A stretch of 64,000 nucleotides of DNA from a virus: IMG/VR virus record IMGVR_UViG_3300032213_003144, positions 32,001 to 96,000 of that record; one strand, written 5' to 3'. Position 1 is the stretch's first letter. The number at the start of each line of letters is the position of its first letter. This document shows positions 1-64,000 of this stretch, piece after piece. Made by a program: the position numbers and the translations under genes. A model generated the notes under the pieces. It had not been told where the DNA came from, did not search any database, and worked only from the letters and a program-made list of their open reading frames with translations.

Positions 1-2
1 AG

Positions 3-449
3 GTCTTCGCCACGTATAACCAAGAGCTTCCATTGGATGACAAGAGCCGCGTACAGCTCATCTATAAGTCCTGGTACGACTTACTCCATGACCTCAGCTA
101 CGCAGACTGTAAGGAGACCTTCCTCATTCTGGCTACCACCTCCACCTTTATGCCCAAGGCAGGGGAGATAAGACGTTCCACAATTAATAGGCATACAAAA
201 ATAGGGGAAACAGATGAACCCATTATTGCTTGGGGTAAATTCCAACGGATAATGGAAGACGCTAACGCAGGTGTGATGAATCAGCAGGAGCTCCAAGAGG
301 CCCTCATACTCACAGTGCGCAAGCTAGGGTCTGCCGGCGCAGGGATGCATACCAATGGGGACCGAGAACACTTCATCCGGGTATATGAAAAGACTGTGAT
401 AGAAATAGAAGGAGAGAAATATAAAGTCCCTCTCCGAATTGAGGAATAA
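3..449 (+). CDS. Replicative helicase loader/inhibitor-like (G39P-like) protein, 5' truncated by the window edge
   Basis: Frame is open from position 3; W-x-x-LL-x-DL-x-Y...F-M-P-x-x-G-E-I pattern resembles phage helicase loader/inhibitor proteins. Confidence 0.5.
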   Translation, partial: VFATYNQELPLDDKSRVQLIYKSWYDLLHDLSYADCKETFLILATTSTFMPKAGEIRRSTINRHTKIGETDEPIIAWGKFQRIMEDANAGVMNQQELQEALILTVRKLGSAGAGMHTNGDREHFIRVYEKTVIEIEGEKYKVPLRIEE

Positions 450-599
450 ATGTTTGGCTTTTCTATTTGGCAATTATTGTTGCTTATTCTTTCGTCTTCT
501 TTTATAGGGTCAGTTGCATACTCTCATAAAAGTTTCCTACATAAAGTGACCCTAATTGGGTTAGTAGTAGTTGCAATGAGGACATTCATCCTGAACTAA
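450..599 (+). CDS. Small membrane protein (49 aa)
   Basis: Read by hand: MFGFSIWQLLLLILSSSFIGSVAYSHKSFLHKVTLIGLVVVAMRTFILN; two hydrophobic stretches; ATG directly follows the upstream stop. Confidence 0.6.
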   Translation: MFGFSIWQLLLLILSSSFIGSVAYSHKSFLHKVTLIGLVVVAMRTFILN

Positions 600-608
600 A
601 TTCTGGGT

Positions 609-776
609 ATGAAACGTAACCCAGGCCGGCCAGTTGTAATCCCAGAGAAGCCAGTAGTAACGCTTACACTCAGGGTTACAAGAGAGTTCAAACAGAAACT
701 AATCAACCAATCATCAGCTGTTGATTTGACGCTCACCGCCTATATCCAGGCTTTGGTAGAGCGCGATGGGGCGTAA
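609..776 (+). CDS. Ribbon-helix-helix (Arc/MetJ-like) DNA-binding protein, 55 aa
   Basis: Read by hand: MKRNPGRPVVIPEKPVVTLTLRVTREFKQKLINQSSAVDLTLTAYIQALVERDGA; GRP motif, alternating beta strand TLTLRV, two helices; TAAATT-N6-ATG upstream. Confidence 0.72.
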   Translation: MKRNPGRPVVIPEKPVVTLTLRVTREFKQKLINQSSAVDLTLTAYIQALVERDGA

Positions 777-1110
777 GGCCAGCAAGACAAAATACACAGA
801 TAGATGGACAGGAATAACTCTCCGTCTAAAGGGTGATGTAAAAAATCAAATACTAGAAGCTGCAAATAAAAAAGGAATATCTGTAAATCAGTTTGTTCTT
901 TATGCAGTATGGGATTTCATTCAGAACGAAAAGGGAATCCCTTCGCCCGGAAATGCGCAGTTTGCTCTGCCGACAGTGCAGGAAGAAGTGCTTGCGTATC
1001 TGCGCGGGGAAACATTAATGAAACCGTGCGGAAAAAAAGATTGCCAACAAATAATTACCCAATTAAATGAGATGGATTTTTGTGGTACTTGTAATCTCCG
1101 AATTTTGTAA
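766..1110 (+). CDS. Ribbon-helix-helix (Arc/HicB-like) protein with C-terminal 4-Cys motif
   Basis: ITLRL...KNQILEAANKKGISVNQFV is a typical RHH; C-terminal CGKKDC...CGTC. Confidence 0.7.
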   Translation: MGRKASKTKYTDRWTGITLRLKGDVKNQILEAANKKGISVNQFVLYAVWDFIQNEKGIPSPGNAQFALPTVQEEVLAYLRGETLMKPCGKKDCQQIITQLNEMDFCGTCNLRIL

Positions 1111-1187
1111 GTGGTACATACAAGACTAGAAAAAAATTGAAAAACAAACGCGCGCGCAAACTTTTTGCCCTTTTTTTGCCTTTCTTT

Positions 1188-1535
1188 TCATCCTCCCCAC
1201 ATCTGTGCCAGTGTAGGTCTAGTAGGTTTTATCTTCCTTCTTCTTTGTTCTGCCGCTAGTTGTCGACTCGTCAACCCGGCCCAGACACCATGCATATCGG
1301 CAGGTGGAAACTCCAGTGCGTACTTCAAACACTCCCTGCGAACTGGGCATGACTTACAGATAGCTCTTGCCTGTGCAATGTAGGTAATGTCCTTATGTTG
1401 TTTAGGAAACATTAGTTCTGTCTTTCCTTTGCACCCTGCTAGTTTGAACCAGTCTTTTCTTTCTATATACAAAGACACAACAGGTGTGGAATCTTTTTTA
1501 TCCAATTCTTTTTGGGTAATTTTATTACTAGTCAC
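1188..1535 (-). CDS. whiB: WhiB-family Fe-S transcriptional regulator
   Basis: Four Cys (C...CKSCPVRREC) and GVWAG turn, followed by a basic C-terminal tail. Confidence 0.95.
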   Translation of the reverse strand: MTSNKITQKELDKKDSTPVVSLYIERKDWFKLAGCKGKTELMFPKQHKDITYIAQARAICKSCPVRRECLKYALEFPPADMHGVWAGLTSRQLAAEQRRRKIKPTRPTLAQMWGG

Positions 1536-1656
1536 TTGCTAAAGTCTCCTAAAAAGAGAGCATTCTTACTCCCTATAGGTAATTACTACTATGTAATTAC
1601 TGAAACTCAGTGTCAAGTGGTTTTAGGTATTTGGTAGGTGTGTTATGCTTTCTTTT

Positions 1657-1878
1657 ATGGATAACTTATACGCACAGGACAAGAAGACAATCCTTATGTA
1701 TGAACAGGAAGCGCTTAACTTTCTTATGGAGGGGAAGCAAATAACCCATGACGACATTGAGACAACCATTGAACAAAGCTCTAAGTACTCACTAGTACAG
1801 ATGACTGCCAACAACATGTTCCACACCAATAAGAGGCTTACCTGGAGTGATGTAGAGAACAAGAGAAGTACTCAGTAG
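1657..1878 (+). CDS. Hypothetical protein
   Basis: ORF track 1645..1878; extended -10 TGtTATGCT lies 7 nt before the in-frame ATG at 1657. Confidence 0.5.
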   Translation: MDNLYAQDKKTILMYEQEALNFLMEGKQITHDDIETTIEQSSKYSLVQMTANNMFHTNKRLTWSDVENKRSTQ

Positions 1879-1983
1879 TGTTTCTCTCCCCTAGTGTTAT
1901 TCTCCCTATGTAGGGGTAGGTAACTAAGAGGGATTTAAGAACGTGGATGCTTTAAAATAGCGGCGCGATGTTTTCGGCCTTAT

Positions 1984-2115
1984 TCAGTCCTCGTCTTGTT
2001 TAGTGTTGATTAGGTCTGAATCTTCAGATTCACCCATCTCAAAAAAAAGACCGAGCGCGACTATCACCATGATGATAACAGTGCCGATAATTGGGAAAAT
2101 CCATACTGGGCTCAT
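1984..2115 (-). CDS. Small single-pass membrane protein (43 aa)
   Basis: Read by hand: MSPVWIFPIIGTVIIMVIVALGLFFEMGESEDSDLINTKQDED; preceded by TGgTATTCT-N6-ATG. Confidence 0.6.
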   Translation of the reverse strand: MSPVWIFPIIGTVIIMVIVALGLFFEMGESEDSDLINTKQDED

Positions 2116-2130
2116 GTTCTAAGAATACCA
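2113..2130 (-). promoter_or_regulatory. Extended -10 leaderless promoter
   Basis: TGgTATTCT-tagaac-ATG. Confidence 0.55.
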
Positions 2131-2153
2131 ATATTTCTTTATTTACAAGTTAT

Positions 2154-2774
2154 CTATTTGGTTTTTTCTTGTCCCTGTACCAGTGTGTGGTACGGAGCAC
2201 CCGTGTATGGGTCGCACTTTGCTGCAATGGACATAGCCTTTATTGCTATCTTTCTTGCAATAGCTACTGTTAGCTTTCCTTTTGGCTGTATGGCAGAGAG
2301 GGCTCCTATGGCGTATTGAGCCCCAGTGCCCACAGCAAAGACTCCGCTGGAATCAGAAATCCATGAGTAATCACCGTCAATGATGTATATCGCTCCATTG
2401 ATAGCCATTACCACCGTAGATGAGTGCTCGGCTATATGAGTCTTGGAGCCATTCTCTGGTAATGCATAACCGTGTGATTCAAAGCATTCCCTTAAACTTG
2501 GGATAAATTTAGCTGTAACAAAGTGGTCAAGCTTCTTCCCTCGTAAAGTTGGTGTTGGATTCGGCGGCGTGAATGCATGATGCAGGATGTTTATTGCTCT
2601 TAAGTCGCCGGCGGCTCCAAGGATAAATCTGCCGTTTAGACCGATTTTCCCATTTGATTCTCTGAGGCTTGCTATCTGTGAAATGAGACCTTCATCGTCG
2701 TCCAGTGTTGATATGCGCGAGTCTGCGGTAATAACGCAAAACCCATCACCCTGGATGCCGATAATCGTTGTCAC
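2154..2774 (-). CDS. Ntn-hydrolase, proteasome-beta/HslV-like peptidase
   Basis: N-terminal MTTIIG (Thr nucleophile after Met removal), ADSR, GAAGD, AVGTGAQYAIGAL, D-PYTG motifs. Confidence 0.85.
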   Translation of the reverse strand: MTTIIGIQGDGFCVITADSRISTLDDDEGLISQIASLRESNGKIGLNGRFILGAAGDLRAINILHHAFTPPNPTPTLRGKKLDHFVTAKFIPSLRECFESHGYALPENGSKTHIAEHSSTVVMAINGAIYIIDGDYSWISDSSGVFAVGTGAQYAIGALSAIQPKGKLTVAIARKIAIKAMSIAAKCDPYTGAPYHTLVQGQEKTK

Positions 2775-3013
2775 TAGTCAGAGCCTTCCTCGGTATTCTT
2801 TTCTTCTTTGTTTCTATTTGCTTCCTCTAGAAGCGTAGACATAGCCTCGTAAGGGTCGAAACTATCACTTGATTTCTCCATAAATTCAAGTGTTGTTTTA
2901 CTTAATCCATAGAGCCATTCTCCGTCATTGGTTATACCCATAACTTCGATAAGACCTGCTTCCCTCAGAAAGTCGAGGTCTTGGATGATTGCTTCATTCC
3001 ATTCTTCGCTCAT
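2774..3013 (-). CDS. Hypothetical acidic protein
   Basis: ORF track 2774..3061; likely start MSEEW at 3013 overlaps the upstream stop (ATGA). Confidence 0.6.
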   Translation of the reverse strand: MSEEWNEAIIQDLDFLREAGLIEVMGITNDGEWLYGLSKTTLEFMEKSSDSFDPYEAMSTLLEEANRNKEEKNTEEGSD

Positions 3014-4224
3014 GCTCTGTATTCTTCTCCCCTGAATATCCCGTGTCCGCTGTAAATCCACATTGGTTCATAGAAGAATTCTTCTCCGCCGACACCAATT
3101 GGCTGGTATGTAACTACTCCGAGACCCTGTTGCCAGTTCTCCGCGCCCTGTAGTAATGGTCTGCCGAATTCATCCGCGCCAGACTTTACTGATGGGACTG
3201 CTCCGTCAATCCTACATAAGCAACCAGGACTTGCGGCCATGATTGTTCTTGGCCCCTTGTCTGTTCTCCTTGTTCTATAGGCATACTCGTTTCTGTGGAT
3301 ATGCCCGTAGATGACTGATATACGCTCGTTGTCCAGATACTTCTTCGTGGTCGAGTTATTTGATACGACCTTGTCGCCGTGTACAACCATGAGGTTTGTA
3401 TTGATGTAGTGGGCAGATTCTGGATATCCAGGCAGGTAATCAACCCCGAAATCATCCATTCTGCATAAATACGGAACGGTCATTACCGGCCATTCTGGGC
3501 GAAGCTCTCCTGGTTTAATCCCTCTGGTTATTCCGAATGCTGCTTCTGCGTTTGTTTGTATATACCGAGGTAGTCGCGCTTCGTGGTTTCCAGCAATCCA
3601 GGTGATTTTGGCTCGTGGGGCCGCTTCTCTGAGCTGGGCACATAGGTGGGTAGCTCTGTCGATTGCAGCCTGGGCCAGCATCTTAAATGGAGCCGCTGTT
3701 AGATATTTGCCAAATTCTGCAAAATCTAGGTTATCCCCGACCATTACAACCTGGTTAGGGTTCAATTTTTCGATAACTTTCAAAGCCACCGAGATTGCTT
3801 GCTCGTCGTGAATCGGTTCCATCTCGAAAGAATCAAGCGATTTACGGTAGTGACCTATCTGTATATCAGGTACGATTACAGCGGTCTCCCACCCAGTTGG
3901 CTTACTTACTTTTGTCTTTGTCTTTTGTACTTGTATTTTTGGTCCCTGAGATATGACTGGCCACTTTGGACCAGACTCCCATGTAGGTGAAATCCTTATG
4001 GCTGTTGTGGTTGAGGATTTCGGTTTTCCGTCTTTATCTGTTGTTGTTCTATGACTCAGACTTATCGACGCATCCGCGATGTCTTCAACAGGGATTCCCT
4101 TTTCTTTCAGAACGTCCGCAATATCCCCAAGAATCTTCTTTTTTGCAATAGCTGAATCGCTTTCTGCTTTTAAGGTTTTTAGCCGTGAAGCGAGATTGCC
4201 GTTCGGTGTCTTCTTATTTACCAT
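3010..4224 (-). CDS. Calcineurin-like metallophosphoesterase
   Basis: PDIQ, GDNLD, GNHE, HGD, GHIH motifs in the canonical order. Confidence 0.9.
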   Translation of the reverse strand: MVNKKTPNGNLASRLKTLKAESDSAIAKKKILGDIADVLKEKGIPVEDIADASISLSHRTTTDKDGKPKSSTTTAIRISPTWESGPKWPVISQGPKIQVQKTKTKVSKPTGWETAVIVPDIQIGHYRKSLDSFEMEPIHDEQAISVALKVIEKLNPNQVVMVGDNLDFAEFGKYLTAAPFKMLAQAAIDRATHLCAQLREAAPRAKITWIAGNHEARLPRYIQTNAEAAFGITRGIKPGELRPEWPVMTVPYLCRMDDFGVDYLPGYPESAHYINTNLMVVHGDKVVSNNSTTKKYLDNERISVIYGHIHRNEYAYRTRRTDKGPRTIMAASPGCLCRIDGAVPSVKSGADEFGRPLLQGAENWQQGLGVVTYQPIGVGGEEFFYEPMWIYSGHGIFRGEEYRA

Positions 4225-4507
4225 TTTTTGCTCCTAGCTGGTTGTGAAGGCAGCAGGTTTTTGCAGCTTCTGGGTCCTTGAGGCAGGTATTCCTTTTTTC
4301 TCCAAGAAATTCCCTACCTATAGAAATTCCTTCGCTATTTAATGTTCTTACTAATGACATGGTTGTAATGTTGCTTTTCAATACTTGGAGCAAGGCGTCC
4401 GCCGTGTCTTCGTCCAGGCCGGCAACTATCCGTCCAAGCTTGCAGTCCTGTCGTGAATTCTGTGTCTCCAATAGTTTCCCCAACGCGTCTTTTAACATGA
4501 GTTCCAC
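4214..4507 (-). CDS. Hypothetical protein (possible small helical DNA-binding protein)
   Basis: ORF coupled to the phosphoesterase gene. Confidence 0.6.
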   Translation of the reverse strand: MELMLKDALGKLLETQNSRQDCKLGRIVAGLDEDTADALLQVLKSNITTMSLVRTLNSEGISIGREFLGEKRNTCLKDPEAAKTCCLHNQLGAKNGK

Positions 4508-4644
4508 CTGCTAACCTTTCGTTATATGGCCGGTCTTCCGATAGCGACTACGCAAGATATCCCAGTATCTATTAGTACTGAGGCCCCCAATGTCGTCAGT
4601 ACTGATAGTACACCATCTAGTTACATGCGTGTGGTTATGTCGTC

Positions 4645-5085
4645 ATGAAAAATCAAAACTCAGAAAAAATAAAAAAAGCCCTCGAAGAGGCCATCCAGGA
4701 TAGTTCCTCAAATGGGGCCGATGCTGTTGAGCGAATACTCCGGACGCTAGACCAACAAAAAATAGTCAGATATCACAACGATGGGGACGTCAATCTTCTG
4801 TCCACATCTGGGAGGGTTTTGGTCTCGCTTATCGAGGACCCAACAATGACGATTAGGGCGATAGCGACATATCTTGGTTTGAGCGAAACAATGATTGATA
4901 AAACCGTTAAATCATTGATGAATGCAGGGCTGATTACAAAGACAAAAGTCAATCGACAAAATGTCTACAAATTAAATAAAAAAATTATTAATCAGCAGCT
5001 TGATATACGTCAGTTTTTACGCGCTATCAGTGAATTAAATGTTGAGAATATCCAGGAAGAGATAGGAAATTCGGACCCGTTCTAG
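4645..5085 (+). CDS. Winged-helix (MarR-like) DNA-binding protein
   Basis: VLVSLIEDPTMTIRAIATYLGLSETMIDKTVKSLMNAGLITKTKVNRQNVYKL is a wHTH pattern. Confidence 0.85.
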   Translation: MKNQNSEKIKKALEEAIQDSSSNGADAVERILRTLDQQKIVRYHNDGDVNLLSTSGRVLVSLIEDPTMTIRAIATYLGLSETMIDKTVKSLMNAGLITKTKVNRQNVYKLNKKIINQQLDIRQFLRAISELNVENIQEEIGNSDPF

Positions 5086-5097
5086 TAAATTACTGCC

Positions 5098-5544
5098 ATG
5101 GAAAATTGTAGAAACTCAAAGAGCCCTATAACTTTCTACGGAAGTGGTGCTTACGCGCTTCTTTGTTTTGGTAAGAGCGCTAGAAACGCGTTTTCGTCAA
5201 AGACTGCGGCAGATGTGCTCGCAGGTAAGTTTAGGGGTCCCAGTGACGTCCGTATCACGGCTAAACGGCTAGCAGAGTATGGACTGCTTAACGAGGTGTC
5301 TCACAATATGTGGATACTCACGCAACTCGGGGATGATTCCATATATGAGATAGCAGAAAACTTTAGGAGCCTGAGGGCGAGGAAGCTTGGCAAGACCTAC
5401 GTTGAAACAAAACTCAGGGAAATCAGGCTTGGTGCTTCATCTTCTATTGATGATTTCATGGACGACGAAATCCTTGAAGAGATGTATATCAAAACTCTGG
5501 ACGCAACAAAGAAAAAATCCTCAAAGAGAAAGCCAAGGCCTTAG
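5098..5544 (+). CDS. Hypothetical protein, possibly winged-helix
   Basis: RLAEYGLL...WILTQLG wing-like segment; TAAATT-N6-ATG upstream. Confidence 0.55.
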   Translation: MENCRNSKSPITFYGSGAYALLCFGKSARNAFSSKTAADVLAGKFRGPSDVRITAKRLAEYGLLNEVSHNMWILTQLGDDSIYEIAENFRSLRARKLGKTYVETKLREIRLGASSSIDDFMDDEILEEMYIKTLDATKKKSSKRKPRP

Positions 5545-5909
5545 TCGCGGCTAACTAGCCAGGCCTGAAATATCTCGTCATTCAACGGCATAAACCAAAG
5601 TTGTGAAGCATCTGGGTTCTTCATGTCACCAACAAGCGTCCAGCAAATTTCTAGTTCTTTATCGGCGTAGCACATGCCACCGTTACACTCCATCCCATAG
5701 CGGGTTATAAACCATCTAACGATACATTCGTTGTCTTCTGTCTTGCATTCTCCGGAGTCCTGATGGGGGCATAATATCTCTGAAACTTCTAGTTCCGACT
5801 TGTTTATCCGCAAGACTATTTTGTGTTTATCGTTATGCCAAATCTGTTCTGTTTCTGATTGCTTTTTTGACATCATCACCTTTGGATAAATTACAAAATC
5901 TATGTACAA
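5541..5909 (-). CDS. Hypothetical Cys-containing protein
   Basis: ORF with 6 Cys; start uncertain. Confidence 0.55.
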   Translation of the reverse strand: MYIDFVIYPKVMMSKKQSETEQIWHNDKHKIVLRINKSELEVSEILCPHQDSGECKTEDNECIVRWFITRYGMECNGGMCYADKELEICWTLVGDMKNPDASQLWFMPLNDEIFQAWLVSRD

Positions 5910-5985
5910 CTTTAAGCATTGTGGTGCAACAAAAAGGTATCACAAAAACGAGCGAAAATACAGCAAGGCCCTTTGTCTGTAACTA

Positions 5986-6315
5986 TTAAACAGTTTTTGC
6001 TAGGAGTCTTTCATCTATATCTAGAAGAACTTGGGCCCACTTATCGTCATAATTCCGTGAGAATAATGAAACCTCACCTCGAAGTTTTTCAGTTAGGCCC
6101 TTTTCGCATAGTTCCAAGAACATCTCAAAAAATGCTTCACTGTTGGTTCTAAGGTGAACTGTTTTTTGAGTGAGTGGATTGTTGATGTATACGTAGTCAG
6201 CATTGAATAGTGGGGTGATTATGTTGTAGTTCGAGTGCATTGCTGACTGTATTGCTATCTCTTCTGGAGACCGCTTATCGACAATTGCCACTTTCTTCTT
6301 TACTGGTCGGCTCAT
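5986..6315 (-). CDS. Hypothetical protein
   Basis: Translationally coupled downstream of the lysis genes. Confidence 0.6.
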   Translation of the reverse strand: MSRPVKKKVAIVDKRSPEEIAIQSAMHSNYNIITPLFNADYVYINNPLTQKTVHLRTNSEAFFEMFLELCEKGLTEKLRGEVSLFSRNYDDKWAQVLLDIDERLLAKTV

Positions 6316-6569
6316 CTTTTGTTCTTTTTCTTCTTTTCATAATGGCTCGGCTTGAATAAATCGACCCACTCATGTTCCCCAATGTGATTGTCTAGCTTTT
6401 GCGATATGGTATCAACGTCATCATCAATGCCTCTTATGTCTTCGCGTATGGCGTTTAGTGTCTCTTTGACAACCCCATGGTCTTTTATGTTTTCTCGTCG
6501 ACCTTTTTCAATAAGTAAAGCGAGCACACTGAATGCTCCAGTTACTGCGGCTGCCCAGACAATCTCCAT
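6312..6569 (-). CDS. Membrane protein of the lysis cassette (holin-like or lysis accessory)
   Basis: N-terminal TM helix, coiled coil ending LDNHI; directly downstream of the endolysin. Confidence 0.6.
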   Translation of the reverse strand: MEIVWAAAVTGAFSVLALLIEKGRRENIKDHGVVKETLNAIREDIRGIDDDVDTISQKLDNHIGEHEWVDLFKPSHYEKKKKNKR

Positions 6570-7318
6570 TAGAGGCCAAGCAATTCTTTTACTTTTGGAC
6601 CAACCACAGAGTCTGCTGCAAGCTTGTTCGCAACCTTAAATGCTTTTATTGCTGCGTCTGTTGCTGCGTCTTTCTGACCGTTGATTTCACCCTTATAGAA
6701 CCCCTTAGCCTTCAGGGCCTCTTGTAGAGCTTTGTGGTCGCTTGCTGCTGGTACCGCACTTGCAGCAGCCACCGGTGCGGCACCACCAATGAATGCCATA
6801 ACGGCTGGTGTTGGCTTGTCGCCAGTAACTAGACGAATGTGCCATGGCTCGCTTGGAACAACTTCCCAACTGAAACCAAAATCTTTAACGTTTGCGATGA
6901 GCCAGTTCAATCTCTTTGGCTCTGACGCGCTAGAAATATCAATGGCCAAACCGAGATTATGGTTCGACTTACCCGGTGTCGCCAGCATGGCCATACCTTT
7001 TTTCAGGTACCAGGTTTTTCCTTCAAACGTCTTCGTGCTTGTTCCTGCAACTGGTTCCAAAACGTAGCGCTGCTTGAAGCCCGCCAGTTGGCTCTCGTAT
7101 GTGCGATACAAATCGCCGGAACTCGTGGGTTTAAGTTCGACTCCATCTGCTTTGGCTTTTGCGACCATTGCGTTCCAAGCGTCTGCGGCTCGGTGGTGGA
7201 GTTTTCCTCCGGTTGGTATTGCTCTGAGCAATGATTCAGGCAGTTTTCCAGGCGTAACTCCTTTTAGGTCAGCGGGCATAATCATTGGAACAATATAATC
7301 CCAGGCAACTTTACTCAT
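6569..7318 (-). CDS. Endolysin: M15 (VanY-like) Zn peptidase plus C-terminal peptidoglycan-binding domain
   Basis: YR-x-Y-x-x-Q, ATPGKSNHNLGLAID, EPWH motifs; LQEALKAKGFY...T-x-AAIKAF...L-x-AD-x-VVGP matches PG_binding_1. Confidence 0.9.
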   Translation of the reverse strand: MSKVAWDYIVPMIMPADLKGVTPGKLPESLLRAIPTGGKLHHRAADAWNAMVAKAKADGVELKPTSSGDLYRTYESQLAGFKQRYVLEPVAGTSTKTFEGKTWYLKKGMAMLATPGKSNHNLGLAIDISSASEPKRLNWLIANVKDFGFSWEVVPSEPWHIRLVTGDKPTPAVMAFIGGAAPVAAASAVPAASDHKALQEALKAKGFYKGEINGQKDAATDAAIKAFKVANKLAADSVVGPKVKELLGL

Positions 7319-7402
7319 GTTAAGAAATCTCCAGAGTTAGGAGCGCATATATTCGGCGCTAATAGATTTTACAACATGAATACACTAATCATTGTGTACT
7401 AA

Positions 7403-10400
7403 CTAATCAGAGTCAGGTTCTTTCATGTGTAGATACATGGAACCAGCAAACGCGAGCAAGGTTCCCCAGAGGGCAATTTGTTGCGTTAGTCCAGAAAGAG
7501 TGAAGTACATGACCGTTGCACCGGCAAGTGTGAACCCAGATGCCATAATTCCGTAAACAAACTTTCTTGTAAAGTTCTTCCAGTCCATAACTCTCACTCC
7601 ATCCTCATATTTGTAAATAGATATCCGCTTAATCCAATCTGGGCCTTCGCCTTCGATTGCTCCACCCTCTTCTGTCTCTTCTTCTTCTCTCCGAGCCGCG
7701 ACATCTTGTCGTGGTGCAGAAGGTGCAGAAGGTCCAGGGGTTGGTATTCCACCAGCAGCAGTAGCAAGAGCCACAGTACTGGTCACCAAGTTTACCGCAA
7801 TTACACTTCGTCTCGTACCAACATCTATAGAAGAACCGAGTGCGACATACGTATCGAACACGCCGGCGAACACATTTATCTCTTCTTCAAATGATTCCTT
7901 TACATCGGTTGGTGCGTCGGTGAGTGCTTCTGAAATTGCGGCACCAGCTTCTTCTGAAACCTCAGCAACAACAATTGCGTTAAACACTGCGGATGCTTGT
8001 TCTCCGTCAATGCTTTCAAGAACCTTGGCGCTTGTTGCAAGTTCGGTTGCTTGACCCGACTCAATTCCACCCTCTTGCTCAATCACCAATGTGACGACTT
8101 GTGCAACTTGCTCACCCGTAATCGTGTCTGATTCAAGGACATCCACGATGACTCTGACTGATTCGGCATTCAGTTCGCCATCTAATACAGCGGTAAAAGT
8201 TTCAATCAAAACCTCAGTGCTTACTTCTTCATCAAAGACTGCGCCAAGAGCAGCGCCTAGATTCTCTGCGGTTAGACCGTCCTTCAACACATCAACGATG
8301 AGGTCAATGGTTTCTGCATCCGATAGGTCGCTGTCAAAAACATTGTCAAATACCGCTTCTGCTTCTGACGCGCTCAAGTTTGTTTCAAGCAAGTCTCCAA
8401 GCACTGTCTTGGTGTCCTCAACGGAAATGTCTTCGTCAAATACTGCACCCATGACTTTTGATATGTCTGCACCACTTGCTGGACCATCAAAGATTGAACT
8501 GAGTGCGGAAACCATGGCTTCTGGGGATGTTGTTTCTGAGAATGCGGCATCAAGAACTTTGTCAAACTCTTTGTCGCTAAGGTCGGCACCAAGCATTGTT
8601 GTTAGTGCTTCAGTGAAAACTTCACTAGAGACATCTTCCGAGAAAACTGCATCAAGAACTTTTGTGAATTCTTTATCGGTCAAGTCTGCCTCTAGGAAAG
8701 AATCAATAACGGCACCAACATCTGCGCCGGGTTCTTCAAGTGAACCAAGGGCCGCGTCTACCACTGCGTCAAACTGTTTTGGTGTTAAGTCGGCATCAAG
8801 GAGTCCATCAAGTACGGCAGTCACTTCTTCCGATGATGCATCTGGGGTGAAGGCATTATCCAAAATACCTGCAAGGTCACCTGTGGATATTGCTTCTCCT
8901 GCATCTGGGAGGGTAACCTCATCTGATGGAATTATTACTACTACCGTTTCGGGTTCTGTTCCAACTGGTGGAATTACTATTCCTGGCAGTGCGGTTTCTG
9001 GTTCTGTTCCTACGGGAAGCGTCACCGTTGTGGATTCTGTTTCAGGCTCTGGCAATTGCGGCAGTGGCACTGTTGTATCGTCTGGGGGAGTCACGACGAC
9101 AGGAGAGACGCTTGTACTGGTCGTCCCAGTATCAACAGGTGGAATAATAACAACAACTGGCGGTACATAAACGGTAGTTGTAGTTGTAGTTGGAACAGTA
9201 GTGGTAGTCGTAGTACTGGTAGTACTGGTTGTACTGGTTGTAGTAGTAGAAGAAGTAGTTGTAGTGGTTGTGGTAATTGTGTTACCAGACTCCGCATACC
9301 CAGAGCCCGAGAAATTGTTTGTGTTGGCAGAAGTATTACCAAATGTATTTCCACTGGCTGTAGAGAACGAGTTCGCACTTACTCCGTTGTATACCGAAGA
9401 GCCGGTATTCCAATTGTTGGCAAACTGAATAGCAGTCGTATTGCCATTGAATGTATTACCTGAAACCGTTTGGTTGCCAGCACCAACCGCCCAACCCGTC
9501 GGAATCCATGAAGAGAAATACACGCCTGTACCATTTGAAGTAAATGTTGAGTTAGTTACCTGCTGACGGTTAAGACCGCCTAGTTCTGCACCAACCTGTG
9601 TGTTGCTAATAAATTGGGTGTTGTTTATTTTGAAGAATCTTTCTCCAGATATTCCATAAGTATTATTAGAAAAAACCGAATCATAAACATATGTGCGGTT
9701 TGTGTAATCGGAATCCGTTTGGCTTAAAGCCGATGGCGTCGAACCATAGTCTCCAGCAATACCGACATATAGATAATCAAATGTTGTATCCGTGAGGGTA
9801 GAGACAGAACCTCCTCCATTATTAAACACGGCAGAGCCTGCTGTCATTCCCGTGAAGCGAACATCGGTTGCAGAGAAGGTGCCTGCACCGTTATTCACAA
9901 GACCGCCGTTTGTGGCTTGCCCTTTTTTTAGTGTCATGTCCGAAATCGTCAACGACTTACCAGATGAGATATTGAATGGGCGATACAAATTGTTGCCATC
10001 AATAATGGTGGAAGTTAAACCAGCACCAGTGATTGTCAAGTTGTCCGAAATTGCAGGCAGAGCAGAAGTAAGCGTGATTGTTCCGGTGTTGCCTGAAGCA
10101 AAAGTAATGGTATTAATAGTGGCTGAAGCGTTCGCCGTAGTAATAGCCCAACGCAAAGAGCCCGAGCCCGAAGTATCTAAAAGATTTGTAACAATGACAG
10201 ATGTTGGGGCAGGAACCGTGATGGACGCAGCCGAGTTTGCCGTTAGTGACCCAATTGAGTTTGTTTTAGTTACGCGGACTCGTATTTGTTTCGCAACATC
10301 ATCTGAACCAACCGCATATGTTGAGGATGTTGCGCCAGATATATTTGTCCAAGTACACGAAGAAGGAGTACAGGATTGCCACTGATAGGTTGTCGCAGTT

Positions 10401-11578
10401 ACAGCAGACCCACCGTCACCCCAAGTTCCATCAACTGCGGTCAGAGTTTCCCCATAAGCAACAGTTCCAGACATTGATGTTCCACCAGATGTTGTTGGAG
10501 CCGTAGACCCTGCAAGGAGAGTAAACGACCGACTTACCGTGGCTGCTGCTACATATGAGTTATTAGAAGCACTATTCGTGGAGATGGTGCAAGTTCCTGT
10601 TTGACTAGCCAACACCGTCACTGTTGCAGTTGAAGTTCCACCGCTATCTGTTGATGAACCAACGGTGCACTTGTTTGTAGTGCTGGATGTAAAAGTAACC
10701 GACAACCCAGAAGTAGCAGTGGCTGAGACAGTAAATGTTTGGTTTGATGAAGATGTAACTATGTCGGCAGGCTGAGCAAAAGTAATACTGTTTGCGCTGG
10801 CTACGGATATTGCTGAGTCAATATACATTGACGCACCAAGGGCTTGACCGCCAGTTGCATCATAGGAACCATTCACAAACCTGAATCTGTAATAACCAGT
10901 AGATGGAACTATTCCGCTAGAAGTGACCCATGATTGGTTTTGCCCACGTCCGTATGAAACCAAAGTTGAGGTAGCACTAGAGCCATAGTCGTATGTGTTT
11001 CCACTTGCCGAAACCTGAACCAAGTATCCGTATGCTTCGTAGTCGTCACCACCACCAGCTGCGGCCCAGTCAAAAGAAATTGATTGATTCGCTGTGGCGG
11101 GAAACGGCTGGGTCCATATTTCTGGTCCAAACGCCGAACCGTATGTTCCATGATTATTACAAGTATTGGCATAGGAAATAACGCCAGAAGAGAAGAGACG
11201 AATTACTCCACTACGTCCGCCATATGCTTCTCCTGTAGATGTTGAGTAGGACAAGTTCTGGGTAGTCGCTTCTTGGCCTTCGTACAACTGCTGTTCTCGC
11301 GTGTAGTTCTTGTCGGTTACATAGGAATATGAACTATTGGAGGTGGCATCGGTGCCAGTCATTGTGTATGGCCCAATCCCTTGCTTGCCTAGAACCGCAC
11401 ATTGGGTTCGGCTTGCCAATGAACCTAGGGTTACCTTTGCTGCCGCAGTTGACTCAAAAACAGGCGACAATGCCTTAACTGGCGAAGAGAAGCCAAAAAT
11501 CGATACCAGTAAGAGGAATACCGAAGGCACAGCCATGATGGCTGCGGGTTTATTAATCCGGCGACGCCGTACGAACAT
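7403..11578 (-). CDS. Large secreted, membrane-anchored surface protein (Ig-like and beta-helix domains, Thr-rich linker, acidic helical repeats, C-terminal TMs)
   Basis: Basic N-terminus plus hydrophobic signal; VTNLLDTSGSGSLRWAI beta-helix cap; F-x-x-N repeats; poly-Thr tract; two C-terminal hydrophobic helices. Confidence 0.8.
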   Translation of the reverse strand: MFVRRRRINKPAAIMAVPSVFLLLVSIFGFSSPVKALSPVFESTAAAKVTLGSLASRTQCAVLGKQGIGPYTMTGTDATSNSSYSYVTDKNYTREQQLYEGQEATTQNLSYSTSTGEAYGGRSGVIRLFSSGVISYANTCNNHGTYGSAFGPEIWTQPFPATANQSISFDWAAAGGGDDYEAYGYLVQVSASGNTYDYGSSATSTLVSYGRGQNQSWVTSSGIVPSTGYYRFRFVNGSYDATGGQALGASMYIDSAISVASANSITFAQPADIVTSSSNQTFTVSATATSGLSVTFTSSTTNKCTVGSSTDSGGTSTATVTVLASQTGTCTISTNSASNNSYVAAATVSRSFTLLAGSTAPTTSGGTSMSGTVAYGETLTAVDGTWGDGGSAVTATTYQWQSCTPSSCTWTNISGATSSTYAVGSDDVAKQIRVRVTKTNSIGSLTANSAASITVPAPTSVIVTNLLDTSGSGSLRWAITTANASATINTITFASGNTGTITLTSALPAISDNLTITGAGLTSTIIDGNNLYRPFNISSGKSLTISDMTLKKGQATNGGLVNNGAGTFSATDVRFTGMTAGSAVFNNGGGSVSTLTDTTFDYLYVGIAGDYGSTPSALSQTDSDYTNRTYVYDSVFSNNTYGISGERFFKINNTQFISNTQVGAELGGLNRQQVTNSTFTSNGTGVYFSSWIPTGWAVGAGNQTVSGNTFNGNTTAIQFANNWNTGSSVYNGVSANSFSTASGNTFGNTSANTNNFSGSGYAESGNTITTTTTTTSSTTTTSTTSTTSTTTTTTVPTTTTTTVYVPPVVVIIPPVDTGTTSTSVSPVVVTPPDDTTVPLPQLPEPETESTTVTLPVGTEPETALPGIVIPPVGTEPETVVVIIPSDEVTLPDAGEAISTGDLAGILDNAFTPDASSEEVTAVLDGLLDADLTPKQFDAVVDAALGSLEEPGADVGAVIDSFLEADLTDKEFTKVLDAVFSEDVSSEVFTEALTTMLGADLSDKEFDKVLDAAFSETTSPEAMVSALSSIFDGPASGADISKVMGAVFDEDISVEDTKTVLGDLLETNLSASEAEAVFDNVFDSDLSDAETIDLIVDVLKDGLTAENLGAALGAVFDEEVSTEVLIETFTAVLDGELNAESVRVIVDVLESDTITGEQVAQVVTLVIEQEGGIESGQATELATSAKVLESIDGEQASAVFNAIVVAEVSEEAGAAISEALTDAPTDVKESFEEEINVFAGVFDTYVALGSSIDVGTRRSVIAVNLVTSTVALATAAGGIPTPGPSAPSAPRQDVAARREEEETEEGGAIEGEGPDWIKRISIYKYEDGVRVMDWKNFTRKFVYGIMASGFTLAGATVMYFTLSGLTQQIALWGTLLAFAGSMYLHMKEPDSD
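9172..9278 (-). repeat. Low-complexity ACN-codon tract encoding a mucin-like Thr/Ser linker
   Basis: TTTTTTTSSTTTTSTTSTTSTTTTTTVPTTTTTTV. Confidence 0.9.
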
Positions 11579-11645
11579 GGGGCCTCCTTAAAAAAGACCT
11601 CCAATTCTACCATTTAGAAATTATTCAACTGATGAATTTTCGTGA

Positions 11646-11662
11646 TGTAATATGTTGGTATG
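11646..11662 (+). promoter_or_regulatory. -10 element for a leaderless transcript
   Basis: TAATAT (11648-11653) then 6 nt then ATG (11660). Confidence 0.55.
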
Positions 11663-12538
11663 GCGTACAACAAATTTGAGACAATTCTCCCTATGTCCAT
11701 ATACGACATATCCCTGCAGTCTGCCAATGGCAAAGATAGCGATATTCTGTCAATCAGGAAAGGGAAAGTCACGCTTATATTCAATGTCGCTGCAGGATGT
11801 GGGAACATCCCACAGCACTCAGTTATTGAAGAGCTAAATCAAAAATACAAGAACGAAGATGACTTTGGGATAATTGCTGTAGTTGTTGATGACTTCACCT
11901 GCCACGGATACCCAGAATTCCAAGACGGGATTAAGAAGTACATCGAAGTAAATAATCTAGAACTAACCCCAGGTCAAGTGTCCCAGAAATATGCCGTCGA
12001 CCACTTCGGCGTTACTTATGATTTTTCGGAGTTGACAAACGGAAGATACGACAAGCACAGGTATGACCCAAGTTTCGTGCCCGGTTTAGTAAAAGAACAA
12101 GAACAGCACACCCTTTGGCATTACCTTACTGGAGCACATGAAGCCGACTTAAACGAAAATGGAGTTCCATATCACGACGAAGAAGTCCCATGGTCTGACA
12201 TCGAGCCAATAGACACCTGGGGCAAGAAGACGTTTACGCCACTAAGGGGAAATTTTGAAAAGTTTTTAATTGATAGAACTGGGACAAAAGTTAAAAGATA
12301 TGCAAACGGATTCCTGCTTGGGGAAAGGGACTATATCGGTGCAACATTTCCCTGGGTTGAAGAAAAATATCAAGAAAACGGTAAGAGGGATTGGAATCCA
12401 GTTAATACCAAAAAAGAAAATCAGGAACCAACTCCAAAAGGCCAGAAAACAAGCTGGCCCACAAAAGAGCAGAGAATGGGTATGGACGTTTCGCTTAAAT
12501 CAATTAGCGAAGATATCGATGAGTATTTAGGAAAATAA
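11660..12538 (+). CDS. Glutathione-peroxidase-like thioredoxin-fold protein
   Basis: SIYDISL...KGKVTLIFNVAAGCG...Q and NFEKFLIDRTG motifs of GPx/BtuE, with large insertions. Confidence 0.8.
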   Translation: MAYNKFETILPMSIYDISLQSANGKDSDILSIRKGKVTLIFNVAAGCGNIPQHSVIEELNQKYKNEDDFGIIAVVVDDFTCHGYPEFQDGIKKYIEVNNLELTPGQVSQKYAVDHFGVTYDFSELTNGRYDKHRYDPSFVPGLVKEQEQHTLWHYLTGAHEADLNENGVPYHDEEVPWSDIEPIDTWGKKTFTPLRGNFEKFLIDRTGTKVKRYANGFLLGERDYIGATFPWVEEKYQENGKRDWNPVNTKKENQEPTPKGQKTSWPTKEQRMGMDVSLKSISEDIDEYLGK

Positions 12539-12547
12539 ACTAAAGTT

Positions 12548-13420
12548 TTAATTATTTTTAAAATAACTAACAGACCTGCTTATTCCTTCTTCAAGAGTTA
12601 TCTTGGGGGTGTAGAAAGACAACATCTTCGTAGGGTCGCAAACGCGATATTGAACGCCTTCCGGTGCTTCAATTATTCTTTCGAACTCAGGAGAATAACC
12701 GCATTCATTTGCCACCAAAGTTGCTAAGTCATTAAATGAAGTAACTCGTCCAAGCCCTAAATTCACTGGACCCTGTATGTCTTGTCGAACGGCTTCTAGT
12801 GTTGCAGCGACCACATCTTCCATATGTATGAAGTCTCTAACCTGATTTCCTGAACCCCAAATCTTGAACGGATTTGCTTTTTCAACACCACGCTTAATAA
12901 ACGATGGGAAAGGATAATCCAGCGATTGGTCCTCTCCGTATCCAGAAAACGGACGGAACACATGGACTCTTAGTCCTTCTTTTTCTGCATAACCAGCGAG
13001 CATCTCTCCGGTGAGTTTTGCCCAACCGTATGTGTAGTCGGGGGATTGAATATTATTTAAGTCAATATCCGACTCAGTGAGATGGTGGGTAGAACCATAA
13101 TCTTGCAATTTGATTGGATAGGCAGCCGAAGAAGAGTAATAAATAATCCTTCCTGGTTTTGTTCTCAGCGCCCACTGAAATAGCTCAGAATCAATCGCTA
13201 GGTCGACTGCAACCGATAATGGCTCACCCTCAATTGTTGCTCTTCCCCCAACTATTGCGGCCAAATGAACCACTAGGTCAAAGTTAGTTTCGTCTGTTGC
13301 AAAAAATTTACGGGCGTCTATTCCGTTTTTTATATCCAAGCCCGTTATGTCGTGACCATCAAGTGCTTTGTGGAAATATCCCCCCACAAAACCAGCGTCG
13401 CCAGTGATAAGAATTTTCAT
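12548..13420 (-). CDS. NAD-dependent nucleotide-sugar epimerase/dehydratase
   Basis: ITGDAGFVG Rossmann motif, HLAA, SSSAAY, YGWAK (YxxxK), RDFIH. Confidence 0.93.
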   Translation of the reverse strand: MKILITGDAGFVGGYFHKALDGHDITGLDIKNGIDARKFFATDETNFDLVVHLAAIVGGRATIEGEPLSVAVDLAIDSELFQWALRTKPGRIIYYSSSAAYPIKLQDYGSTHHLTESDIDLNNIQSPDYTYGWAKLTGEMLAGYAEKEGLRVHVFRPFSGYGEDQSLDYPFPSFIKRGVEKANPFKIWGSGNQVRDFIHMEDVVAATLEAVRQDIQGPVNLGLGRVTSFNDLATLVANECGYSPEFERIIEAPEGVQYRVCDPTKMLSFYTPKITLEEGISRSVSYFKNN

Positions 13421-14004
13421 GAGTTTAAAGACTCACATAATGCTACTTGGAACATGCCAGGCGTTTCGTGGCTGACAACTTTCCATCCATTCGATTCAAG
13501 CATTCGAGCGTATCCTTCGACGTCCCATGCCCAAGTATGATATCCATAGTGGGCATCAATGGTTTCCGTCCACGGAGAACTAGCAATTAGATACTTGCTT
13601 TTTTTACTAACCATATCGACGAACTGATGTGGTCCTACTAGATGCTCAATCATTTCTGTTGCAATAGCAATATCTGCCCAGTCAATTTGGTCAAATACAT
13701 TTCCATAACGAACGTCTTGATTTCTATCTACCGCTCCAGCAACGTTCGATGGTTGCAAATCATAACCCCATTTTTGAGCTTTGGGAATTTCTGTTAGCAG
13801 CGACAAAAGACCACCGTCACCAGCACCCAGGTCAACAACTGTCAGGTCTGACGACCACACAGACATAGCAAATCGTGCTGCGGTATCCAAACGAGGTCGG
13901 TGCATTTCTTGGTCAACGTGAGGCGCAATCTCCCGGTCTAAATACCATTCTGCAGTGCAATACTCAGGAATTACATCTAATGGGAAAAGTCTGTCTTCTC
14001 TCAT
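13417..14004 (-). CDS. Class I SAM-dependent methyltransferase
   Basis: VVDLGAGDG motif I; EMIEHL. Confidence 0.88.
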   Translation of the reverse strand: MREDRLFPLDVIPEYCTAEWYLDREIAPHVDQEMHRPRLDTAARFAMSVWSSDLTVVDLGAGDGGLLSLLTEIPKAQKWGYDLQPSNVAGAVDRNQDVRYGNVFDQIDWADIAIATEMIEHLVGPHQFVDMVSKKSKYLIASSPWTETIDAHYGYHTWAWDVEGYARMLESNGWKVVSHETPGMFQVALCESLNS

Positions 14005-14669
14005 TTTATGTTTCTTAGTTTTTGTAAGTCATCTTGTAGTTGGGTGGCAACATAATTGTGAAATGTTATTTCATCAGCACCCCATACCTCTGGGCTGTTT
14101 GCTTCGGTATACGTGTTATCTGAAAGTGCTTTTTGAAAATTAGGATGCACGTGTTCAATAATCACATCATTAAAATATGTGATGTTTGTTCCACGCCCAA
14201 GCTCCATCCAGAAGTTGTCTAAGAATAAGTGGATGCTTCCCGGAACGCATATGTACCCCAGGGTGTTGACAATATTGGATGTCATTGCGACTGACGTAGC
14301 CAACCCAGCGCCGTGAGCAAGGTCGTTGCCGTAAACCACCCCCACCTTGAGTCTGTCTAATTCGTTAATAAAAGTCTCATCCCACCCTTTAGTGCGAGGC
14401 AGGTGGTCATCCCCCATGAACCCAATATTTCGTGAAGTTGCTGCTATTTCTGGAGCAACAACATTAAGAGTGCCGCCAATTCTGATGCGCGGTCCGACTA
14501 GTATGTCAATATTGGGGATAGAAAGATAGTCGTCAAGTTTCGAGTCGTCATCATCAACGAGTACAAGTAGACGCGTATTGCGTGTGGTTGTCGTACCCCA
14601 TGCGTCTATTAAGCGAATTATGTTTTCAGGTCGTCCACGAGATGGGACGAGTATGGTCATTTCAGACAT
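14001..14669 (-). CDS. Glycosyltransferase, GT-A fold (family 2-like)
   Basis: ILVPSRGRP, VDDDD, FMGDD (DxD-like), EHVH. Confidence 0.85.
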   Translation of the reverse strand: MSEMTILVPSRGRPENIIRLIDAWGTTTTRNTRLLVLVDDDDSKLDDYLSIPNIDILVGPRIRIGGTLNVVAPEIAATSRNIGFMGDDHLPRTKGWDETFINELDRLKVGVVYGNDLAHGAGLATSVAMTSNIVNTLGYICVPGSIHLFLDNFWMELGRGTNITYFNDVIIEHVHPNFQKALSDNTYTEANSPEVWGADEITFHNYVATQLQDDLQKLRNIK

Positions 14670-14702
14670 TTTAATCCTTGCTCTAATGATTCTATTAACA
14701 TT

Positions 14703-15284
14703 TTACCAGCGACCTGGCAACCCGGACGTATTTGCGTGGTGATGATACCAATTCCATGTTGTGTCAGGAATTGCTAAAAATTTACCGCCAGCATCATAAA
14801 TACTTTTCCAAAATGGAAAATCTTGAATTCCCCAAGCGCCTATATTGCCTTCTTCTGGCATAAACACGGCTTTTGAATCTAAAATTAATGAACGGCGAAC
14901 AATACAAGTAATGGGAAAAATGTGGGGGTCATTTACATCCCATTGACGACCTTTGTGCATAGGGAACGGGTCAGAGCCTCCGATGACATCAAACCAACCC
15001 CACACGACATCCGCCTGATGCTCATTCGCCCTGGTGAGCAAGGTTCCAACATGATGAGGCTGAAACTCATCGTCATCGTCCAAAAAAGCAATCCATTCGC
15101 TATTTGCCATCCTTGTGGCATTGTTTCGGTTTTCCCACGCACCTGCTTTTTTTGTGTCGACCGAAATACAAATTTCGGATACAGGATGTGTTTGTTTTAA
15201 AACGCTTGGAAATGCACGAGTGGTCAACAAATCAGAACGTGTAGGGATGGATGGTATACAAACGGAAACTGTATCCAAAATCAC
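14703..15284 (-). CDS. Glycosyltransferase family 2
   Basis: VSVCIPS, RN-x-A, WIAFLDDDDE, QD-x-x-FW. Confidence 0.9.
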   Translation of the reverse strand: MILDTVSVCIPSIPTRSDLLTTRAFPSVLKQTHPVSEICISVDTKKAGAWENRNNATRMANSEWIAFLDDDDEFQPHHVGTLLTRANEHQADVVWGWFDVIGGSDPFPMHKGRQWDVNDPHIFPITCIVRRSLILDSKAVFMPEEGNIGAWGIQDFPFWKSIYDAGGKFLAIPDTTWNWYHHHANTSGLPGRW

Positions 15285-16372
15285 AATTTCTCCAATATAA
15301 ATTTGAACGTTGCATCCCAGTCATCGCCTCTCGCGTTCATGTTAAATTTTTCTAACAACCTTCTGTTTTCATGCATCTCGTCAATTCTCATTTGATGATT
15401 CATCAATTCATCTAGGTGATAAATCCATTCTTCGTCAGTTTTTGCCAATCTTCCTATCCCTTTGGACGCAAGCAGCTCGTATTCTGGAGAATAAGAAGTT
15501 ACGAAAGGTACGCCAGCAGCTGCATATTCAAGACCTTTTATAAAAGATTTAGCATGATTGAATTCAATGTTATTTAATGGAATAATTCCTATATCGATTG
15601 GTGTTAGTAATCCCGGATATGATTCTATTGGAGCCATAGGAGTTGAATTAAAACGTGATTTTTCTATACCAAGAAGTTCGCAAGCAGATGGTGCTGTGGG
15701 TGAGTGGCCGGAGTGGTGAAAGTATGTTCCTCTAGATTTTATGTAATCACCCATAAATCCAGAAAGCTGTTCAAGGTCATTCGAGCGCCAGTGTGTTGCC
15801 CCAACCCAGCCTATATTCGGTTTTTTTTGGTAACGAATATTTTTTATTTTATATCTATCGGAATCAATTCCATTCCTGACCATAAACACATTGTTTCTTT
15901 TTTTCCCATAGTAATCAAAAAGAAATGGTGTTGAAGTTATTACGGCATCAGCCTGCATGATTATTTGAGCGTATATTTCCCTGTTGTTGTCGGGATTTTC
16001 TTTGGGGTCTGTTGCCTTGAATGCTCTATTGGTTTCGGACAACCCATCAAACCAGTCGTCTATATCAACTACTAGCTTTTGTCCCATTGCTTGAGCAAGT
16101 GGCATTTTTTCGAGTACCTCACGCTGCATGAGGAGTTTGAAAACAATTATGTCCCAGCCATGAACTGATTGTGAGTCCGCCAGAACCATGCCAAAACCCC
16201 TATCGTCGCTAAATCCAGGGAATCCCACAGCAGTAAACCATCCACGCTTGTTGAGTTCATGAGATGGGAGGGTGCACCTGTAGTAGCAACAGCCATTTGG
16301 CTGGAGCGGGTCTGTACCCCAGGCCCAATCGTGAGTCATGAAACCAATAGTTGGCTTTTGAGGTTTCTTCAT
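15281..16372 (-). CDS. Glycosyltransferase, GT-B fold (family 4-like)
   Basis: YYR-x-x-LP, DIDD, RNGID, IGWVG, DIGIIPL...KS-x-IKGLEYAAAGVP. Confidence 0.88.
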   Translation of the reverse strand: MKKPQKPTIGFMTHDWAWGTDPLQPNGCCYYRCTLPSHELNKRGWFTAVGFPGFSDDRGFGMVLADSQSVHGWDIIVFKLLMQREVLEKMPLAQAMGQKLVVDIDDWFDGLSETNRAFKATDPKENPDNNREIYAQIIMQADAVITSTPFLFDYYGKKRNNVFMVRNGIDSDRYKIKNIRYQKKPNIGWVGATHWRSNDLEQLSGFMGDYIKSRGTYFHHSGHSPTAPSACELLGIEKSRFNSTPMAPIESYPGLLTPIDIGIIPLNNIEFNHAKSFIKGLEYAAAGVPFVTSYSPEYELLASKGIGRLAKTDEEWIYHLDELMNHQMRIDEMHENRRLLEKFNMNARGDDWDATFKFILEKL

Positions 16373-16475
16373 AAGTCTGAAATGCTATATCACTTAACTC
16401 ACACGCGCAATCAAGTGATTTTACAAAAAACACTGTGATAATATATAAACACCCAACCAAAAAAATGGAGTAAAC

Positions 16476-16691
16476 ATGAGCACAAAGTTTATTAAGGACA
16501 TTGCAGAAAGAGCAGTAAAGACATTCGTTCAGGCCTATCTAGCCGCATGGGTTGTTGCTGGTTCTGATTTCGATGCACTTACCGACATGGCAAATGTAAA
16601 AATTGGAGTTGTTGCTGTGGCTGCATCAATTGCCATGAGCATGGGTCTAAAGAATGTTGGTCCAAACAAGGATTCTGCTTCAGCTATTTGA
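16476..16691 (+). CDS. Holin (r1t-type)
   Basis: AERAVKTFVQA signature plus two TM segments; GGAG RBS. Confidence 0.85.
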   Translation: MSTKFIKDIAERAVKTFVQAYLAAWVVAGSDFDALTDMANVKIGVVAVAASIAMSMGLKNVGPNKDSASAI

Positions 16692-16757
16692 AATACTGCC
16701 TTTCTTGGCGGCGTTCCTAATCTACAATTTCTATGTCGTTAGTGAGGAGCGCGCGCC

Positions 16758-17138
16758 ATGAGGGCAGGTAAGTACGATATGACATGTGAGCAAGGGACCA
16801 CGTTTATACGAACCCTCGCCGTACTTCAACCAGACCTTGAAAATGACCCAACTGGCGAGACTTTCGAGATTATGGACCTCACTGGTTATACCGCAAGAAT
16901 GCAGGTCAGAAGAACAATTGAGAACACCAGCAAGATGCTTGAGCTGACCACAGCAAATGGCTCCCTAGACGTCACCTTCCAGGACCAGTCAAACGTTATT
17001 AGAATTTTCTTACCAGCTGAAGTAACGGCGAGTGTCAGTACGAGTGGTGTTTACGACCTTGAGCTAATCAACCAAGGTGGAGAAGTCTCGCGACTTGTAG
17101 AAGGAAATTTTATAGTTGTTCCTGAGGTGACACGATGA
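16758..17138 (+). CDS. Virion structural protein (BppU/LtfC-like adaptor domain)
   Basis: EQGTTF...DLTGYTARMQVR...GVYDLEL...RLVEG-x-F-x-V-x-PEVTR pattern common ahead of tail-fibre clusters. Confidence 0.7.
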   Translation: MRAGKYDMTCEQGTTFIRTLAVLQPDLENDPTGETFEIMDLTGYTARMQVRRTIENTSKMLELTTANGSLDVTFQDQSNVIRIFLPAEVTASVSTSGVYDLELINQGGEVSRLVEGNFIVVPEVTR

Positions 17139-17413
17139 GTGATGTCCCAAACCGCGTAATAATTGACCAAGATGTTCCTAACAGAGTATTAATTCAGACC
17201 GGAACTGCCGGTGCAAATACAAGAAGACACATCCACACTCAGGCCTCAGTTTCCAATGAATGGACAGTAACCCACTCACTTGGAGGCAAACCACAGGTAA
17301 CCGTTGTTGATAGTTCGGATACCTGTGTCTTTGGTGAGGTAATATATATAAGCAATTCACAGCTAAAGGTGTTGTTCTCGTCACCTTTTTCGGGATTTGC
17401 CTACTTAACATAA
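17135..17413 (+). CDS. Small tail-associated beta protein
   Basis: HTQ...WTVTHSLG-x-KP-x-VTVVD...F-x-x-PFSG-x-AYL; resembles the C-terminal domain of the next gene. Confidence 0.65.
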   Translation: MSDVPNRVIIDQDVPNRVLIQTGTAGANTRRHIHTQASVSNEWTVTHSLGGKPQVTVVDSSDTCVFGEVIYISNSQLKVLFSSPFSGFAYLT

Positions 17414-17423
17414 GGCAGGACTA

Positions 17424-18707
17424 ATGGCTCAAAAGTTTCTAACAAATATAGACCTAGTAAATAACCAGATTCTTAACGCCCGGTTTGAGTCTGTTTCGTC
17501 GGACCCAGGCTCGAATCTGTTTGAGGGTCGCCTCATCTACAACACCACAACGGACACAATTAAGGCTTACGCAAATGGCGCATGGCGCTCCATGCCACAC
17601 ACCATCACTTCCGGTGGAGCGAATACTGCCGGGATAACAATCGGTGAACTCAACGGAACAGTTACCCTCACTCTTAACCTCGCCACCGCTTCATCAGTCG
17701 GTTTGCTGACTGCAGCGCATTTTACAGACCTTAATACATCGACCAGCGCAGCAACTGGCTCCACTCTTGTAAAAAGAGACGCAAGCGGCAATATTTCGGT
17801 TGCTACCCCAACAGAATCGTCACACGCTGCAACCAAGGGCTATGTGGACGCTGCTCGTTCTGGCTTGGATGTCAAGGATTCCGTAAGGGTTGCCACAACA
17901 GCGGCAATCAATATCTCCTCAGACCTTCAGAACGGTGACGCAATAGATGGGGTGACCCTTGCAACTGGAGACAGGGTTCTTGTTAAGAACCAAAGTTCTG
18001 GTGCAGAAAACGGTATTTATGTTGTAGTTGCTACTGGCGTTGCATCACGTTCAACCGATGCTGATACTTCTGCTGAAGTCACAAGCGGAATGTTCACCTT
18101 TGTTACAGAAGGTTCAACAAACGCTGATAGTGGTTGGGTCCTCTCAACAAATGACACAATTACCCTTGGAACAACAGCATTAACTTTTGCACAATTCTCG
18201 GGAGCTGGTCAAATTACGGCTGGTGCTGGTTTAACAAAATCAGGAAACACGATTGATGCTGTTGGGACTGCAGACAGAATAACCGTAAACGCCGACAGCA
18301 TAGATATCGCTTCAACCTACGTTGGTCAATCAACCATTACCACCCTCGGCACGGTAACTACCGGCACATGGAGCGCGAGCACCATTGCAATCGCTAAGGG
18401 CGGTACAAACGCAACCACTGAGTCTGGTGCTCGAACCAATCTTGCTGCAGGCGGAACTCAGGGTGCTGGTGTAACTGCCCCTGTTCTTTCAAGAAAAGTT
18501 GCGCTAACAATTGGTGATGCCTCTTCTGCAACATTTACAGTGACGCATGGTTTTAATACCAGAGATGTGCAAGTTGAAATATACGAAGCAGCAAGTCCGT
18601 ACGCATCTGTTATTTGTGATGTCGAGAGAACGACAGTGGATGCTGTGACTATCAGCTTTGCTACCGCTCCAGGTTCTGGAGCATATAGGGTTGTTGTAAC
18701 AGGTTAA
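17424..18707 (+). CDS. Tail fibre / tail-associated structural protein
   Basis: AATKGYVD; VRVATTA...DGVTL-x-x-GDRVLVKNQ...NGIY...FTFVTEG domain; C-terminal TVTHGFNTRDV domain. Confidence 0.8.
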   Translation: MAQKFLTNIDLVNNQILNARFESVSSDPGSNLFEGRLIYNTTTDTIKAYANGAWRSMPHTITSGGANTAGITIGELNGTVTLTLNLATASSVGLLTAAHFTDLNTSTSAATGSTLVKRDASGNISVATPTESSHAATKGYVDAARSGLDVKDSVRVATTAAINISSDLQNGDAIDGVTLATGDRVLVKNQSSGAENGIYVVVATGVASRSTDADTSAEVTSGMFTFVTEGSTNADSGWVLSTNDTITLGTTALTFAQFSGAGQITAGAGLTKSGNTIDAVGTADRITVNADSIDIASTYVGQSTITTLGTVTTGTWSASTIAIAKGGTNATTESGARTNLAAGGTQGAGVTAPVLSRKVALTIGDASSATFTVTHGFNTRDVQVEIYEAASPYASVICDVERTTVDAVTISFATAPGSGAYRVVVTG

Positions 18708-18760
18708 CCATAGTGCCTTGAGGGGTGCGAACGATTTAGAAAACAGTTGAGGCTGTATTC

Positions 18761-21757
18761 ATGACGAAATTCATAGGCACCCCGTTACGCGGGATAGAGT
18801 TTGCTAACCCAGGTGATGAAGCAATCTCGTCGCGCGTTAGTGGAGATACTCAGCCAAGGCTTCGCATTGATGCAGGCGGAAGAATAACTTGGTCTGATGG
18901 AACAAACTCTGGGGATACGGTACTTTTTCGTTCTAGTGCAAACGCGCTAACTACATACGACTCACTTACCGCCAGCGCAGGATTAATAACACTTACTACT
19001 AATGGCATACCTAGCCAGTCGCTACCCAACGGTGCGATAGCAATCGACACGACTAATCATGTATTTTATTTCCGTTCCAATAATGAATGGTTAGAAGTAA
19101 GCGGTGGGGCGACTGTAACAGTTGATGACTCTCCTCCATTGGCACCAGAGATAGGTGACCTTTGGTATAGCTCGCTAGAGCTTGAGTTATTTATTTACTA
19201 TTCGAATGCTTGGATTCAGTTAACAGATGCACAGGGCGGAGTACAAGAACTCTATGAACTTTCAGATGTTTTAATTGATAACCCAGTTTATGGTCAATCA
19301 CTCATGTACAACGGAACAGAGTGGGAAAATGATTTCATCACAGTGGCTCAGTCATTGGCTACAGCTCGAGCAATATCCCTAAGCGGGGATATGTCTGGTT
19401 CTGCAGCATTTGATGGTTCGCAAAATATATCGATATCTGCAACAATTCAGCCAAACTCAGTTGCACTTGGAACGGACACAACTGGAAGTTACGTCCAATC
19501 TTTAGTAGCCGGAACTGGAGTTACTCTTTCAAATAATTCCGGTGAGTCAGCAACGCCAACAATTGCGATAGGACAAGCTGTTGGGACTAGTGCTTCTGTT
19601 TCTTTTGCACATGTTGCAACAGACTCGCTGAATGTCGTCAACAATGTTATTGGCACTGGAAATATAACCCTTTCACCGAATGTGAGCTCCTATGTAATTG
19701 GTGATACTGGCCCAGCTGGCGGAAAAATATTTATAACACCATCCACATCTGGCAATACGACTGGAAAATACTTTGAAGCTGCCCCAGTTGCTGCTCAAGT
19801 ATTAAGAAAGTGGGCGACAGACACAGACCCAGGAATCGGCCTCGGCAACGCAGCGACTACAGTATCTGGTGCTGACGGAATAGTTATTGGAACTGGTCAA
19901 CAGAACACTGCAGACATTGTTGCCCAAACAGGTAACGTGGCTGCAACTTCTGCCGCTGTCTATTGTGATGAATACACCTACGGAGGTTTTTCAGATTGGT
20001 TCTTGCCATCGAAGGATGAATTGAATGAACTATATCTCAACCAAGTTGTTATTGGTGGATTTATATCCTCGTACTACTCCAGTTCGTCCGAAGTTTCTAA
20101 TGAAGCTTTTTGGTTTCAAAGCTTCATTGATGGAAACCCAAACACTCCATACAAAAATAACGCGTACTACATACGTCCTGTTCGGTCGTTTGTTGCACCA
20201 GCTCCAGCCGGAATAATCACTGGAAACCTGACTGGTAACGTAACCGGCAATGTAACTGGAAACTCATCCACTGCGACAACACTTCAAACAGCACGAACAA
20301 TTTCTCTTTCTGGTGATGTTTCTGGTTCTGTTTCGTTTAACGGTTCCGCAAATGCAACTATTTCTACAGCAATTCAGCCAAACAGCGTCGCACTTGGTAC
20401 AGACACCACTGGCAACTACATGTCGGCCCTTACTCAGGGCACCGGTGTAACAATTACACACACCCCCAGTGAAGGCTCTAACGCAACAATTGCAATTGGA
20501 CAAGCAGTAGGAACAAGCGCATCTGTAACGTTTGCAAATGTAACAGTAACCGGAGACCTAATTGTTTCTGGCACAACAACTTCAATAAATACTGAAACAC
20601 TTACCGTTGATGACAATATCATCGTTCTCAATAACAATGCCACCGGCGCGCCTAGTCAAAACTCCGGGATTGAAGTCGAGCGCGGCTCATCAGCGAATGT
20701 TGCGCTTCGCTGGAACGAGACCTCAGATAAATGGGAATTGACAAACGACGGGTCATCCTATGCAGATATAGCCACAGAAACATATGCGGCATCTCTGACT
20801 CCAGCAACCCTTAATGATATTGGCGACGTAACAATTACATCTGCTTCTTCGGGTCAGTTCCTGAAGTGGGATAGCACGGCATGGGTTAATGATGCTATTG
20901 ATTTAGGCACAGATACAACTGGCAACTACATGTCGGACCTGACCCAAGGAACTGGTGTGACAATCACCCATACACCAGGCGAAGGTTCAAATGCAACCAT
21001 TGCTATCGGTCAGGCCGTAGGAACTTCTTCTTCAGTTCAGTTTGCCGCAGTCACTGCACCGGTAATTGGAAACGCATCAACGGCTACCACTCTTCAAACA
21101 GCTCGCACGATAACGCTTGGCGGTGACCTTGGTGGTTCGGTATCGTTCAATGGTTCTTCTGATGTGACGCTTACAGCAACTGTTGCGGCTAATTCAGTTG
21201 CTCTTGGTACAGATACGACCGGTAACTACATGTCGGACCTGACACAGGGAACTGGCGTAACAATAACCCACACTCCAGGTGAAGGTTCAAATGCGACCAT
21301 CGCAATTGGTCAAGCGGTCGGGACAAGTGCATCTGTAACTTTTGCAAACGTAACCGCAACTGGAAATGTTGCAATTTCTGGAAGAATAGACAAAACAACC
21401 GTAAGAGAATCTGTTGCAGATGTATCCGTTTCTGCAAGCGTTGTTACGGCAGACTATTCAACTGGTGATATTTTCTATGTTGGAACTGCTCCCGCAAGCA
21501 ACTTCACGGTGAATCTTACAAATGCCCCAACTGATAATGGCAAAGCAATTACCGTTGTAATTTTTGTTACACAAGGAGCGACTGGGTATATTCCGAACGT
21601 AGTCCAAGTAGCTGGTTCTGCGCAAACAATCAAATGGGCAAACGGCGCTGCACCAACACCAACATCATCTGCTGGGAAAATAGATATATTCTCGTTTACG
21701 TTTGTTCGTCGAAGTTCTGCATGGACTGTATTCGGAAGCTCAAACCTAGGTTACTAG
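18761..21757 (+). CDS. Long tail fibre protein with internal repeats and an inserted DUF1566/Lcl-like domain
   Basis: Repeated ALGTDTTGNY...QGTGVT...IAIGQAVGTS modules; GIEVERG...WNET; DWFLPSKDELNELY...RPVRSF. Confidence 0.85.
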   Translation: MTKFIGTPLRGIEFANPGDEAISSRVSGDTQPRLRIDAGGRITWSDGTNSGDTVLFRSSANALTTYDSLTASAGLITLTTNGIPSQSLPNGAIAIDTTNHVFYFRSNNEWLEVSGGATVTVDDSPPLAPEIGDLWYSSLELELFIYYSNAWIQLTDAQGGVQELYELSDVLIDNPVYGQSLMYNGTEWENDFITVAQSLATARAISLSGDMSGSAAFDGSQNISISATIQPNSVALGTDTTGSYVQSLVAGTGVTLSNNSGESATPTIAIGQAVGTSASVSFAHVATDSLNVVNNVIGTGNITLSPNVSSYVIGDTGPAGGKIFITPSTSGNTTGKYFEAAPVAAQVLRKWATDTDPGIGLGNAATTVSGADGIVIGTGQQNTADIVAQTGNVAATSAAVYCDEYTYGGFSDWFLPSKDELNELYLNQVVIGGFISSYYSSSSEVSNEAFWFQSFIDGNPNTPYKNNAYYIRPVRSFVAPAPAGIITGNLTGNVTGNVTGNSSTATTLQTARTISLSGDVSGSVSFNGSANATISTAIQPNSVALGTDTTGNYMSALTQGTGVTITHTPSEGSNATIAIGQAVGTSASVTFANVTVTGDLIVSGTTTSINTETLTVDDNIIVLNNNATGAPSQNSGIEVERGSSANVALRWNETSDKWELTNDGSSYADIATETYAASLTPATLNDIGDVTITSASSGQFLKWDSTAWVNDAIDLGTDTTGNYMSDLTQGTGVTITHTPGEGSNATIAIGQAVGTSSSVQFAAVTAPVIGNASTATTLQTARTITLGGDLGGSVSFNGSSDVTLTATVAANSVALGTDTTGNYMSDLTQGTGVTITHTPGEGSNATIAIGQAVGTSASVTFANVTATGNVAISGRIDKTTVRESVADVSVSASVVTADYSTGDIFYVGTAPASNFTVNLTNAPTDNGKAITVVIFVTQGATGYIPNVVQVAGSAQTIKWANGAAPTPTSSAGKIDIFSFTFVRRSSAWTVFGSSNLGY
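19360..21360 (+). repeat. Four copies of a ~50-85 aa tail-fibre shaft module, with related copies in 23927..26815
   Basis: (TARTISLSGD...NSV)ALGTDTTG(N/S)Y...GTGVT...(S/G)E...TIAIGQAVGTS near 19460, 20390, 20900 and 21200; amino acids conserved, third codon positions diverged. Confidence 0.9.
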
Positions 21758-21758
21758 G

Positions 21759-22838
21759 ATGCCTTTCATATCATCAATTTCAGCGAGGCAATCTGGATTG
21801 CTGTTTGCAAACGCAGCAAAATTGATTGCTCCATTATTTGGCTCTTCAACGGGGACTTCGGGCGGTTTCACTTTTTCAATTTCAAACTACGATGCTTCTC
21901 TGACATATTCATTCTCGGCCACCAATAGCGGTAGCGCTACCCAGTCTGCCGGTTTAGTAACTGTCACTGGACTCGGTAGTGCTATTACTTCTACTGTCAC
22001 TGTGACGGTAAACAAAAATGGTTGGCTTACGAATTCCTCAAGCACAACTGGAACTGCTCTTACTCAATACACGACTGAGTTTACATTGCTCGGTGGAGGT
22101 GGTTCTGAAGCCGGTGGTGCTGGCGCAATGGCTAATGGGTCATATAGATTCTATGGAGGGAACTCCTATACCGTTACTGTTGGTGCTGGCGGAACGGGGA
22201 ACGGAAAAGGCAACCAATCTGTTCTTGGAGTACTTGAAGCTGCTCCTGGTGGTGGGCGAGACCAAACTGGCGGCGGCTCTTCGCAGGGAGGAAATACTGC
22301 ATTTAACGAAAACACCATAAGTGGTGGTGACATTGTCGGAACAGTTGTATTCTACTCTAACGCAGGCGGAGCGTATGGCTCAGGTGCTGACTACAACGTT
22401 GGTCATAATGGAATCGGCGGTGGCGGAGGAGCAGGGGGAAATGGTAGCGCTGGTTATGAGGAACAGGGAGGAAACGGCGGAGCTGGTAGAGCAGACATTC
22501 TTGGTACATTAAGAGGCGGAGGAGGTGGAGGTCACTCGCACCTAAACGGTGGAGGCACATCCAAGCCTTCAGGTGGGAGCGGCGGCGGCGGAGCTGGAAC
22601 AAATTACAACTTTGGTTGTGACACATCTAGTGCTGGAGCAGCTAACTACGGAGCAGGCGGTGGTTCAAACTGGGGCGAATGCGGTGGTTCGAATGCTGGT
22701 GGCTCAGGAATCGTTATAATTAGGTATACAGGACCCACCTTGGCATCAATAAGTGCTGGATTGGTCTATTCGCTTTCGTCTTCGGGAAGCATTAGGACAT
22801 ACACATTTACAGGCGGAACAGGAACGATTACTTTCTAA
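21759..22838 (+). CDS. Glycine-rich tail-tip / receptor-binding protein
   Basis: Many GGGG motifs; YTVTVGAGG and terminal GGSGIVIIRY. Confidence 0.8.
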   Translation: MPFISSISARQSGLLFANAAKLIAPLFGSSTGTSGGFTFSISNYDASLTYSFSATNSGSATQSAGLVTVTGLGSAITSTVTVTVNKNGWLTNSSSTTGTALTQYTTEFTLLGGGGSEAGGAGAMANGSYRFYGGNSYTVTVGAGGTGNGKGNQSVLGVLEAAPGGGRDQTGGGSSQGGNTAFNENTISGGDIVGTVVFYSNAGGAYGSGADYNVGHNGIGGGGGAGGNGSAGYEEQGGNGGAGRADILGTLRGGGGGGHSHLNGGGTSKPSGGSGGGGAGTNYNFGCDTSSAGAANYGAGGGSNWGECGGSNAGGSGIVIIRYTGPTLASISAGLVYSLSSSGSIRTYTFTGGTGTITF

Positions 22839-23182
22839 TGGCACATTACGCATTCTTGGATGAAAACAACATTGTCACCGAAGTAATTGTCGGTCGCAAC
22901 GAAGACGAAGTAGTTGACGGAATCTCCGACTGGGAGGAGTACTACGGTTCTCTGCGTGGTCAGAGATGTTTAAGGACTTCTTACAACCACAATATAAGGA
23001 AACAGTTTGCGGGTATTGGCTTTAGTTACAACGAAGAAAGAGACATCTTTATCGCCAACCAGCCATATCCTTCGTGGGTTTTAGATGAAGATTTTGACTG
23101 GGTCCCACCAATCCCGTATCCGTCAAGTGATAGGGGATGTGCTCACTGGAATGAAGAAATAGGTAACTGGGACATTTATTAA
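22838..23182 (+). CDS. Conserved phage protein that follows Gly-rich tail proteins (possible chaperone)
   Basis: MAHYAFLDENNIVTEVIV...TSYN-x-x-IRK-x-FAGIG-x-x-Y...PYPSW-x-L...W-x-PP-x-PYP. Confidence 0.7.
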   Translation: MAHYAFLDENNIVTEVIVGRNEDEVVDGISDWEEYYGSLRGQRCLRTSYNHNIRKQFAGIGFSYNEERDIFIANQPYPSWVLDEDFDWVPPIPYPSSDRGCAHWNEEIGNWDIY

Positions 23183-23220
23183 ATTATAGTAAGTTTAGAC
23201 CAAGACAATAAAGGAGTAAA

Positions 23221-23439
23221 ATGAGCATTTCAACACCAAAGGACCTTACTGGAAATCCAACTTTTATTTATGTAGTCGATGGAGAAGTTGTAGAGATACA
23301 GGTGCTTGAGCCGATACCTTTCAATGAAAGAAGAATTTCCTACCTATCATCGGACCCAAAAATATATGTTCTACCTGGTGGCTACCCAGCCAACCCAAAT
23401 GCACTTCCAAAACCTGGTTCCGCTTACGCCCCAGAATAA
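23221..23439 (+). CDS. Small protein, paralog of 51524..51754
   Basis: FIYVVDGEV...LSSDPKIYVL; AAGGAG RBS. Confidence 0.7.
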   Translation: MSISTPKDLTGNPTFIYVVDGEVVEIQVLEPIPFNERRISYLSSDPKIYVLPGGYPANPNALPKPGSAYAPE

Positions 23440-23482
23440 AAATTTTGAAGATAATGTATAAAAGATTGAAAGTAAGTCGACC

Positions 23483-23725
23483 ATGACCATTAAGACCTGG
23501 AACTATGACGACGACCTGATTCAGCTTATTTCGGAGAAATATCACATCAGCGGCAAATCAGGTGCACAAGCAATGATTGATGCTTGGACGGATATTCGAG
23601 ACGGAAAGCTGATTGAGATATGTATGGAACTCAATATTCCAGAACCACTTGGTTTGATTCACGGATTGAACACCTTTTCGAAAAAGCTGATGGAAAACGA
23701 GAGACTAGAGACAATTAAAGACTAA
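23483..23725 (+). CDS. Hypothetical protein
   Basis: ORF track. Confidence 0.55.
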   Translation: MTIKTWNYDDDLIQLISEKYHISGKSGAQAMIDAWTDIRDGKLIEICMELNIPEPLGLIHGLNTFSKKLMENERLETIKD

Positions 23726-23744
23726 AATATGCGATAATAAGCAC

Positions 23745-23927
23745 ATGCCAATTGCGTTTCCTGCTTCCCCGTCAACGAATGATGAGTTTTCTATCGCTGG
23801 GAAATCCTGGAGCTGGAATGGGTTCCGATGGCAGAGGTTTAAGTCTGCGATAATTGACGGCGGGTTTGCCAATATTGAAATAAGTCTAGGCAACAATGCA
23901 GAGGTCGCTGATGGAGGTGGTGCTTAA
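23745..23927 (+). CDS. Small structural protein
   Basis: FPASP-x-x-ND...GKSWSWNG-x-x-W motif shared with the N-terminus of 29896..30672; DGG motifs. Confidence 0.65.
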   Translation: MPIAFPASPSTNDEFSIAGKSWSWNGFRWQRFKSAIIDGGFANIEISLGNNAEVADGGGA

Positions 23928-26815
23928 TGGCTTATAAGAAGATTCTATTTCGCCGAGACACGGCTGCCGCATGGACATCAGCAAACCCAATTCTTTCTGC
24001 GGGAGAAATAGGACTTGAGTCAGACACCGGGAAAATAAAGCTTGGCAACGGTTCTACGGCCTGGAACTCGCTTACTTATTTCTACGGCTCACTACAGAAT
24101 GCAAACTATGTCCAGTCCTTGGTGGCTGGCACTGGTTTGACAATAACCGGCAACTCTGGTTCTGCGGCCACCCCAACAATCTCGCTTCCTCAATCCGTGG
24201 CTACATCGGCTTCGCCAACCTTTGCTCAAGTTTTGGTTTCAAATCTCCCAAGCGCTGATTCACATGTAGCGACAAAAGCCTACGTAGATGGAATTGCCTC
24301 TTCAATAAACTGGCACGATTTTGTCGTATACGCAACGGCAGCAATTCTTCCTGGTAGTCCAACTTACAGTAATGGCACAAGCGGTGTTGGCGCAACGCTA
24401 ACTGCTACATCAAATGCGCGTCTAATAGTAGATGGACAGAATGCATCTACAGGAAATAGAATCCTTGTCAAAACCCAAGCCGACGCTAAACAAAACGGCA
24501 TCTACGCTGTCACCGCTCAGGGAAGTGTTTCAACTCCATATGTTCTCACAAGAGCTACCGATTTTGACTCTGGTTCAGCCTATGGAAACATAAATGCTGG
24601 CGATGCAATGTATGTTGGTTTTGGTAGCACAAACCAAAGCCAAGCTTTTTTGGTTACAAGTTTTGGAACAGGAACCAACCGAGCCCACATTATTGGTACT
24701 GACGATATTACGTTTACTCAATTTTCCGGTACTGCGACAGTTACTGCCGGCACCGGAATTACAAAAACAGGAAACACTCTTTCGATTGGGCAAAATGTTG
24801 CAACCAGTGCAAGCGTTTCATTTGCTGCGGTAAATGCATATTTAAACGGTGTAGCCGCTAAAGCAGCAGTTCTTGAAACGGCAAGAATGATTGGTGGTCA
24901 GTCATTTGATGGTTCGGCCAATATAGCTATTGGTACATCAGACATAACCGGATTAACCGTAACTGCATCTGAATTAAATAAATTATTCAACGTTGCCACA
25001 ACATCGGCACAGCTTGACTATTTAAACACGGCAAGCGCAAACGTTCAGGTTCAATTAAACGACAAAGCGCCACTATATAATCCAATTTTTACCAATAACA
25101 TCACAGCAACCGGTCAGGGTTACTTCAATCTTGTAGGCAACGTGACTGGAAATGTTTTTGGAAATCTGAGCGGCAATGTAACCGGAAGCGTAGATGGAAG
25201 CACGTCAGGGACACATACTGGCCCTGTTGTAGGAAACGTAACTGGAAACATAACTGGAAGTTCTGGAACCGTCACATCAATTGGGACACACGCAATTGGT
25301 GAACTGTCCAATGTTTCTGCTTCGGTAGCAAGTACTGGGGAGTTCTTGAAGTGGGATGGATTTGAGTGGGTACCAGCTGACCTTATTACTGGTTCAAAGG
25401 CTTCAGGAAAATTCATTAAATGGAATGGCTCTAACTGGGTAGCTGACGTAATTGACCTCAATGCCGATACGGACGGAAACTTTGTAGCTTCCATAAATGC
25501 TGGTACTGGCGTAAGTCTTACAAACGGAACAGCTGCCGAATCCGGGAACCCGACAATAAATATTGGCCAAGCAATTGGTACAACTGATTCTCCATCATTT
25601 GCAAACCTAAGTCTTGGAAATGCACAGGTCAATGCAACAGGTCTTGCCTACAGCAGCGGAACAGGTCTTGCAACCGTGACCGCAGTTGGTCATGGTTTGG
25701 CTGTTGGTGCAAGAATCACAGTTACTGGTGCAACCCAAACTGACTACAACGGAACATTCTCTATATATTCTGTTCCAAACTCTTCAACATTCACATATCA
25801 ACCACTTGTTGGTCCTGGTGCGGCAATTGCATCTGGCTCATACTTGGTTTATGTTGGCGGAGCAATAACACTTGAAGGCTCAACAGACGACGCTTTTGAG
25901 ACAACAATAGTCGCAGTAAACCCAACCGCTGACAGAATAATTTCCCTTCCAAATGCCACAACTCAATTGGTTGGAACAGATACAACCGACACGCTGACAA
26001 ACAAAACTCTCACAAGTCCAACCATTACGGGTATATCTCCAGTAATCACACTTGCTGGAGATTTGAGTGGTTCGGCAACATTGACTAATCTTGGAAACGC
26101 AACACTAACCGCCACAATTGCCGCAGACTCTGTTGCTCTTGGAACCGACACGACTGGTAGTTATGTAGCCAACCTTGTAGAGGGTACTGGTGTAACCATT
26201 ACAGCCAACTCAGGGGAGGGTGCAACCCCAACCATTGCAATTGGGCAGGCAGTCGGAACCTCTTCCTCTGTAAGTTTTAATACAATTACAGTGGCAAACT
26301 TGGTCGTCACCGGAAGTCAGACCTCAACAAGTCAGGCAAACTTGAACGTTGCCGACAGCATAATTACTCTTAACTCAAATGTAACTGGGTCTCCAACACT
26401 TAACGCTGGAGTGGTTGTTGAGCGTGGAACATCTGCAAATGTTGATATTCGATGGAATGAATCTTTGGATAGATGGGAAGCCACAAACGACGGCTCAACC
26501 TATGGAGTAATTGGTCAAGGCGCCAAGATGACCATAAGCGACACCCCTCCTTCTAGTCCTGTTAATGGTGACTTCTGGTTTGAGTCCGACTCAGCAATCA
26601 CTTTTGTTTACTACGATTCCTACTGGATTGAAATTGGTGCATCGGGAATTGGAGCAATAATTAGCTCCACTTCGCCATCAAACCCAGCAAACGGCCAGAT
26701 TTGGTTCAGAAATACAACCAGCGAAACGTTTGTTTATTATGACGGAAACTGGGTTAATGTGGGCGGAAGTAGCTCTGGCAGCAATGAAATTGCGTCTATC
26801 ATGGGAGCGTATTAA
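23927..26815 (+). CDS. Tail fibre protein with Mtd-N / hyaluronidase-N-like N-terminal domain
   Basis: RRDTAAAWTSANPIL-x-x-GEIGLESDT-x-KIKLG-x-G-x-TAWNSL-x-Y; shaft repeats; two C-terminal P-x-x-G(D/Q)-x-WF repeats. Confidence 0.85.
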   Translation: MAYKKILFRRDTAAAWTSANPILSAGEIGLESDTGKIKLGNGSTAWNSLTYFYGSLQNANYVQSLVAGTGLTITGNSGSAATPTISLPQSVATSASPTFAQVLVSNLPSADSHVATKAYVDGIASSINWHDFVVYATAAILPGSPTYSNGTSGVGATLTATSNARLIVDGQNASTGNRILVKTQADAKQNGIYAVTAQGSVSTPYVLTRATDFDSGSAYGNINAGDAMYVGFGSTNQSQAFLVTSFGTGTNRAHIIGTDDITFTQFSGTATVTAGTGITKTGNTLSIGQNVATSASVSFAAVNAYLNGVAAKAAVLETARMIGGQSFDGSANIAIGTSDITGLTVTASELNKLFNVATTSAQLDYLNTASANVQVQLNDKAPLYNPIFTNNITATGQGYFNLVGNVTGNVFGNLSGNVTGSVDGSTSGTHTGPVVGNVTGNITGSSGTVTSIGTHAIGELSNVSASVASTGEFLKWDGFEWVPADLITGSKASGKFIKWNGSNWVADVIDLNADTDGNFVASINAGTGVSLTNGTAAESGNPTINIGQAIGTTDSPSFANLSLGNAQVNATGLAYSSGTGLATVTAVGHGLAVGARITVTGATQTDYNGTFSIYSVPNSSTFTYQPLVGPGAAIASGSYLVYVGGAITLEGSTDDAFETTIVAVNPTADRIISLPNATTQLVGTDTTDTLTNKTLTSPTITGISPVITLAGDLSGSATLTNLGNATLTATIAADSVALGTDTTGSYVANLVEGTGVTITANSGEGATPTIAIGQAVGTSSSVSFNTITVANLVVTGSQTSTSQANLNVADSIITLNSNVTGSPTLNAGVVVERGTSANVDIRWNESLDRWEATNDGSTYGVIGQGAKMTISDTPPSSPVNGDFWFESDSAITFVYYDSYWIEIGASGIGAIISSTSPSNPANGQIWFRNTTSETFVYYDGNWVNVGGSSSGSNEIASIMGAY

Positions 26816-26831
26816 ATGACTGGAGTAATCA

Positions 26832-27137
26832 ATGGCTAATACAGCTAAAACACTTTTTAGGGGGGCGGCAACGACCAATACGGGTACAACCCTGTATACG
26901 GTTCCAGCCCTAACAACAGCTGTTGTCACCAACGTAATAGTCACCAACACATCGTCGACCGATGGTACGTTTACCCTTGCCCTAAACGGTACCGCACTTA
27001 CATCAACCCTAACCATTACTGGCAAGGGTATTTTTACTCTCGATTTGCGCCAAGTTCTTACAGCAACACAAACAATTACTGGTGGGGCGAATGCCACAAG
27101 TATTAACTTCCACATTGCTGGAATGGAGATTGTATAA
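26832..27137 (+). CDS. Small structural beta protein
   Basis: TTLYTVPA-x-TTAVV-x-N-x-x-VTN...HIAG-x-EI. Confidence 0.7.
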   Translation: MANTAKTLFRGAATTNTGTTLYTVPALTTAVVTNVIVTNTSSTDGTFTLALNGTALTSTLTITGKGIFTLDLRQVLTATQTITGGANATSINFHIAGMEIV

Positions 27138-29893
27138 TGGCATCTAATCAGATTCCTGCTGGTCTTACCCCAATAACCCCTGAAGAAGTTCTTTTTGACC
27201 CAGTACAAAAATTAAGAGTTTCTACGCCCCAGGCGTTGATTGACACCGACTTTGAATACGGTACACAGATTTCAAAATGGGAAAACCTCATCACGGTAAA
27301 CAATAGACCGTTCATCTATGACACGGCTGCGCCTATTACCGGCATTACCGCAATTACGATGAGTACATCGTCGAGAACTGTAACAGTATCGCTGCCGAGC
27401 ACTACGGGTATCGCAGTTGGAACACCAATTTCAGTAAGAGACACATTCTTGGCTATTGCCAATGGTAACTACATTGTTGAAGCAGTATCTTCAAACGTTT
27501 CATTTTCGTACACTGCAAAAGCTGTGAACACTGGAACTGTCACATCAATTCTTGACTCCAATAAGACGGTTCTTTATACAGGCGCTCTTTTTACCGGTGC
27601 GGCAATCGGTGGAGCGCCAACGGTTTCGTACGTATCAAACGCAGTAACCGTAACCACAACGGTTCCTCATGGTCTTTCAATTGGCAACGAGGTTGCTATT
27701 ACTGGTGTAACAACAACAGGAACAAACCCTCCAAACGGTTCAAACTTTGTTGCAAGAATCATAAGCGCAACACAGTTTGTTGTTTATGTCCCAGCAACCC
27801 CAACTGGAACATTGACATCTACTTCTGCAGCTGTGTACACATGTCCATCTGGGCTGTTCTTGCATAGACCATTTGACGGCGGTGTTATTTTCACCAACAA
27901 CGGAACATCCAACTACGAGTCAGCGGTTCGACAGACACGTCGTTACTTCCGTTATCAGTCAGGTAAGGGCATTCAGATGTCGTCCGGAACACTGCTCAAG
28001 CCAGACTTGCAACTTGACTCCTTGACATATGCTTCAGGAACAAACTTGGTTACTGTTCAGACAAAGGAAAAGCACAACCTTTACCCAGGTTCAACAATCG
28101 TTGTTTACGGCGCAACAGAAACTGGGTACAACGGAACATTTGTTGTTTACACGATTACTGGTTACAACACCTTTACCTATACCCCAGACTCAACACCGTC
28201 TGCTGCAACAGCTTCTGGTCCGTATTACATAACCGTTTCAAACTGGTATGGAAACGTAAACAGAATCGGTCTATTTGACCAGCAGAACGGTGTATTCTTT
28301 GAGTACGACGGACAAACATTGTGGGCGGTAAAACGTTCATCTACTTTCCAAATTTCAGGAAAAGTGTCAGTTACCTCTGGCGGATGCACGGTTACGCAAA
28401 CAAACGCTGCGTTTCCAACAAGATTCTCAAAGCAACTAGGAATCGGTGACAATATCGTACTAAGAGGTATGTCGTATAGAATTATCGATATTGCAAGCGA
28501 TACATCAATGACCATAAGCCCTGCATTCCGTGGAGCAACATCTGATTACGTTGTTTGTTCAAGAACTGTTGATACAAAAGTTCCACAGTCAGAGTGGAAT
28601 CTTGACAAGTTTGACGGAACGGGTTCTTCTGGTTACAACGTTGACCTTTCAAAGATGCAAATGTTCTACATTGACTACTCTTGGTATGGAGCTGGCTTCA
28701 TCCGTTGGGGCATGCGTGCAACAAACGGAAAAGTAACTTACTGCCACAAGGTTGTGAACAACAACATCAACTCTGAAGCGTACATGCGTTCGGGAAACCT
28801 ACCTGCGCGCTACGAGACAACAGCTCAGCCTCCATTTACAAACTTGGCTGCGTCATTGTCAAACGTTGCAACATCAATGACAGTTGGAAGCACAACAGGG
28901 TTTCCAACAGCTGGAACTCTTGCAATTTTCAATACGGCAACCGGATACGAGTACGTTAACTACACCGGAAAAACAGCAACAACGTTCACTGGATTAACGC
29001 GTCAGCAAACAGGAAACTCATCTCTTGCGATTACGATTGCAGCCAACTCCAACGACGGAACAGTTTCTTCTGCTGCTGGACTCCAGGTCGGTCAGCGCGT
29101 TAACGGAACAGACGTTCCGGACGGAACCTTCATTCAAGCACTTAGCGGAACAAATATCAAGCTGAGTGCCGCAGTAACTGCAGCAAACCCAACTGTAAAC
29201 GTAACCCCAATGGGAACAAATGCCGCTTTGTCTTGGACATACTCAGCAACCAATCCAATTGGTGTTGAACTTGCATTCCCGACATACGCACCATCCATTT
29301 CTCACTGGGGCACATCAGCAATCATGGACGGAAGATACGACGATGATAAATCACTCGTGTTTACGTATGGTTCGGCGACTTCTGTAGTTGTAAACGCTGC
29401 AGCAACAAACTGTTTGCTCGCAATCAGGGTCTCTCCATCAGCGGATAACGGTACGTCTGCAGTATTTGGTGCCCGCGAACTCATCAACAGAATGCAGTTG
29501 GTTCTCAGAAACCTGGATATCACCACGACTACGGCTTCATCAAACCTCTTGGTTACAGTTGTTCTTAACGGAACTCCGTCTACCGGAGCAACTTGGGTCA
29601 AGCCATACACGGTGACATCTTCACTCGCACAGATAGCAGACTACGGTAGCTCCACGGTTACGTTAACTGGTGGTGAAATTACTGGTGGTTTCTTCGTGGG
29701 AACTGGTGCAAACTCGATTGACCTTTCTGCGGTTCGCGACCTTGGCAACTCGGTCTTGGGCGGTGGAACAACATTGAGCAGTCAGGCAATCTACCCAGAT
29801 GGTCCAGATACAGTTCACATTCTTGTACGTAACCTTGGTGCTGCTGCAGCAACAGTGTTTGCCCGTCTTTCATGGACTGAAGCACAGGCCTAA
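27137..29893 (+). CDS. Large virion structural protein (tail-associated)
   Basis: KLRVSTPQALIDTDFEYG, RQTRRYFRYQSGKG, DYSWYGAG-x-IRWG, YMRSGNLPARYE, W-x-EAQA; TVTT-x-x-PHGL beta repeats. Confidence 0.75.
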   Translation: MASNQIPAGLTPITPEEVLFDPVQKLRVSTPQALIDTDFEYGTQISKWENLITVNNRPFIYDTAAPITGITAITMSTSSRTVTVSLPSTTGIAVGTPISVRDTFLAIANGNYIVEAVSSNVSFSYTAKAVNTGTVTSILDSNKTVLYTGALFTGAAIGGAPTVSYVSNAVTVTTTVPHGLSIGNEVAITGVTTTGTNPPNGSNFVARIISATQFVVYVPATPTGTLTSTSAAVYTCPSGLFLHRPFDGGVIFTNNGTSNYESAVRQTRRYFRYQSGKGIQMSSGTLLKPDLQLDSLTYASGTNLVTVQTKEKHNLYPGSTIVVYGATETGYNGTFVVYTITGYNTFTYTPDSTPSAATASGPYYITVSNWYGNVNRIGLFDQQNGVFFEYDGQTLWAVKRSSTFQISGKVSVTSGGCTVTQTNAAFPTRFSKQLGIGDNIVLRGMSYRIIDIASDTSMTISPAFRGATSDYVVCSRTVDTKVPQSEWNLDKFDGTGSSGYNVDLSKMQMFYIDYSWYGAGFIRWGMRATNGKVTYCHKVVNNNINSEAYMRSGNLPARYETTAQPPFTNLAASLSNVATSMTVGSTTGFPTAGTLAIFNTATGYEYVNYTGKTATTFTGLTRQQTGNSSLAITIAANSNDGTVSSAAGLQVGQRVNGTDVPDGTFIQALSGTNIKLSAAVTAANPTVNVTPMGTNAALSWTYSATNPIGVELAFPTYAPSISHWGTSAIMDGRYDDDKSLVFTYGSATSVVVNAAATNCLLAIRVSPSADNGTSAVFGARELINRMQLVLRNLDITTTTASSNLLVTVVLNGTPSTGATWVKPYTVTSSLAQIADYGSSTVTLTGGEITGGFFVGTGANSIDLSAVRDLGNSVLGGGTTLSSQAIYPDGPDTVHILVRNLGAAAATVFARLSWTEAQA

Positions 29894-29895
29894 AT

Positions 29896-30672
29896 ATGCC
29901 AAGTATTGATTTTCCAGCAGGAGCAGCATCAGGGGACCAGCACACAAGCGCCGGCAAGACCTGGACATACAACGGCTCCGGTTGGGTTTTGGTAACGATT
30001 CCAACCGCAATGTTTACTGCTAGTTCTGTCACTGGTACGGCATTGCAAGATGGAACAGTAACTTTGGCAAAAATTGCCTCAGCAACAGCCGGACAAGCTA
30101 TTGTCTACAACTCGTCAAACGTTCCAACAGCAACAACCGTCACAGGAGACGTAACAATTTCTAGTGCTGGCGTTACGGCAATAGCATCTGGCGTGATAGT
30201 CAATGCAGATATCAACGCTTCCGCCGCAATTACTAATACCAAGATTGCTGGGACAGCAGTAACTCTTGCGGATTCTGGAACGGTTACCTCAGCAATGATT
30301 GCTGACTCAACAATAGTTGACGGAGATATAAGTTCATCTGCAGATATTGCTCGCGGAAAGATTGCAGACCTAATCACAAATGCCCAAGGTGCTTCGTATA
30401 CCCTCGTTCTTGCCGACAAAAACAAAGTTGTAGAAATGAATGTTGCTGTAGCAAATAATTTAAGCGTCCCATCAAACACGACTGTTGCATTTCCTATTGG
30501 CACACAAATAATTGTTATCCAAACAGGGGCAGGACAAACAACACTTCTTGGTGATTCTGGCGTAACCATAAATGGAACACCAGGAACAAAACTCCGCGCC
30601 CAGTGGTCTGGCGTGACCCTTATCAAACGAGCGACTAATACGTGGGTTGCACTAGGCGACCTATCGGCATAA
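29896..30672 (+). CDS. Tail fibre adaptor protein
   Basis: VT-x-AKIA / I-x-x-ADI repeats; C-terminal YTLVLAD...FPIGTQI-x-x-x-Q-x-GAGQ-x-T...LRAQWS-x-x-TLIK-x-x-TNTW-x-x-x-GDL domain. Confidence 0.75.
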   Translation: MPSIDFPAGAASGDQHTSAGKTWTYNGSGWVLVTIPTAMFTASSVTGTALQDGTVTLAKIASATAGQAIVYNSSNVPTATTVTGDVTISSAGVTAIASGVIVNADINASAAITNTKIAGTAVTLADSGTVTSAMIADSTIVDGDISSSADIARGKIADLITNAQGASYTLVLADKNKVVEMNVAVANNLSVPSNTTVAFPIGTQIIVIQTGAGQTTLLGDSGVTINGTPGTKLRAQWSGVTLIKRATNTWVALGDLSA

Positions 30673-30675
30673 ACC

Positions 30676-31401
30676 ATGGTTGCACTAAAAGACGTTGGAG
30701 GTAAGGAACCAGGCGCACCAATAAATGTGACCGCCACAAATGGTGCTACTGGAAACGCTATTGTTTCTTTCACTCCAAATGGAACCGGAAAAGGAACCCC
30801 CACATTTCAGGTTCTTTCAAGTGCTGGACACACAGCATCCGGCGCATCTAGCCCCATCACCGTTACCGGCCTAACTGGCGGAACAAGCTATACGTATCAG
30901 GTTAGGTGTGTTTCTAACGGCATCACCGGTCCGTATTCATTGCCGTCGGGAAGTGTTACTTCTGGTTTGGCACCAGGCGCGCCAACTGGTGTTACTGCAA
31001 CGGCAGGCAACGCATTGGCAACAGTTGCATACACTGCTGGTGCCGCTGGAACAACTGCTTCAACATTTACAGCCACCTCAACACCGGGCAGCTTTACTGG
31101 GGTTGGCGCATCTCCGATAACGGTCAGCGGTTTGGCAAACGGAACCCCTTACACATTTACGGTTACCGCATCAAACAGTTTTGGCTCAGCAATATCGGCT
31201 GCATCAAACTCCGTAACTCCAGTAGCGCCCCCATACTTTCCTCCTTACTTCCCACCCTTTTTCCCACCGTTCTTCCCTCCGTTCTTTCCTCCATTCTTTC
31301 CACCGTTCTTCCCTCCATTCTTTCCGCCATTTTTCCCTCCATTCTTCCCTCCATTCTTCCCTCCTTTCTTCCCGCCAGGTTTTGGTCCAGGTTTCAAATA
31401 G
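30676..31401 (+). CDS. Two-FN3-domain protein with a C-terminal (PPxF)n repeat tail
   Basis: PGAP-x-x-VTAT...SPITV-x-GL-x-x-GT-x-YT(Y/F)-x-V occurs twice; ends PPYF x2, PPFF x10, PPGF, GPGFK. Confidence 0.9.
   Translation: MVALKDVGGKEPGAPINVTATNGATGNAIVSFTPNGTGKGTPTFQVLSSAGHTASGASSPITVTGLTGGTSYTYQVRCVSNGITGPYSLPSGSVTSGLAPGAPTGVTATAGNALATVAYTAGAAGTTASTFTATSTPGSFTGVGASPITVSGLANGTPYTFTVTASNSFGSAISAASNSVTPVAPPYFPPYFPPFFPPFFPPFFPPFFPPFFPPFFPPFFPPFFPPFFPPFFPPGFGPGFK
31228..31395 (+). repeat. 12-bp-unit tandem repeat encoding PPYF x2, PPFF x10, PPGF, GPGF
   Basis: Read codon by codon; all four Pro codons and both Phe codons are used. Confidence 0.97.
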
Positions 31402-31415
31402 AAACAAAATAAAAA

Positions 31416-32039
31416 ATGAATTACCGAGAACTGGTTTTTGATTTAGAAAGCCTGCCGTCTGCCGACCCATCAAATATAGTCATCAAAGAAAATTTTATAA
31501 GCATAGAACACCTTGCAGAAATAATGGATTACTGTAAATCTGCAGAGTACTGGGAGTCAAGAAGTCCACTAGGTTCTGACAGTATTCATATGCCAGAATT
31601 CATTCGAAAGAATTCTCCAAAAGTGTTCTCAATCATGCAGCAATACGTGGATAACGTTCAGTATGAAGTTGAATATAAATTTGGTAGGAAACTTGAAAAA
31701 ACACAACCAGGAATACGAAAATGGTATCCAGGCGAGTATCAGGATTTGCATGCTGATGGAGAGACTTCTAGTGGGTGGCCTGGATATAACTACATCGTAG
31801 ATTACGGGTCAATAATTTATTTGAACGAAGAGTACGAAGGCGGAGAGCTATTTTTCCCAAAATATGACCTATGTATTAAACCAAATCCAGGAACTCTGGT
31901 TTTCTTCCCATCAACAAACATGTATGCTCACGGCGTTACGGAAATTATGGATGGGGTAAGGTACACATCCCCACATTTTTGGACACCAGTAAAGCACAGG
32001 CTATTAATGGAAATGGCTGTAATGGATGAGCAAAAATAA
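31416..32039 (+). CDS. 2OG-Fe(II) oxygenase, prolyl-4-hydroxylase-like
   Basis: HAD...YLNEEYEGGELFF...FFPS...HGV...G-x-RY. Confidence 0.92.
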   Translation: MNYRELVFDLESLPSADPSNIVIKENFISIEHLAEIMDYCKSAEYWESRSPLGSDSIHMPEFIRKNSPKVFSIMQQYVDNVQYEVEYKFGRKLEKTQPGIRKWYPGEYQDLHADGETSSGWPGYNYIVDYGSIIYLNEEYEGGELFFPKYDLCIKPNPGTLVFFPSTNMYAHGVTEIMDGVRYTSPHFWTPVKHRLLMEMAVMDEQK

Positions 32040-32781
32040 ACATTTATATTTTTTGCATATACCAAAGACGTCTGGAACAAAGATGCAGCACGACATACTC
32101 GCTGCATCAAAAAGTATAAATAAAGCAAAAGTTTACATACCAGGTGACTTCGAGTTTGTATTTAATCCAGAAATAGCCAATTCGTACAATATAATTTGCG
32201 GGCACTTCGCTCGCAATCCGATAGATGTTATCAATGGACTTACGACCTTCTCGATGATAAGGGAGCCATTTGACCAGTATTTAAGTTTGGCTAAATACGC
32301 AGCCGCACAATCCGGTGTTAAGTTTAGTGAAGAATTTTTAGATTTATTCCTTAGTAATGACAATGAATTCAACACACAGTTCGAAGGTATGTCTGGATGC
32401 GACAACCCTCAGTCTTGTTTTTTATTTTCAAAAATTGCATGTATTGAACATCAATCACCCGTAGATTCGTATGGTAATTTACCTGAATCAAAATATCAAT
32501 CATTTTTTGTGGAAAAGCCAACGTCTTATTCTGAGTTAAGCGAAAGATTGGACGGAATAATGATAGGGACTACAGAAAACAGGGCCCTCCTCGTTGAGAG
32601 AGTAAACAATATTCTATTTAATTTATATGGGATTAAAATGGCGCATAGTAATTCGGTAATCAATTCCACGCCGAAGCCGACATTCAAAATAAGCAAAAAA
32701 CACAAATCGAAGATACTCGAAAAAACCGAAATAGACATCGAGTTGTACACAAAAATAAAAGAACTAGAAAATGAACTTTAG
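32026..32781 (+). CDS. Sulfotransferase-like protein
   Basis: FLHIPKTSGT (5'-PSB loop), GHF, REPFDQYLS (3'-PB), D-x-ELY. Confidence 0.8.
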   Translation: MSKNKHLYFLHIPKTSGTKMQHDILAASKSINKAKVYIPGDFEFVFNPEIANSYNIICGHFARNPIDVINGLTTFSMIREPFDQYLSLAKYAAAQSGVKFSEEFLDLFLSNDNEFNTQFEGMSGCDNPQSCFLFSKIACIEHQSPVDSYGNLPESKYQSFFVEKPTSYSELSERLDGIMIGTTENRALLVERVNNILFNLYGIKMAHSNSVINSTPKPTFKISKKHKSKILEKTEIDIELYTKIKELENEL

Positions 32782-33511
32782 AAAACTATATCACCTGCAC
32801 ATACCAAGGACATCTGGGTTTGGAATTGCTAATGCATTAGAGAAAACATTTTCCAAGCAGGGTTTTGGTCTCCACAAACCAACACAAGATGTAATTTTTT
32901 CCGAAGAGTCATATACTCACTTTCCATACGTATCTGGTCATTTTGCAAAAAATCCGATTGCAAATAATGCAGACGCTTTTGAAGTTTTTTCAATAGTCAG
33001 AGACCCAGTGGAACACTACGTGAGCATTGCCGCACATGTCTCCGAAAGCACCGATTTTGAAATGTCAAACGAATTCATGGACGATTTCATGTATGGAAAT
33101 GTAACCCCTTTTGGGGCCAACGAACTATTCTCAAATTCGGGGAATATACAGTCAAAAATGCTATTTTGCAGGATTGCTTTTGTGGATAAGTCTTTTGTTT
33201 CGCTCAGAGATAGTGATGTTGTAAACGAGAAAAATATGGTTTTTATAGAAAATGACATGCCAAACGAAAATGAAATAAAAGACTTAATTGGTTCCATGAA
33301 TCTATTCGCCCTACCAGATAGGGGGATGGCGATTGATTGGCTCAAAGCAAACGTGCTTAAGTCGCATGGTTTTTCTTTAGATAAATCAATTTATTACATA
33401 ACGAATTGCTCGAAAAAAAACGGGTTTAAACCAGACATAACCCACATAAAGGAAATAAAACGGCGCTCAGAAATAGACGAATACCTATATAGGTTAGTAA
33501 AAGAACGATAA
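32771..33511 (+). CDS. Sulfotransferase-like protein (paralog)
   Basis: HLHIPRTSG, SGHF, RDPVEHYVS, DEYLY. Confidence 0.75.
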   Translation: MNFRKLYHLHIPRTSGFGIANALEKTFSKQGFGLHKPTQDVIFSEESYTHFPYVSGHFAKNPIANNADAFEVFSIVRDPVEHYVSIAAHVSESTDFEMSNEFMDDFMYGNVTPFGANELFSNSGNIQSKMLFCRIAFVDKSFVSLRDSDVVNEKNMVFIENDMPNENEIKDLIGSMNLFALPDRGMAIDWLKANVLKSHGFSLDKSIYYITNCSKKNGFKPDITHIKEIKRRSEIDEYLYRLVKER

Positions 33512-33529
33512 TTTGATAGTGTTGCAAGT

Positions 33530-34156
33530 ATGTCGCCAACCGAAAAATCACCATGGAATATACAGCCAGGACACTTTGGGGATGGTCCAGAGAACATACA
33601 CGTCTTTGAAAATTTTATAGATGAAGAAGATTTAAGGGTTGTTCAAGATTTCTGCCCAACAATAAACGAGTGGAATAACTCAAAAGAGAGCGTTTACGCC
33701 GAAGATGGAACATGCCTTTATAACGCTGATTACTGGAATGACAGGCAATGCAGCAGTGATATTCTACAAAGACTCTCCATGCCGGTTTTTAAAATAATTG
33801 ATAAATATATTACAAAGATGCAGTTAGAGCTTGAGAGAATCTACGACCTACGGTTATCTCCACGCCCACCGGTCATCATGAAGTGGAGGCCAGGAATTGA
33901 ACAGCGGCCTCACGCCGACAAGCAACTCAATAATGGTGAACCAAATGCATTCGTTGACTACGATTTGAATTCTTTGTTTTACTACAACGACGATTTTGAA
34001 GGCGGAGAACTTTATTACCCGCAACACGACTTGACCATAAAACCGAAACCCGGATTGGCTATTGCTCACCCAGGAGACGTTAATTATTTACATGGAGTCA
34101 CCTTGGTTACCAAGGGGTATAGGTACACAACACCATCGTTTTACACTGTGCTGTAA
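33530..34156 (+). CDS. 2OG-Fe(II) oxygenase, prolyl-4-hydroxylase-like
   Basis: HAD...YYNDDFEGGELYY...HGV...G-x-RY. Confidence 0.92.
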   Translation: MSPTEKSPWNIQPGHFGDGPENIHVFENFIDEEDLRVVQDFCPTINEWNNSKESVYAEDGTCLYNADYWNDRQCSSDILQRLSMPVFKIIDKYITKMQLELERIYDLRLSPRPPVIMKWRPGIEQRPHADKQLNNGEPNAFVDYDLNSLFYYNDDFEGGELYYPQHDLTIKPKPGLAIAHPGDVNYLHGVTLVTKGYRYTTPSFYTVL

Positions 34157-34159
34157 GCA

Positions 34160-34687
34160 ATGATTTTAATTCAAAAGAATTTTATAAAACCAAAAGAATC
34201 TGACCTAATCCTTGATTCGATTAAGGAGATAGGTTTGCCGCCCAACCTTGCAGAAGATGACCACTCAACCGGCTATTACAGCAAATCCGCCTTACTAGAG
34301 TCCGACGTCTTCGCATACGGAATATTCAATGAGGTATGCGAGCGAGTTTTGGGTTTAGCAGAAAAAGTATTTGATTTAAGCCTAGAACTAGACCAAGCCA
34401 CCCTCATTAAGGTCATTCCTGGAAATATAAGCGAAGAACACGCGGATAGTCAAAACCTTGACGGAACCCCCAAAACGGGCTGTAGTAATTTTCGTATTTC
34501 GGCAGTTGCGTACCTAAATGATGATTTCACTGGTGGGGACCTAGTTTTCCCGACAATGGAACACAGATACAAACCAGTCCCAGGGGATTGTGTAATATTC
34601 CCAAGTCATTTACAATATAGCCACTATGTGGATAGCGTCTTTAGCGGGGAACGAATAAGTTTGGCAATGTGGTTCTCCGGAGTATGA
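34160..34687 (+). CDS. 2OG-Fe(II) oxygenase, prolyl-4-hydroxylase-like
   Basis: HAD...YLNDDFTGGDL...FPS...H-x-V...GERIS. Confidence 0.92.
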   Translation: MILIQKNFIKPKESDLILDSIKEIGLPPNLAEDDHSTGYYSKSALLESDVFAYGIFNEVCERVLGLAEKVFDLSLELDQATLIKVIPGNISEEHADSQNLDGTPKTGCSNFRISAVAYLNDDFTGGDLVFPTMEHRYKPVPGDCVIFPSHLQYSHYVDSVFSGERISLAMWFSGV

Positions 34688-34694
34688 TGAGACA

Positions 34695-35426
34695 ATGAGA
34701 AACATTGATGTCGAGTACATAGGTGACCCCAAAGCTGGGTTTTTGGTTTATAGAAACATACTTACCGAAGACCTTAGAATTCCAGAACGCCTAGAAGCAA
34801 CAATAGGCGACAGCACCACTCCTCCTTATTCGTGGATGCAGGCCCTTGTCGGTGATGGTCAAGTAATGAAGGATTACAGGGATTGCGTTGACTGCAAGAT
34901 GAGCCCGGCACATTTTCAAAACTGTCCAGAGCAATACTCAGAACTCATCAACATATACAACGACACTGTCGTTGGATTGACTGCTTGCTTGCAAGATTAC
35001 GAATCCAGGTACAACATACGTATGGACTTCATGGAAGCAATCAACTACGTCCGATACAACGAGGGTCAGCACTTCAATGTTCACGCCGACCACGGTTTTT
35101 CATACGTCTGCACCGTGTCTTCGGTCATGTATCTTAACGATGATTACGACGGCGGCGAGCTTTGGTTTCCGTACTTAGATGTTACGTTTAAGCCTAAATA
35201 CGGAGACATAGTTTTATTTCCGTCAACATTCATCTATTCTCATGCATCCAAACCTGTCACCAGGGGAACCAAGTATGCAGCTGTAACCATGTTTGACTAC
35301 AACGACAGGTTCCATAAACAGTGGAAGGGCTACGGCAAGAACATAGACGGAACCGACGCTGAATACGGACCCGGAATCGTTAGCCCAACGGCAAACCAAG
35401 TCGAAAGATTTGTATTCAAAAAATGA
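34695..35426 (+). CDS. 2OG-Fe(II) oxygenase, prolyl-4-hydroxylase-like
   Basis: HADHGFSY...YLNDDYDGGEL...FPS...HAS-x-PV-x-x-GTKY (Lys as 2OG ligand, as in P4Hs). Confidence 0.92.
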   Translation: MRNIDVEYIGDPKAGFLVYRNILTEDLRIPERLEATIGDSTTPPYSWMQALVGDGQVMKDYRDCVDCKMSPAHFQNCPEQYSELINIYNDTVVGLTACLQDYESRYNIRMDFMEAINYVRYNEGQHFNVHADHGFSYVCTVSSVMYLNDDYDGGELWFPYLDVTFKPKYGDIVLFPSTFIYSHASKPVTRGTKYAAVTMFDYNDRFHKQWKGYGKNIDGTDAEYGPGIVSPTANQVERFVFKK

Positions 35427-36124
35427 CAAAATTATTTCTTAAACAAACACATCAGAGCCCACCACTCATACAACAGTCGAGGATTAAGCGTGACTGGATG
35501 GACGCTACTTATAATAAACACGCCTATCAATGTCTTCCAATGACGGTAGCCAATGTGTATGGATGGGAGTTGATTCTCGAAGAGGACCTAGTTGTTCAAT
35601 GGGATGGCGGGAATACTCCACCGACAATTATCTCTGGGGAGACGACCTCCTCTGGTCGGGTTCAGGCAATATCTTCGATAATCGGAATGATTTCAATAAA
35701 TATGGGCTGGGTAATAAATACAGAAGAGGGATACAACACCTGGATTTCTGGTTCGCCGAATTACTTCTTGGACGGAGCGGTTCCATTAACTGCAACAATT
35801 CCTAGTCATTGGTGGCCAGACGAATCCCAGATGAATTGGAAGATAACCAAAATTGGAGAGCCGGTAACATTTGCGGCGGGAACCCCATTTTGTTTTTTTA
35901 ATATCTACGACAACTCGATACTCGAGAATGTTGAGATTGTTCGGTCAAGTCTTTGGAGCGACCCTGAGCTCGTTGCGTCTCGCATGAAATACGGGGAAAT
36001 GAAGGCAAAAAATAATGTTGAAAAGCCGTGGACGTGGACAAAAGGTATTCGTACAGGTCTTGACGCGGACGGTAAACAAATAGGGCCTACATTCACTGGT
36101 CTGCCAAAACTAGCCAATCCATAG
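35423..36124 (+). CDS. DUF6065-like protein
   Basis: RDWMD...HAY-x-CLPM-x-x-AN-x-x-GW...G-x-PN...W...MNWKIT. Confidence 0.75.
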   Translation: MTKLFLKQTHQSPPLIQQSRIKRDWMDATYNKHAYQCLPMTVANVYGWELILEEDLVVQWDGGNTPPTIISGETTSSGRVQAISSIIGMISINMGWVINTEEGYNTWISGSPNYFLDGAVPLTATIPSHWWPDESQMNWKITKIGEPVTFAAGTPFCFFNIYDNSILENVEIVRSSLWSDPELVASRMKYGEMKAKNNVEKPWTWTKGIRTGLDADGKQIGPTFTGLPKLANP

Positions 36125-36169
36125 TGTAAAATATGGGTACTTGTCCAAAACTAGTACGACGGAGCAAAC

Positions 36170-36406
36170 ATGAAATTCGAGTCTTCATTTTCAACGCAAG
36201 AGAAGAAACTTATATATCAGCGCACGCTCAAAGACCTGGAAAGACAGCTCATGGAGAGACTTCTTCAAGAGGGCTTTGACCCAGAGACATTTGATGCCGC
36301 AACGTTTGTCCCAAGTAACGACAGCCACGGCATGATTCAGGGACATAGATTTATTCTTGATTTCTTGGCAAAAATAGGAACTGTCAAATCAAGACTGGAA
36401 GAGTAG
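36170..36406 (+). CDS. Small helical hypothetical protein
   Basis: GGAG RBS; LE-x-x-L...GFDP motif. Confidence 0.65.
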   Translation: MKFESSFSTQEKKLIYQRTLKDLERQLMERLLQEGFDPETFDAATFVPSNDSHGMIQGHRFILDFLAKIGTVKSRLEE

Positions 36407-36415
36407 TATCCACTT

Positions 36416-36649
36416 ATGGCACTTTCTGCAGGACAACTAGCCAAAGCAAAGGCTGAAGCGATTCAAATTCTTGAGTACTCAATCTACACCCTTGCTTTTT
36501 CTCTTGGTATTCAAGACGAAGACCTTCTACCAGACATGGAAAATCCTATAGACATGTCATTGGCGGAGAATAGTTCTCTCGCTGCACAGTACGATGCATA
36601 CGAATGTCTCAAACTGCAATTGGCGGCCCTGGCAAGATTACAGAGTTAG
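36416..36649 (+). CDS. Small helical hypothetical protein
   Basis: TAGTAT-N6-ATG; LEYSI...LGI motif. Confidence 0.65.
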   Translation: MALSAGQLAKAKAEAIQILEYSIYTLAFSLGIQDEDLLPDMENPIDMSLAENSSLAAQYDAYECLKLQLAALARLQS

Positions 36650-36658
36650 CAGGTTGTT

Positions 36659-36970
36659 GTGAGGATAACTCCAGATATTCCGGCAACAATTTCAATTGTA
36701 GAAACTGCCATGGAATCAGGAAGATACGAAATATGTCCTGACATTGAGCCTGAATACCCAAATATTCAGGAGCCAATGCAAAACCCAAACAGAGATAGTC
36801 AGGTCCCTCGTTGGAATCCTAGGTTATTTTCTTTTGAGCTTCCAGATGGGGCTGCATTTTTTTGTGACTTACTTCAATCAAGTGATGCTCAATCACCATG
36901 GGAATCAACACATCAGGGTGATTTTACGAAAAATGAAACAGTAGAGGAGGCTTTCCAGGATGAGAACTAG
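36659..36970 (+). CDS. Hypothetical protein
   Basis: ORF track; lies within the operon. Confidence 0.55.
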   Translation: MRITPDIPATISIVETAMESGRYEICPDIEPEYPNIQEPMQNPNRDSQVPRWNPRLFSFELPDGAAFFCDLLQSSDAQSPWESTHQGDFTKNETVEEAFQDEN

Positions 36971-37283
36971 AAGTATTGGCGAGGGAAACCTTTATAACGC
37001 TGAATCAGACATGTCGTACCATGAGCAAAAATTAGCTGTTACTTCATATTTAGTTGGGTTTGACCCATCAGACATTGATTCAATGAGAATCGACTATGCC
37101 GTTGTTAAACTGCGAAAACTATGGAACTACTCCAGCGATGTGCGCGGAGACGTCGCTAATTCAACATTTTCTTCAAACAAGATTCATACGTTTTTATCAA
37201 AACAAAATGTCGCGCTAACAGAAGGTGCAAGATACGCGTACTGGAATTACTGTCTTGCAAGGGGTGTGAAAAATGGACAATAG
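36960..37283 (+). CDS. Hypothetical protein
   Basis: GAGGAGG upstream; HEQKL...VGFDP motif. Confidence 0.6.
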   Translation: MRTRSIGEGNLYNAESDMSYHEQKLAVTSYLVGFDPSDIDSMRIDYAVVKLRKLWNYSSDVRGDVANSTFSSNKIHTFLSKQNVALTEGARYAYWNYCLARGVKNGQ

Positions 37284-38031
37284 ACAACTAAGAACAGCTA
37301 TGGCCTCCAGGCTGATTGGGAAAAACCCAATTGAGTCAATTTTCCCCGACAGCACAGAGGAAATACTTTCTCTAATATCAGAAATGGCATCAAATGTCAC
37401 CGAATGGAGAAAGAGCGTAGAAGGACTTACTATGAGTATTGCCGCCCGAGGCGGTAGTGATGGGTGCTGGTACATAGACCTTATTGCAAATTTTCAAACC
37501 GGATTCAAGGAACTTCTTGCAAGGTCCGATGATGCCCTGGCTAGTTACGCCTTTGCAAAATTACCTCAAAAAGCTTTATTTTTTACCCCAGACGCAATGA
37601 CAACAATGTATTCGCTTAAACACGAACATCCAGAAACAGAAATACATTTTGTTAATACCCAGTCGCTTTACAATTATGAAACGTTTGCAAGAGATTCATC
37701 GGTTGTCGGGGGACCAGATTCCTATAGAGACATCGATTACAGTGTTGTCGAAAGAGACGAGATTGGTTCTGGAGATGCTTCAGGTTATGATTTCATCCAG
37801 GTGGCAGCGTGGGATGCAGTTTACGATTTAGAAATACTCAACAAGTGTGTTGATGCTCTATCCAGTAATGGAATTCTCTACGTAATGTCAACTAATCATT
37901 CAGGAAAGATTTATAGAGACGATGCAAAAATGCATCCATACTACGGTGCTCACGAATTGTTGAATAGCAAAGATGGCTATACGTATCACAACTCAGACAC
38001 ATATGGGTTCACGGTATTTACTAAAAAATAA
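37273..38031 (+). CDS. Divergent class I methyltransferase-like protein
   Basis: YDFIQV...VDALSSNGILYV...YGFTVFTK resembles the C-terminal half of the Rossmann MTase fold; motif I is not canonical. Confidence 0.5.
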   Translation: MDNRQLRTAMASRLIGKNPIESIFPDSTEEILSLISEMASNVTEWRKSVEGLTMSIAARGGSDGCWYIDLIANFQTGFKELLARSDDALASYAFAKLPQKALFFTPDAMTTMYSLKHEHPETEIHFVNTQSLYNYETFARDSSVVGGPDSYRDIDYSVVERDEIGSGDASGYDFIQVAAWDAVYDLEILNKCVDALSSNGILYVMSTNHSGKIYRDDAKMHPYYGAHELLNSKDGYTYHNSDTYGFTVFTKK

Positions 38032-38036
38032 CGTTT

Positions 38037-39167
38037 CTACCTACAGGTATATCTTTCAAAGTCCATACCCTTGCGACGCATTACGTACTGCCAGAGATTA
38101 AATTTTCTAGACATAAATGCGCCCATGCATGACAAAAGGTAGAACTCCCACATTTTTCTAAATCGCTCGTCATAATTTGGGAGGTTTTCCCAATTTGATG
38201 TTACGTTTTTGTACCATTCCGCCAGAGTTTTTGAATAGTCCATGCCAAAGTTGTGCACATCTTCAATCACCCAATTTGGTTCTGCTGCTGCGGTGAATTG
38301 CGAAACCGATGGAAGGATTCCGCCAGGGAATATATATCTGTCATAGAACGGGTCAGCATCATGTCGTGCTCGAGTTGAGCCAATAAGGTGATGAACCATT
38401 ATTCCCTTGGGTTCTAATTGCTCATCACACTTATCAAAAAATAGTTTTAGATTTTTGGGCCCGACATGTTCCATCATTCCAATTGAAACAATCCGGTCAA
38501 ATTTGCCGAACTGTCCATCAAGGTCCTGGTATGTGAGTTGATGAATTTCAATCCCAAGGGGCTCGCATCTCTTGGTCGCGGTAGATATTTGCTTATCCAC
38601 AGGGGTAATCCCAACTCCAGTGATACCATACTTTTTTGCCGCATATTCAAGGAACCCACCCCAGCCGCACCCAATGTCCAAAACCCTCATCCCCGGCTTT
38701 AATTTTAGTTTTTTACAAATAAGGTCCATCTTCGCAATTTGTGCATCTTCCAAATTGTCTGCTTTTTGCCAATAGCCACACGAATACATCATGTAGTCAT
38801 CAAGCATCAGCTCAAAAAGGTCATTGCCAATCCCATAATGGAACTCCGCATTTTTTGGTGAACGACTTCTGTTCTGACGGTTAGCAATTCTTGACCATGC
38901 AGCCGCAATCGCAATACTTGGGCTCATCGGTATTTGTTTGGCCAAATCAATATTGGTAAAACGCGTAAGCATTTCGTCAACCTTTTCACACGACCACCAA
39001 CCATCCACGTAACCCTCTGCTAACCCAAGTAGTCTCTGGTCCATAAGCCTGTCCCATATACGTTCATCGTGGACTTGTATTGAGTACGGCTCGGGTCCGT
39101 TGATTGGGATTCCGGCCTGTGCGAATAGTTTTGTAAAGAGTTTGGATGATTTTTTTGACATATCCAA
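38037..39167 (-). CDS. cfa: Cyclopropane-fatty-acyl-phospholipid synthase
   Basis: HYGIGNDLF..MLD..M-x-YSCGYW, LEDAQ-x-AKMDLICKKL, VLDIGCGWGG, FDRIVSIGMMEHVG, YIFPGG, RF-x-x-MWEFYL. Confidence 0.95.
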   Translation of the reverse strand: MDMSKKSSKLFTKLFAQAGIPINGPEPYSIQVHDERIWDRLMDQRLLGLAEGYVDGWWSCEKVDEMLTRFTNIDLAKQIPMSPSIAIAAAWSRIANRQNRSRSPKNAEFHYGIGNDLFELMLDDYMMYSCGYWQKADNLEDAQIAKMDLICKKLKLKPGMRVLDIGCGWGGFLEYAAKKYGITGVGITPVDKQISTATKRCEPLGIEIHQLTYQDLDGQFGKFDRIVSIGMMEHVGPKNLKLFFDKCDEQLEPKGIMVHHLIGSTRARHDADPFYDRYIFPGGILPSVSQFTAAAEPNWVIEDVHNFGMDYSKTLAEWYKNVTSNWENLPNYDERFRKMWEFYLLSCMGAFMSRKFNLWQYVMRRKGMDFERYTCR

Positions 39168-39213
39168 ATCCTAGCATGGTAGCAAAGCGCAAAAATATTA
39201 AAAACAACCCCTG

Positions 39214-39231
39214 TGCTATGATTTTTGTATG
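39214..39231 (+). promoter_or_regulatory. Extended -10 leaderless promoter, divergent from a TGcTACCAT element in front of cfa
   Basis: TGcTATGAT-ttttgt-ATG. Confidence 0.6.
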
Positions 39232-39369
39232 TTTGGTCGCATTTTTAATAAAAAATCATGCCTGTTTAGGGACATCACTAAGAAGGATATCCTCATTATC
39301 GCCTTCGGCGCTCCTATCATCGCATTACTGTGCGGACTCGTTAATGAATTAGTGTCCAGACTGATTTGA
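39229..39369 (+). CDS. Small membrane protein (46 aa)
   Basis: Read by hand: MFGRIFNKKSCLFRDITKKDILIIAFGAPIIALLCGLVNELVSRLI; TGcTATGAT-N6-ATG upstream. Confidence 0.55.
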   Translation: MFGRIFNKKSCLFRDITKKDILIIAFGAPIIALLCGLVNELVSRLI

Positions 39370-39379
39370 GGACGGCAGA

Positions 39380-40090
39380 ATGAACGCTAATCTTCAGCCA
39401 AAATTCTGGGAAAACATCATCAAGGATGTTCCATCTATCGTTTCTGCAGTAAGTAACTGGCAGGAGATACTTGCCGAATTTGAAAAGCAGATAGAGGACA
39501 CAAAAGCTCTTTGGTTATGGAGCGTGCCGCGTGTGACGATATCAAGAGATGACCTCAAATCACCAAATAACCCTGATGACATAAAGCTTTACAGTGGTGA
39601 AAAATGGAGAATAATGCCGGCTGGGGTGGCTCCCGAATCTGCAGAATTTCTCGGTCTTGGAGAAGAACTGGGTCGCAGGGTGGTGAAGATGAAGACAAAG
39701 ATGCCATATGAAGAGGGACTGAAGAAACTTCAAGAAACACTTCCGTTCACATCGTCCTTATTTGCAGATTACTCAAAACGTGGAGAATTAAACAACGCAG
39801 TGCTGAGCGTTTTGTCTCCGGGGACAATAATAAACCCACACCGCGGCGACCCGACAATCATGAGAATTCATATTGGCCTCAAGTGTGACCCGAATTGTTC
39901 AATCATGGTTGGCAATGATGATGTTGGTTATGAGTCGAGAACCTGGGAACCGGGCGGGGTAGTGGCGTTTAGAGACGGTGGAGATTTCTGCCATTCTGTT
40001 ATTCACAAGGGCAAAGAAGATAGATGGATATTAATGTTTGACATACCAATCGACTACTTAAAGACAGTAGTCGATAATGAGTATTTATGA
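39380..40090 (+). CDS. Aspartyl/asparaginyl beta-hydroxylase-family 2OG-Fe(II) oxygenase
   Basis: SVLSPGT-x-I-x-PHRG...RIHIGL...RTWEPG...F-x-D...HSV-x-H-x-G-x-x-DR-x-ILMFD. Confidence 0.88.
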   Translation: MNANLQPKFWENIIKDVPSIVSAVSNWQEILAEFEKQIEDTKALWLWSVPRVTISRDDLKSPNNPDDIKLYSGEKWRIMPAGVAPESAEFLGLGEELGRRVVKMKTKMPYEEGLKKLQETLPFTSSLFADYSKRGELNNAVLSVLSPGTIINPHRGDPTIMRIHIGLKCDPNCSIMVGNDDVGYESRTWEPGGVVAFRDGGDFCHSVIHKGKEDRWILMFDIPIDYLKTVVDNEYL

Positions 40091-40944
40091 TTCCCGAAAG
40101 TGAAGCGGCGGAATACGCCAAACAAATATCATCAACCCAATCAGTTTCAATATTGATTTATTCGTTTGCCAGCATTTGTTTGTACATTCTAAATATTGCT
40201 GCGTACCAGAACGATTTATATGGTCTTCTGATAGCTTTGCCTATTAGCGCTATAGTTTCATACTATATTTTTTCCACTGTTCACGAAGCAGTACACAATT
40301 CCGTAGTCCCATCAAATAGAAAAATAAATGACTTAATTGGACGGGTTTTTGCTTTTGTTTTAAATATGGATTTTGCATCATTTAGAAAAATACATCAACA
40401 GCACCATATTCATGCGAATTCTAAGCGCGACCCAGATTCCATATTTGGAGAACAGGGTAAGCGCTCCTATGTCATTACTATGCCAACATTTTTGGTTTTA
40501 TTGCGAATATTCGTTGTGCTCCCAAGAAATATACGAATGAAATTTATTAAGAATTTAAGCGGCAGGACAAAAGTGTTTATTTACTTATACCAAAAAGACA
40601 ATAGTCAATGTCGAGTATATGTAATAAATTTCTACTTGGCACTTATTTCGCTAACCATATTTGGGTTTGATTCCGTGATGATGTTTTGCTATATGTCTTC
40701 AATGCTGGCAATGTTCATTATCTATCCAATGGTAACCTGGTTGCCGCATTTGTCTATTTTTGATAGAGAAGAACACGCTGTCGATAAATATAAAACGACC
40801 AAAATACAAGGGGGCCGACTTAGTCCACTTACCCTATTCCCAATACCTCATCATTTGACCCACCATCTTTACCCCAGTGTTCCTGTTTCAAGACTGAAAA
40901 AGATGTCAAAATTTATACAACCGATGTTGGGTAGTGCCAAGTAA
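40087..40944 (+). CDS. Membrane fatty-acid desaturase/hydroxylase family protein
   Basis: Three His boxes HEAVH, HQQHH, HLTHH-x-x-P-x-VP plus TM helices. Confidence 0.88.
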   Translation: MIPESEAAEYAKQISSTQSVSILIYSFASICLYILNIAAYQNDLYGLLIALPISAIVSYYIFSTVHEAVHNSVVPSNRKINDLIGRVFAFVLNMDFASFRKIHQQHHIHANSKRDPDSIFGEQGKRSYVITMPTFLVLLRIFVVLPRNIRMKFIKNLSGRTKVFIYLYQKDNSQCRVYVINFYLALISLTIFGFDSVMMFCYMSSMLAMFIIYPMVTWLPHLSIFDREEHAVDKYKTTKIQGGRLSPLTLFPIPHHLTHHLYPSVPVSRLKKMSKFIQPMLGSAK

Positions 40945-41131
40945 TATGAACGACCGTGAGTTGGCAGATATGTTGTATGCTGCTTTTTCTAGAAATGAAA
41001 TAGACGAAGCATATATTCCAAAGCCAGGACAAAAATGCGCACCGCTACAGGACCATGATGTGGTTAGGGACATATTTAGGTGCAAACAAGAGGCACTCGC
41101 TGCATACAGAGAAGCTCGGGGAATAAAATGA
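40934..41131 (+). CDS. Hypothetical protein
   Basis: Overlaps both neighbours in a coupled operon. Confidence 0.55.
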   Translation: MPSNMNDRELADMLYAAFSRNEIDEAYIPKPGQKCAPLQDHDVVRDIFRCKQEALAAYREARGIK

Positions 41132-41799
41132 TAGTTAAAGACAATTTTCTCTCACCTGGAATGCTTTCTAATGTTTTTGAAGATAAAACATTTTTTCCAG
41201 GCATCATGCAAGCTGATAGCCGAATAGCAAGTGAGGTCAATTCTTACCACGACGAACAGGCAAGTTGCTATGCGCCGTATATGTTTTGGGATGGATGGTG
41301 GACGTCTCCGGCGGATACTCTTAGGAAAAAGGTAATTAGGAATATATGGGAAAGTAATCTTCAAATCAAGAAAGAAGACATTCTTGGATTTGAGTACTGG
41401 ACGCGCACATTTGGGCCAGGACAATTTCTTGGGCCTCATGTTGATGAAGATACTTTTTTGTATCAAGAAAGCAAAATATACAACGGACCAGAAATTGGTT
41501 GTGTTTACTATGGACCATCCGAGGAAAAAGTTGTTGGTGGCTTTCTTGAGCTATTTGAATCAAAACTTGTATTTGGTGAAGCCAACGCTCTTGAATGGGA
41601 AAATCTAGAAACAAAGCTAGACCCAATTGAACTCCGGGAGAGAATTGCTTTCAAGGAAAATAGATTAATAATATTTGATGCTGGAAGAGTGATTCATCAG
41701 ACCAGCCCATGCGTTTCTGGGGTTAGAAATGTCATGGTTGTAAATGTATGGCTAAAGTCCAATCCACCTGTAGATATGGAAAATTTTGTATATGAATAA
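41128..41799 (+). CDS. 2OG-Fe(II) oxygenase
   Basis: GFEYW...HVDED...GGFL...NRLIIFD...H...G-x-R; start at the ATGA overlap (track start 41080). Confidence 0.85.
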   Translation: MIVKDNFLSPGMLSNVFEDKTFFPGIMQADSRIASEVNSYHDEQASCYAPYMFWDGWWTSPADTLRKKVIRNIWESNLQIKKEDILGFEYWTRTFGPGQFLGPHVDEDTFLYQESKIYNGPEIGCVYYGPSEEKVVGGFLELFESKLVFGEANALEWENLETKLDPIELRERIAFKENRLIIFDAGRVIHQTSPCVSGVRNVMVVNVWLKSNPPVDMENFVYE

Positions 41800-42397
41800 C
41801 GATATTACCCCAATACCAATATCCGATTTCAACATATACATGACAAAATTAGATGTTGATAATTCTAAAATTATGGAAGAATTGGACATAGGTAAAAGAC
41901 AGGTTGAGCCTTCCTATAAAGATGGTTTTCTATCCAAAACAACAGTCACGTATTTTGAAGATGAACGACTGCCACTAGACGCCAAAGAATGTGAAAAACT
42001 CAAGAAATTGATGACCGAAAAAGTTAGCATTGCTGCAGGAAAACCAATGATTCTTGCCGAGATATGGTCACTGACCCTCAGTCGTGGTCAGTCCATAACC
42101 GTTCACACACATAAGTCAAATACTCATATGCGTCCAGAAGATTACTACTCTGTTTCATATTATGTAAATGCCCCTGAGGGAAGCGCAAGATTGATATTCA
42201 ATGTAAACATATGTAACACAATTGAGCGCTTAATACCAATAACACCAGAGCCTGGAATGTTTTTAATTTTTAACTCATTCATACAGCATTACAGCGATAG
42301 ACATTGTTCAGACGAGCCAAGACTGGTTATAAGTGCAAATTTCCACCCCAAAGACCCTGATTTGACACCCGTCCCAGACTGGTCCGCCTACAACTAG
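41786..42397 (+). CDS. Putative 2OG-Fe(II) oxygenase (TIGR02466-like)
   Basis: W...HTH...S-x-SYYV...PEPG-x-x-LIF-x-S-x-x-x-H...R-x-VISAN. Confidence 0.85.
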   Translation: MYMNNDITPIPISDFNIYMTKLDVDNSKIMEELDIGKRQVEPSYKDGFLSKTTVTYFEDERLPLDAKECEKLKKLMTEKVSIAAGKPMILAEIWSLTLSRGQSITVHTHKSNTHMRPEDYYSVSYYVNAPEGSARLIFNVNICNTIERLIPITPEPGMFLIFNSFIQHYSDRHCSDEPRLVISANFHPKDPDLTPVPDWSAYN

Positions 42398-42406
42398 TAT
42401 CAATAT

Positions 42407-43267
42407 ATGGCTGCAGATATAAAAAATCTCGGTGGCGGTGTTGTCGTTTTTGAAGACGCAATTAGTGTCCCAATTGCGGAGATAGTAGAGGTCATTGACA
42501 GACTTTCTGATGATGCAATAAAAGAGCAGTACGAGTATGTATATGACACCAATGGCGAACCAATTCATGCAATAAACAAAAGTGGGTTTATCTACCAACT
42601 TGACTCAATAGCAAAAAGTCCAACAAGAATTCAAAACCTTACCGACCCATTCTTTTGGCAATGCGAAAACGCAATATACAAATGTCTTCTCCAGTACATC
42701 GAATTATTTCCCGCCGTTCTTCAGTGTCTATGGTGGAAAAGTGAAGGGCATGTCCTGAAGTACCCAACTGGCTCCAGTCTCGGATTCCACTGTGACAATG
42801 ACGTGAATTATCGATATGGACAACTCCCGCCTTTTGAGCATGCCACAAGGAATGTGATAAGTGCTCTTGTGTACATAAACAACAATTGCGATGACTCAGA
42901 TTGCGACCAGTTTTCCTTTACTGGCGGAGAAATGATTATTCCGTATTTCGACATAACTATAAAGCCAAAAAGCGGAACAGTAATTTTCATGCCAGCGAAT
43001 TATCTCGGTGCGCATGAAATTATGGAGATAACTTCTGGTTCCAGATACTCCTATCTTTCGTGGTTCGCCCAGGGCTCTCCACAGCAGGAGAAAGGTGTTT
43101 CTCCACAATACCTAGAAAGCTCAGACGATAGGCCCATCGGCGGTCAGTGGTGGATGCCAACACTTATTGCGGACTATGACAAACACCTTATGGACAAGTA
43201 TGGCGATGAGGGTAGAATACCCCCAGGAGCAACTCCATTCAAGTCAAGAAAGAACGACCATAAATGA
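42407..43267 (+). CDS. 2OG-Fe(II) oxygenase (LGGGVVVF subfamily)
   Basis: HCDND...GG...P-x-NY-x-x-AHE...G-x-RYSYL-x-W. Confidence 0.9.
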   Translation: MAADIKNLGGGVVVFEDAISVPIAEIVEVIDRLSDDAIKEQYEYVYDTNGEPIHAINKSGFIYQLDSIAKSPTRIQNLTDPFFWQCENAIYKCLLQYIELFPAVLQCLWWKSEGHVLKYPTGSSLGFHCDNDVNYRYGQLPPFEHATRNVISALVYINNNCDDSDCDQFSFTGGEMIIPYFDITIKPKSGTVIFMPANYLGAHEIMEITSGSRYSYLSWFAQGSPQQEKGVSPQYLESSDDRPIGGQWWMPTLIADYDKHLMDKYGDEGRIPPGATPFKSRKNDHK

Positions 43268-44154
43268 TTTTCAACGATTCAAAAGCCGAACATCTTGGTG
43301 GTGGTGTTGTTGTATTTCGCAATGCTGTATCTGTTAATTGGGAGTTTGCTAATAATATTTCAAAAGAAATAGTTGATAGAGAAGTTGTAGAAATGTATTC
43401 TCCGGCAATAAATCCAGATAGCGGCAAAGAAGAATACGTAAACAGAAGTGGATACTTCTTTTCTAAAACCGGAATCGACAAAATGCCCAAAAGGGGCTCA
43501 AGGGTTCATCAGGACACCAGGGGCGAGGTTGTCGAGTTGTTTACATTTTTAGAAGACTCAAAAGATAGGTACTTGTTCAAATACATGCACATGTTTCCAT
43601 TATCATATAAAAATATTTGGTGGAAAGTTAAAGGGCATTTAGTTAACTATTCGTCTGAATGTGGTGGATACATCGGTGAACACAGTGACACCAGCGTTGA
43701 CTATGTTTACGGCATTCCTCACCCACCCCATCAGTTGGCGTCAAGAAATACGCTCTCTTGCATTGTGTATTTTGGCAGCTGCGTTGATGGACACATTCCT
43801 TCTGGGCCTGGTGATTTTACTGGTGGACATCATAAATTTACATATCTTGATATTGAGTACATCCCAAACCGAGGGGACATACTGATGTTCCCGTCAAACT
43901 ATGTAGCAGCACACGAGGTAACACCAGTTAGGTCAGGAAATAGATTCACCTATCTCGGATGGTATGCACACGGAACTCCAAACCCAAACGTCAATGAAGA
44001 AGTCGAGGACCCAGGAGTCAATCCAGAAAAAGCCGCAATATCATCAAATGTTTATATCCCATATTTAAGAGATAAATTCTTGGATTATCTAGACTCTGTT
44101 GGTGAAGATAAATCTTCAAAAACATATAGACTTGCCCTCGGGGAAGGCATATGA
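43264..44154 (+). CDS. 2OG-Fe(II) oxygenase (LGGGVVVF subfamily)
   Basis: HSD...FTGG...FPSNYVAAHEV...G-x-RFTYL-x-W. Confidence 0.9.
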   Translation: MIFNDSKAEHLGGGVVVFRNAVSVNWEFANNISKEIVDREVVEMYSPAINPDSGKEEYVNRSGYFFSKTGIDKMPKRGSRVHQDTRGEVVELFTFLEDSKDRYLFKYMHMFPLSYKNIWWKVKGHLVNYSSECGGYIGEHSDTSVDYVYGIPHPPHQLASRNTLSCIVYFGSCVDGHIPSGPGDFTGGHHKFTYLDIEYIPNRGDILMFPSNYVAAHEVTPVRSGNRFTYLGWYAHGTPNPNVNEEVEDPGVNPEKAAISSNVYIPYLRDKFLDYLDSVGEDKSSKTYRLALGEGI

Positions 44155-44879
44155 AATTAACACACCTCGGAAGCGGAATAGTATTAGTACGAAATTTAGT
44201 CGAAATTTCGCACGATGACACCAATGAAATAAGTGGAATATTCAACTCAACGGCACCACAAGGTTTTTCGATTGTTAATGGGAAAATAATAAGTGATGGT
44301 GGATATGAGTTTGACGAGATTGGTAGGAGCAAGTCTCCGACCAGATATACAGACATAGGAGAATTCGCTATAACAAAGAAGTTGAGGGAGTCAATGTATT
44401 CAGCAATCGTTGAATACTGTAAAGTATTCCCAGTTGCTCTTGAGTGTATAACTGGGCAGACTGATGGCTACATGATTAGATATGGTCACGGAAGTGATAT
44501 GGGTCCACACTCGGATTGCAATCTTCCGTACAAACCTGGAACCCTTGAGCCGATGACAAGTAGTCCTGCATTCAATACTCTTACAACCTCTATATTTCTT
44601 AACGACGGGTACGCCGGGGGGGAGGTGACTTTCAGGATGTGGGGAATCACGGTTAAGCCAGAAGCTGGAACTGCAATTATCTATCCATCAAATTTCATTG
44701 GCTGCCACGAGGTTGCGGAAGTCAGCGATGGAGAAAGGTGGGCTTTTCTTAGTTGGTTTTTCCACGGAAACGGACAGGAGAGCAAAGATGGTTCCTATGA
44801 GTGGTCCCAGCAACTAAAGCAAAAAGTTGGACTTGGAAATATTTTTCAGAAAAACATTCTAATAGGGGATATTAGCTGA
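44151..44879 (+). CDS. 2OG-Fe(II) oxygenase (LGSGIV subfamily)
   Basis: HSD...FLND-x-Y-x-GGE...PSNFIGCHEV...GERW. Confidence 0.9.
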   Translation: MKLTHLGSGIVLVRNLVEISHDDTNEISGIFNSTAPQGFSIVNGKIISDGGYEFDEIGRSKSPTRYTDIGEFAITKKLRESMYSAIVEYCKVFPVALECITGQTDGYMIRYGHGSDMGPHSDCNLPYKPGTLEPMTSSPAFNTLTTSIFLNDGYAGGEVTFRMWGITVKPEAGTAIIYPSNFIGCHEVAEVSDGERWAFLSWFFHGNGQESKDGSYEWSQQLKQKVGLGNIFQKNILIGDIS

Positions 44880-45417
44880 ACAATCTTTTAAAGGTTGTTC
44901 GATTGAGTGCCTTCGCCGAATCAGCACAAATGTGAACCTTCCATATCCCATCAGAAAATAGGGATTCTACAAGTTTTATTGATTCTTGCTTGCCCGACAA
45001 ATATAAGTCACGCTTATCCTCACCGCCCCCTTGGTCGTACCCGGTAGGAAATCCTCGAAACAGTGCTTCAACAAAATCTATATTTGCGGAACCTGCCATT
45101 TCTCTTACTTCTTGTTCCGACTCTTCACCGTGAAGATTGTTTCCGTCGACATATATGCCCTTGAAACCATGTTTTGCTGTTGCGGTAATTGTTTCAATCC
45201 CAATATTTAATCTTCCTATACAAAATAGAATGTCTGAAGCATCCAGCAGCTCAGGAAGTGAGTCATGTCGTACTGCGCCGGTAAGTGTTTTAGCGTTATC
45301 CAGTGTCTGTTGAGAACGACCAATAGGAGTCCAGTGGACTTCGTTTCCGGAATTAGTGACACTCTTTGAGATTGTTAGGCCCATTTTCCCCATAGACACA
45401 ATTCCAACCTTAAGCAC
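44872..45417 (-). CDS. NAD(P)-binding protein (6PGD/3-hydroxyisobutyrate dehydrogenase N-terminal-like), lacking the C-terminal domain
   Basis: KVGIVSMGKMG, GRS-x-x-T, YVD-x-N, LYLSG, ASA-like end. Confidence 0.7.
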   Translation of the reverse strand: MLKVGIVSMGKMGLTISKSVTNSGNEVHWTPIGRSQQTLDNAKTLTGAVRHDSLPELLDASDILFCIGRLNIGIETITATAKHGFKGIYVDGNNLHGEESEQEVREMAGSANIDFVEALFRGFPTGYDQGGGEDKRDLYLSGKQESIKLVESLFSDGIWKVHICADSAKALNRTTFKRLFS

Positions 45418-45419
45418 GA

Positions 45420-46409
45420 CTATTGGGCTTTCTGGTTTGCCGGATTTATGTATCCTTGTTCGCCCTCTAGGTTTCTGACGAGGTAATCAACATTGTTGGA
45501 ATTCTCGTCCAGGTGAGAAAAGTTTGTCCTCAGATGGGAGCAATAAGCTTGATAGTCATCAAACACTGAATCAATCCAATGTGGAGCACACCAGTTTGAA
45601 ACCTCTCCTGGCTCAACAACTTCTATTCTGACATTTGCATCAGGGCTACCCTGAGAAAAAAACTCCAAATACGAATAACGAGTTCCGCCAGTAACCGTAT
45701 TTACGCCATGTGAGGCAACATAATTTGTGGGGAAGATTATTATGTCTCCCCGTTTGGCTTGATGAGATATACCCAGGTATGGGAAAAATAATTCACCGCC
45801 TGAATAGTTTGTTCCATCTAGCTCTTCCACCGAACCAACGCAATCGTTAATATAAAGAAGTACTGCAACCGTCTGTCTTGCGCCAAGCTGACCATAGGGG
45901 ATGTATCGCTGACCGCCAGTGGCCCTGTAGTTCGTATCATTATCGTTGTGAAGGCCGAGATACTTCCCGGTGTCGTAACGGAGAATGTGTCCTCGGTTTC
46001 TCCACCAGATTGTTCCTGCGACAAGGGGGAACATGTCGATATATCTAATTAGGGATTTATAAATAGAATCTTCCCAGTTTCTTACAATGTCCACAACCTC
46101 TTGCTCTGTGTTGTCTTGAATTGGTTGAAGCACTCTTACCGGTACGGCCTCCACCTGTTCCAGGGAGAACTTGTTCCCGTCCTCATTTTTTAAGTACACC
46201 ACTCCGTTTATGTCTGTGTCGTACTTCCATCTCTGCTGATGCGCAGCAAGGGCATTTTTATCAATCCATTTGGACATAAACTCCAAGTTGGTTTCCATGA
46301 CATTGTGAAAAACAACCACCCCACCACCAAGGTTGGTAAAGTCCAATTTCCTGATTTCCTCCAGAACCTCTGGCGTCATTTCTGGTGTATCAACCTCATA
46401 CCTCTTCAA
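45420..46409 (-). CDS. 2OG-Fe(II) oxygenase (LGGGVVVF subfamily)
   Basis: WWRNRGHILRY...HNDND...GGEL...FPTNYVASHGV...GTRY. Confidence 0.9.
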   Translation of the reverse strand: MKRYEVDTPEMTPEVLEEIRKLDFTNLGGGVVVFHNVMETNLEFMSKWIDKNALAAHQQRWKYDTDINGVVYLKNEDGNKFSLEQVEAVPVRVLQPIQDNTEQEVVDIVRNWEDSIYKSLIRYIDMFPLVAGTIWWRNRGHILRYDTGKYLGLHNDNDTNYRATGGQRYIPYGQLGARQTVAVLLYINDCVGSVEELDGTNYSGGELFFPYLGISHQAKRGDIIIFPTNYVASHGVNTVTGGTRYSYLEFFSQGSPDANVRIEVVEPGEVSNWCAPHWIDSVFDDYQAYCSHLRTNFSHLDENSNNVDYLVRNLEGEQGYINPANQKAQ

Positions 46410-47394
46410 TTGCGTTCACCCTTTCTGCGATGTGCGTTTCTCCATACTGAGTGACGCATCTATTTTGAAAAACAGGATTTGCTCCCAGCTCAAGGTCGGG
46501 GGTTGGGTGTGACCATATTGAGAATTCAGATTTGCAATAACGCTCATAGTCATCGTAGATACTGTCGAACCAAACAGGTTCGCACCATTGGATACTTTCG
46601 ACAGACTCCTTAATTCGGATATTTGCAGATTCATCAGTTCCGCCTTGACCAAAGAAAGTTAGATACGCATACCTAGTGCCACCCTCCATCTTGGTTACTC
46701 CATGAGCACATATATAATTGGTTGGAAACATGATGATGTCTCCCTTTTGCGGCTTATAATCAATCCCAAGATACGTGAACTTTAAGTGACCCCCGACGAA
46801 TGTCTCTTCAGTTAGGTCGTCTTTGGAGTCAACGCAATTATTGAAGTAGGCAAGTGCTCCGGCTGTTTGACGAAGTGCGACCTGGCCCCTAGGCATGTAT
46901 CGAACACCTTCGGTCACTTTGTAGTTGGTGTCATTGTCCTGATGCCAGCCAAGTATGCCTCCACCGTCATACCTGAGTATGTGTCCGCGTGTTCTCCACC
47001 ATAGGCTTCCGACGATAAGTGGGAACATGTCAATATATTTTATTAAACATTTATAAATGACGTTCTCGAGCTCTGTGAAGTATTGGGTGGCATATTCATC
47101 TGTCGACTCGATAACGGGCTCTAGCAGCCTCACAGGAGCGTTTGGGACGTCCTCCAGGCGATACCTGAAGCCATCTTCGTTGATGCCGTACTCAACTCCA
47201 TCCTCGCCAGTTATGTATGTCCATCTAACCTTATGTGCTTCGGCTGCACAGTCGTCAATATGCTCAAGGATTCTATCTTCTACCTTGAATACATTCTTGA
47301 AAACGACTATTCCGCTTCCGAGGTCCTCAAAGGCAAATTCTGATATTTCCTTAAGTTCGTTTTCCCCAATGATTGGGGTGCCGGGCATTATCAC
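46396..47394 (-). CDS. 2OG-Fe(II) oxygenase (LGSGIVVF subfamily)
   Basis: WWRTRGHILRY...HQDND...FPTNYICAHGV...GTRY. Confidence 0.9.
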   Translation of the reverse strand: MIMPGTPIIGENELKEISEFAFEDLGSGIVVFKNVFKVEDRILEHIDDCAAEAHKVRWTYITGEDGVEYGINEDGFRYRLEDVPNAPVRLLEPVIESTDEYATQYFTELENVIYKCLIKYIDMFPLIVGSLWWRTRGHILRYDGGGILGWHQDNDTNYKVTEGVRYMPRGQVALRQTAGALAYFNNCVDSKDDLTEETFVGGHLKFTYLGIDYKPQKGDIIMFPTNYICAHGVTKMEGGTRYAYLTFFGQGGTDESANIRIKESVESIQWCEPVWFDSIYDDYERYCKSEFSIWSHPTPDLELGANPVFQNRCVTQYGETHIAERVNAIEEV

Positions 47395-47396
47395 GG

Positions 47397-48020
47397 CTAA
47401 CCGACAAGAAACTTGACTGCATCAATCACGGTCCAAGACTGTCCTGCCGCAACCGGTTTTTCTGCAAGCGGTCTATCGGCCCAATTGAATCTTCCAACCT
47501 GTTGACCGTCTCGGCTTATGAGGAATTTTTCATTGTTATGTGGGATTCTCATTATTGCCTGTCCGGCGAGATTCTGTCCAGCGGCAGCACCTTCGGAGCC
47601 GTCGGCCTTGTTGTCGTCGAAAGAACGAACAGTATCCCCCTTCATGAAGCTCCAGGTTTTATGTTCGTCCGGACCGTTGACATCAATTTTTTCTGTTATA
47701 GGGAAGGTGACGAATGGGTATGCTTCTGAAACAAATTTTGCTATTTCCTCATTACCCATCGGGTCCATTTCGCTGAATTGATTACACGGAAAAGCTACAA
47801 CGCTGAAACCTTTGTCTTCAAACATTTCGTGAAGCATTTGCAATTCCCATAGTTGTCTTGCCGCTCTTGCGTAAGACCAAACAGGACTACACTTAGGCGT
47901 ATACCCAGCCTTGGTCGCAATGTTTGTAAATAGGCATACTTTCCCCCTCACTGAGTCAAGTAAATTTGGGGACCCGTCTATAGAGTTAATTGAAATATCA
48001 AAAATTGAACGATTGGTCAT
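47397..48020 (-). CDS. Glutathione-peroxidase-like protein with Ala at the canonical peroxidatic Cys position
   Basis: NIATKAGYT, VVAFPCNQF, TFPITEKIDVNG, EKFLISRDG. Confidence 0.85.
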   Translation of the reverse strand: MTNRSIFDISINSIDGSPNLLDSVRGKVCLFTNIATKAGYTPKCSPVWSYARAARQLWELQMLHEMFEDKGFSVVAFPCNQFSEMDPMGNEEIAKFVSEAYPFVTFPITEKIDVNGPDEHKTWSFMKGDTVRSFDDNKADGSEGAAAGQNLAGQAIMRIPHNNEKFLISRDGQQVGRFNWADRPLAEKPVAAGQSWTVIDAVKFLVG

Positions 48021-48316
48021 ACTTTTACTCCGTTTATTTCGACGGTAACGTACTTATCAATCTCAACAAATCCTTTTAGTATTTTGCCGACCGATTGAAA
48101 CTTGCAGTGAAAATCAACGCTCATCGGGATATCGGTATGACCGCATAGGTCGACGTCAATCGTGTCGTCTGTCGTATTGATTATGGCTCCAGAGAATTGA
48201 ACTATACCCTTGTCGTGGGATATTGAGCCAGAGCCGTCATCGTTCAGACCGATGACATACGATTCTTTACCCAGTGGGGATAATGCGCTTACTGACCAAG
48301 TTCCCAAAGATTCCAT
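48017..48316 (-). CDS. Small beta-rich hypothetical protein
   Basis: GTW-x-V-x-x-x-SPLG pattern; TGcTAACAT-N6-ATG upstream. Confidence 0.65.
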   Translation of the reverse strand: MESLGTWSVSALSPLGKESYVIGLNDDGSGSISHDKGIVQFSGAIINTTDDTIDVDLCGHTDIPMSVDFHCKFQSVGKILKGFVEIDKYVTVEINGVKV

Positions 48317-48331
48317 GAGGGTATGTTAGCA
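48314..48331 (-). promoter_or_regulatory. Extended -10 leaderless promoter
   Basis: TGcTAACAT-accctc-ATG. Confidence 0.6.
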
Positions 48332-48335
48332 CTGA

Positions 48336-49124
48336 CTATGGAGTCCTGAAGTATATTCCTTCGCCCCACTTGGCAAAAACATCAGAATGCTTTTCGACCA
48401 TTTCATCACGAATGGTACCTGACTGCTCGTAGAGCTCTCTGTCTTCAGGCTTGACATCTGGGTTTGAGAACATATTGCAATAATGCCCGATTAGGGATTT
48501 TCTTGTTAGTCCCCTATTGACCGGCATTGAACCTCTGTGAACAAGATGCCCGTGCCAAATTATGACATCACCCTTTTCGGCAATAAATGGGAACGTAGTT
48601 GCATTCCGTTTATCTATTTCTTTTTGGAAGAAATCATGAGATGATAATCCCTCTCTGATTCTTCCTGGCTTGCCAGGCTCCGTCAGGTACAAATCATCCA
48701 AACTGCAATTCCAGTTATGTGAACCAGGGACTATCTCGAACGGACCGGCTTCAGGGCTGACATCCTCAAGAGCAACCCAAGCGCCCTGATAATTGTCTCC
48801 AGCTTCTTTGAACGTAAAAGCTGCATCTTGATGCCAACCTTGTTCGGTTGACGTGAAGTACGTGACGTTCTTGTGAAGAGCTACCGCCTTGTTGACGTCA
48901 ACGAAAGTTCTTGCAATAGAGTCGTGGCAAAGAATGTCCATGATTTCTGGGTGGTCGAGGTATACGTCGAAGTCATTGCCCCATCCCTCTAGGTTTCCTC
49001 GTTCGTCCATTCGGTCTGCTACGTGCTTTAGCCAGAGCTGTTCGTATTTCTCGATGAGGTCGTCAGGGATTGCTTTTTTTAGTAATACGTAGCCATTTTC
49101 GTCGTAAAAGTCTTTAATGCTCAT
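48336..49124 (-). CDS. Phytanoyl-CoA dioxygenase (PhyH)-family 2OG-Fe(II) oxygenase
   Basis: FYDENGYV, WHQD, WVALED..P-x-AGP...VPGSH, GDVIIWHG-x-LVHRG...R-x-S. Confidence 0.92.
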   Translation of the reverse strand: MSIKDFYDENGYVLLKKAIPDDLIEKYEQLWLKHVADRMDERGNLEGWGNDFDVYLDHPEIMDILCHDSIARTFVDVNKAVALHKNVTYFTSTEQGWHQDAAFTFKEAGDNYQGAWVALEDVSPEAGPFEIVPGSHNWNCSLDDLYLTEPGKPGRIREGLSSHDFFQKEIDKRNATTFPFIAEKGDVIIWHGHLVHRGSMPVNRGLTRKSLIGHYCNMFSNPDVKPEDRELYEQSGTIRDEMVEKHSDVFAKWGEGIYFRTP

Positions 49125-49188
49125 GAACTAGACATTACACCATTTCTGCTAATAGTAAGACACACACTATAAAAATGCTGAAATCTAT

Positions 49189-49650
49189 TTACGTTTTAAC
49201 CCAAAAGAAGGAAGACGCATACCTATCTCCTGCGGTGATTTCTTTTACACCATGAAAAACCGGATTGCGCCAAAAAATAAGCGAACCCTCTTTCGGCTTA
49301 ATCTCTATCTTGTCATCAGGGAAGTATATTTCACCACCATCAAAACTATCAACCCAGTACAGTGTTGACGAAAAATCTGGTCTTTCTTCTCTCTTTGTGA
49401 AATCAATATGGACATCCTGTTTTTCCCCAATTGTGGAAATGTTGTAGTCCAACCCTGGATAGTCATATTCTTGGACTGTGATTGAAAATTCTGCTTCTAT
49501 TAAAGATTTTACCCTGTCCCTTATCGACTCGTAGTTGATTGTTGGTGGCAGGGACGGGAACCCATCTTTTGGGGTATTGGATATATGTTGAGCAAAAATC
49601 TCTAATTCAGAAGCTGTTAGTAAATCTTCAATATAATGAATTCTGCTCAT
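49189..49650 (-). CDS. 2OG-Fe(II) oxygenase, prolyl-4-hydroxylase-like (compact)
   Basis: HID...FDGGEIYF...IKPKEGSL...HGVKEITAGDRY. Confidence 0.9.
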   Translation of the reverse strand: MSRIHYIEDLLTASELEIFAQHISNTPKDGFPSLPPTINYESIRDRVKSLIEAEFSITVQEYDYPGLDYNISTIGEKQDVHIDFTKREERPDFSSTLYWVDSFDGGEIYFPDDKIEIKPKEGSLIFWRNPVFHGVKEITAGDRYASSFFWVKT

Positions 49651-49668
49651 GTTTTCACAACGACCTTA

Positions 49669-50610
49669 TTAATCCAATGCATCCATTGCTTCGTAGAACT
49701 CCACTGGGTTGAAGCCGGCAAAATCTAGGTACTCTTTCAATTTTTCTGCATTTGGTGCTCCGCTATCGCCAAATAATTCACCCATATATATGCTTCGTTG
49801 GCGAGCTAAATCTTTTTGAAAACGTACTGAATAGCGGTTCATGTTTGAATGACCAATGTTGCCATGCCAATCATTTTCATAAAAAACCTCACCCTTGTTC
49901 ATGTGCCATAAAAATGGCTTTCCAATCGAGAACATTCTGTAACCACGAGTGTATGAGCGAAGTGCTACGAGGTGCTCATCACCAATAAATACAAACTTCC
50001 AGTCATGCCCAACCTCCTCCAACCATGATGATGAAGCAAACAAGACGTGGCCAGCAATCGTGTTGTGCTCAACCACATCTTCTCCGCACACAACTGAATC
50101 CCAAGACCTTTTTGGCTCTATCCAATTTTTTTCTGGAAAACCAAAAATGTAAGAACATACGTTGCAACAATTCTGTGAATCCGGTTTGTAGTGGAGTATT
50201 TCCCCATTTTCCCCTACTGACCACCATGGCACGAATGTTGAGATAATCGGTTTTTCGAACCCAGATTCAATTATTTTTTTATGTGCAGATATCAGACCGG
50301 AATCCCAATTTTTTTCAAAAAGCATGTGGGCGTCAATTTGTAAATAGTAATCCTCATTATTCCAAAATGAATCAGCTATCAATCTGTCAACACCAAAACC
50401 AGAAGGTTTACCAATTATTGAATATCTTACTTGAACGTTTTTAAGCATTGACAGGTCTTCGAAGCATCCGTCATTTGACTGATAATTTATTCCAAAAAAC
50501 ACTCGTTCTTGATGTTCGGCCATCTTTTGAGCTGACTCAATTGTTTGTTTTAAATATTGCTCATTATACGCAGGAATTGAAATAAAAATTGTCTTTTGAT
50601 TGTCGGTCAT
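49669..50610 (-). CDS. GT60-like glycosyltransferase ([Skp1]-hydroxyproline GlcNAc-transferase family)
   Basis: TIFISIPAY...L-x-x-TI...A-x-x-x-ERVFFGI-x-x-Q and EDYYLQIDAHM-x-F-x-x-NWD, plus F-x-GDE-x-x-x-ALR-x-YT-x-GY...WH. Confidence 0.8.
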   Translation of the reverse strand: MTDNQKTIFISIPAYNEQYLKQTIESAQKMAEHQERVFFGINYQSNDGCFEDLSMLKNVQVRYSIIGKPSGFGVDRLIADSFWNNEDYYLQIDAHMLFEKNWDSGLISAHKKIIESGFEKPIISTFVPWWSVGENGEILHYKPDSQNCCNVCSYIFGFPEKNWIEPKRSWDSVVCGEDVVEHNTIAGHVLFASSSWLEEVGHDWKFVFIGDEHLVALRSYTRGYRMFSIGKPFLWHMNKGEVFYENDWHGNIGHSNMNRYSVRFQKDLARQRSIYMGELFGDSGAPNAEKLKEYLDFAGFNPVEFYEAMDALD

Positions 50611-51272
50611 AAATCAAATTTTTCTATTGAAGAGTTTACAGATGCCCTGTATGTTGTCTTAAAGTACTCATGTCTATTGTAGTCAAACATAGTGACAACG
50701 GAATATTTGATACCATCTTCGACATTTAGGGCAGAGTGCATATACATAAAATTAGAAGGAAACACAATAATATCCCCAGCCTCAGGCTGAATGGTCACGT
50801 CAAGATTTTTGAAGTGCAGAGCACCCCCAGTAAAATCTGAATTTAAATACGCAACTGACGAAACAGATGCGACATAGCTAAAACCATCATCTGAATGATA
50901 ATTAAAGTAGTTATCATCATAATACTTTATGATATTCATAGTTTCCACGAAACCTAGGTCAACATTGAAATTCCTGGCATAATTTAATGCCGTATCGATT
51001 ATTTTGTTCCGCATCGAATTTACAATTCGAATATCATCTATGTCGTATTGTTTGTTTTTTAATGCAACTAGGTCTGGTTTCCAATCAAAACATTTCCTAT
51101 AAGTCGCACTTAATTGATAGTGTCCAACTTGCGCGGGGGACCATAGACACTCTTGGCCGTTTTGCCCACTAGCAATTCTCTCTATTGCGTCAACTACTGC
51201 TGGCGCATCATCTATTGCGTTTGGGAATCTCCAAATTCCAAAGCGTTCTTCACCACAGTATGCGTGGTCCAT
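50607..51272 (-). CDS. 2OG-Fe(II) oxygenase, prolyl-4-hydroxylase-like (paralog of 34695..35426)
   Basis: HSDDGFSY...YLNSDFTGG...FPSNFMYMHSA...G-x-KYSVVTMFDYN. Confidence 0.92.
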   Translation of the reverse strand: MDHAYCGEERFGIWRFPNAIDDAPAVVDAIERIASGQNGQECLWSPAQVGHYQLSATYRKCFDWKPDLVALKNKQYDIDDIRIVNSMRNKIIDTALNYARNFNVDLGFVETMNIIKYYDDNYFNYHSDDGFSYVASVSSVAYLNSDFTGGALHFKNLDVTIQPEAGDIIVFPSNFMYMHSALNVEDGIKYSVVTMFDYNRHEYFKTTYRASVNSSIEKFDL

Positions 51273-51278
51273 TGATTG

Positions 51279-51506
51279 CTACCACTTGCCAAGCGGGCAT
51301 GCGGCTGCCTCCATCTTCACCTTGAGTTTCATGAAGCATCCACACTCTTTGCATTGTTTTGTTGTTTTGATTAAGCTCGGGCACTCCTCGCATATTTTGA
51401 ACCGATTTGCCGAAACATCTTCCGTCGCTTGAGGTGTGTTTGGGTTTAGTACATCCCACGGACGTGTTGTGCCTAGTTTCTTTTTATATTCTTGCCATGC
51501 ATTCAT
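51279..51506 (-). CDS. Small Cys-rich (DUF6171-like) protein
   Basis: R-x-x-IC-x-x-CP...QC-x-x-CGCFM-x-x-K...CPLGKW. Confidence 0.75.
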   Translation of the reverse strand: MNAWQEYKKKLGTTRPWDVLNPNTPQATEDVSANRFKICEECPSLIKTTKQCKECGCFMKLKVKMEAAACPLGKW

Positions 51507-51523
51507 GCTGTAAATCCTTGCTC

Positions 51524-51754
51524 CTATACTGGTGGGTGAAAGCCTGTCTCATCATGAGTGTATCCCTCAATGACCATATCCTTTTGTTCCTCTAAAAGGA
51601 CTATTACCTTTGGGTCAGAAGATAGGGCTGCCACTTCGAGCGGCATATATTCGGTTCTCATTGGAATAATGCAGGCCACTTCGCCATCTACGACAAAAGC
51701 AAAGTAGGTGAAGTCTTCCTTGCGGAAAGTTGTTGGTGCTTCATTGTTTGACAT
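51524..51754 (-). CDS. Small protein, paralog of 23221..23439
   Basis: FAFVVDGEV...LSSDPKVIVL; AAGGAG RBS. Confidence 0.7.
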   Translation of the reverse strand: MSNNEAPTTFRKEDFTYFAFVVDGEVACIIPMRTEYMPLEVAALSSDPKVIVLLEEQKDMVIEGYTHDETGFHPPV

Positions 51755-51775
51755 ATTTCTCCTTCTTTCTAAATG

Positions 51776-52795
51776 CTAACAGCCTGGGCCATCGCAATAT
51801 ACGTTTTGTGTAATGGTGCAGTTGGCGTTTCTTCTGTCTACCTGGAAGCAGTTTCCAGCACCTGGGTAGCATTTTCGACCGCTATTGTAGTACAGGACGG
51901 TACAGCCACTCGAAAATGAAGGTGGTGCGGTAAAGGTCGGTGGTGCGGTAAAGGTCGGTGGTGCGGCAAAGGTCGGTGGTGCAACCCAGCCACACTGTGC
52001 TTGGTACGGGTAGTTATTTATTCCAACTTCGCCACAACATCCGTCAGCAATAACATCTTGCAAGCTGTACGTAGGGCTTCCTGGTATGCAGTTCATGCCA
52101 ATAGGTGTTCCGTATGGGTCACATCCAGCGCAAGGGTCATTGAAGGTTGGAGGAGGAGCAGCAAATACCGGCGGTGAAACGTTTGTGGTCTCTTCAAGGT
52201 AAATTGAATCAGAGTTTGCCCAACCAGTCTTGGATACGTATACATATGTAAAGCGATTGACATTCTCACCAAGGCCAGTCCAACCGTGGCAACTTCCACT
52301 CTGGTCGTTTGGTACAACGTTGTAGCCGTAATAGTTGTAAGTATATGTAGCGTCGTGGTTGTCATAACAAAGCGGAATCGAGGAAGTTGTTTCTGCAATG
52401 TCGGAAACAATCGGTGTTGGGAGTTTTCCAAATAGCGGAGTTACCGAGTTTGAGTTGCTTGAAAAAGCCCCTGTGCCAATCGTATTTACTGCGGCGACCC
52501 TGAACACATAGGCTGTTCCGTTGGTCAAGCCAGTCACCGTAACTGAGGTTGAAGTTGAAACAGAGTCAGAGAATGTTGTAAAAGTGGAACCGCTGTCACT
52601 TGAATACTGGATTACATAATCGTTCAATGCCGGGCTCCCCAACATGACGGGGGCCGTCCAACTTACCGATGCAGTTGTGTTTCCATATGTTGCAGGAAGA
52701 CTTGCGGTCACCGATGTTGGTGCGCCTGGGACGAATCCCATGCGAAAACCAAACTTACTAGTTGAGCCGCTTCCAATACGGTTTAAGAATGGCAT
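51776..52795 (-). CDS. FN3-domain tail-tip protein with a Cys-rich C-terminus and PPxF repeats
   Basis: PGAPT-x-V...SWTAP...Y-x-IQYS...GLTNGTAYVFRVAAVN; PPVF, PPTF and a tandem (A/T)APP(T/S)F array. Confidence 0.88.
   Translation of the reverse strand: MPFLNRIGSGSTSKFGFRMGFVPGAPTSVTASLPATYGNTTASVSWTAPVMLGSPALNDYVIQYSSDSGSTFTTFSDSVSTSTSVTVTGLTNGTAYVFRVAAVNTIGTGAFSSNSNSVTPLFGKLPTPIVSDIAETTSSIPLCYDNHDATYTYNYYGYNVVPNDQSGSCHGWTGLGENVNRFTYVYVSKTGWANSDSIYLEETTNVSPPVFAAPPPTFNDPCAGCDPYGTPIGMNCIPGSPTYSLQDVIADGCCGEVGINNYPYQAQCGWVAPPTFAAPPTFTAPPTFTAPPSFSSGCTVLYYNSGRKCYPGAGNCFQVDRRNANCTITQNVYCDGPGC
51915..51983 (-). repeat. 18-bp tandem repeat encoding APPTFAAPPTFTAPPTFTAPPSF
   Basis: + strand ggtggtgcgg(t/c)aaaggtc units. 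Confidence 0.93.
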
Positions 52796-52801
52796 AGTTC
52801 A

Positions 52802-53773
52802 TTACGCAAATTTCGTTTGACTCGCAAGAACAGTAAATGCAGCATTTCCTGTTTTGATTATCGCAAGTGTGTATGCATCAATTGAGCTAGCGTTCCCAGT
52901 TGCAGGGGCAGTTCCACCCATCCATTTTGGAGTTACGGCCGAACCGTCCACCTGAAACACTGTTGGTCTTCTTTGTGTTGTTCCTATCGTTGCAAGAAAA
53001 GTTACCGTCGCTATCTGACCTGTTGCAAGAGTGTTGTTCAGTGTGACGCTTGATGTTCCCCTTACATTAAGCGTCCAGTTTGCAGAAGCATCAACCGTGT
53101 AGTAAACCGTTGGATTTGTGCTGAAGTCAATGTTGATGGTACCCGTGGCAGCAGAAGCACTTATACTTGCAGTCTCAATAACGGTAGTCACATCAATTGC
53201 CGTAAGTATTGCCTTGCCAGCAGCATCTCTTGCGACAATTGCTGATGCAGTGTTTGCGTCAGTAGCGGTAGTTGCCGAGTTTAATACTTTCCCAGGAGTT
53301 GAAATTGTCCCAAGTTTTGTATCGGCTATTCCGGCGGAAGCAATCTTTGCCGAAGTTACAGAGCCATCAGCTATATCAGCAGCGATTATTGTTCCGTCCG
53401 CTATATGGGCTGCGGTTATTGCGTTGTCCGCAATTTTCGCACCAGTCACAGCGTCATCAGCAATTTTTATAGTTGTAACTTCACCATCCGCAAGTACGAA
53501 TGTTGGCGCTGAAACCCAACTTGAACCGTTAAAAAATGTAACGTCGTTATTTAAATCTATATACGCAAACATCCCCTCCTGCAGAAGGGGTTTCCCGTCT
53601 CCAACCACGCCGGCAACGGTTTGACCAATAGCAATACCATTACCAAACGCAGTATCCCTGGCTGCGGTGGTCGCGAATCTCATAATCGACTGATTCATTA
53701 AATAGCCGTTAACGTCCGCAGCAGTAATTACGTCTCCGGCAACAAAAAGTCTTGTTCCTAATCCACCAGCCAT
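52802..53773 (-). CDS. Tail fibre / adaptor protein
   Basis: Likely start MAGGLG at 53773 with GGAG RBS (track start 53836); F-x-AGDV-x-TAA-x-VN-x-YLM N-terminus; VT-x-AKIAD repeats; C-terminal KW-x-GGTAP...ID-x-YT domain. Confidence 0.8.
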   Translation of the reverse strand: MAGGLGTRLFVAGDVITAADVNGYLMNQSIMRFATTAARDTAFGNGIAIGQTVAGVVGDGKPLLQEGMFAYIDLNNDVTFFNGSSWVSAPTFVLADGEVTTIKIADDAVTGAKIADNAITAAHIADGTIIAADIADGSVTSAKIASAGIADTKLGTISTPGKVLNSATTATDANTASAIVARDAAGKAILTAIDVTTVIETASISASAATGTINIDFSTNPTVYYTVDASANWTLNVRGTSSVTLNNTLATGQIATVTFLATIGTTQRRPTVFQVDGSAVTPKWMGGTAPATGNASSIDAYTLAIIKTGNAAFTVLASQTKFA

Positions 53774-53813
53774 TATTGGTCTCCTGTATTTCTGATTGTA
53801 AAGTTTATCATTG

Positions 53814-55088
53814 CTATCCCAGTGGGTATTCCCCAAGTACCCCGAGTGTCACGTCGTCAAGTGCTAATAAAAATGCCAGCACTGTCAAGTGTGTTATTTT
53901 GTAACCAAGAGGCCTTGATGGTTCAACTGCAGCAAGTACTATGTCGCTTGACTCGCCAACTTCTGCATCCAGGGTTTCGTTTACTATTGTTTGGATTCTT
54001 ATAGCCCATGGGTCGCCTCCGAATTTTGGGGTCAAAGAAACACTTCTGGTCGATGAAGAACCGTCTACTGTTTTTATAAGAACCTGCTTGGCTGATTCAA
54101 GTATCGCCCTTCTACTTCCAGCCCCTCTTCCGTGGTGAGAGCTACTCAGTTGCCACTCTAAAAAATCCCTAATCAAAGATTCGTTATCCAGGTAAAGTGA
54201 TTTATCTGGTAATTGAAAATTTTGTTTTAAAAATTCACCTGTAAATTGAGCCAGCCATGGCATGTACTCAGGCCTTACAGACTGTGGTGATACGAGTGAA
54301 CTTGATGCCCAGTATTCAGTTTTCAAGGACGGTGTATATATTTCATCATTCTCGTAGCCATACATTCTTTGATACTCACGTCGCGCGTCGCCGGCAAATG
54401 CAGTGAGAACGTCAATCAATCTGTAGAAGGGGTATGTTGGCGATGATTGGTCGGAGTCAATAGACCAGTAAAAATCAGGAAGATGATGCCTAAATTGACC
54501 AACAAATGGATTTTCGTAAAAACCAAGTTCCCTTATTAGATGCGCATTTGTCATTCTTATTTGCGTTGCTTCGTGTCCGGTTATTTCTACATCTATATTC
54601 GCATAATGGGTAGATGAATCGTTTGGAACGTAAGCAACATTTGACCAAACACCATTATATTGACCGCTTGATATTTCAGCAATGTTCTCTTCTACTGGAT
54701 AAAAAACCGAAGAAGAAGCCGACTGAGCTATGTTTGTTGATGGATTGACATAATAAACCGCTGAAGCTGAATCAATCCATAATTTTATTGCTACTGTAAC
54801 TTCATCAAGCGTTTTAATTTTTGAGTTAAAAACGAGACCAACACCATTTGTGTCAAGTGGGAGTTCTATGTTCCTTAATTTATATTTTACCGCCAGCGTG
54901 CTCGACGGGCTCGCAATGGCAACAAACCTAGACGTTACGTTTAAGTCTGTCTGAGATATTTCAAGCGTAGCGTTATCTGTTTCCCAGCCAAATGGATATG
55001 TCGTATTTGCGAGTGACACCAATCTGCCGTTTTCGTCATAGACGCTTAATGCGTCATGCCATGGGAGGAGGTTTACGGTTGTTGGCAT
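53814..55088 (-). CDS. Baseplate wedge protein (P2 gpI-like C-terminal region)
   Basis: LPDFY...PWLAQFTG...G-x-x-x-AI...RPLGYKI; follows baseplate J. Confidence 0.7.
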   Translation of the reverse strand: MPTTVNLLPWHDALSVYDENGRLVSLANTTYPFGWETDNATLEISQTDLNVTSRFVAIASPSSTLAVKYKLRNIELPLDTNGVGLVFNSKIKTLDEVTVAIKLWIDSASAVYYVNPSTNIAQSASSSVFYPVEENIAEISSGQYNGVWSNVAYVPNDSSTHYANIDVEITGHEATQIRMTNAHLIRELGFYENPFVGQFRHHLPDFYWSIDSDQSSPTYPFYRLIDVLTAFAGDARREYQRMYGYENDEIYTPSLKTEYWASSSLVSPQSVRPEYMPWLAQFTGEFLKQNFQLPDKSLYLDNESLIRDFLEWQLSSSHHGRGAGSRRAILESAKQVLIKTVDGSSSTRSVSLTPKFGGDPWAIRIQTIVNETLDAEVGESSDIVLAAVEPSRPLGYKITHLTVLAFLLALDDVTLGVLGEYPLG

Positions 55089-56539
55089 TACGACTCAAAT
55101 ACGGTTATGGTCAAAGTTATGTCTTCTGCAGAAATAATCGGCAAAGTACCCTTATTCGCAAACAGCAAGTCTGTTCCGTACTTTGGTAGCCATCCACTAC
55201 CAACTGGGGATATTGAGACAGATTCTACATATATCACACCTGGTATGTTGGCAATTAGTGATACAAGTTGTGTTGTTCTTACCCTATCGAGATTGAAAGG
55301 GAAAACTCCAGGACTCAAGTAGTCTACGAGGGTATCAGTAATAGATGAACTAACAACAGATGTGTCGTATGATTCACTAATAACAACATCTGCTTCAATT
55401 GTTAAATTCACCAATGTTGGGTCTAGGACATTTACTGTTAGCCCGGCAACAGACGAGTCTGACACTTCTGTCTTGATTCCTAGTTTTTCTGTCTGTGTTA
55501 AGAACGTATTCAATCCATAACCAAAAACAGTTACATAACCTGGGTCGTCTTCTCCGGCATAGGCAGAGCCAGTTACTACAGTGCTGGCACTGTTTGAACC
55601 AACAGATGTGAATACTATTGTCGATGCGCTAGTTGCTAAAACTTCAAAATCACCAGAAAAAGGTCCGCAGTTAGAGAGCCTTACAGTATCTCCGGCTATA
55701 AATAAGTGTGGTGCCTGTGTTCGCACTGTACCGATATTCGTTGTTCCATCTCTAAATGTTTTAATTACACCAGCAGTCCTACTTACTGTTATGTCACCGG
55801 AAGTGCTGTCACCGTTTGTTAGGTCATATGAGCGAACTCGTCCAACAACACCAGGAAAAGTTGTAAGAATATACGAATCAAGTTGGCTTGATTTATTTAT
55901 GGTCGAAGACAATGAGCGCAAGTAAGTTGCAGAACGAGACAGATAATCTGAGTCTGTATCTGCGTTTACACCATTAACAAAATTGCTTGGGCTTGCAACA
56001 ATTGCACTAAAAATATTTGTACCAGCAGATATGACATTTAATTCCGCATTAGCTGATATTGGGGGTATTATTCCTAGCGTAAGGCAAGAACAGGTTATTG
56101 TTGCCGCTGGGTAGTCAGGGTCAACTTCTGGGTCAACTTCGGATATCTCTACCGCTTCGAGTGTTTGAAATGCATATTCCTGAAGCTCATCTTCAAAATA
56201 TGTTTCATAGCTAACAACTGTTCCAGCTGGAACAGTTCCGCCACTGTAGCTGTTTAGGGTGAATACGACATCTACCTGTGAGGCCACTCCTTCTTGTCGA
56301 TTAAATCCAAGGATTGCCATTACTCCAGACATCAGTCTGTTCGGTAATCTATTTATTGCTGAAATATTCAATGCGCTCACATATGCCATTGCCTGGAATA
56401 TTGCGTCTTCTGGGGTTCCTGTGCGAAGCTCAAATTGAGGAAGTGAAAGACGTGCAAGTTCAAGAGAATCCCTATAGATATCACCTGGCTCTAAGTCAAA
56501 AACACTTAGGTCTATATAGTTTGAAAAATCTGCAGGCAT
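55088..56539 (-). CDS. Baseplate J-like protein
   Basis: VPAGT-x-V, G-x-x-ADTD-x-DYL-x-R, PG-x-V-x-V, L-x-DYLSP, I-x-x-IPGV-x-YV. Confidence 0.88.
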   Translation of the reverse strand: MPADFSNYIDLSVFDLEPGDIYRDSLELARLSLPQFELRTGTPEDAIFQAMAYVSALNISAINRLPNRLMSGVMAILGFNRQEGVASQVDVVFTLNSYSGGTVPAGTVVSYETYFEDELQEYAFQTLEAVEISEVDPEVDPDYPAATITCSCLTLGIIPPISANAELNVISAGTNIFSAIVASPSNFVNGVNADTDSDYLSRSATYLRSLSSTINKSSQLDSYILTTFPGVVGRVRSYDLTNGDSTSGDITVSRTAGVIKTFRDGTTNIGTVRTQAPHLFIAGDTVRLSNCGPFSGDFEVLATSASTIVFTSVGSNSASTVVTGSAYAGEDDPGYVTVFGYGLNTFLTQTEKLGIKTEVSDSSVAGLTVNVLDPTLVNLTIEADVVISESYDTSVVSSSITDTLVDYLSPGVFPFNLDRVRTTQLVSLIANIPGVIYVESVSISPVGSGWLPKYGTDLLFANKGTLPIISAEDITLTITVFES

Positions 56540-56547
56540 TTGCGCTC

Positions 56548-56844
56548 CTAAACTAGAACATCAAATGCAAATGTAACTTTTGCATTCGAGTCGGAATCTT
56601 CCGTTGTTAATACTGAAGTTATTTTTACTTCTGGCACATACCGCGCGGCATTAAGCACAAATAAGCCTTTGTCTATCCCTCTAAACGCAGGGTCATTAAC
56701 TCCGAATCGTGGGGTAAATGGGTGCGTCATTGGTTCTGTAAGCATGCAGATTGAGAGTAGTTGCGTGTAATATTCGTCGCTACCATCTCGATGTTTTTTA
56801 AAACCAGTGCTATCAAATCTAACTGGGAATGCAATCATGTCCAT
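56548..56844 (-). CDS. Baseplate wedge gp25/GPW-like protein
   Basis: FPVRF...TEP-x-x-HP-x-x-P-x-FG; position just upstream of baseplate J. Confidence 0.75.
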   Translation of the reverse strand: MDMIAFPVRFDSTGFKKHRDGSDEYYTQLLSICMLTEPMTHPFTPRFGVNDPAFRGIDKGLFVLNAARYVPEVKITSVLTTEDSDSNAKVTFAFDVLV

Positions 56845-57224
56845 TATGCGTTCTCCAATGCCGTAACCCGCTGATTAAGAGCTATGATTTGATTTTGAAG
56901 ACTAGTTATTGTTGTTACTAAAGTCTGAACAAGAGTCTTGGATGCATACACATCTTGTTTATTTTTTGCGCTACCAATCACCATGAGTTCTGTAAAAAAT
57001 TCATCAGTAAAAGTGCACTGTACGGAATCCCCTGTAGAAAGCTTGTTGAGCGTCGTTGTTCCAATTGGTGTTATTGGACCATAGCTAGTTCCCAGTTCGT
57101 TAACTTTTACAAAAACTCTTCCAGATGAGTCAACAGAAGTAACTGATGCTTTATAGAAACGGCCAGGAGCCAGTCTATGCGTCGAAGCTTTTTGTGAATT
57201 TACTATGTCTGGTCTTTTTGCCAT
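56844..57224 (-). CDS. Putative baseplate spike (gpV-like OB-fold N-terminus)
   Basis: V-x-SVD-x-x-GRV-x-V...GD-x-V-x-x-x-F...VIG; C-terminal coiled coil; synteny. Confidence 0.6.
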   Translation of the reverse strand: MAKRPDIVNSQKASTHRLAPGRFYKASVTSVDSSGRVFVKVNELGTSYGPITPIGTTTLNKLSTGDSVQCTFTDEFFTELMVIGSAKNKQDVYASKTLVQTLVTTITSLQNQIIALNQRVTALENA

Positions 57225-57256
57225 TTTGACTCCTTTTCTTATTCTATTTTACTTTA

Positions 57257-58987
57257 CTATTGCCACAAAGAATCTGTCCCACCAGGGGTATTTGGAACTA
57301 GGTCCAAATCCCCATTAACAGATGGGAATCTTTTGTAGCAGATTTGCTCCTGCTGCATCGAAATCAATTTTCCATAATCTCTTGCATTTAGTATTGCCTT
57401 CGCCTCTGTGTCGCCACGGACGACACCGAGGTGTCTCCCGGTCCCTAGATATCCACCGGCCGCATTGAATGCGCTTACAATTTCCGCTTCAGTTTTCATC
57501 ACCGCTACTCCATTTTGAGTGAAAATAGAAGGAAGCAATATTGCTCTCCATTCGCTTCCAAACTGCTGGGTAACAGTTATCGAGAAAGTTGTATGTAGGC
57601 CATCAGAAGACGGGAGGGCGGGTCTGTTATATAGGTCCAGATTGCCTACGTAAATAACCGTATCTTTATCATTAGTGCTATTTGAGTTTGGTTTTCCGCC
57701 AGTTATTTCGTTCTTAATCATCGCGTGAACTGATGTTAAATTTGCATAAATCATCGATGGATACGCATACCTAGAAGAGTCTGTTGGAAGTGGGAGTATG
57801 CGAGCGTCAATTTGATTCTTGGTTATTGCTCTCCCTGATGCAGTTTTTGCTTCCTGTATTGTGGTCTGTATCTGTGGTAATCCATTGGCAACATACGTCT
57901 GCGTATAGAGCTGTCCGACTGGTAGAAGTTTTAAATTCTTTTTTTGTTGTTCTGTTCTTTCTGGTGTTCTAAAAGAAATAGAGACAGCATCAGGTGTCAT
58001 TTCATTAAAAGAAACATCTGTAATCAAATAAAATCCAGACATGTTTGGAATTGTTCCAACATAAGCAGTCATCCCAGGTCTTAGCTGAGTTCCATTAACT
58101 CTTTCAACCATGCATGAGCCATCTCCTGCATACGGGTCGTTGTCTGACTTTGTTATGTTTGGATGCTCGGTTAGAAGGAATCTTCCTGGAGTCCCAACGT
58201 AGTCTGGTGAGAAATTAGGGAACTGAAGAGGAATCCATCTCTGCTCCTTAAACCCTTTCTGTTTTCTCTTTCCTGGGTTTGCTGGGTCTGGGACCATTTT
58301 GGGAACAGTTCTTTTATCTACACCCCACTTATGAAGAAGCCATTGTTCTGATGCGAATATTAGGTAACCATCAACTTCATAACAAACAAATTTTGCTGCT
58401 TCTGCTATTCGCTGTATTACATCCCACACCGACTCTGCCTGACGGCTTCCCTTTGTCGATGTTGCTGCTCCACCCTTACTTGATTCCTGGCCGGCAAATT
58501 TAAGACCATACTTTTTTGCTGCGTTTTTTACGTACTGAGCCCCACCACCTTTGATTGTTCCTGGTTTTTTATCTCTCTTCATTTGCTGTACGGCTTTTGT
58601 GTAGCACTTAATTGAGTATGAGCAGCTTCCACCAGGACCTTGAGAGACTGTGACGTTTGCAATTTCAAACAGTTGGGAAACCGGTCTTATCTTTGAACTG
58701 GCCGGGGTTATTTGTCCAATCGCCTGTGTTTGATATATTATGTCTCTACCAAGAGTGAAGTAATTGTTTTTTGACATTGCCAGGCCTGGGTCAAGCACGT
58801 CAAATGAAAGTTCTGAAGCTAAATCCATTGTGTAACTAACGCTTACCTGCGTTACCAAACTGGATAAATCAGTAAATGCCCCACCACCAAAATTCGGAAG
58901 GTCTGCTACAAGTATTTTTCTTTGATGAGGACCAGTAAAATTTCTTGAAAATGCCCAACTCGTATATGTTGAAAGTTCCTGGGCCAC
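57257..58987 (-). CDS. Baseplate hub / tail protein (gp27/GPD-like) with C-terminal extension
   Basis: ES-x-WD-x-x-x-R-x-A...YE-x-DG-x-L-x-F and LRPGMT...G-x-YLIT-x-V motifs; synteny. Confidence 0.72.
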   Translation of the reverse strand: MAQELSTYTSWAFSRNFTGPHQRKILVADLPNFGGGAFTDLSSLVTQVSVSYTMDLASELSFDVLDPGLAMSKNNYFTLGRDIIYQTQAIGQITPASSKIRPVSQLFEIANVTVSQGPGGSCSYSIKCYTKAVQQMKRDKKPGTIKGGGAQYVKNAAKKYGLKFAGQESSKGGAATSTKGSRQAESVWDVIQRIAEAAKFVCYEVDGYLIFASEQWLLHKWGVDKRTVPKMVPDPANPGKRKQKGFKEQRWIPLQFPNFSPDYVGTPGRFLLTEHPNITKSDNDPYAGDGSCMVERVNGTQLRPGMTAYVGTIPNMSGFYLITDVSFNEMTPDAVSISFRTPERTEQQKKNLKLLPVGQLYTQTYVANGLPQIQTTIQEAKTASGRAITKNQIDARILPLPTDSSRYAYPSMIYANLTSVHAMIKNEITGGKPNSNSTNDKDTVIYVGNLDLYNRPALPSSDGLHTTFSITVTQQFGSEWRAILLPSIFTQNGVAVMKTEAEIVSAFNAAGGYLGTGRHLGVVRGDTEAKAILNARDYGKLISMQQEQICYKRFPSVNGDLDLVPNTPGGTDSLWQ

Positions 58988-58989
58988 AA

Positions 58990-60597
58990 TTACGTCCCAG
59001 TTTGTTCATTATTGCAGGTGTTTGTATCACGATTTTTTGTAACACCAGGATTAGACCAAAGTAATGGAACGCATGTTCCTCCTGGCGTGGAAGGAGGTAT
59101 GGTTGGAGTGGATATGTCAGTCAGCCTTGGCAGAACTATCAGATTCGGACCCTCAAGTGGTAATTCTTGAATCGTGAGGTTGCATGTGGCTCTAGCTATC
59201 TCTCCACGTGGAGATGATGCGCTATTGGCGTCTGGTGGCTGTTGAACCCTTTGTACCGAATTTATTGTTAAATCTACAATTGCAAACTCAATCCCGCTTC
59301 CACCAGTCCATGATGGATATATAAGTTGCTCTGTAAACATTTTATCCATACCAAGAAAAATAACTGATTCCGGCCTAGATGCCATCTGTCGTAACATTTT
59401 TAGTTCATCATCACATGAAGTCATTAGATTTGTGTTATCGCCAACCACAAACTCAAATGATATTTTCATAAGTTTGAAATTTCTAAAGTCCACAAATGGG
59501 GTGTTGTTTACTCTGTCTATTTCTGTCCAGTTTGCACCTAGGTCAGTGTATGAAACATTATTTGGATAATATCTAAACTGGAATCTGTCAGGTGTTAATG
59601 AATAGTCACCTTCTGATGTCCTGTAGTACTGGACCATCTCTGCTTTGGTATTGTCACCAAGGGCAAGTATTCTTGAATTAATTGATTTTTTTATGGTTGC
59701 TACTACTGCACGGTTTCTAGTACCACTGTCACGCTGTGCTGATTCTGCCTGTGCTGTAGCAAATGAAGAATTAGTTCCACTAGTAGTCGTGGTTTTTGCA
59801 GTTGTTCCGGCTTTTTTTGTGCTTGGGCCCTTTGCTGCTGCCGTTGGTGATTCAGCTTTTTCAGCAGCTGCATCTTCTGCTGCTATAACCTCTATTGCTG
59901 CACGTTTTGATAGACCTTGTAGCTCTAATTGCTCAATTCTTCTTTTTGTAAAATTTTCAAGATTTAATTCTTGAGCTTCACCAGTAAACTTTGAATATCT
60001 ATCCATTGAATATAATTCACCATATTGAGCTGCAGCAATTGTTTTTGATACTGGATAGAACCTTTTTTGTGCAGGATGGTACCAATATGGCGTGTAGTTG
60101 CTTTGAAGTGTGTCGCTTTGTTTTCTCCATTTGTTAAGAACATTAGTCTTATATGGATTTTTGTTATCAGGCAATCCAGTGTCCGACCAGTTAAAAACTT
60201 CTGAGGTAATGCTATATATCTCATTTGCATAAACAAAAGAAGAAATACCTACAGCATCAAGCTGGTACCTACCCCCGGTTTGTGGTTGGTTTGTGTAACT
60301 TGGCAGAACAAGTTCTGGAGTTGATTTAGGTTTTTGTTCTTGAAAAGTTAATTCATCACCATCGTTGTAAACGATATAACTATTATCAGAAATACTTGCA
60401 CCAGCTGTTGAGTATGGATACCAGTACTTAACGTTAGAAAAAGATGGAAGCAATGTCCAGCTAGAACCAGGAGGGAACCAGGTAATATTATTTTGAGCAA
60501 CAAATTTTTGTTTTATTGGGTAGCTTTTTTTTATGCTTTCAGGGGAGCTTAATGTGTACCCAATAGTCCCAAGATAAACGTCACCTCTACTAGGCAT
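58990..60597 (-). CDS. Tail tube initiator / baseplate-associated protein
   Basis: F-x-F-x-Y-x-PNNVSY...W-x-EI-x-R...I-x-DL-x-I...A-x-C-x-LT-x-QE; directly after the tape measure gene. Confidence 0.6.
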   Translation of the reverse strand: MPSRGDVYLGTIGYTLSSPESIKKSYPIKQKFVAQNNITWFPPGSSWTLLPSFSNVKYWYPYSTAGASISDNSYIVYNDGDELTFQEQKPKSTPELVLPSYTNQPQTGGRYQLDAVGISSFVYANEIYSITSEVFNWSDTGLPDNKNPYKTNVLNKWRKQSDTLQSNYTPYWYHPAQKRFYPVSKTIAAAQYGELYSMDRYSKFTGEAQELNLENFTKRRIEQLELQGLSKRAAIEVIAAEDAAAEKAESPTAAAKGPSTKKAGTTAKTTTTSGTNSSFATAQAESAQRDSGTRNRAVVATIKKSINSRILALGDNTKAEMVQYYRTSEGDYSLTPDRFQFRYYPNNVSYTDLGANWTEIDRVNNTPFVDFRNFKLMKISFEFVVGDNTNLMTSCDDELKMLRQMASRPESVIFLGMDKMFTEQLIYPSWTGGSGIEFAIVDLTINSVQRVQQPPDANSASSPRGEIARATCNLTIQELPLEGPNLIVLPRLTDISTPTIPPSTPGGTCVPLLWSNPGVTKNRDTNTCNNEQTGT

Positions 60598-63500
60598 TAC
60601 GAACGCTCCTGCATTTTTCTCTGCTCGTCTTTGAGTTTCATCATCACCATGTTTGCAACCTGCTCTGGTGAGCCGTTTCCTCCACTTACGTTTATCGACA
60701 CCGTCATTGTGTTCGAGTTTGAGGAGCCACCAGAACCACCGGAAGTCATCCTCGACATTGATGGGACCGCTGTGTCCCCATATCCTGCACCAGGAACAAC
60801 ATGCAGGTGTCGGTCTGCAAGTGTTCCGTGGAATTCAGCAAAGCCACCATTGGCATGAACTAGACGTTGATACTGACCAAGGTTTTGTCCTATTAGGTCG
60901 TATGCCTTTCCTGTTACGTGGTCGGAGTTTATTGAACCAAGTGCGGTATTCCTCCACGCCGATGTAATGGTTCTCTTGCCAGTTAGTTGCGAGTTCATTG
61001 CTCCATGGCGGGCCATTGTTTGGGATAGACGGCTTGATGTTGTGTCTCCACGTGGGGTTGATGTGTCGGTGGACTTGTACCAATCTGGTTTCTGGTCCCA
61101 CCATTCTGGTTTGTCGCTTTTCCCTGTGAAGAATCCCTTTGTCGCATCGGTGAACTGTTTGACTCCAGCTTTAAATTCATCGCTGGCATCACTCATTCTG
61201 TTGGCTACTTCATCGAGGTCCTTTGCACCACCATCACCAGTTAAATCTTCAAGTGCTGTTGTTGTCAATCCGCCAAGTCCAGCTTGATTTAAGGCGAAGC
61301 TCAAGGCGTTGCCCTTATCTTGATTTCCTGTAGCTGAAAAGTCAAGTTCCCCAGCTTGCATTTTTCGCAAGAAATCAGCAAACTTTGTTGGGTCTTCCTT
61401 CGACATTGTCGTAAGTCGTTCTTTAATCTGTCCAGCATCTCCAGAGAAACCAGCTTCAGTTAATAGACCTGAAACCTGGGTGGTTGCTGTTCCAAGAACT
61501 TCCTTGCTCATGGTTGCCATTTGTTTTTTGAGTATTTCATTTGAAAGAACGTCTTTACCCATTCCCTCAAACGTCGCACCCTTAGCAAAGGCACCTCCTT
61601 CTTCACCTTGACCAAATAGATTTTGTGTTGAAAGGTATGCCTCGATGGGGTCGTTACCAGATGCAGCAAGTGCTTGAGTAAAGTAGCTTTCAAAATAATC
61701 ATTAGTTGCTTGTGTCTTTTCCTCACCACCAAGACCGCCTGAAAGCATTTGGTCTCTGAATCCTTGGGAGGACTGGTTAATTGTCTTCTGTGCTTCCTGC
61801 TGTGTGCGTGCTTTTGTAAACAAGTTTGAACCAGCAAGGAATATGTCCGTAAAAGCTTGCTTCATTTGGTCTGCCGATTTGCCCGCAGCCAGTCCCATAC
61901 CCTTAAGTGCATCAGTAAATTTAATTGTTGTGTCGTAGAGGTTGAACCCCAATTCGTGGGCCATCTTTTCAAGCTCCGGAATTGACTTTCCTGACATTTT
62001 TACAAACTGGTCAAGACGGTTTGTTATAACTCTGTCCTGCATTTGATAAGCACTTGTCTCACCTTTTGAAACAGTTCCGGCTGCATTTAATGCAGCCTGT
62101 ACGGCTCCGTCATTCTTAAACATGTCCTTGCGTTCTTTTTCTGTTGTAACAACACCCATTTTTTCTTGATTATTTAGTACCTGCTCCAAAAGCGCTTTAT
62201 TGGATGCAATATCCCCAACAGTTCCACCAGTTTTTACCTTGCCAGTAACCATTGCTTTTATGTTCGCTGCTTTTGATAAATAACCTGCTCCAATACCCTC
62301 GAATGAACCTCTATCCTTCATCGTCGATGTGTCGTACCCTGATTCTTGCAATGCCTTGAGGTTGTCTTGGCTTCTAAAGAATTTTCCTGCACCTTGCTTA
62401 ACAACAGAAGAGAAAACTTCAGCCATGTTGTTCTTCATGGCTTCTTTTGCTTTCTTGGCTTCTTCTTTTCCTTTGTTAATCATTCCTTTGAACGCACCAG
62501 CAAGTCCGCCGATTACTGCTCCAGCAAGAGCTCCGTATGGTCCAAGATATGAACCAAGTGCAGCGCCACCAGCTGCTCCGGCCATTGCTCCAGCACCAGC
62601 GCTCTTTGCGTTCCACGCCCCACCAAGTCCTGCTACAGCAAGACCTGCTCTAGCATCAAACTGAGAAACCATGCCACCAAGAGCCATCGCTCCTTGCATT
62701 TCTTCTGGTGCGTACTGGCTGGCTAACCCAAGACCCATACTCGCACCCATCTTGCCGCCCATGCTCTTTCCAAATTTATTTGATGCAGCGCCAAATTTTG
62801 TTTCGTTACGATTAATTCTATTCAAGTCTCTAGCAAGATTTATTCTTTCAATCTTTCTAGCCATGAATCCAGTTCTTCCAGTTCCACCATCAGCAACCGA
62901 CATTTGCGAATGTTTGTAACGAGAGATTGCACTATCGCGTAGTTCTCCGGCATTTACATAACCACCAATTGTTGCCTGCTTAACATCTCGCAGTTCTAAA
63001 GGTGTTTTTCCTTTGTACTTTGATGGGTCACTAACTGTCTTACCAGTTTTTGGATTGTAGTGTTCCTGTCTTACGCTCCCGTCGGAGTTGTACATAAGTG
63101 TTTCTGACTGCATATTCGGGTCATATCTACCCTGCAGTCCGTGCGCCATCAAACCAGCCCCAGCGCCATACGCTTTAAGTCCAGCTCCAGTAACTCTGTC
63201 TGTTACTGCTTGACCAAAGTCTCTTAGTGCAGAGCCTCTAACATCTCTAAAACTTGTTCCCTCGGCAGCGGCCAGGCGGGCTGCCCTTGCTCTTCTTACG
63301 GCAGATGTGCCAGAACCAGGTGCACCCTTTGGGATTATTGCTGCAGCAGCATCTCTTCTTTCTCTCGCAACTGCGGCGTTATACGCACGGTCTTCGGCAT
63401 TCTTCTCTCTTTGTGCGTGTCTTTCGCTATACCATGACCCAGCAGCCTGGTCCATGGTGAGGGCTTTACCCATGCCCATTGCTCCGCGCATCGAGTAATT

Positions 63501-64000
63501 ATTGAATGGGTCAAGAGAAACCGCACCACCACCTCTGAATGCGCTAAGAGCTTTTTGGTCATAGGCCTCACCGCTTATGTTCCCCTTATTGAAACTGTTT
63601 CTTCTTGCCGTATGGCTCATGTCTGTGACATGTCCTGCTGTTCTGACTGTCCCATCTGCGTTATAGGTTCTCCCATTAGATATTCCTACTATCCCGCGTT
63701 GACCCATAAATGAAGTATTTCTCTGCGCCCCTAGCATGTATCCAGCCCCTACGGCACTAGCAGAACCAGCTCTGGCCCCAGACGCAAGTGATGGACCTCC
63801 TGGCCCAACTACAGCACCTCTGCCACCAGGCCCAACAGGACCTGGGACCCTTCCACCGCCAGCTCCAGGAACCGGGCTACCACCAATGCTTACCGTTCCT
63901 GCTGTTACGTTCATTTGCTGGGTTTTTAGTCTTCCGGCTTCTGGTGCCATTCTTCCACTAACTTTCCCCATGGTTCGCCCAGCAAGACTAAAAGCAAGAA
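60597..64000 (-). CDS. Tape measure protein (C-terminal part) with a C-terminal M15-like peptidase domain; 5' end outside the window
   Basis: Frame open to the window end; long Ala/Gly-rich helical region; GAALG...GALAGAVIGG segment; ITS-x-x-R...SDH-x6-D...HLH; terminal V-x-INV-x-G. Confidence 0.85.
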   Translation of the reverse strand, partial: LAFSLAGRTMGKVSGRMAPEAGRLKTQQMNVTAGTVSIGGSPVPGAGGGRVPGPVGPGGRGAVVGPGGPSLASGARAGSASAVGAGYMLGAQRNTSFMGQRGIVGISNGRTYNADGTVRTAGHVTDMSHTARRNSFNKGNISGEAYDQKALSAFRGGGAVSLDPFNNYSMRGAMGMGKALTMDQAAGSWYSERHAQREKNAEDRAYNAAVARERRDAAAAIIPKGAPGSGTSAVRRARAARLAAAEGTSFRDVRGSALRDFGQAVTDRVTGAGLKAYGAGAGLMAHGLQGRYDPNMQSETLMYNSDGSVRQEHYNPKTGKTVSDPSKYKGKTPLELRDVKQATIGGYVNAGELRDSAISRYKHSQMSVADGGTGRTGFMARKIERINLARDLNRINRNETKFGAASNKFGKSMGGKMGASMGLGLASQYAPEEMQGAMALGGMVSQFDARAGLAVAGLGGAWNAKSAGAGAMAGAAGGAALGSYLGPYGALAGAVIGGLAGAFKGMINKGKEEAKKAKEAMKNNMAEVFSSVVKQGAGKFFRSQDNLKALQESGYDTSTMKDRGSFEGIGAGYLSKAANIKAMVTGKVKTGGTVGDIASNKALLEQVLNNQEKMGVVTTEKERKDMFKNDGAVQAALNAAGTVSKGETSAYQMQDRVITNRLDQFVKMSGKSIPELEKMAHELGFNLYDTTIKFTDALKGMGLAAGKSADQMKQAFTDIFLAGSNLFTKARTQQEAQKTINQSSQGFRDQMLSGGLGGEEKTQATNDYFESYFTQALAASGNDPIEAYLSTQNLFGQGEEGGAFAKGATFEGMGKDVLSNEILKKQMATMSKEVLGTATTQVSGLLTEAGFSGDAGQIKERLTTMSKEDPTKFADFLRKMQAGELDFSATGNQDKGNALSFALNQAGLGGLTTTALEDLTGDGGAKDLDEVANRMSDASDEFKAGVKQFTDATKGFFTGKSDKPEWWDQKPDWYKSTDTSTPRGDTTSSRLSQTMARHGAMNSQLTGKRTITSAWRNTALGSINSDHVTGKAYDLIGQNLGQYQRLVHANGGFAEFHGTLADRHLHVVPGAGYGDTAVPSMSRMTSGGSGGSSNSNTMTVSINVSGGNGSPEQVANMVMMKLKDEQRKMQERS

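Follow-up and report, generated by a model that had tools for sequence, protein, structure and literature searches.

Genes resembling prolyl hydroxylases are among the most abundant 'auxiliary metabolic genes' of phages, and their use has been termed cryptic (PMC9301287). In collagen, the substrate of P3H1 is Pro-4Hyp-Gly (PMC11012932, PMC11381544). In bacteria, hydroxylase and sulfotransferase genes share operons with genes for collagen-like or tail-collar proteins (Iyer et al. 2010, PMC2938197), and the GT60 glycosyltransferase family includes the Thr-directed TcOGNT enzymes (PMC9472816). The idea that a phage modifies its own fibre proteins already has precedents in the P4H of PBCV-1, the proposal of Iyer et al. 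and the glycosylated mycobacteriophages. A literature search returned no paper on the repeats described here, and none containing PPFFPPFF or DUF6065.

Two Pro-repeat proteins and the genes between them

The source is an uncultured lake phage with a genome of 170,425 nt (~170 kb), of which a stretch of 64,000 nt (the window) was analysed. Two structural arms meet head-on at 44872-44879, the left on the plus strand and the right on the minus strand, with one gene (38037-39167) inverted within the left arm (Table 1). A sequence-only reading had described a pair of FN3 proteins carrying PPxF repeats, together with 15 2OG-Fe(II) oxygenases, one GT60 gene and two sulfotransferase-like genes, the first oxygenase lying 14 nt past the left repeat gene; all of this was confirmed. 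No further tandem PPxF array was found in the whole 170,425-nt genome. Promoter and terminator counts were no different from those of shuffled sequence. RNA contigs of relatives cover pieces of the locus, and none spans repeat gene and oxygenase together.

Table 1. Features of the fibre genes, candidate substrates and enzyme genes in the window.
Position	Strand	Feature	Remarks
29896..30672	+	Short fibre protein, conserved ~100-aa C-terminal domain	PHROG 8780 minor tail, E 2e-21
30676..31401	+	Left candidate substrate: two FN3 domains and 13 PPxF units	241 aa
31416..32039	+	Arg-type prolyl-hydroxylase-like oxygenase, clade 0	207-aa stand-alone domain
32026-32781, 32771-33511	+	Two sulfotransferase-like genes	Carbohydrate-sulfotransferase type
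33530-34156, 34160-34687	+	Two more clade-0 oxygenases	
34695..35426	+	Lys-type P4H-like oxygenase, clade 2	Best PDB match Bacillus anthracis P4H
35423..36124	+	DUF6065 protein, trimeric-dUTPase-like fold	Near-constant clade 2 partner
36170..38031	+	Four small conserved genes and a methyltransferase-like gene	Order conserved in relatives
38037..40944		Sporadic insert: cyclopropane fatty acid synthase (-), Asp/Arg beta-hydroxylase-like oxygenase and fatty acid desaturase (+)	
41080..44879	+	Five more oxygenases, clades 4, 8, 1, 1, 3	
44872..49650	-	NAD-binding protein, two clade-1 oxygenases, glutathione peroxidase-like gene, 99-aa gene, PhyH-like oxygenase, short oxygenase	
49669..50610	-	GT60-family glycosyltransferase	PF11397, E 4e-24, 86 bits vs. 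cut-off 21
50607..51272	-	Second Lys-type P4H-like oxygenase, clade 2	
51279-51506	-	DUF6171 small Cys-rich protein	Usual follower of Cys-rich fibre-associated proteins
Within 51279..51754	-	76-aa gene beside the DUF6171 gene	Likewise typically after Cys-rich fibre-associated proteins
51776..52795	-	Right candidate substrate: FN3, second domain, Pro/Thr/Phe linker, Cys-rich end	339 aa
52802..53773	-	Baseplate-associated fibre gene, directly upstream of right protein	PHROG 892 tail fibre, E 1e-14
55088-56539		Baseplate J	

The left protein matches FN3 (PF00041, E 2e-10) and ends in PPYF x2, PPFF x10 and PPGF (repeat at 31228-31383). Ten of its 13 units of 12 nt differ in DNA sequence, and Pro is encoded by all four of its codons, indicating that the repeat is kept as protein; DNA slippage as its source was rejected on these grounds. 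PPFF arrays were present at at least 119 viral loci, borne on many different heads. The right protein contains PPVF, PPTF x4 and PPSF in a linker that is hypervariable among orthologues, and 12 Cys within its final 130 aa. The position of both repeat genes after fibre genes, together with the PHROG tail matches, would fit a location at the tail tip. The C-terminal domain of the short fibre protein was recovered at 120 loci by motif search, and in many phages the position after its gene is occupied by a variable module. Fibre-associated proteins of this kind would be modular, with a head (anchor/FN3 or PASTA), a Pro-rich linker that can be exchanged and, in many cases, an end that is Cys-rich or of Hint type, and the enzymes matching the linker would be encoded beside it.

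Linkage of Pro repeats and oxygenases across phages

The sequence-only reading expected Pro repeats to co-occur with oxygenases, and across phages the two were linked above chance. In phages chosen by the shared fibre domain only, dereplicated and with at least 4 kb of downstream DNA, two or more oxygenases were present in 22/26 phages whose next gene carried a Pro repeat vs. 1/17 of those without it (p = 5e-7). In an independent set anchored on DUF6171, Pro-rich linkers and oxygenases were also associated (p = 0.0025). Linkage is thus strong in two sets picked for neither trait, and the objection that repeats and enzymes are unlinked fails. The tree-aware test was weaker and short of significance (p~0.06): the fibre-domain tree provided 6 independent pairs, with the same direction 5.2 times and the opposite direction 0 times (median p 0.0625). 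At 59 loci with related FN3 heads and no Pro linker, neither an oxygenase nor GT60 was found close by.

Among 75 loci with aromatic repeats, a set partly enriched via a DUF6065 query, clade 0 was present in 51 and clade 2 in 53, while PPFF genes lacked adjacent enzymes in 11. About 18 loci had true PT/PA-type linkers, nine of them with one clade-5 enzyme and just one with clade 2; about 20 other 'non-aromatic Pro repeats' were left out by eye as antisense shadows of collagen-like/Gly-rich genes. One locus (L310) retains a clade-2 enzyme beside a linker without Pro-Pro and without aromatic residues. The recurring core consists of an Arg-type oxygenase (near P3H), a Lys-type oxygenase (near Bacillus P4H) and DUF6065. 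Clade 2 by DUF6065 counts were 49/4/4/18, and a PPFF gene was present at every DUF6065 locus having enough upstream DNA. The beta-clip fold of DUF6065 matches trimeric dUTPase (Foldseek E 3e-5, TM by target 0.68, ~13% identity), and its conserved residues R-x-W-M and K-H-A-Y-x-C-x-P are unlike the motifs of dUTPase, which has five catalytic ones, when compared by eye. In bacterial genomes DUF6065 was found in three MAG contigs only, and the one examined (L381) is a phage-type locus. In cultured phages, oxygenases were only 26-35% identical, and there was no match to DUF6065 or the FN3-PPFF protein; these results lend no support to extending the scheme to cyanophage arrays.

Enzyme classes and candidate reactions

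The 15 oxygenases comprise 12 PF13640-like, one PF13759, one Asp_Arg_Hydrox and one PhyH protein; three of the PF13640 matches and the PF13759 one are near or below the curated cut-off and retain the HxD/H...H...R/K motif. In collagen-type P4H (C-P4H, BaP4H, vCPH) a Lys contacts the 2OG C5 carboxylate. Clade 2 has Lys at the 2OG site in 26/27 representatives, and the oxygenases at 34695 and 50607 carry it aligned with BaP4H, as collagen-type P4H do; those at 31416, 33530 and 34160 carry Arg and so lack this feature. The HxD...H iron triad (HDH) is present in both clades. The best match of the clade-0 profile was human P3H1 (E 1.4e-18 vs. 1.7e-13 for BaP4H), with the Fe triad and the Arg669-equivalent aligned. 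The predicted model of 31416 (pLDDT 93) has a double-stranded beta-helix fold with Z 16-18 to P3H1/PPHD/PHD2, although its scores (17.7 to P3H1 vs. 17.2 for PHD/PPHD) cannot tell P3H from PHD/PPHD. All 50 of its top structural matches were peptide prolyl hydroxylases; in Foldseek its best match was PBCV-1 vCPH (PDB 5c5t), which the clade 0 and clade 2 profiles also matched. Profile and predicted fold support placing both clades among the peptide prolyl hydroxylases, at an identity to characterised hydroxylases of just 16-20% and with PiuC-type enzymes scoring nearly level. Two P3H1 features were absent: there is no N-terminal CRTAP-binding domain, and the repeats are Pro-Pro-aromatic, not Pro-4Hyp-Gly.

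The Lys-type P4H-like enzyme with DUF6065 and one or more Arg-type P3H/PHD-like enzymes would most likely hydroxylate Pro of the Pro-Pro-aromatic repeats. A more specific version is tentative, and we consider it unlikely as a whole: freshwater actinophages would perform a collagen-like two-step P4H and P3H reaction on PPFF, giving 3-/4-hydroxy-/dihydroxyproline with the help of the dUTPase-fold scaffold, and would swap linker/enzyme sets as a combinatorial surface code. The swapped sets in such a code would be the hydroxylase clades, GT60 or GT61, and the sulfotransferases.

Singly, the sulfotransferase-like genes had no Pfam match, and 6/26 members of their family match Sulfotransfer_2; the family profile matches heparan sulfate 6-O-sulfotransferase (E 3e-8). 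The 5'-PSB loop (H-I-P-K/R-T-x-G) and 3'-PB motif (R-x-P...Y-L-S) are invariant in 26 homologues and align to HS6ST. For the methyltransferase-like gene (37273-38031), Atlas features (0.92 to methyltransferase clusters) provide a lead only. The sulfotransferases and the methyltransferase may be lineage-specific additions that modify the newly formed hydroxyls or sugars, and the likely effect would be a very hydrophobic polyproline-II rod made soluble, protease-resistant or adhesive.

The sequence-only reading also proposed that GT60 acts after a P4H, as in Skp1 modification, and this part was not supported. In such a relay the 50607 oxygenase would make 4-Hyp, GT60 would add GlcNAc and the sulfotransferases would cap the sugar. 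The GT60 gene does overlap that oxygenase gene by 4 nt, Gnt1 of GT60 requires Hyp (PMC6939170), a few Thr-free PPFF/PPYF proteins have a nearby GT60 (L300, L449), and the sulfotransferases are of the carbohydrate type. However, in the DUF6171-anchored set GT60 was associated with Thr runs (p = 0.006) and neither with oxygenases (p = 0.73) nor with PPxF (p = 0.39). GT60 lies beside just 6/75 aromatic repeats, and one 100%-complete relative that encodes two Pro/Phe-repeat proteins lacks it. Among right-protein variants it accompanied 5/6 Thr-rich and 0/9 Thr-poor ones, in an orthologue set with only 2 independent pairs; the sole Thr-rich variant without GT60 has GT61 in the same slot. Four loci (L322, L347, L365, L375) have GT60 without an adjacent oxygenase, and another (L485) has no P4H-like gene between GT60 and the fibre gene. 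Thr-O-GlcNAc is therefore likelier than the Hyp relay, which we consider quite improbable. GT60, whose QID-x-H motif is present with a His invariant across six homologues, is probably a Thr-directed polypeptide GlcNAc transferase, and would form a separate module adding GlcNAc to Thr in the right-protein linker.

Two further explanations concern the oxygenases themselves. The substrates of the enzymes may be lipids of the host, small metabolites or different proteins, with the adjacency to fibre genes reflecting a hotspot for insertions that is passed on as one block. The desaturase, the cyclopropane synthase and the LpxO/AspH-family enzyme of the island, an acyl-carrier-like gene in the genome (identified by eye), the secondary-metabolite roles proposed for cyanophage arrays (Iyer 2010) and the tree-aware result are consistent with this, but the same hotspot without a Pro repeat has no cluster, clade identity tracks linker chemistry across unrelated heads, and the lipid genes are sporadic, found in only few relatives. 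As an account of the whole locus it is unlikely. Nevertheless, only five of the 15 oxygenases (31416, 33530, 34160, 34695, 50607) belong to repeat-linked clades; the other ten and two lipid enzymes are left unexplained by the linkage, the clade-1 profile matches PiuC-like proteins only (E 4e-4), and for these ten accessory oxygenases the lipid/metabolite reading may well hold. Alternatively, the enzymes could chiefly target aromatic residues, by hydroxylation of Phe/Tyr and sulfation of Tyr, and so produce an adhesive resembling mussel glue; this is the least likely of the readings weighed here. Mefp-1 unites Hyp, dihydroxyproline and DOPA (PMC4275877), clades 0 and 2 accompany aromatic repeats and rarely PT/PA repeats, and a Pro-poor Phe-rich tail (L204/L238) is followed by a different three-gene set, although the three genes of L204 could not be placed as oxygenases (hhalign probability <5%). 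Sulfotransferases occur in 17/50 Tyr-containing vs. 1/25 Tyr-poor repeats, but one lineage makes up half of these cases; moreover, the closest characterised relatives of the oxygenases act on Pro, and clade 0 is found after pure poly-Pro linkers too (L203, L223, L508).

Repeat and enzymes are gained and lost together across many phages, indicating that this phage probably adds hydroxyl groups and sugars to its own fibres. The full form of this preferred reading, with matched hydroxylases on Pro-Pro-aromatic linkers, GT60 on Thr and extras on top, is somewhat more probable than its negation. The sequence-only interpretation is thus retained for repeat-enzyme linkage and prolyl-hydroxylase kinship, and is not supported for the P4H-then-GT60 relay. 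If the preferred reading is true, many such genes are virion-maturation enzymes rather than metabolic helpers, which changes ecological counting; hydroxyproline would join phage protein chemistry, and small soluble P3H/P4H-type enzymes and a cytoplasmic Thr-GlcNAc transferase would become available as tools. The two-step version, if true, would be the first bacteriophage hydroxyproline system and the first peptidyl P3H partner pair in the prokaryote world. With a short substrate that can be synthesised and a core of three proteins, the locus family makes the question readily testable.

Comparison with described systems

PBCV-1 (vCPH, 5c5t) resembles this phage in that a virus encodes both a P4H-class enzyme and Pro-repeat proteins. 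It is, however, a eukaryotic virus with one enzyme, whereas here a bacteriophage carries many paralogous enzymes of predicted activity, repeats of the Pro-Pro-aromatic type and a partner with a dUTPase fold. As with collagen P4H and P3H1, Lys-type P4H-like and Arg-type P3H-like enzymes co-occur with a Pro-Pro repeat, but the phage has neither a Gly-X-Y repeat nor CRTAP/PPIB/PDI, and identity is at the low level given above. In the Skp1 PhyA/Gnt1 pathway of Dictyostelium and Toxoplasma (PMC6939170), as here, a GT60 enzyme is paired with a prolyl-hydroxylase-like one, here as adjoining genes; in contrast, the phage has no Skp1, GT60 is unlinked to oxygenases across phages, and no PgtA-like extension enzyme was found adjoining phage GT60. 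TcOGNT, a polypeptide alpha-GlcNAc transferase of Trypanosoma cruzi (PMC9472816), shares the combination of GT60 with Thr-rich mucin-like linkers, although the phage-encoded enzyme is cytoplasmic, with no Golgi targeting and a predicted acceptor. The glycosylation predicted here has a parallel in mycobacteriophages (Freeman 2023, cited in PMC12619734), actinobacterial phages that attach sugars to virion proteins of their own; there the sites are capsid and tail-tube C-termini, the GT families differ and no hydroxylases are described. The operons of Iyer et al. 2010 (PMC2938197) differ in their beta-hydroxylase/PhyH families, Gly-rich substrates and bacterial origin, and cyanophage arrays were assigned there to metabolites, but the predicted logic is the same, a co-encoded fibre-like protein being hydroxylated and then sulfated.

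Proline repeats and oxygenases around fibre genes

The source contig (170,425 nt) is viral and rated complete; the window covers its positions 32001-96000. It carries sheath-, baseplate- and tape-measure-type genes, and its WhiB gene points to an actinobacterial host (PMC10611076). All of the features listed in the sequence-only reading (the FN3-PPxF pair, oxygenases, sulfotransferase-like genes and GT60) were located, with 15 oxygenases between the two FN3 genes. This island also contains DUF6065, glutathione-peroxidase-like, desaturase, cyclopropane synthase, NAD-binding protein and methyltransferase-like genes; the lipid-type genes are sporadic inserts compared with relatives. Glutathione-peroxidase-like genes recur in most oxygenase clusters; their products may remove the peroxide that uncoupled turnover releases, or may introduce disulfides into the Cys-rich ends.

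Coordinates of the features (window numbering unless a locus or genome is named; single numbers are gene starts)
Feature	Position	Detail
WhiB	1188-1535	
1391-aa protein	7403-11578(-)	signal-peptide-like start, long Thr run, Pro/Val/Glu-rich linker, acidic helical repeats, C-terminal membrane segments
Glutathione-peroxidase-like	11660-12538; 47397-48020; genome 146726	
Second glycosylation cluster, outside island	12548-16372(-)	epimerase, methyltransferase, GT2, two more GT-like genes
Third fibre-end module	21759-23182(+)	Gly-rich protein (PF21722, weak) and small partner, after 18761 fibre
Left FN3 protein	30676-31401(+)	13 PPxF units
Clade 0 oxygenases	31416, 33530, 34160	Arg
Clade 2 oxygenases	34695, 50607	Lys
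Clade 1 oxygenases	further downstream in island	four long paralogues
DUF6065	35423-36124	
GT60	49669-50610(-)	
DUF6171	51279-51506	Cys-rich
Right FN3 protein	51776-52795(-)	
Acyl-carrier-like, TauD-like (by eye)	G000:C1:146271-146534 and 166940-167791	elsewhere in genome
FN3 head, Phe/Val/Gly/Ser tail	L204:1432-2226; L238	Pro-poor repeat
~250-aa family	L201:3131-3922; many PPFF loci	adjoins DUF6065 in one lineage
GT61	L487:2658-3551	after PPVT-repeat protein
Radical SAM/SPASM	L309:4923-5996; L310, L485, L367	between oxygenase and GT60
GT60-like homologue, Xoo-sp13	MN047793.1:225936-226907	full length, 24% identity

The left repeat was selected as protein, because 10 of its 13 units differ at the DNA level. 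A degenerate-pattern search revealed PPFF arrays in at least 119 viral loci, attached to FN3 heads, to small heads that by eye are PASTA-like, or within large proteins, often with a Cys-rich or Hint-like end C-terminal to the array; the PPFF repeat is a portable module. The repeat genes nearly always lie directly after a fibre gene, which supports fibre-associated virion proteins; we infer their location at the tip. The FN3-PPFF protein and DUF6065 had no match in any cultured phage searched.

Several variants were observed. A Hint-like domain (by eye) closes the PPFF proteins of L006, L020, L080, L084, L118 and L212, and the C-terminal end resembles an intramolecular chaperone domain in L032 and L085. 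The Phe-rich tail of L204 and L238, on the FN3 head that PPFF proteins have, is followed by three paralogous ~222-aa genes (HEH...HPH...R motifs, named by no Pfam model) and one PF13640 oxygenase. The third fibre-end module of the window has neither a Pro repeat nor adjoining enzymes. Locus L381 (JBDNFI010000028.1), with PPFF, oxygenase and DUF6065 genes, was binned in a Cyclobacteriaceae MAG and is probably a mis-binned phage contig rather than a host assignment.

Linkage was analysed in dereplicated loci with at least 4 kb of downstream DNA, anchored on a fibre C-terminal motif that selects for neither repeat nor enzyme. Two or more oxygenases were present in 22 of 26 loci with a Pro-repeat next gene vs. 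1 of 17 without (p 5e-7); in the single exception, L047, the PPFF gene sits one fibre gene upstream. The repeat state changes 11 times on the fibre-domain tree, and six independent pairs gave, on average, 5.2 in the same direction and 0 in the opposite one (median p 0.0625). Anchoring on the DUF6171 gene also associated Pro-rich proteins with oxygenases (p 0.0025). Every DUF6065 locus with enough upstream DNA had a PPFF gene, these loci being close relatives. The co-occurrence anticipated by the sequence-only reading is present under both anchors, and the substrate-enzyme association is real and widespread.

Oxygenase clades and accessory genes

The 1,240 oxygenases from the collected loci were clustered into clades 0, 1, 2 and others. 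Beside 75 aromatic repeats (a sample to whose enrichment the DUF6065 query contributed in part), clade 0 occurred in 51, clade 2 in 53, DUF6065 in 53 and all three in 41, clade 2 and DUF6065 being almost inseparable. True PT/PA-type linkers mostly had one clade-5 enzyme in place of clades 0/2. The nearest profile matches were Bacillus anthracis P4H for clade 2 (E 5e-9) and, across the whole clade profile, human P3H1 for clade 0 (E 1.4e-18); clade 1 matched PiuC-like proteins only, weakly. The predicted structure of the 31416 enzyme (pLDDT 93) scored Z 17.7 to P3H1, tied with PPHD and PHD2, so the match makes its class clear but does not single out a regiochemistry. Because collagen P3H acts on Pro-4Hyp-Gly (PMC11012932), a P4H/P3H pair working on the Pro-Pro repeat would be an attractive, though unproven, analogy.

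DUF6065 has a trimeric-dUTPase-like fold (~13% identity); that it acts as a scaffold or chaperone is a guess. The adjoining ~250-aa family, without a match in a Pfam search, is possibly a paralogue. Sulfotransferases, called only with the family profile (matching heparan sulfate 6-O-sulfotransferase, E 3e-8), are accessory (18 of the 75 aromatic-repeat loci) and enriched with Tyr-containing repeats (p 0.004, about half of the cases from one lineage). The second glycosylation cluster could extend glycans on fibres.

GT60 and threonine-rich linkers

The 49669 gene is a true GT60 member, a family holding Hyp-directed Gnt1 (PMC6939170) as well as Thr-directed TcOGNT (PMC9472816), and the right-protein repeats contain both Pro-Pro and Thr. 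The sequence-only reading had proposed a Skp1-type relay, in which P4H makes hydroxyproline and GT60 then adds GlcNAc. We consider this relay unlikely. In the DUF6171-anchored set, GT60 was associated with Thr runs (7/11 vs. 5/31, p 0.006) and showed no association with either oxygenases (p 0.73) or PPxF (p 0.39). The linker is freely exchanged among right-protein orthologues, and GT60 lay downstream of 5/6 Thr-rich and 0/9 Thr-poor variants; the sixth Thr-rich variant has a different head, and GT61 fills the GT60 slot. The tree provides only two independent pairs for this GT60/Thr comparison. Moreover, L485 has GT60 without a P4H-like gene ahead of it, and a complete relative (172.5 kb) that encodes PPFF and PFF proteins lacks GT60 altogether, while positive controls were detected in it. 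Proline hydroxylation and GT60 glycosylation therefore look like separate modules meeting on the right protein. The reading that we favour, and hold to be reasonably probable, is that the phage hydroxylates prolines of its own fibre-associated proteins.

The radical SAM/SPASM genes follow Thr-rich, Cys-rich fibre proteins, and RiPP-like cross-linking of the Cys-rich end is possible. The 1391-aa protein might be a second substrate, located on the host surface, for GT60 or an oxygenase. The GT60-like homologue makes the cultured Xanthomonas jumbo phage Xoo-sp13 a candidate laboratory model for O-GlcNAc on virions.

Comparison with known systems

A literature search found no paper on PPxF repeats or DUF6065, and phage P4H use has been called cryptic (PMC9301287). 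Cyanophage oxygenases show only 26-35% identity, so the fibre-modification explanation is not yet transferable to cyanophages. The PBCV-1 P4H is a precedent for a virus-encoded hydroxylase, and mycobacteriophage virion glycosylation, as cited in PMC12619734 (Freeman 2023), is another precedent. A further precedent dates from 2010, when hydroxylase-sulfotransferase operons were predicted to modify tail-collar or collagen-like proteins (Iyer et al. 2010, PMC2938197).

Follow-up and report, generated by a model that had tools for sequence, protein, structure and literature searches.

A conserved (PP[F/Y]F)n tail on a fibre-cluster protein of an uncultured freshwater phage, and the oxygenase island beside it

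What keeps a strictly regular Pro/Phe repeat at the end of a phage gene, and what might such a tail do? The question is raised by ORF 30676-31401 in a 64,000-nt stretch (the window; positions 32,001 to 96,000 of IMG/VR record IMGVR_UViG_3300032213_003144) of the 170-kb genome of an uncultured lake phage, a T4-like myovirus of freshwater. The ORF is the last gene of a fibre cluster (Table 1), the 918-aa structural protein of which is ~45% identical to virion proteins of S-PM2 and S-RSM4. The tail reads (PPYF)2 (PPFF)10 PPGF GPGF K. The initial annotation had placed it correctly at 31228-31401, but its "x10" fits 31252-31371 and not the whole span. Ahead of the tail, the product matched Pfam PF00041 at 41.5 bits against a cut-off of 25 and has the corresponding fold: both of the domains modelled with AF2 are beta-sandwiches with pLDDT >90. 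The N-terminal peptide, kept across relatives irrespective of fn3 number, is a candidate for the virion-docking end.

Table 1. Features of the repeat gene and its surroundings (window coordinates).
Feature	Position	Strand	Description
Fibre or virion-structural gene cluster	17424-30672	+	Mtd_N fibre protein; 918-aa structural protein; 258-aa minor-tail-like protein
Repeat-tailed ORF	30676-31401	+	241 aa; tail of Pro/Phe repeats after a short conserved N-terminal peptide and two fn3 domains
N-terminal peptide	30676-30714	+	Consensus K-D-S-G-G-K-x-P, from alignment
fn3 domain 1	30715-30948	+	aa 14-91; Pfam PF00041, E 1.6e-10; AF2 pLDDT >90
fn3-like domain 2	30967-31218	+	~aa 98-181; AF2 beta-sandwich strands 104-173, pLDDT >90; PHROG 1696 match, aa 93-180
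(PPYF)2	31228-31251	+	Repeat start, after conserved junction S-N-S-V-T-P-V-A
(PPFF)10	31252-31371	+	Ten 12-nt units, differing solely at synonymous third positions
End cap PPGF-GPGF-K and stop	31372-31401	+	Terminal F-K common to 53/116 family members
ox1, 2OG-Fe(II) oxygenase	31416-32039	+	PF13640 E 4.9e-8; H-A-D motif
Two paralogous ~250-aa proteins	32026-33511	+	Invariant H-I-P-x-T-S-G motif; sulfotransferase-like, weak match
ox2, oxygenase	33530-34156	+	PF13640 23.2 bits, under 27-bit cut-off
ox3, oxygenase	34160-34687	+	PF13640 E 1.6e-11
ox4, oxygenase	34695-35426	+	Best solved match Bacillus anthracis prolyl 4-hydroxylase
DUF6065 protein	35423-36124	+	PF19541 E 1.2e-44, 153 bits vs cut-off 26.6; invariant Cys
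Aspartyl/asparaginyl beta-hydroxylase family protein	39380-40090	+	PF05118 E 1.2e-18; within island
Seven more 2OG oxygenase genes	41080-47394	both	Six PF13640-type and one PF13759-type
Two PF13640 oxygenases flanking PF11397 'Glycosyltransferase (GlcNAc)' gene (49669-50610)	49189-51272	-	Island's far end
Second fn3 protein with PPxF repeat	51776-52795	-	A-P-P-T/S-F x4, Cys-rich domains; convergent with ORF 30676-31401

The PPFF repeat of the window is far beyond chance. TRF returned a period of 12 with 12.2 copies and 81% matches, and a degenerate DNA pattern for (PPFF)3 matched the 170-kb genome 8 times on the forward strand, with 0 matches in reverse and 0 for a reversed-pattern control. 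As had been noted earlier, the amino-acid pattern is exact despite mixed codons for both Pro (CCA 10, CCT 9, CCG 5, CCC 2) and Phe (TTC 16, TTT 7). Indeed, third codon positions hold every difference among the ten PPFF units. The mean pairwise difference between units was 2.13 of 4 synonymous sites, as compared to 2.19 expected under random codon choice with the genome's own usage. Thus, the units are at synonymous equilibrium, or saturation. Identical pairs numbered 3 of 45, and no trace of recent duplication was seen beyond one adjacent identical pair.

Across 14 distinct orthologous tails, third positions accounted for 50 of the 52 variable nucleotides, and the residue was unchanged at 44 consecutive Pro/Tyr/Phe codons. 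The number of PPFF units per orthologue was 8, 10 or 11, in frame throughout; these differing counts indicate that units are gained and lost. The comparison of homologues proposed in the initial annotation thus yielded variable unit counts and changes that are nearly all synonymous, and its view of an old repeat under purifying selection on the protein is strongly supported. The same data lend strong support to selection at the protein level, and not DNA slippage, as the keeper of the pattern.

The differing unit numbers, together with antisense frames that have no stop over the repeat (ORFs of 89 and 50 aa), could also be taken to indicate a DNA-level artefact: slippage, a non-coding repeat or expression of an antisense frame. 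This is exceedingly improbable. The variation is limited to third positions of the + frame, where an antisense frame would have its first or second positions. Synonymous equilibrium has been reached among the units, and the + frame runs on from two fn3 domains having thousands of homologues. The antisense and artefact reading was rejected on the third-position variation in the window and the orthologues; this synonymous pattern picks the + frame and not the antisense frames, including the (WREE)n frame that had been raised as a challenge. The other challenge raised, frameshifted homologues, came down to the single case of P0001, which lacks one base in a C-run and whose old frame still gives a perfect repeat ending GFK-stop.

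The repeat family comprises 116 distinct proteins of 5-46 units each, in frame throughout. Phe occupies position 4 in every one of the 1331 units counted; at position 3, 75% of units have Phe and 21% have Tyr. The repeat is preceded by 1-4 fn3 domains or by a domain of 52-85 aa and followed by K alone, Cys-rich knots or more fn3 domains; in some homologues it also serves as an internal linker between fn3 domains. These features suggest a portable rod module selected residue by residue, in the order Pro-Pro, an aromatic residue (Phe or Tyr) and an invariant Phe, the unit number being free to vary. If this reading holds, the module is a widespread, undescribed part of phage appendages under unusually strict residue-level selection.

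Judged from the genomes in which its sequence was found, the (PP[F/Y]F)n module belongs to uncultured freshwater T4-like phages. When the region or its encoded protein was searched against 50,697 deposited phage genomes (megablast, blastn and tblastn), no match was found, bearing in mind that the low-complexity filter may mask the repeat, and none of the cultured phages among the deposited genomes searched had the repeat module. The module is not present in Pfam or PHROGs, and no description was found in the literature on PPFF repeats in phages or hydroxyproline in phage fibres. Based on its absence from these sources, we consider the PPxF module to be undescribed. A search of the ESM Atlas with the tail gave no usable match, and a profile search of 1.84 billion proteins recovered giant multi-fn3 proteins only, which matched via their fn3 domains and are uninformative on the tail. 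In bacterial and archaeal species genomes, 22 stretches matched: 15 were short matches by chance, in other frames or contexts, and six stretches, on four MAG contigs, held seven repeat ORFs with the family hallmarks, some with the same oxygenases. The repeat ORFs on these four contigs are probably binned phage DNA. Among lake metatranscriptome and metagenome contigs, one RNA library contained relatives of ox1 and of the fn3 region, and contigs from many phages carrying the repeat piled up on it; as the contigs show neither strand nor level, they give no evidence of expression. Scans for promoters, terminators and T4 late promoters returned counts at chance level, which are uninformative on co-transcription.

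In the AF2 model, the tail had no DSSP structure and low confidence (pLDDT 54-59). Given the Pro-Pro pairs, neither alpha nor beta structure is likely, and a polyproline-II (PPII) conformation is our working assumption. A PPII-like rod of 57 residues would be ~17-18 nm long at a rise of ~3.1 Å per residue; if the reading holds, a Pro/Phe rod with its length set in 4-residue steps may be of interest as a biomaterial or spacer. A three-copy prediction of residues 93-241 scored 0.00 and, being without control runs, weighs neither for nor against a trimer. Collagen and plant extensins likewise have Pro-rich, low-complexity extended segments, the prolines of which are hydroxylated by P4H-family enzymes. 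Half of the tail's residues are aromatic, however, which is seen in neither family, and the Ser-Pro(n) blocks of extensins are lacking. Nor does Gly recur in the tail with a period of three, which excludes the collagen triple helix; this candidate was rejected as well on the 4-residue period and the lack of Gly before the end cap, and a (GXY)6 scan of the genome ORFs had no match here. Eukaryotic Pro-motif ligands (WW PPxY, EVH1 FPPPP) were rejected on account of ill-fitting motifs and the prokaryotic context.

The ORF would encode a small fibre-associated virion protein in which an N-terminal peptide and two fn3 domains are followed by a non-globular (PP[F/Y]F)n shaft, and in the mature protein the rod would most likely be the free distal C-terminus. 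We infer this distal exposure in part from homologue L045, with which a trimeric state would also agree. Its repeat ends ...PPAF-K, and a Peptidase_S74 domain begins at the very next residue (Pfam E 3.6e-11 from profile position 1), with a Ser-x4-Lys dyad at S123 and K128; its C-terminus matches the C-termini of numerous families of tail fibres and spikes. Endosialidase-type fibres with S74 chaperone domains attach by their N-terminus, so the L045 repeat becomes the distal tip after cleavage. The S74 domain and Ser/Lys dyad directly after the repeat are the likeness to these fibres; the differences are that the window protein has no S74 domain and that the usual pre-chaperone shaft is a triple beta-helix and not a Pro/Phe repeat. 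In other homologues, the repeat is followed by an intein-like domain (11 aligned loci, 13 by eye; profile against 2LWY, E 6.2e-10), most with an N-terminal Cys and several ending H-N-K; single-sequence Pfam matches of these domains were below cut-off. S74 and intein-like domains are known to cleave themselves off, and the C-terminus so produced would be of the type encoded directly by 53 of the 116 family members. The product of ORF 30676-31401 contains neither a Peptidase_S74 nor a Hint or intein-like domain and ends after F-K.

A distal tip could also act chiefly as an aromatic adhesin, and not as a passive spacer, by binding hydrophobic or carbohydrate surfaces on the host or on particles, a role that fits either modification state of the tail. 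The position of the L045 repeat once S74 is cut off agrees with such a role, as do the conservation of the N-terminal peptide whatever the number of fn3 domains and the short class of the family, in which the repeat exceeds half of the protein length. Many homologues, however, have Cys-rich knot or fn3 domains beyond the repeat, which makes it a stalk and not a tip in those proteins, and we consider a chiefly adhesive role improbable.

The favoured reading of the tail, a rod modified by neighbouring enzymes, draws on the genes downstream. Specifically, ox1 starts 14 nt past the tail's stop codon, and its best solved matches in the PDB are a PKHD-type hydroxylase and prolyl 4-hydroxylases (P4Hs). 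The 27-bit PF13640 cut-off was passed by ox1, ox3 and ox4. The match of ox4 to the B. anthracis P4H had an E of 3.2e-6, with the H-A-D motif, the distal His and G-x-K (the 2OG-binding Lys) conserved. The 170-kb genome has 10 PF13640 matches, every one of them within 31797-50936 of the window, in a 20-kb island after the tail gene, and the second fn3-PPxF gene borders this island on the opposite side. The 32026-33511 paralogues share an invariant R...S in addition to H-I-P-x-T-S-G; they weakly matched PHROG 3347 (E 8.5e-5) and, by profile, heparan-sulfate 6-O-sulfotransferase (E 0.008), and had no Pfam match even at E 5. Sequence searches of solved structures with these proteins and the PF11397 protein gave nothing or marginal matches, no solved relative being found for the glycosyltransferase. 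For the DUF6065 protein, a fold search of the PDB with a model of pLDDT 67 returned weak dUTPase-like rows (E ~2e-3, TM 0.3-0.6), which are suggestive only. DUF6065 had no match in the 50,697 deposited phage genomes, and no close orthologues of ox4, ox2 or DUF6065 were found among deposited phages. The island also carries lipid and redox genes, namely a desaturase, CMAS and glutathione peroxidase.

The association of repeat and oxygenase genes was evaluated in both directions. An oxygenase gene was present in 83 of 119 loci seeded with the repeat pattern, and the nearest one was downstream in 83 of 83. In loci having at least 2 kb of downstream DNA, it lay within 1.5 kb in 61 of 84. The reverse search was seeded with the DUF6065 gene (35423-36124), and loci with at least 5 kb of upstream DNA were counted: 46 of 47 contained a repeat gene, invariably upstream and on the same strand. 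The most constant partner was the ox4 orthologue (40 of 50 loci), and an ox2 orthologue occurred in 11 of the 12 loci whose repeat ends in K. The pairing persists while the intervening genes and the architecture of the repeat protein change. Where the repeat is an internal linker of a large protein, adjoining oxygenase genes are mostly missing. All of the loci come from one broad uncultured lineage of related phages, so shared descent could account for much of the synteny.

These last two observations fit a different account, in which the tail serves without modification as a linker, stalk or self-association element and the island is an unrelated auxiliary-metabolic or secondary-metabolite cassette in a hyperplastic region. 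The desaturase, CMAS and peroxidase genes are ill-suited to protein modification, and Syn9 has a comparable dioxygenase array directly after its fibre-assembly genes in a genome without the PPxF repeat. Published readings of such arrays include DNA repair, 2OG turnover and metabolite synthesis (PMC3037559, PMC2938197). An unrelated cassette is, however, difficult to reconcile with an association that is two-way (83/83 and 46/47) and outlasts changes in the intervening genes and protein architecture, with the 14-nt spacing of the first oxygenase, or with the second PPxF protein at the island's other border. As for an unmodified tail, keeping ~40 exposed Phe in solution would be difficult unless the tail were modified or buried. 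We regard this account as a serious possibility, if a doubtful one.

Returning to the modified rod, hydroxylation of the tail by the adjoining oxygenases is plausible from the gene content. The P4H-like 2OG-Fe(II) oxygenases would hydroxylate the rod prolines, and an otherwise very hydrophobic rod would become stiffer and more soluble. The 14-nt gap, the 20-kb oxygenase island and the two-way synteny all lend contextual support to the idea of a modified PPII rod. Taken as a whole, the reading of the tail as an extended Pro/Phe rod, the free C-terminus of a fibre-associated virion protein and probably hydroxylated by its neighbours, is held tentatively, at somewhat below an even chance. If true, it offers a candidate substrate for oxygenase arrays whose role has been debated since the sequencing of Syn9.

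PPFF is found in the known cyclic peptides antamanide and cyclolinopeptide A, and the initial annotation had suggested a RiPP-like multi-core precursor, from which PPFF units would be excised and perhaps oxidised. Peptide-modifying dioxygenases do adjoin the gene, and metabolite synthesis has been suggested for such arrays in cyanophages (PMC2938197). However, the units abut without spacers, recognition or cleavage sites, as that annotation had itself pointed out for spacers and cleavage residues, and the island genes that were scanned included no protease or macrocyclase family. Folded fn3 domains are joined to the repeat within a fibre cluster, its unit number ranges from 5 to 46, and homologues use it to connect domains or have an S74, intein-like or Cys-knot domain after it. 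A precursor of this kind is very improbable, and the suggestion fails on the fn3 fusion, the fibre cluster and the linker use in homologues.

The idea of a repetitive virion protein modified by enzymes encoded nearby has partial counterparts in known systems. The best-known viral P4H is that of PBCV-1, the virions of which have no detected hydroxyproline (PMC7019647). This chlorovirus resembles the phage in encoding a small P4H and proline-rich repeat proteins, and ox1 weakly matches a solved viral P4H (5c5t). PBCV-1 differs in being a eukaryotic giant virus with other repeat motifs, whereas in the window phage the candidate substrate is a Pro/Phe repeat of a fibre protein with about a dozen oxygenases adjoining. 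In predicted bacterial operons, genes for hydroxylases and sulfotransferases accompany those for collagen-like or tail-collar proteins (PMC2938197). Their logic is like that considered for the window: a beta-hydroxylase, PhyH-type dioxygenases and sulfotransferases stand beside a repetitive structural protein, their proposed substrate. The substrates in those operons are Gly-X-Y collagen-like or T4 short-fibre tail-collar proteins, whereas the window has no Gly periodicity and a weak sulfotransferase assignment.

At the island's far end, a P4H-type oxygenase gene overlaps the PF11397 gene (49669-51272), and PF11397 is the Gnt1 family. This arrangement resembles the prolyl hydroxylation and Hyp-GlcNAc pathway of Skp1 in protists, carried out by PhyA and Gnt1 (PMC3515798, PMC11570480), although that pathway modifies one Pro of one cytoplasmic protein. 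The island may be read as a multi-enzyme pathway with (PP[F/Y]F)n as its dedicated substrate. Several hydroxylases, prolyl or other, would act together with a GlcNAc transferase of the Hyp type, and possibly with sulfotransferases and DUF6065, to yield a heavily hydroxylated or glycosylated aromatic fibre tip; we consider this extended scheme conceivable but rather unlikely. If true, it would amount to an extensin- or mussel-adhesive-like biopolymer on a bacteriophage, and the tandem dioxygenase arrays of aquatic T4-like phages, which have long lacked an explanation, would gain a protein substrate. It would also be new to phage biology, if true, for a virion protein to be hydroxylated or glycosylated after translation.

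A further parallel to the island is the tandem array of cyanophage Syn9, for which the proposed role is metabolite synthesis and not the modification of a virion protein (Iyer et al. 2010, PMC2938197). Both consist of many unrelated 2OG dioxygenases in tandem directly after fibre genes. The Syn9 array is accompanied by a conserved-Cys protein of dUTPase-like fold, as the present one is by DUF6065, with its invariant Cys and weakly dUTPase-like model. In contrast to the window, Syn9 has tryptophan halogenases and no PPxF repeat, which is absent also from S-PM2 and S-RIM44; the Syn9 case thus indicates that dioxygenase arrays do not need a PPxF substrate. The Syn9 array holds ten dioxygenases, at a place equivalent to that of the window's island. 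The island itself occupies the usual hyperplastic region after the fibre genes.

The Pro/Phe repeat tail reported in the initial annotation was confirmed in a protein encoded by an IMG/VR record of 170,425 bp, rated 100% complete by CheckV; the window covers bases 32001-96000 of this record. Residues 14-91 form an fn3 domain (Pfam, E = 1.6e-10, above cut-off). In an AlphaFold2 model based on a 12-row alignment, two domains adopted a beta-sandwich fold at a pLDDT of more than 90, while residues 185-241 had no secondary structure and a pLDDT of 54-59. Analysis of the tail DNA using TRF revealed a period of 12 nt, 12.2 copies and 81% matches.

The ten PPFF units of the target differ from each other only at third codon positions. 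Their mean difference was 2.13 of 4 synonymous sites versus 2.19 expected for Pro and Phe codons drawn randomly from this genome's usage; the units are thus at synonymous equilibrium. Three of the 45 pairs were identical, and there was no sign of recent DNA duplication. In close orthologues from IMG/VR with the same G-P-G-F-K end, the number of PPFF units was 8, 10 or 11. Since whole units are gained and lost, slippage or recombination does add and remove them; the surviving products are only those that are in-frame and letter-perfect. Among 14 distinct 8-unit orthologous tails, 50 of the 52 variable nucleotides were third positions, the other two occurring in the single variable codon of the end cap (Gly/Pro/Ser). 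Residues were invariant over 44 consecutive Pro/Tyr/Phe codons, all 44 of whose third positions were polymorphic. Purifying selection on the protein, as initially proposed, is thus supported as strongly as comparative sequence allows. The antisense frames are open; the same pattern excludes them as the expressed ones, variation being confined to third positions of the plus-strand frame.

The tail is scrambled in P0001, the closest homologue in the databases (62% identity), which is known from a single Logan contig. In its DNA, a C-run inside the repeat is one base short (L205:598-604), and the original frame still reads a perfect repeat, FFPP...PPQFNPGFK, then a stop. The scrambling is likely an assembly error, or else a very recent lesion, rather than a degenerate tail. 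As the sole frameshift case, with its old frame intact, P0001 does not provide the frameshifted or degenerate tails named in the initial annotation as evidence against selection.

Scanning IMG/VR with a degenerate (PPFF)3 DNA pattern yielded more than 119 contigs among the matches listed. Together with further loci, these provided at least 116 distinct complete repeat proteins of 5-46 units (median 15). Among the matches listed, position 4 was Phe in 1331 of 1331 units from 116 proteins, position 3 was Phe in 75% and Tyr in 21%, and 53 of the 116 proteins terminated in F-K. The module was not found among 50,697 deposited phage genomes, Pfam and PHROG contain no family for it, and no description of this repeat was found in the literature. 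A scan of 185,579 species genomes revealed seven repeat ORFs with the family hallmarks; they lie on four MAG contigs, which resemble phage DNA included in a bin. Sequencing runs sharing the region were lake-water or freshwater metagenomes from approximately 12 studies. The source phage is T4-like, with a 918-aa structural protein that shares approximately 45% identity with virion proteins of S-PM2 and S-RSM4; psbA was not found in the 170,425-bp genome. On several phage contigs (L069, L160, L163-L165, L174, L049, L063 and L112), two genes with repeat tails lie within a few kb of each other, raising the possibility that tails of different proteins associate.

The repeat is a portable module. 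What precedes it varies: between one and four fn3 domains, a short domain (52-85 residues), or a large multi-domain protein. Four patterns occur on its C-terminal side: the protein ends at once with K or G-P-G-F-K, continues into a small Cys-rich knot (8-48 residues), continues into more fn3 domains, the repeat then being an internal linker, or carries a self-removing domain of one of two kinds, Peptidase_S74 and Hint-like. Because the repeat is fused to fn3 domains and also acts as an internal linker in homologues, the alternative of a RiPP-like multi-core precursor was rejected. Conservation of the N-terminal peptide (consensus K-D-S-G-G-K-x-P), regardless of the number of fn3 domains, is compatible with N-terminal docking.

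In the S74-bearing homologue, L045, the residue following ...PPAF-K is position 1 of the Peptidase_S74 intramolecular-chaperone domain. This domain contains the Ser-x4-Lys dyad, and numerous families of tail-fibre, spike and baseplate proteins have C-terminal ends that match that of L045. The K-S-D-V-R-D-K junction of L045 recurs as the loose end of a lake RNA-library contig. An apparent Hint-like domain follows the repeat in 13 loci, and a profile built from 11 of these matched mini-inteins and, with E = 6.2e-10, the solved bacterial intein-like domain 2LWY. An N-terminal Cys is present in most (not in L099, L119 or L120), and several end in His-Asn-Lys. S74 and intein-like domains are both self-cleaving types. 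Because they cut themselves off, the mature homologues would end in the repeat, as the target does through its own stop codon. S74 domains are known from homotrimeric fibres attached via the N-terminus, which suggests that the repeat may be part of a trimer and may lie at the distal end. The tail is best explained as a Pro/aromatic rod, extended and probably PPII-like, that would form a free C-terminal shaft on a small fibre-associated virion protein. As a module, it belongs to uncultured freshwater T4-like phages.

A PF13640 oxygenase gene begins 14 nt past the target stop. All ten PF13640 matches of the genome lie within 31797-50936, and Pfam scans of individual ORFs revealed additional oxygenases in this stretch. 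The best match of ox4 was the prolyl 4-hydroxylase of Bacillus anthracis, and ox4 retains the H-x-D, the distal His and the 2OG-binding Lys. The matches of ox1 to PKHD-type and prolyl hydroxylases, including a chlorovirus enzyme, were weaker. DUF6065 has an invariant Cys37 and a weakly dUTPase-like AF2 model (pLDDT 67). A second fn3 protein, after which the baseplate genes come, has two Cys-rich segments enclosing four A-P-P-T/S-F units and resembles the family's fn3, repeat and Cys-knot class.

Features of the target region (window positions) and of homologous loci (L numbers)
Feature	Location	Strand	Remarks
Target ORF	30676-31401	+	241 residues
Tail start	31228	+	PPYF x2
PPFF x10	31252-31371	+	after PPYF x2
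Tail end	after 31371	+	PPGF-GPGF-K, then stop
Fibre protein, 962 aa	23927-26815		upstream; Mtd_N (major tropism determinant N-terminal) domain
Structural protein, 918 aa			upstream
Minor-tail-like protein, 258 aa			upstream
20-kb island	31416-51272		all PF13640 oxygenases of genome
ox1	31416-32039		P4H-like
ox2	33530-34156		P4H-like
ox4	34695-35426		P4H-like
DUF6065	35423-36124		island
Asp/Asn beta-hydroxylase family protein			island
PhyH dioxygenase			island
PF11397 'Glycosyltransferase (GlcNAc)'			island; overlaps an oxygenase gene
Two paralogues			island; weakly sulfotransferase-like
Fatty-acid desaturase			island
CMAS-type methyltransferase	38037-39167	-	island
Glutathione peroxidase	47397-48020	-	island
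Second fn3 protein	51776-52795	-	far island border; convergent with target
Peptidase_S74 family member	L045:1082-1762	-	E = 3.6e-11
Intein-like (Hint) domains	L042, L052, L063, L070, L074, L075, L094, L099, L119, L120, L123		C-terminal 150-185 aa

An oxygenase gene was present in 83 of 119 pattern-seeded loci, the nearest being downstream of the repeat gene in 83 of 83. Where 2 kb or more of downstream DNA was available (84 loci), its distance was no more than 1.5 kb in 61. In a reverse test, seeded with DUF6065 homologues (63-96% identical) and independent of the repeat, 46 of the 47 loci that reach 5 kb or further upstream contained a repeat gene, always upstream and on the same strand. With orthologues defined as matches of 40% identity and 70% coverage or more, ox4 occurred at 40 of the 50 loci that extend 5 kb or further downstream. 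The chief association of ox2 (11/12) and DUF6065 (9/12) was with the class ending in K, and ox1 and the sulfotransferase-like genes were found in close relatives only. Among deposited phages, ox4 had no match above 35% identity, ox2 had partial matches only, and DUF6065 had no homologue in 50,697 genomes. All synteny data were drawn from one broad uncultured lineage.

The region that follows the fibre genes is known to be hyperplastic. Like the island, an array of ten dioxygenases occupies the equivalent position in Syn9 (PMC2938197), and no PPxF repeat occurs anywhere in Syn9, S-PM2 or S-RIM44. The Syn9 array favours the main rival, that the tail is an unmodified linker and the island an unrelated metabolic cassette. 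The place of the Pro/Phe-tail gene is held in Syn9 by a different low-complexity fibre protein; gp38/gp39 (L228 344-2328), just before the array, are Gly-rich and annotated 'tail fiber assembly'. In the literature (PMC3037559, PMC2938197), such dioxygenase arrays have been interpreted as serving DNA repair, 2OG turnover or the synthesis of metabolites. Iyer et al. (2010) predicted that collagen-like or tail-collar proteins are modified by hydroxylases and sulfotransferases encoded in the same bacterial operons, and their Syn9 array includes a dUTPase-fold protein with a conserved Cys (PMC2938197). The modelled fold and invariant Cys of DUF6065 may fit that protein. Because the synteny comes from a single lineage at a hyperplastic site, Syn9-type arrays occur without the repeat, and other readings are published, a functional link between repeat and oxygenases is not proven. 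The most attractive mechanism for stiffening the rod and keeping some 40 exposed Phe in solution is its hydroxylation by the adjacent P4H-like enzymes; on the basis of synteny, we consider it tentative, at rather less than an even chance. Outside the window, Pro-rich ORFs with P-G-M-P-P-type and P-P-G-Q-type stretches (genome 111872-113950 and 141632-142900) could be other candidate hydroxylase substrates.

Follow-up and report, generated by a model that had tools for sequence, protein, structure and literature searches.

Hydroxyproline (Hyp) and the glycans attached to it are considered a eukaryotic chemistry, encountered in collagen, in plant cell walls and on the protist protein Skp1, and a search of the literature for either in phage virions found no report. 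In the Skp1 pathway two soluble cytoplasmic enzymes, the prolyl 4-hydroxylase (P4H) PhyA and the family GT60 glycosyltransferase Gnt1, act on a single proline of a folded protein, with Gnt1 requiring earlier hydroxylation by PhyA (PMC6939170). Family GT60 also contains Thr-directed enzymes, such as the polypeptide α-GlcNAc-transferases of Trypanosoma cruzi and Dictyostelium, and its catalytic domain is akin to that of the GT27 polypeptide GalNAc-transferases (ppGalNAc-Ts), without their C-terminal ricin-like lectin domain (PMC8724618). In plants and algae, the tandem proline-rich repeats of extensins are hydroxylated by P4H and then O-glycosylated with the participation of HPAT, a secretory-pathway chemistry centred on Ser-Pro(n) motifs. 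The eukaryotic giant virus PBCV-1 encodes both a P4H (vCPH) and proline-rich tandem repeats, which are of the PAPK type, and Mimivirus L230, like animal LH3, couples a 2OG hydroxylase to a glycosyltransferase with a repetitive structural protein as the target, yielding Hyl-Glc/Gal on Gly-X-Y collagen. Clusters of oxygenase genes of the 2OG-Fe(II) superfamily are also found in T4-like cyanomyoviruses; cultured cyanophages carry about 0-5 copies per genome, and these have been assigned roles in 2OG/N-stress or DNA repair instead of any modification of fibres (PMC3037559).

The uncultivated phage examined here, of whose 170-kb genome a stretch of 64,000 nucleotides (the window) was analysed, is akin to the T4-like cyanomyoviruses, with a virion protein ~45% identical to its S-RSM4 and S-PM2 counterparts; searches of the genome for the Gp23 and psbA families gave no match, the Gp23 control being also uninformative. 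Its minus strand encodes a P4H-like Fe(II)/2OG oxygenase of a subfamily designated oxyA (P0002; 50607-51272; 221 aa) and a GT60-like soluble GT-A glycosyltransferase (P0001; 49669-50610; 313 aa), both with open reading frames. The operon also contains, ~500 nt upstream, a gene for an fn3 tail-fibre tip protein that has PPxF blocks and whose C-terminus is rich in Cys (P0003; 51776-52795, minus strand; fn3 E 4e-14); its PHROG matches are to families of minor tail proteins and of tail fibre J. We propose, at a probability of roughly 45%, that these genes constitute a phage protein-tailoring cassette in which P0002 hydroxylates the repeat prolines of P0003 and P0001 glycosylates the resulting Hyp. 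Such a cassette would act in the cytoplasm of the infected cell, ahead of virion assembly: P0002 would hydroxylate proline in the PPxF-type repeats (APPTF[TA]), after which P0001 would move a sugar, probably HexNAc, from a UDP-sugar onto the new hydroxyproline, so that the fibre tip would bear a stretch of Hyp-glycopeptide resembling that of extensins or Skp1. We infer the substrate, the order of the reactions, the sugar and the choice of Hyp over Thr as acceptor from the evidence set out below.

The P4H-like nature of P0002, put forward in an earlier sequence-only reading of the locus, is borne out by its iron triad, profile and fold. The protein matches PF13640 (2OG-FeII_Oxy_3) with E 2.7e-9, and in an alignment of 60 sequences the HxD...H triad (H126, D128 and H179) is invariant, with the 2OG-site position ten residues beyond the second histidine (189) occupied by Lys in 44 sequences, P0002 among them, and by Arg in 16. 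Profile searches recover the P4Hs of B. anthracis (1.7e-17) and PBCV-1 (2.9e-12), with collagen-type P4Hs as the best matches and weak matches to the Mimivirus L230/LH3 system. The predicted model (pLDDT 91.7) shows a DSBH fold, and each of its nearest relatives of known structure is a protein prolyl hydroxylase, PPHD and an algal P4H among them; the top folds in Foldseek are 6T8M (PhyA), 4IW3, PHD2, 3GZE and 5C5T, with TM values of 0.6-0.7. Dictyostelium PhyA (6T8M) ranks first at an E-value close to, and not separated from, those of many other P4Hs, and the fold and motifs would allow that P0002 may have targets other than Pro C4, for example Pro-3, Phe or others. A TET/JBP identity of P0002 was rejected, as its match to the Tet_JBP family (E 0.034, 13.8 bits) falls far under the cut-off of 34.9. 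Of the parallel that had been drawn with the Skp1 Hyp-GlcNAc pathway, the pairing logic stands, in that the same two enzyme families are involved and both are soluble and cytoplasmic; orthology would be tentative, given that the PhyA/PHD type has Arg at the 2OG site where P0002 has Lys, and that the best profile matches are collagen-type P4Hs. The candidate substrate differs as well, being a tandem PPxF repeat in place of a single proline in a folded protein. Skp1 is not known to occur in bacteria or phages, and a search of the phage genome for it (PF01466) gave no match, as did the control panel.

P0001, which has no second copy in the 170-kb genome, is clearly a member of the Pfam GlcNAc family (PF11397) and of the GT60 kind. 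This is the sole family above cut-off (E 4.3e-24; 86.1 bits, with the cut-off at 21), whereas the GT2 score of 18.7 bits lies under the GT2 cut-off of 23.3, so that the family models uphold the GT60 assignment previously suggested over a generic GT2 enzyme. PF11397 is likewise present in all 116 near-length homologues of P0001, and its 86 bits on this model, compared with 364 for bacterial members, place P0001 in a divergent viral clade. Both motifs to which the sequence-only reading had drawn attention are there, namely IFISIPAY at the N-terminus of the enzyme and YLQIDAHMLFEKNWD; across 57 homologues Q91, D93, H95, W102 and D103 are invariant, forming a Q-x-D-x-H...WD motif that includes the D93-A-H95 metal motif. 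The predicted model (pLDDT 93.1) has a Rossmann-like β/α core, for which Foldseek returned GT27 ppGalNAc-Ts as the nearest structures (E 5e-10) and VIA gave GT27 Z scores of 21.1 (276 aligned residues) and 19.9, with the next fold at 16.8. PDB sequence searches, run with P0001 by itself and with its profile, had no meaningful result, and a GT60 structure or sequence relative was not found there. P0001 resembles the Thr-directed GT60 enzymes and GT27 in its GT-A fold and DxH motif and, with GT60, in lacking a lectin domain (PMC8724618), the 313-residue protein ending with the catalytic domain. It differs from the Thr-directed enzymes, which sit in the Golgi as type-II membrane proteins and modify mucin-like Ser/Thr domains, in being paired with a hydroxylase and in being unanchored, since the first β-strand of its model begins at residue 8.

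The genes for the two enzymes have the ATGA at 50607-50610 (minus strand) in common, the oxygenase stop overlapping the glycosyltransferase start by 4 nt just as described earlier, and this overlap is kept in the related lineages L003, L005, L006 and L015. Repeats in the upstream tip protein, also part of the original proposal, are likewise real: P0003 contains five PP[TS]F units, among them APPTFA, two copies of APPTFT and APPSF, encoded by an 18-nt repeat in 3.4 copies. A second candidate substrate is found on the other arm of the window, where the fn3 protein P0273 (30676-31401, plus strand; fn3 E 1.6e-10) ends in about 12 PP[FY]F units encoded by 12.2 copies of a 12-nt unit (31231-31377), and an oxygenase gene starts 14 nt after it. 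The same arm carries the core oxyA paralogue (34695-35426, plus strand; PF13640 E 5.3e-13), of which P0002 is a lineage-specific duplicate with 33% identity, and the GT-adjacent oxygenases of other lineages resemble this paralogue more than P0002. It overlaps by 4 nt the gene for its constant partner, a DUF6065 protein (35423-36124, plus strand; PF19541 E 1.2e-44), for which an Atlas look-up returned its own family alone and whose alignment is devoid of the HxD...H triad.

Several described systems thus share elements of this arrangement. The likeness to PBCV-1 lies in a virus-encoded P4H, itself among the best matches of P0002, together with virus-encoded proline-rich tandem repeats; PBCV-1 differs in being a virus of eukaryotes and in having no dedicated Hyp-glycosyltransferase paired with its P4H. 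The extensin system likewise acts on tandem proline-rich repeats, but the phage repeat is PPx[FY], and none of the window proteins compared with Pfam showed an HPAT domain. Compared with the L230/LH3 targets, the phage repeats have neither Lys nor collagen triplets.

Homologues are widespread in viromes. The viral-contig scan yielded nothing with a single-protein query and succeeded with an alignment-based one. The oxyA subfamily is present on at least 581 uncultivated viral contigs and the glycosyltransferase on 188 virome contigs. An fn3 fibre protein with (PPxF)n repeats lies beside oxyA in 42 of 48 oxyA lineages and DUF6065 is present in 44 of 48, while the glycosyltransferase occurs within 10 kb of this oxyA/PPxF module in just one of the 48 lineages, in one of 14 long records and in none of three complete or near-complete oxyA genomes (≥94% complete). 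Given that oxyA, the PPxF protein and DUF6065 are widespread without it, glycosylation is best seen as an optional extra layer on a system whose core would be hydroxylation, and the glycosyltransferase as an accessory in a minority of lineages, including that of the window. Viewed from the glycosyltransferase, a PF13640 oxygenase lies within 10 kb or is fused to it in 32 of 48 GT lineages, and the oxyA subfamily in particular is found with it in 19 (within 3 kb in 15), lying beside it in the window and in L005, L010, L012, L032 and L034. DUF6065 adjoins it in L008, L010, L016, L024, L027, L040 and L062, and a PPx[FY] repeat protein is encoded within 3.5 kb in 17 of 48 GT lineages, such repeats being far more frequent than composition would give (25 observed, 1.8 expected).

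In some genomes the two enzymes are joined in a single polypeptide. P0120 is a 555-aa PF13640-PF11397 fusion whose domains follow one another as the two window genes do; an identical protein was recovered in two independent assemblies, and an oxyA gene precedes its gene. P0122, a bacterial protein, combines HPAT, GlcNAc (GT60-like) and PF13640 (P4H) domains in a triple fusion. These viral and bacterial proteins parallel the P4H/Gnt1 fusion of Pythium (PMC8724618). Together with the recurrent PPxF-repeat fibre proteins in the neighborhood, such fusions support a functional link between oxygenase and glycosyltransferase. Against the proposed cassette, 4-nt overlaps are unremarkable in the window, where at least nine same-strand gene pairs overlap by exactly that length; the core oxyA/PPxF module mostly occurs without the glycosyltransferase; and in 16 of the 48 GT lineages an oxygenase was not seen within 10 kb.

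Those 16 lineages also bear on a different reading, in which the glycosyltransferase would modify Thr/Ser of the repeats directly and the oxygenase would hydroxylate Pro or another residue in parallel, with no Hyp-sugar bond being formed. The Thr-rich repeats near the phage enzyme would suit the Thr-directed activity known within GT60, and repeats of relatives retain Thr or Ser, with P0003 orthologues having APPTF[TNS] in L003 and PPPPSF in L005. The Thr content of the repeats averages 7.3% in GT lineages versus 0.2% in GT-free oxyA lineages (Mann-Whitney p 3e-4), and repeats with at least 10% Thr are seen in 4 of 17 GT-linked and 0 of 41 GT-free oxyA cases (Fisher p 0.006), although these lineages are phylogenetically non-independent and the two sets were sampled differently. 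The same trend is seen within the window's own genome, where the arm bearing the glycosyltransferase has the Thr-bearing APPTFT protein and the arm free of it has (PPFF)12. The enrichment gives statistical support to the notion that Thr instead of Hyp could be the acceptor. However, 10 of the 17 GT-linked repeats contain no Thr at all, and several of them, the PPFF/PPYF repeats of L010, L018, L041 and L046, also have no Ser, so that an acceptor there would have to come from hydroxylation (or be Tyr). The oxygenase-GT and HPAT-GT60-P4H fusions further argue for coupled chemistry, and we consider direct Thr/Ser glycosylation less likely than Hyp glycosylation.

It is more improbable still that the pair modifies host proteins, for instance a translation factor, or other phage proteins in the course of host takeover, with the repeat protein being a coincidental neighbor. 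The second-best structural match of P0002 is PPHD in complex with EF-Tu, which the Pseudomonas enzyme hydroxylates, and lipid-modifying and redox genes occur in the same oxygenase-rich island. The roles in host physiology or DNA repair proposed for cyanophage 2OG oxygenases point in the same direction (PMC3037559). Such a function would nevertheless leave the association of repeat proteins with oxyA (42/48) and with the glycosyltransferase (17/48, where the chance expectation is near zero) hard to explain, and on both arms the genes occupy distal positions at the ends of tail-fibre operons.

A lack of any coupling, whereby the glycosyltransferase would have landed in a hyperplastic, paralogue-rich island and would work on an unrelated acceptor, appears very unlikely. 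As about 15 paralogous oxygenases are found within 20 kb in this island, adjacency alone is weak evidence, and the frequency of 4-nt overlaps in the window fits the same picture; moreover, the glycosyltransferase lies on the strand opposite to its neighbors in L007/L046, and its adjacent oxygenase in L009 is of another subfamily. Set against this are the fusions in independent samples and the repeated presence beside the glycosyltransferase of one specific subfamily, oxyA, to which about 2 of the window's some 15 oxygenases belong. Phages do pair oxygenases with glycosyltransferases for DNA modification, and the weak Tet_JBP match might hint at TET/JBP-like hydroxylation followed by glycosylation of DNA bases (as in hypermodified DNA or base J), or of a small molecule or lipid, but the top matches of P0002 are all protein prolyl hydroxylases and those of P0001 are polypeptide GalNAc-transferases, making such a role highly improbable.

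If the proposed Hyp-glycosylating cassette is correct, it would explain the purpose of at least part of the long-puzzling 2OG-oxygenase arsenal of cyanophage-like viruses, and the fibres of this phage may bear a modification so far undescribed in bacterial viruses. It would represent a new class of receptor-binding-protein decoration, which could tune host range or the stability/solubility of the very hydrophobic Pro/Phe repeats, and would offer glycobiologists a small bacterial-virus model, made up of two genes, in which the coupling of P4H to GT60 could be studied. Only tentatively do we extend the idea to uncultivated tailed phages, which might carry P4H-made extensin-like (PPxF)n stretches on fn3 fibres, some of them with GT60-like Hyp-sugars, as a prokaryotic-world counterpart of the eukaryotic PhyA/Gnt1 system and possibly its source or sink; Hyp O-glycosylation would then be on record in a bacterial virus for the first time. 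The oxygenase/GT/DUF6065 module was not found in any cultured phage searched: megablast with 11 kb and searches with DUF6065 gave no match, full-length oxyA was absent with only partial matches to other oxygenases, and the sole tblastn match of the glycosyltransferase was in the Xanthomonas jumbo phage Xoo-sp13 (24% identity). Cultured cyanophages thus differ from the window in having no such glycosyltransferase, DUF6065 or full-length oxyA, and a module abundant in viromes yet absent from cultured phages marks a visible annotation gap.

Further genes surround the pair. A scan for promoters and terminators showed no excess over chance. Directly downstream of the glycosyltransferase is a short PF13640 oxygenase (49189-49650, minus strand; E 1.6e-9; phrog_61), and between the tip protein and P0002 lies a small Cys-rich DUF6171-like protein (51279-51506, minus strand; PF19668 E 1.2e-6), homologues of which are encoded within 10 kb of the glycosyltransferase in 21 of 48 GT lineages, often adjoining it, and also where there is no oxygenase. 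The same operon includes a small conserved 76-aa ORF (51524-51754, minus strand), which matches no family and has counterparts in L003 and L005 that share with it an F-A-F-V-(I/V)-D-G-E-V stretch.

The P4H-like Fe(II)/2OG oxygenase gene (P0002; 50607-51272, minus strand; 221 aa, ending in TGA) and the GT60-like glycosyltransferase gene (P0001, "the GT"; 49669-50610, minus strand; ATG start) overlap by 4 nt, as the sequence-only reading had it, with ATGA common to the stop of the former and the start of the latter. Overlaps of exactly this kind occur in at least nine same-strand pairs across the window, so the overlap is weak evidence on its own. From the fn3 tail-fibre tip protein P0003 (51776-52795, minus strand) as far as 44872, intergenic distances range from -14 to +64 nt and no promoter or terminator signals beyond chance were detected, which argues that the pair lies in a single long operon after the fibre genes. 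P0003 contains the APPTFT repeats previously noted: it has five PP[TS]F units, among them APPTFA, two copies of APPTFT and APPSF, which stem from an 18-nt tandem repeat in the gene. It is the terminal Pro-rich protein of the minus arm of two convergent arms of virion/tail-fibre genes, each of which terminates in a Pro-rich-repeat fn3 protein; on the other arm this is P0273 (30676-31401, plus strand), with about 12 C-terminal PP[FY]F units.

The gene pair and its motifs are confirmed, including those quoted earlier for the GT, and the family assignments of both proteins are solid. P0001 matches the Pfam PF11397 'GlcNAc' model, which is built on GT60 enzymes, with 86 bits against a cut-off of 21 (E 4.3e-24), while the generic GT2 model is sub-threshold; the outcome named beforehand as refuting, a generic GT2 without a GT60 match, is thus not the case. 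An alignment of 57 homologues reveals Q91, D93, H95, W102 and D103 to be invariant. The AlphaFold model (pLDDT 93.1) retrieves GT27 polypeptide GalNAc-transferases at the top of the Foldseek ranking (E ~5e-10), and an independent all-against-representatives VIA search recovers GalNAc-T1 (Z 21.1, 276 aligned residues) and Toxoplasma GalNAc-T3 (Z 19.9), with the next GT-A fold at Z 16.8. GT60 has been described as a GT27 relative without the lectin domain (PMC8724618); P0001, at 313 aa, has neither a lectin domain nor an N-terminal anchor. Similar proteins of uncultured Caudovirales are auto-annotated in UniProt as 'Glycosyltransferase, GlcNAc', and no studies of them were found in the literature searched. 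More distant viral GT60-like genes (~30% identity) occur in tandem or nearby pairs on contigs L055, L057, L058, L060 and L070-L073; within 10 kb of them lies no oxygenase of the P0002 subfamily (oxyA), no repeat protein and no DUF6065, with one weak PF13640-like match in L058, indicating that the GT family has other contexts too.

P0002 matches PF13640 (2OG-FeII_Oxy_3; E 2.7e-9), and in its family H126, D128 and H179 are invariant, with Lys or Arg at position 189 (+10). The subfamily profile matches the P4Hs of B. anthracis (1.7e-17) and PBCV-1 (2.9e-12), followed by P3H1, algal P4H and PHD2. All top structural matches of its model (pLDDT 91.7) are protein prolyl hydroxylases: Dictyostelium PhyA (6T8M) ranks first, followed by Pseudomonas PPHD, PHD2, algal P4H and vCPH, with TM scores of 0.6-0.7. 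Between the two arms lies an island of about 15 2OG oxygenases, just two of which belong to oxyA, namely P0002 and a paralogue at 34695-35426 (plus strand). The GT-adjacent oxyA proteins of other lineages are closer to this paralogue than to P0002, suggesting that P0002 arose by duplication within its own lineage and is dedicated to the GT arm. In two assemblies of an 82%-identical relative (L002:5339-5905 and L004:552-1064) the oxygenase 5' of the GT looks truncated; as the translations contain X, gaps in the assemblies are a likelier explanation than genuine pseudogenes.

Comparative genomics lends good support to a proposed functional coupling of the two predicted enzymes on the Pro-rich repeats of fibre proteins. 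GT homologues from 188 IMG/VR contigs and from ENA/JGI contigs, clustered at 80% identity, form 48 lineages. OxyA lies within 3 kb of the GT in 15 of these and within 10 kb in 19, and any PF13640 oxygenase is within 10 kb, or fused, in 32. At the GT loci, 25 reading-frame segments carry PPx[FY] tandem repeats (four or more units within 48 aa) versus 1.8 expected from composition; in 17/48 lineages such repeats (e.g. APPTFT, PPPPSF, APPPVFT, PPFF, PPYF and APPVYY) lie no more than 3.5 kb from the GT. Furthermore, the 555-aa protein P0120 fuses PF13640 and PF11397 in the order of the window genes; the GT portion shares 46% identity with P0001, an identical protein is present in two independent assemblies (ENA, JGI), and an oxygenase of the P0002 subfamily precedes the fusion gene. 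A 1186-aa protein from a Pseudomonadota MAG (P0122; L014:8001-11561, plus strand; GCA_039814635.1) combines HPAT (the Hyp O-arabinosyltransferase family), GT60-like GlcNAc and P4H-like PF13640 domains, and could be a bacterial all-in-one enzyme for Hyp glycosylation. Its divergent neighbour is an O-FucT family gene. DUF6065-like genes are near the GT in 18/48 lineages, and a small Cys-rich DUF6171-like protein (CxxC...CxxCxC...C; 51279-51506, minus strand, in the window) is within 10 kb in 21/48. The latter often immediately adjoins the GT60-like gene (L061, L043, L044, L049, L053), even without an oxygenase, and in many cases a weak DUF6065-like gene flanks the GT on its opposite side; the DUF6171-like protein could be a partner or substrate of the GT.

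An alignment scan of viral contigs for oxyA recovered at least 581 contigs, whose best 80 loci provided 48 lineages for a reverse survey. Among these, 42/48 have a PPx[FY]-repeat protein and 44/48 DUF6065, versus a GT within 10 kb in just 1/48; whole-record searches found a GT in 1 of 14 long contigs and in none of three genomes at least 94% complete. Hence the conserved core comprises the repeat protein, oxyA and DUF6065, with the GT60-like gene optional. These counts strengthen the case for oxyA acting on the repeats, and the rarity of the GT beside it implies that the system can do without glycosylation, which is accessory to a far more widespread viral prolyl-hydroxylase/PPxF module. In the window this module spans 30676-36124 (plus strand); it consists of oxyA, DUF6065 and an fn3 protein with a (PP[FY]F)n or PPxFF tail. 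It recurs in the at least 581 IMG/VR contigs (L094-L172), and genomes of 106-110 kb that are complete and have terminal repeats bear it too.

As the sugar acceptor hydroxyproline is favoured but unproven. It is suggested by the fusions, one with an HPAT domain, and by the requirement of characterised Gnt1 for PhyA (PMC6939170). Moreover, many GT-linked repeats, such as PPFF and PPYF, lack Ser or Thr, so in these the acceptor would have to arise by hydroxylation. Alternatively, the sugar might be placed on Thr of the repeats: Thr content is 7.3% in GT lineages versus 0.2% in GT-free oxyA lineages (Mann-Whitney p 3e-4), Thr makes up at least 10% of the repeat in 4/17 versus 0/41 (Fisher p 0.006), and in the window genome the GT is on the APPTFT arm, not on the (PPFF)12 arm. 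This enrichment is a lead and not proof, because the lineages are phylogenetically non-independent and the two sets were sampled differently.

The pair parallels in logic the protist Skp1 system (PhyA/Gnt1), as had been proposed, and its Pythium fusion; orthology of P0002 to PhyA cannot be claimed, since the scores of the top prolyl hydroxylase matches are too close together. Comparable parallels exist with plant P4H/HPAT extensin chemistry, the PBCV-1 P4H with its Pro-rich repeats and mimivirus L230. Unlike all of these, the window pair belongs to a tailed phage, its candidate substrates are fn3 fibre proteins bearing tandem PPx[FY] repeats, and it has constant uncharacterised partners, DUF6065 and DUF6171. 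Among cultured phages we found neither DUF6065 nor full-length oxyA, and no GT except a 24%-identical gene of Xanthomonas phage Xoo-sp13.

The source record is a 170,425 bp IMG/VR virus judged complete, of which the window covers bases 32001-96000; a virion protein (27137-29893) is ~45% identical to its counterparts in the T4-like cyanomyoviruses S-RSM4 and S-PM2, and a search for psbA found none. All ten PF13640 matches of the genome (E threshold 0.01) fall in the island, which also codes for a PhyH protein, two GSHPx-like proteins, a CFA synthase, a desaturase and an AspH-like hydroxylase. Around the convergence point of the arms (42407-47394), five PF13640 oxygenases of greater length (242-332 aa) represent a distinct local expansion outside oxyA. 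At 38037-40944 a CMAS cyclopropane-fatty-acid synthase (E 5e-78) is divergent from the AspH-like hydroxylase and the fatty-acid desaturase, a lipid-remodelling set unusual for a phage. Glutathione-peroxidase-like genes are found at 11660-12538 (plus strand) and 47397-48020 (minus strand); the latter, within the oxygenase operon and retained in position in relatives L003, L005 and L010, may limit damage by oxidants released when 2OG turnover is uncoupled. A separate sugar cluster at 12548-16372 (minus strand), encoding an NAD-dependent epimerase/dehydratase, a methyltransferase, a GT2 and another phage glycosyltransferase (phrog_7162), could make or extend a glycan begun by the GT60-like enzyme.
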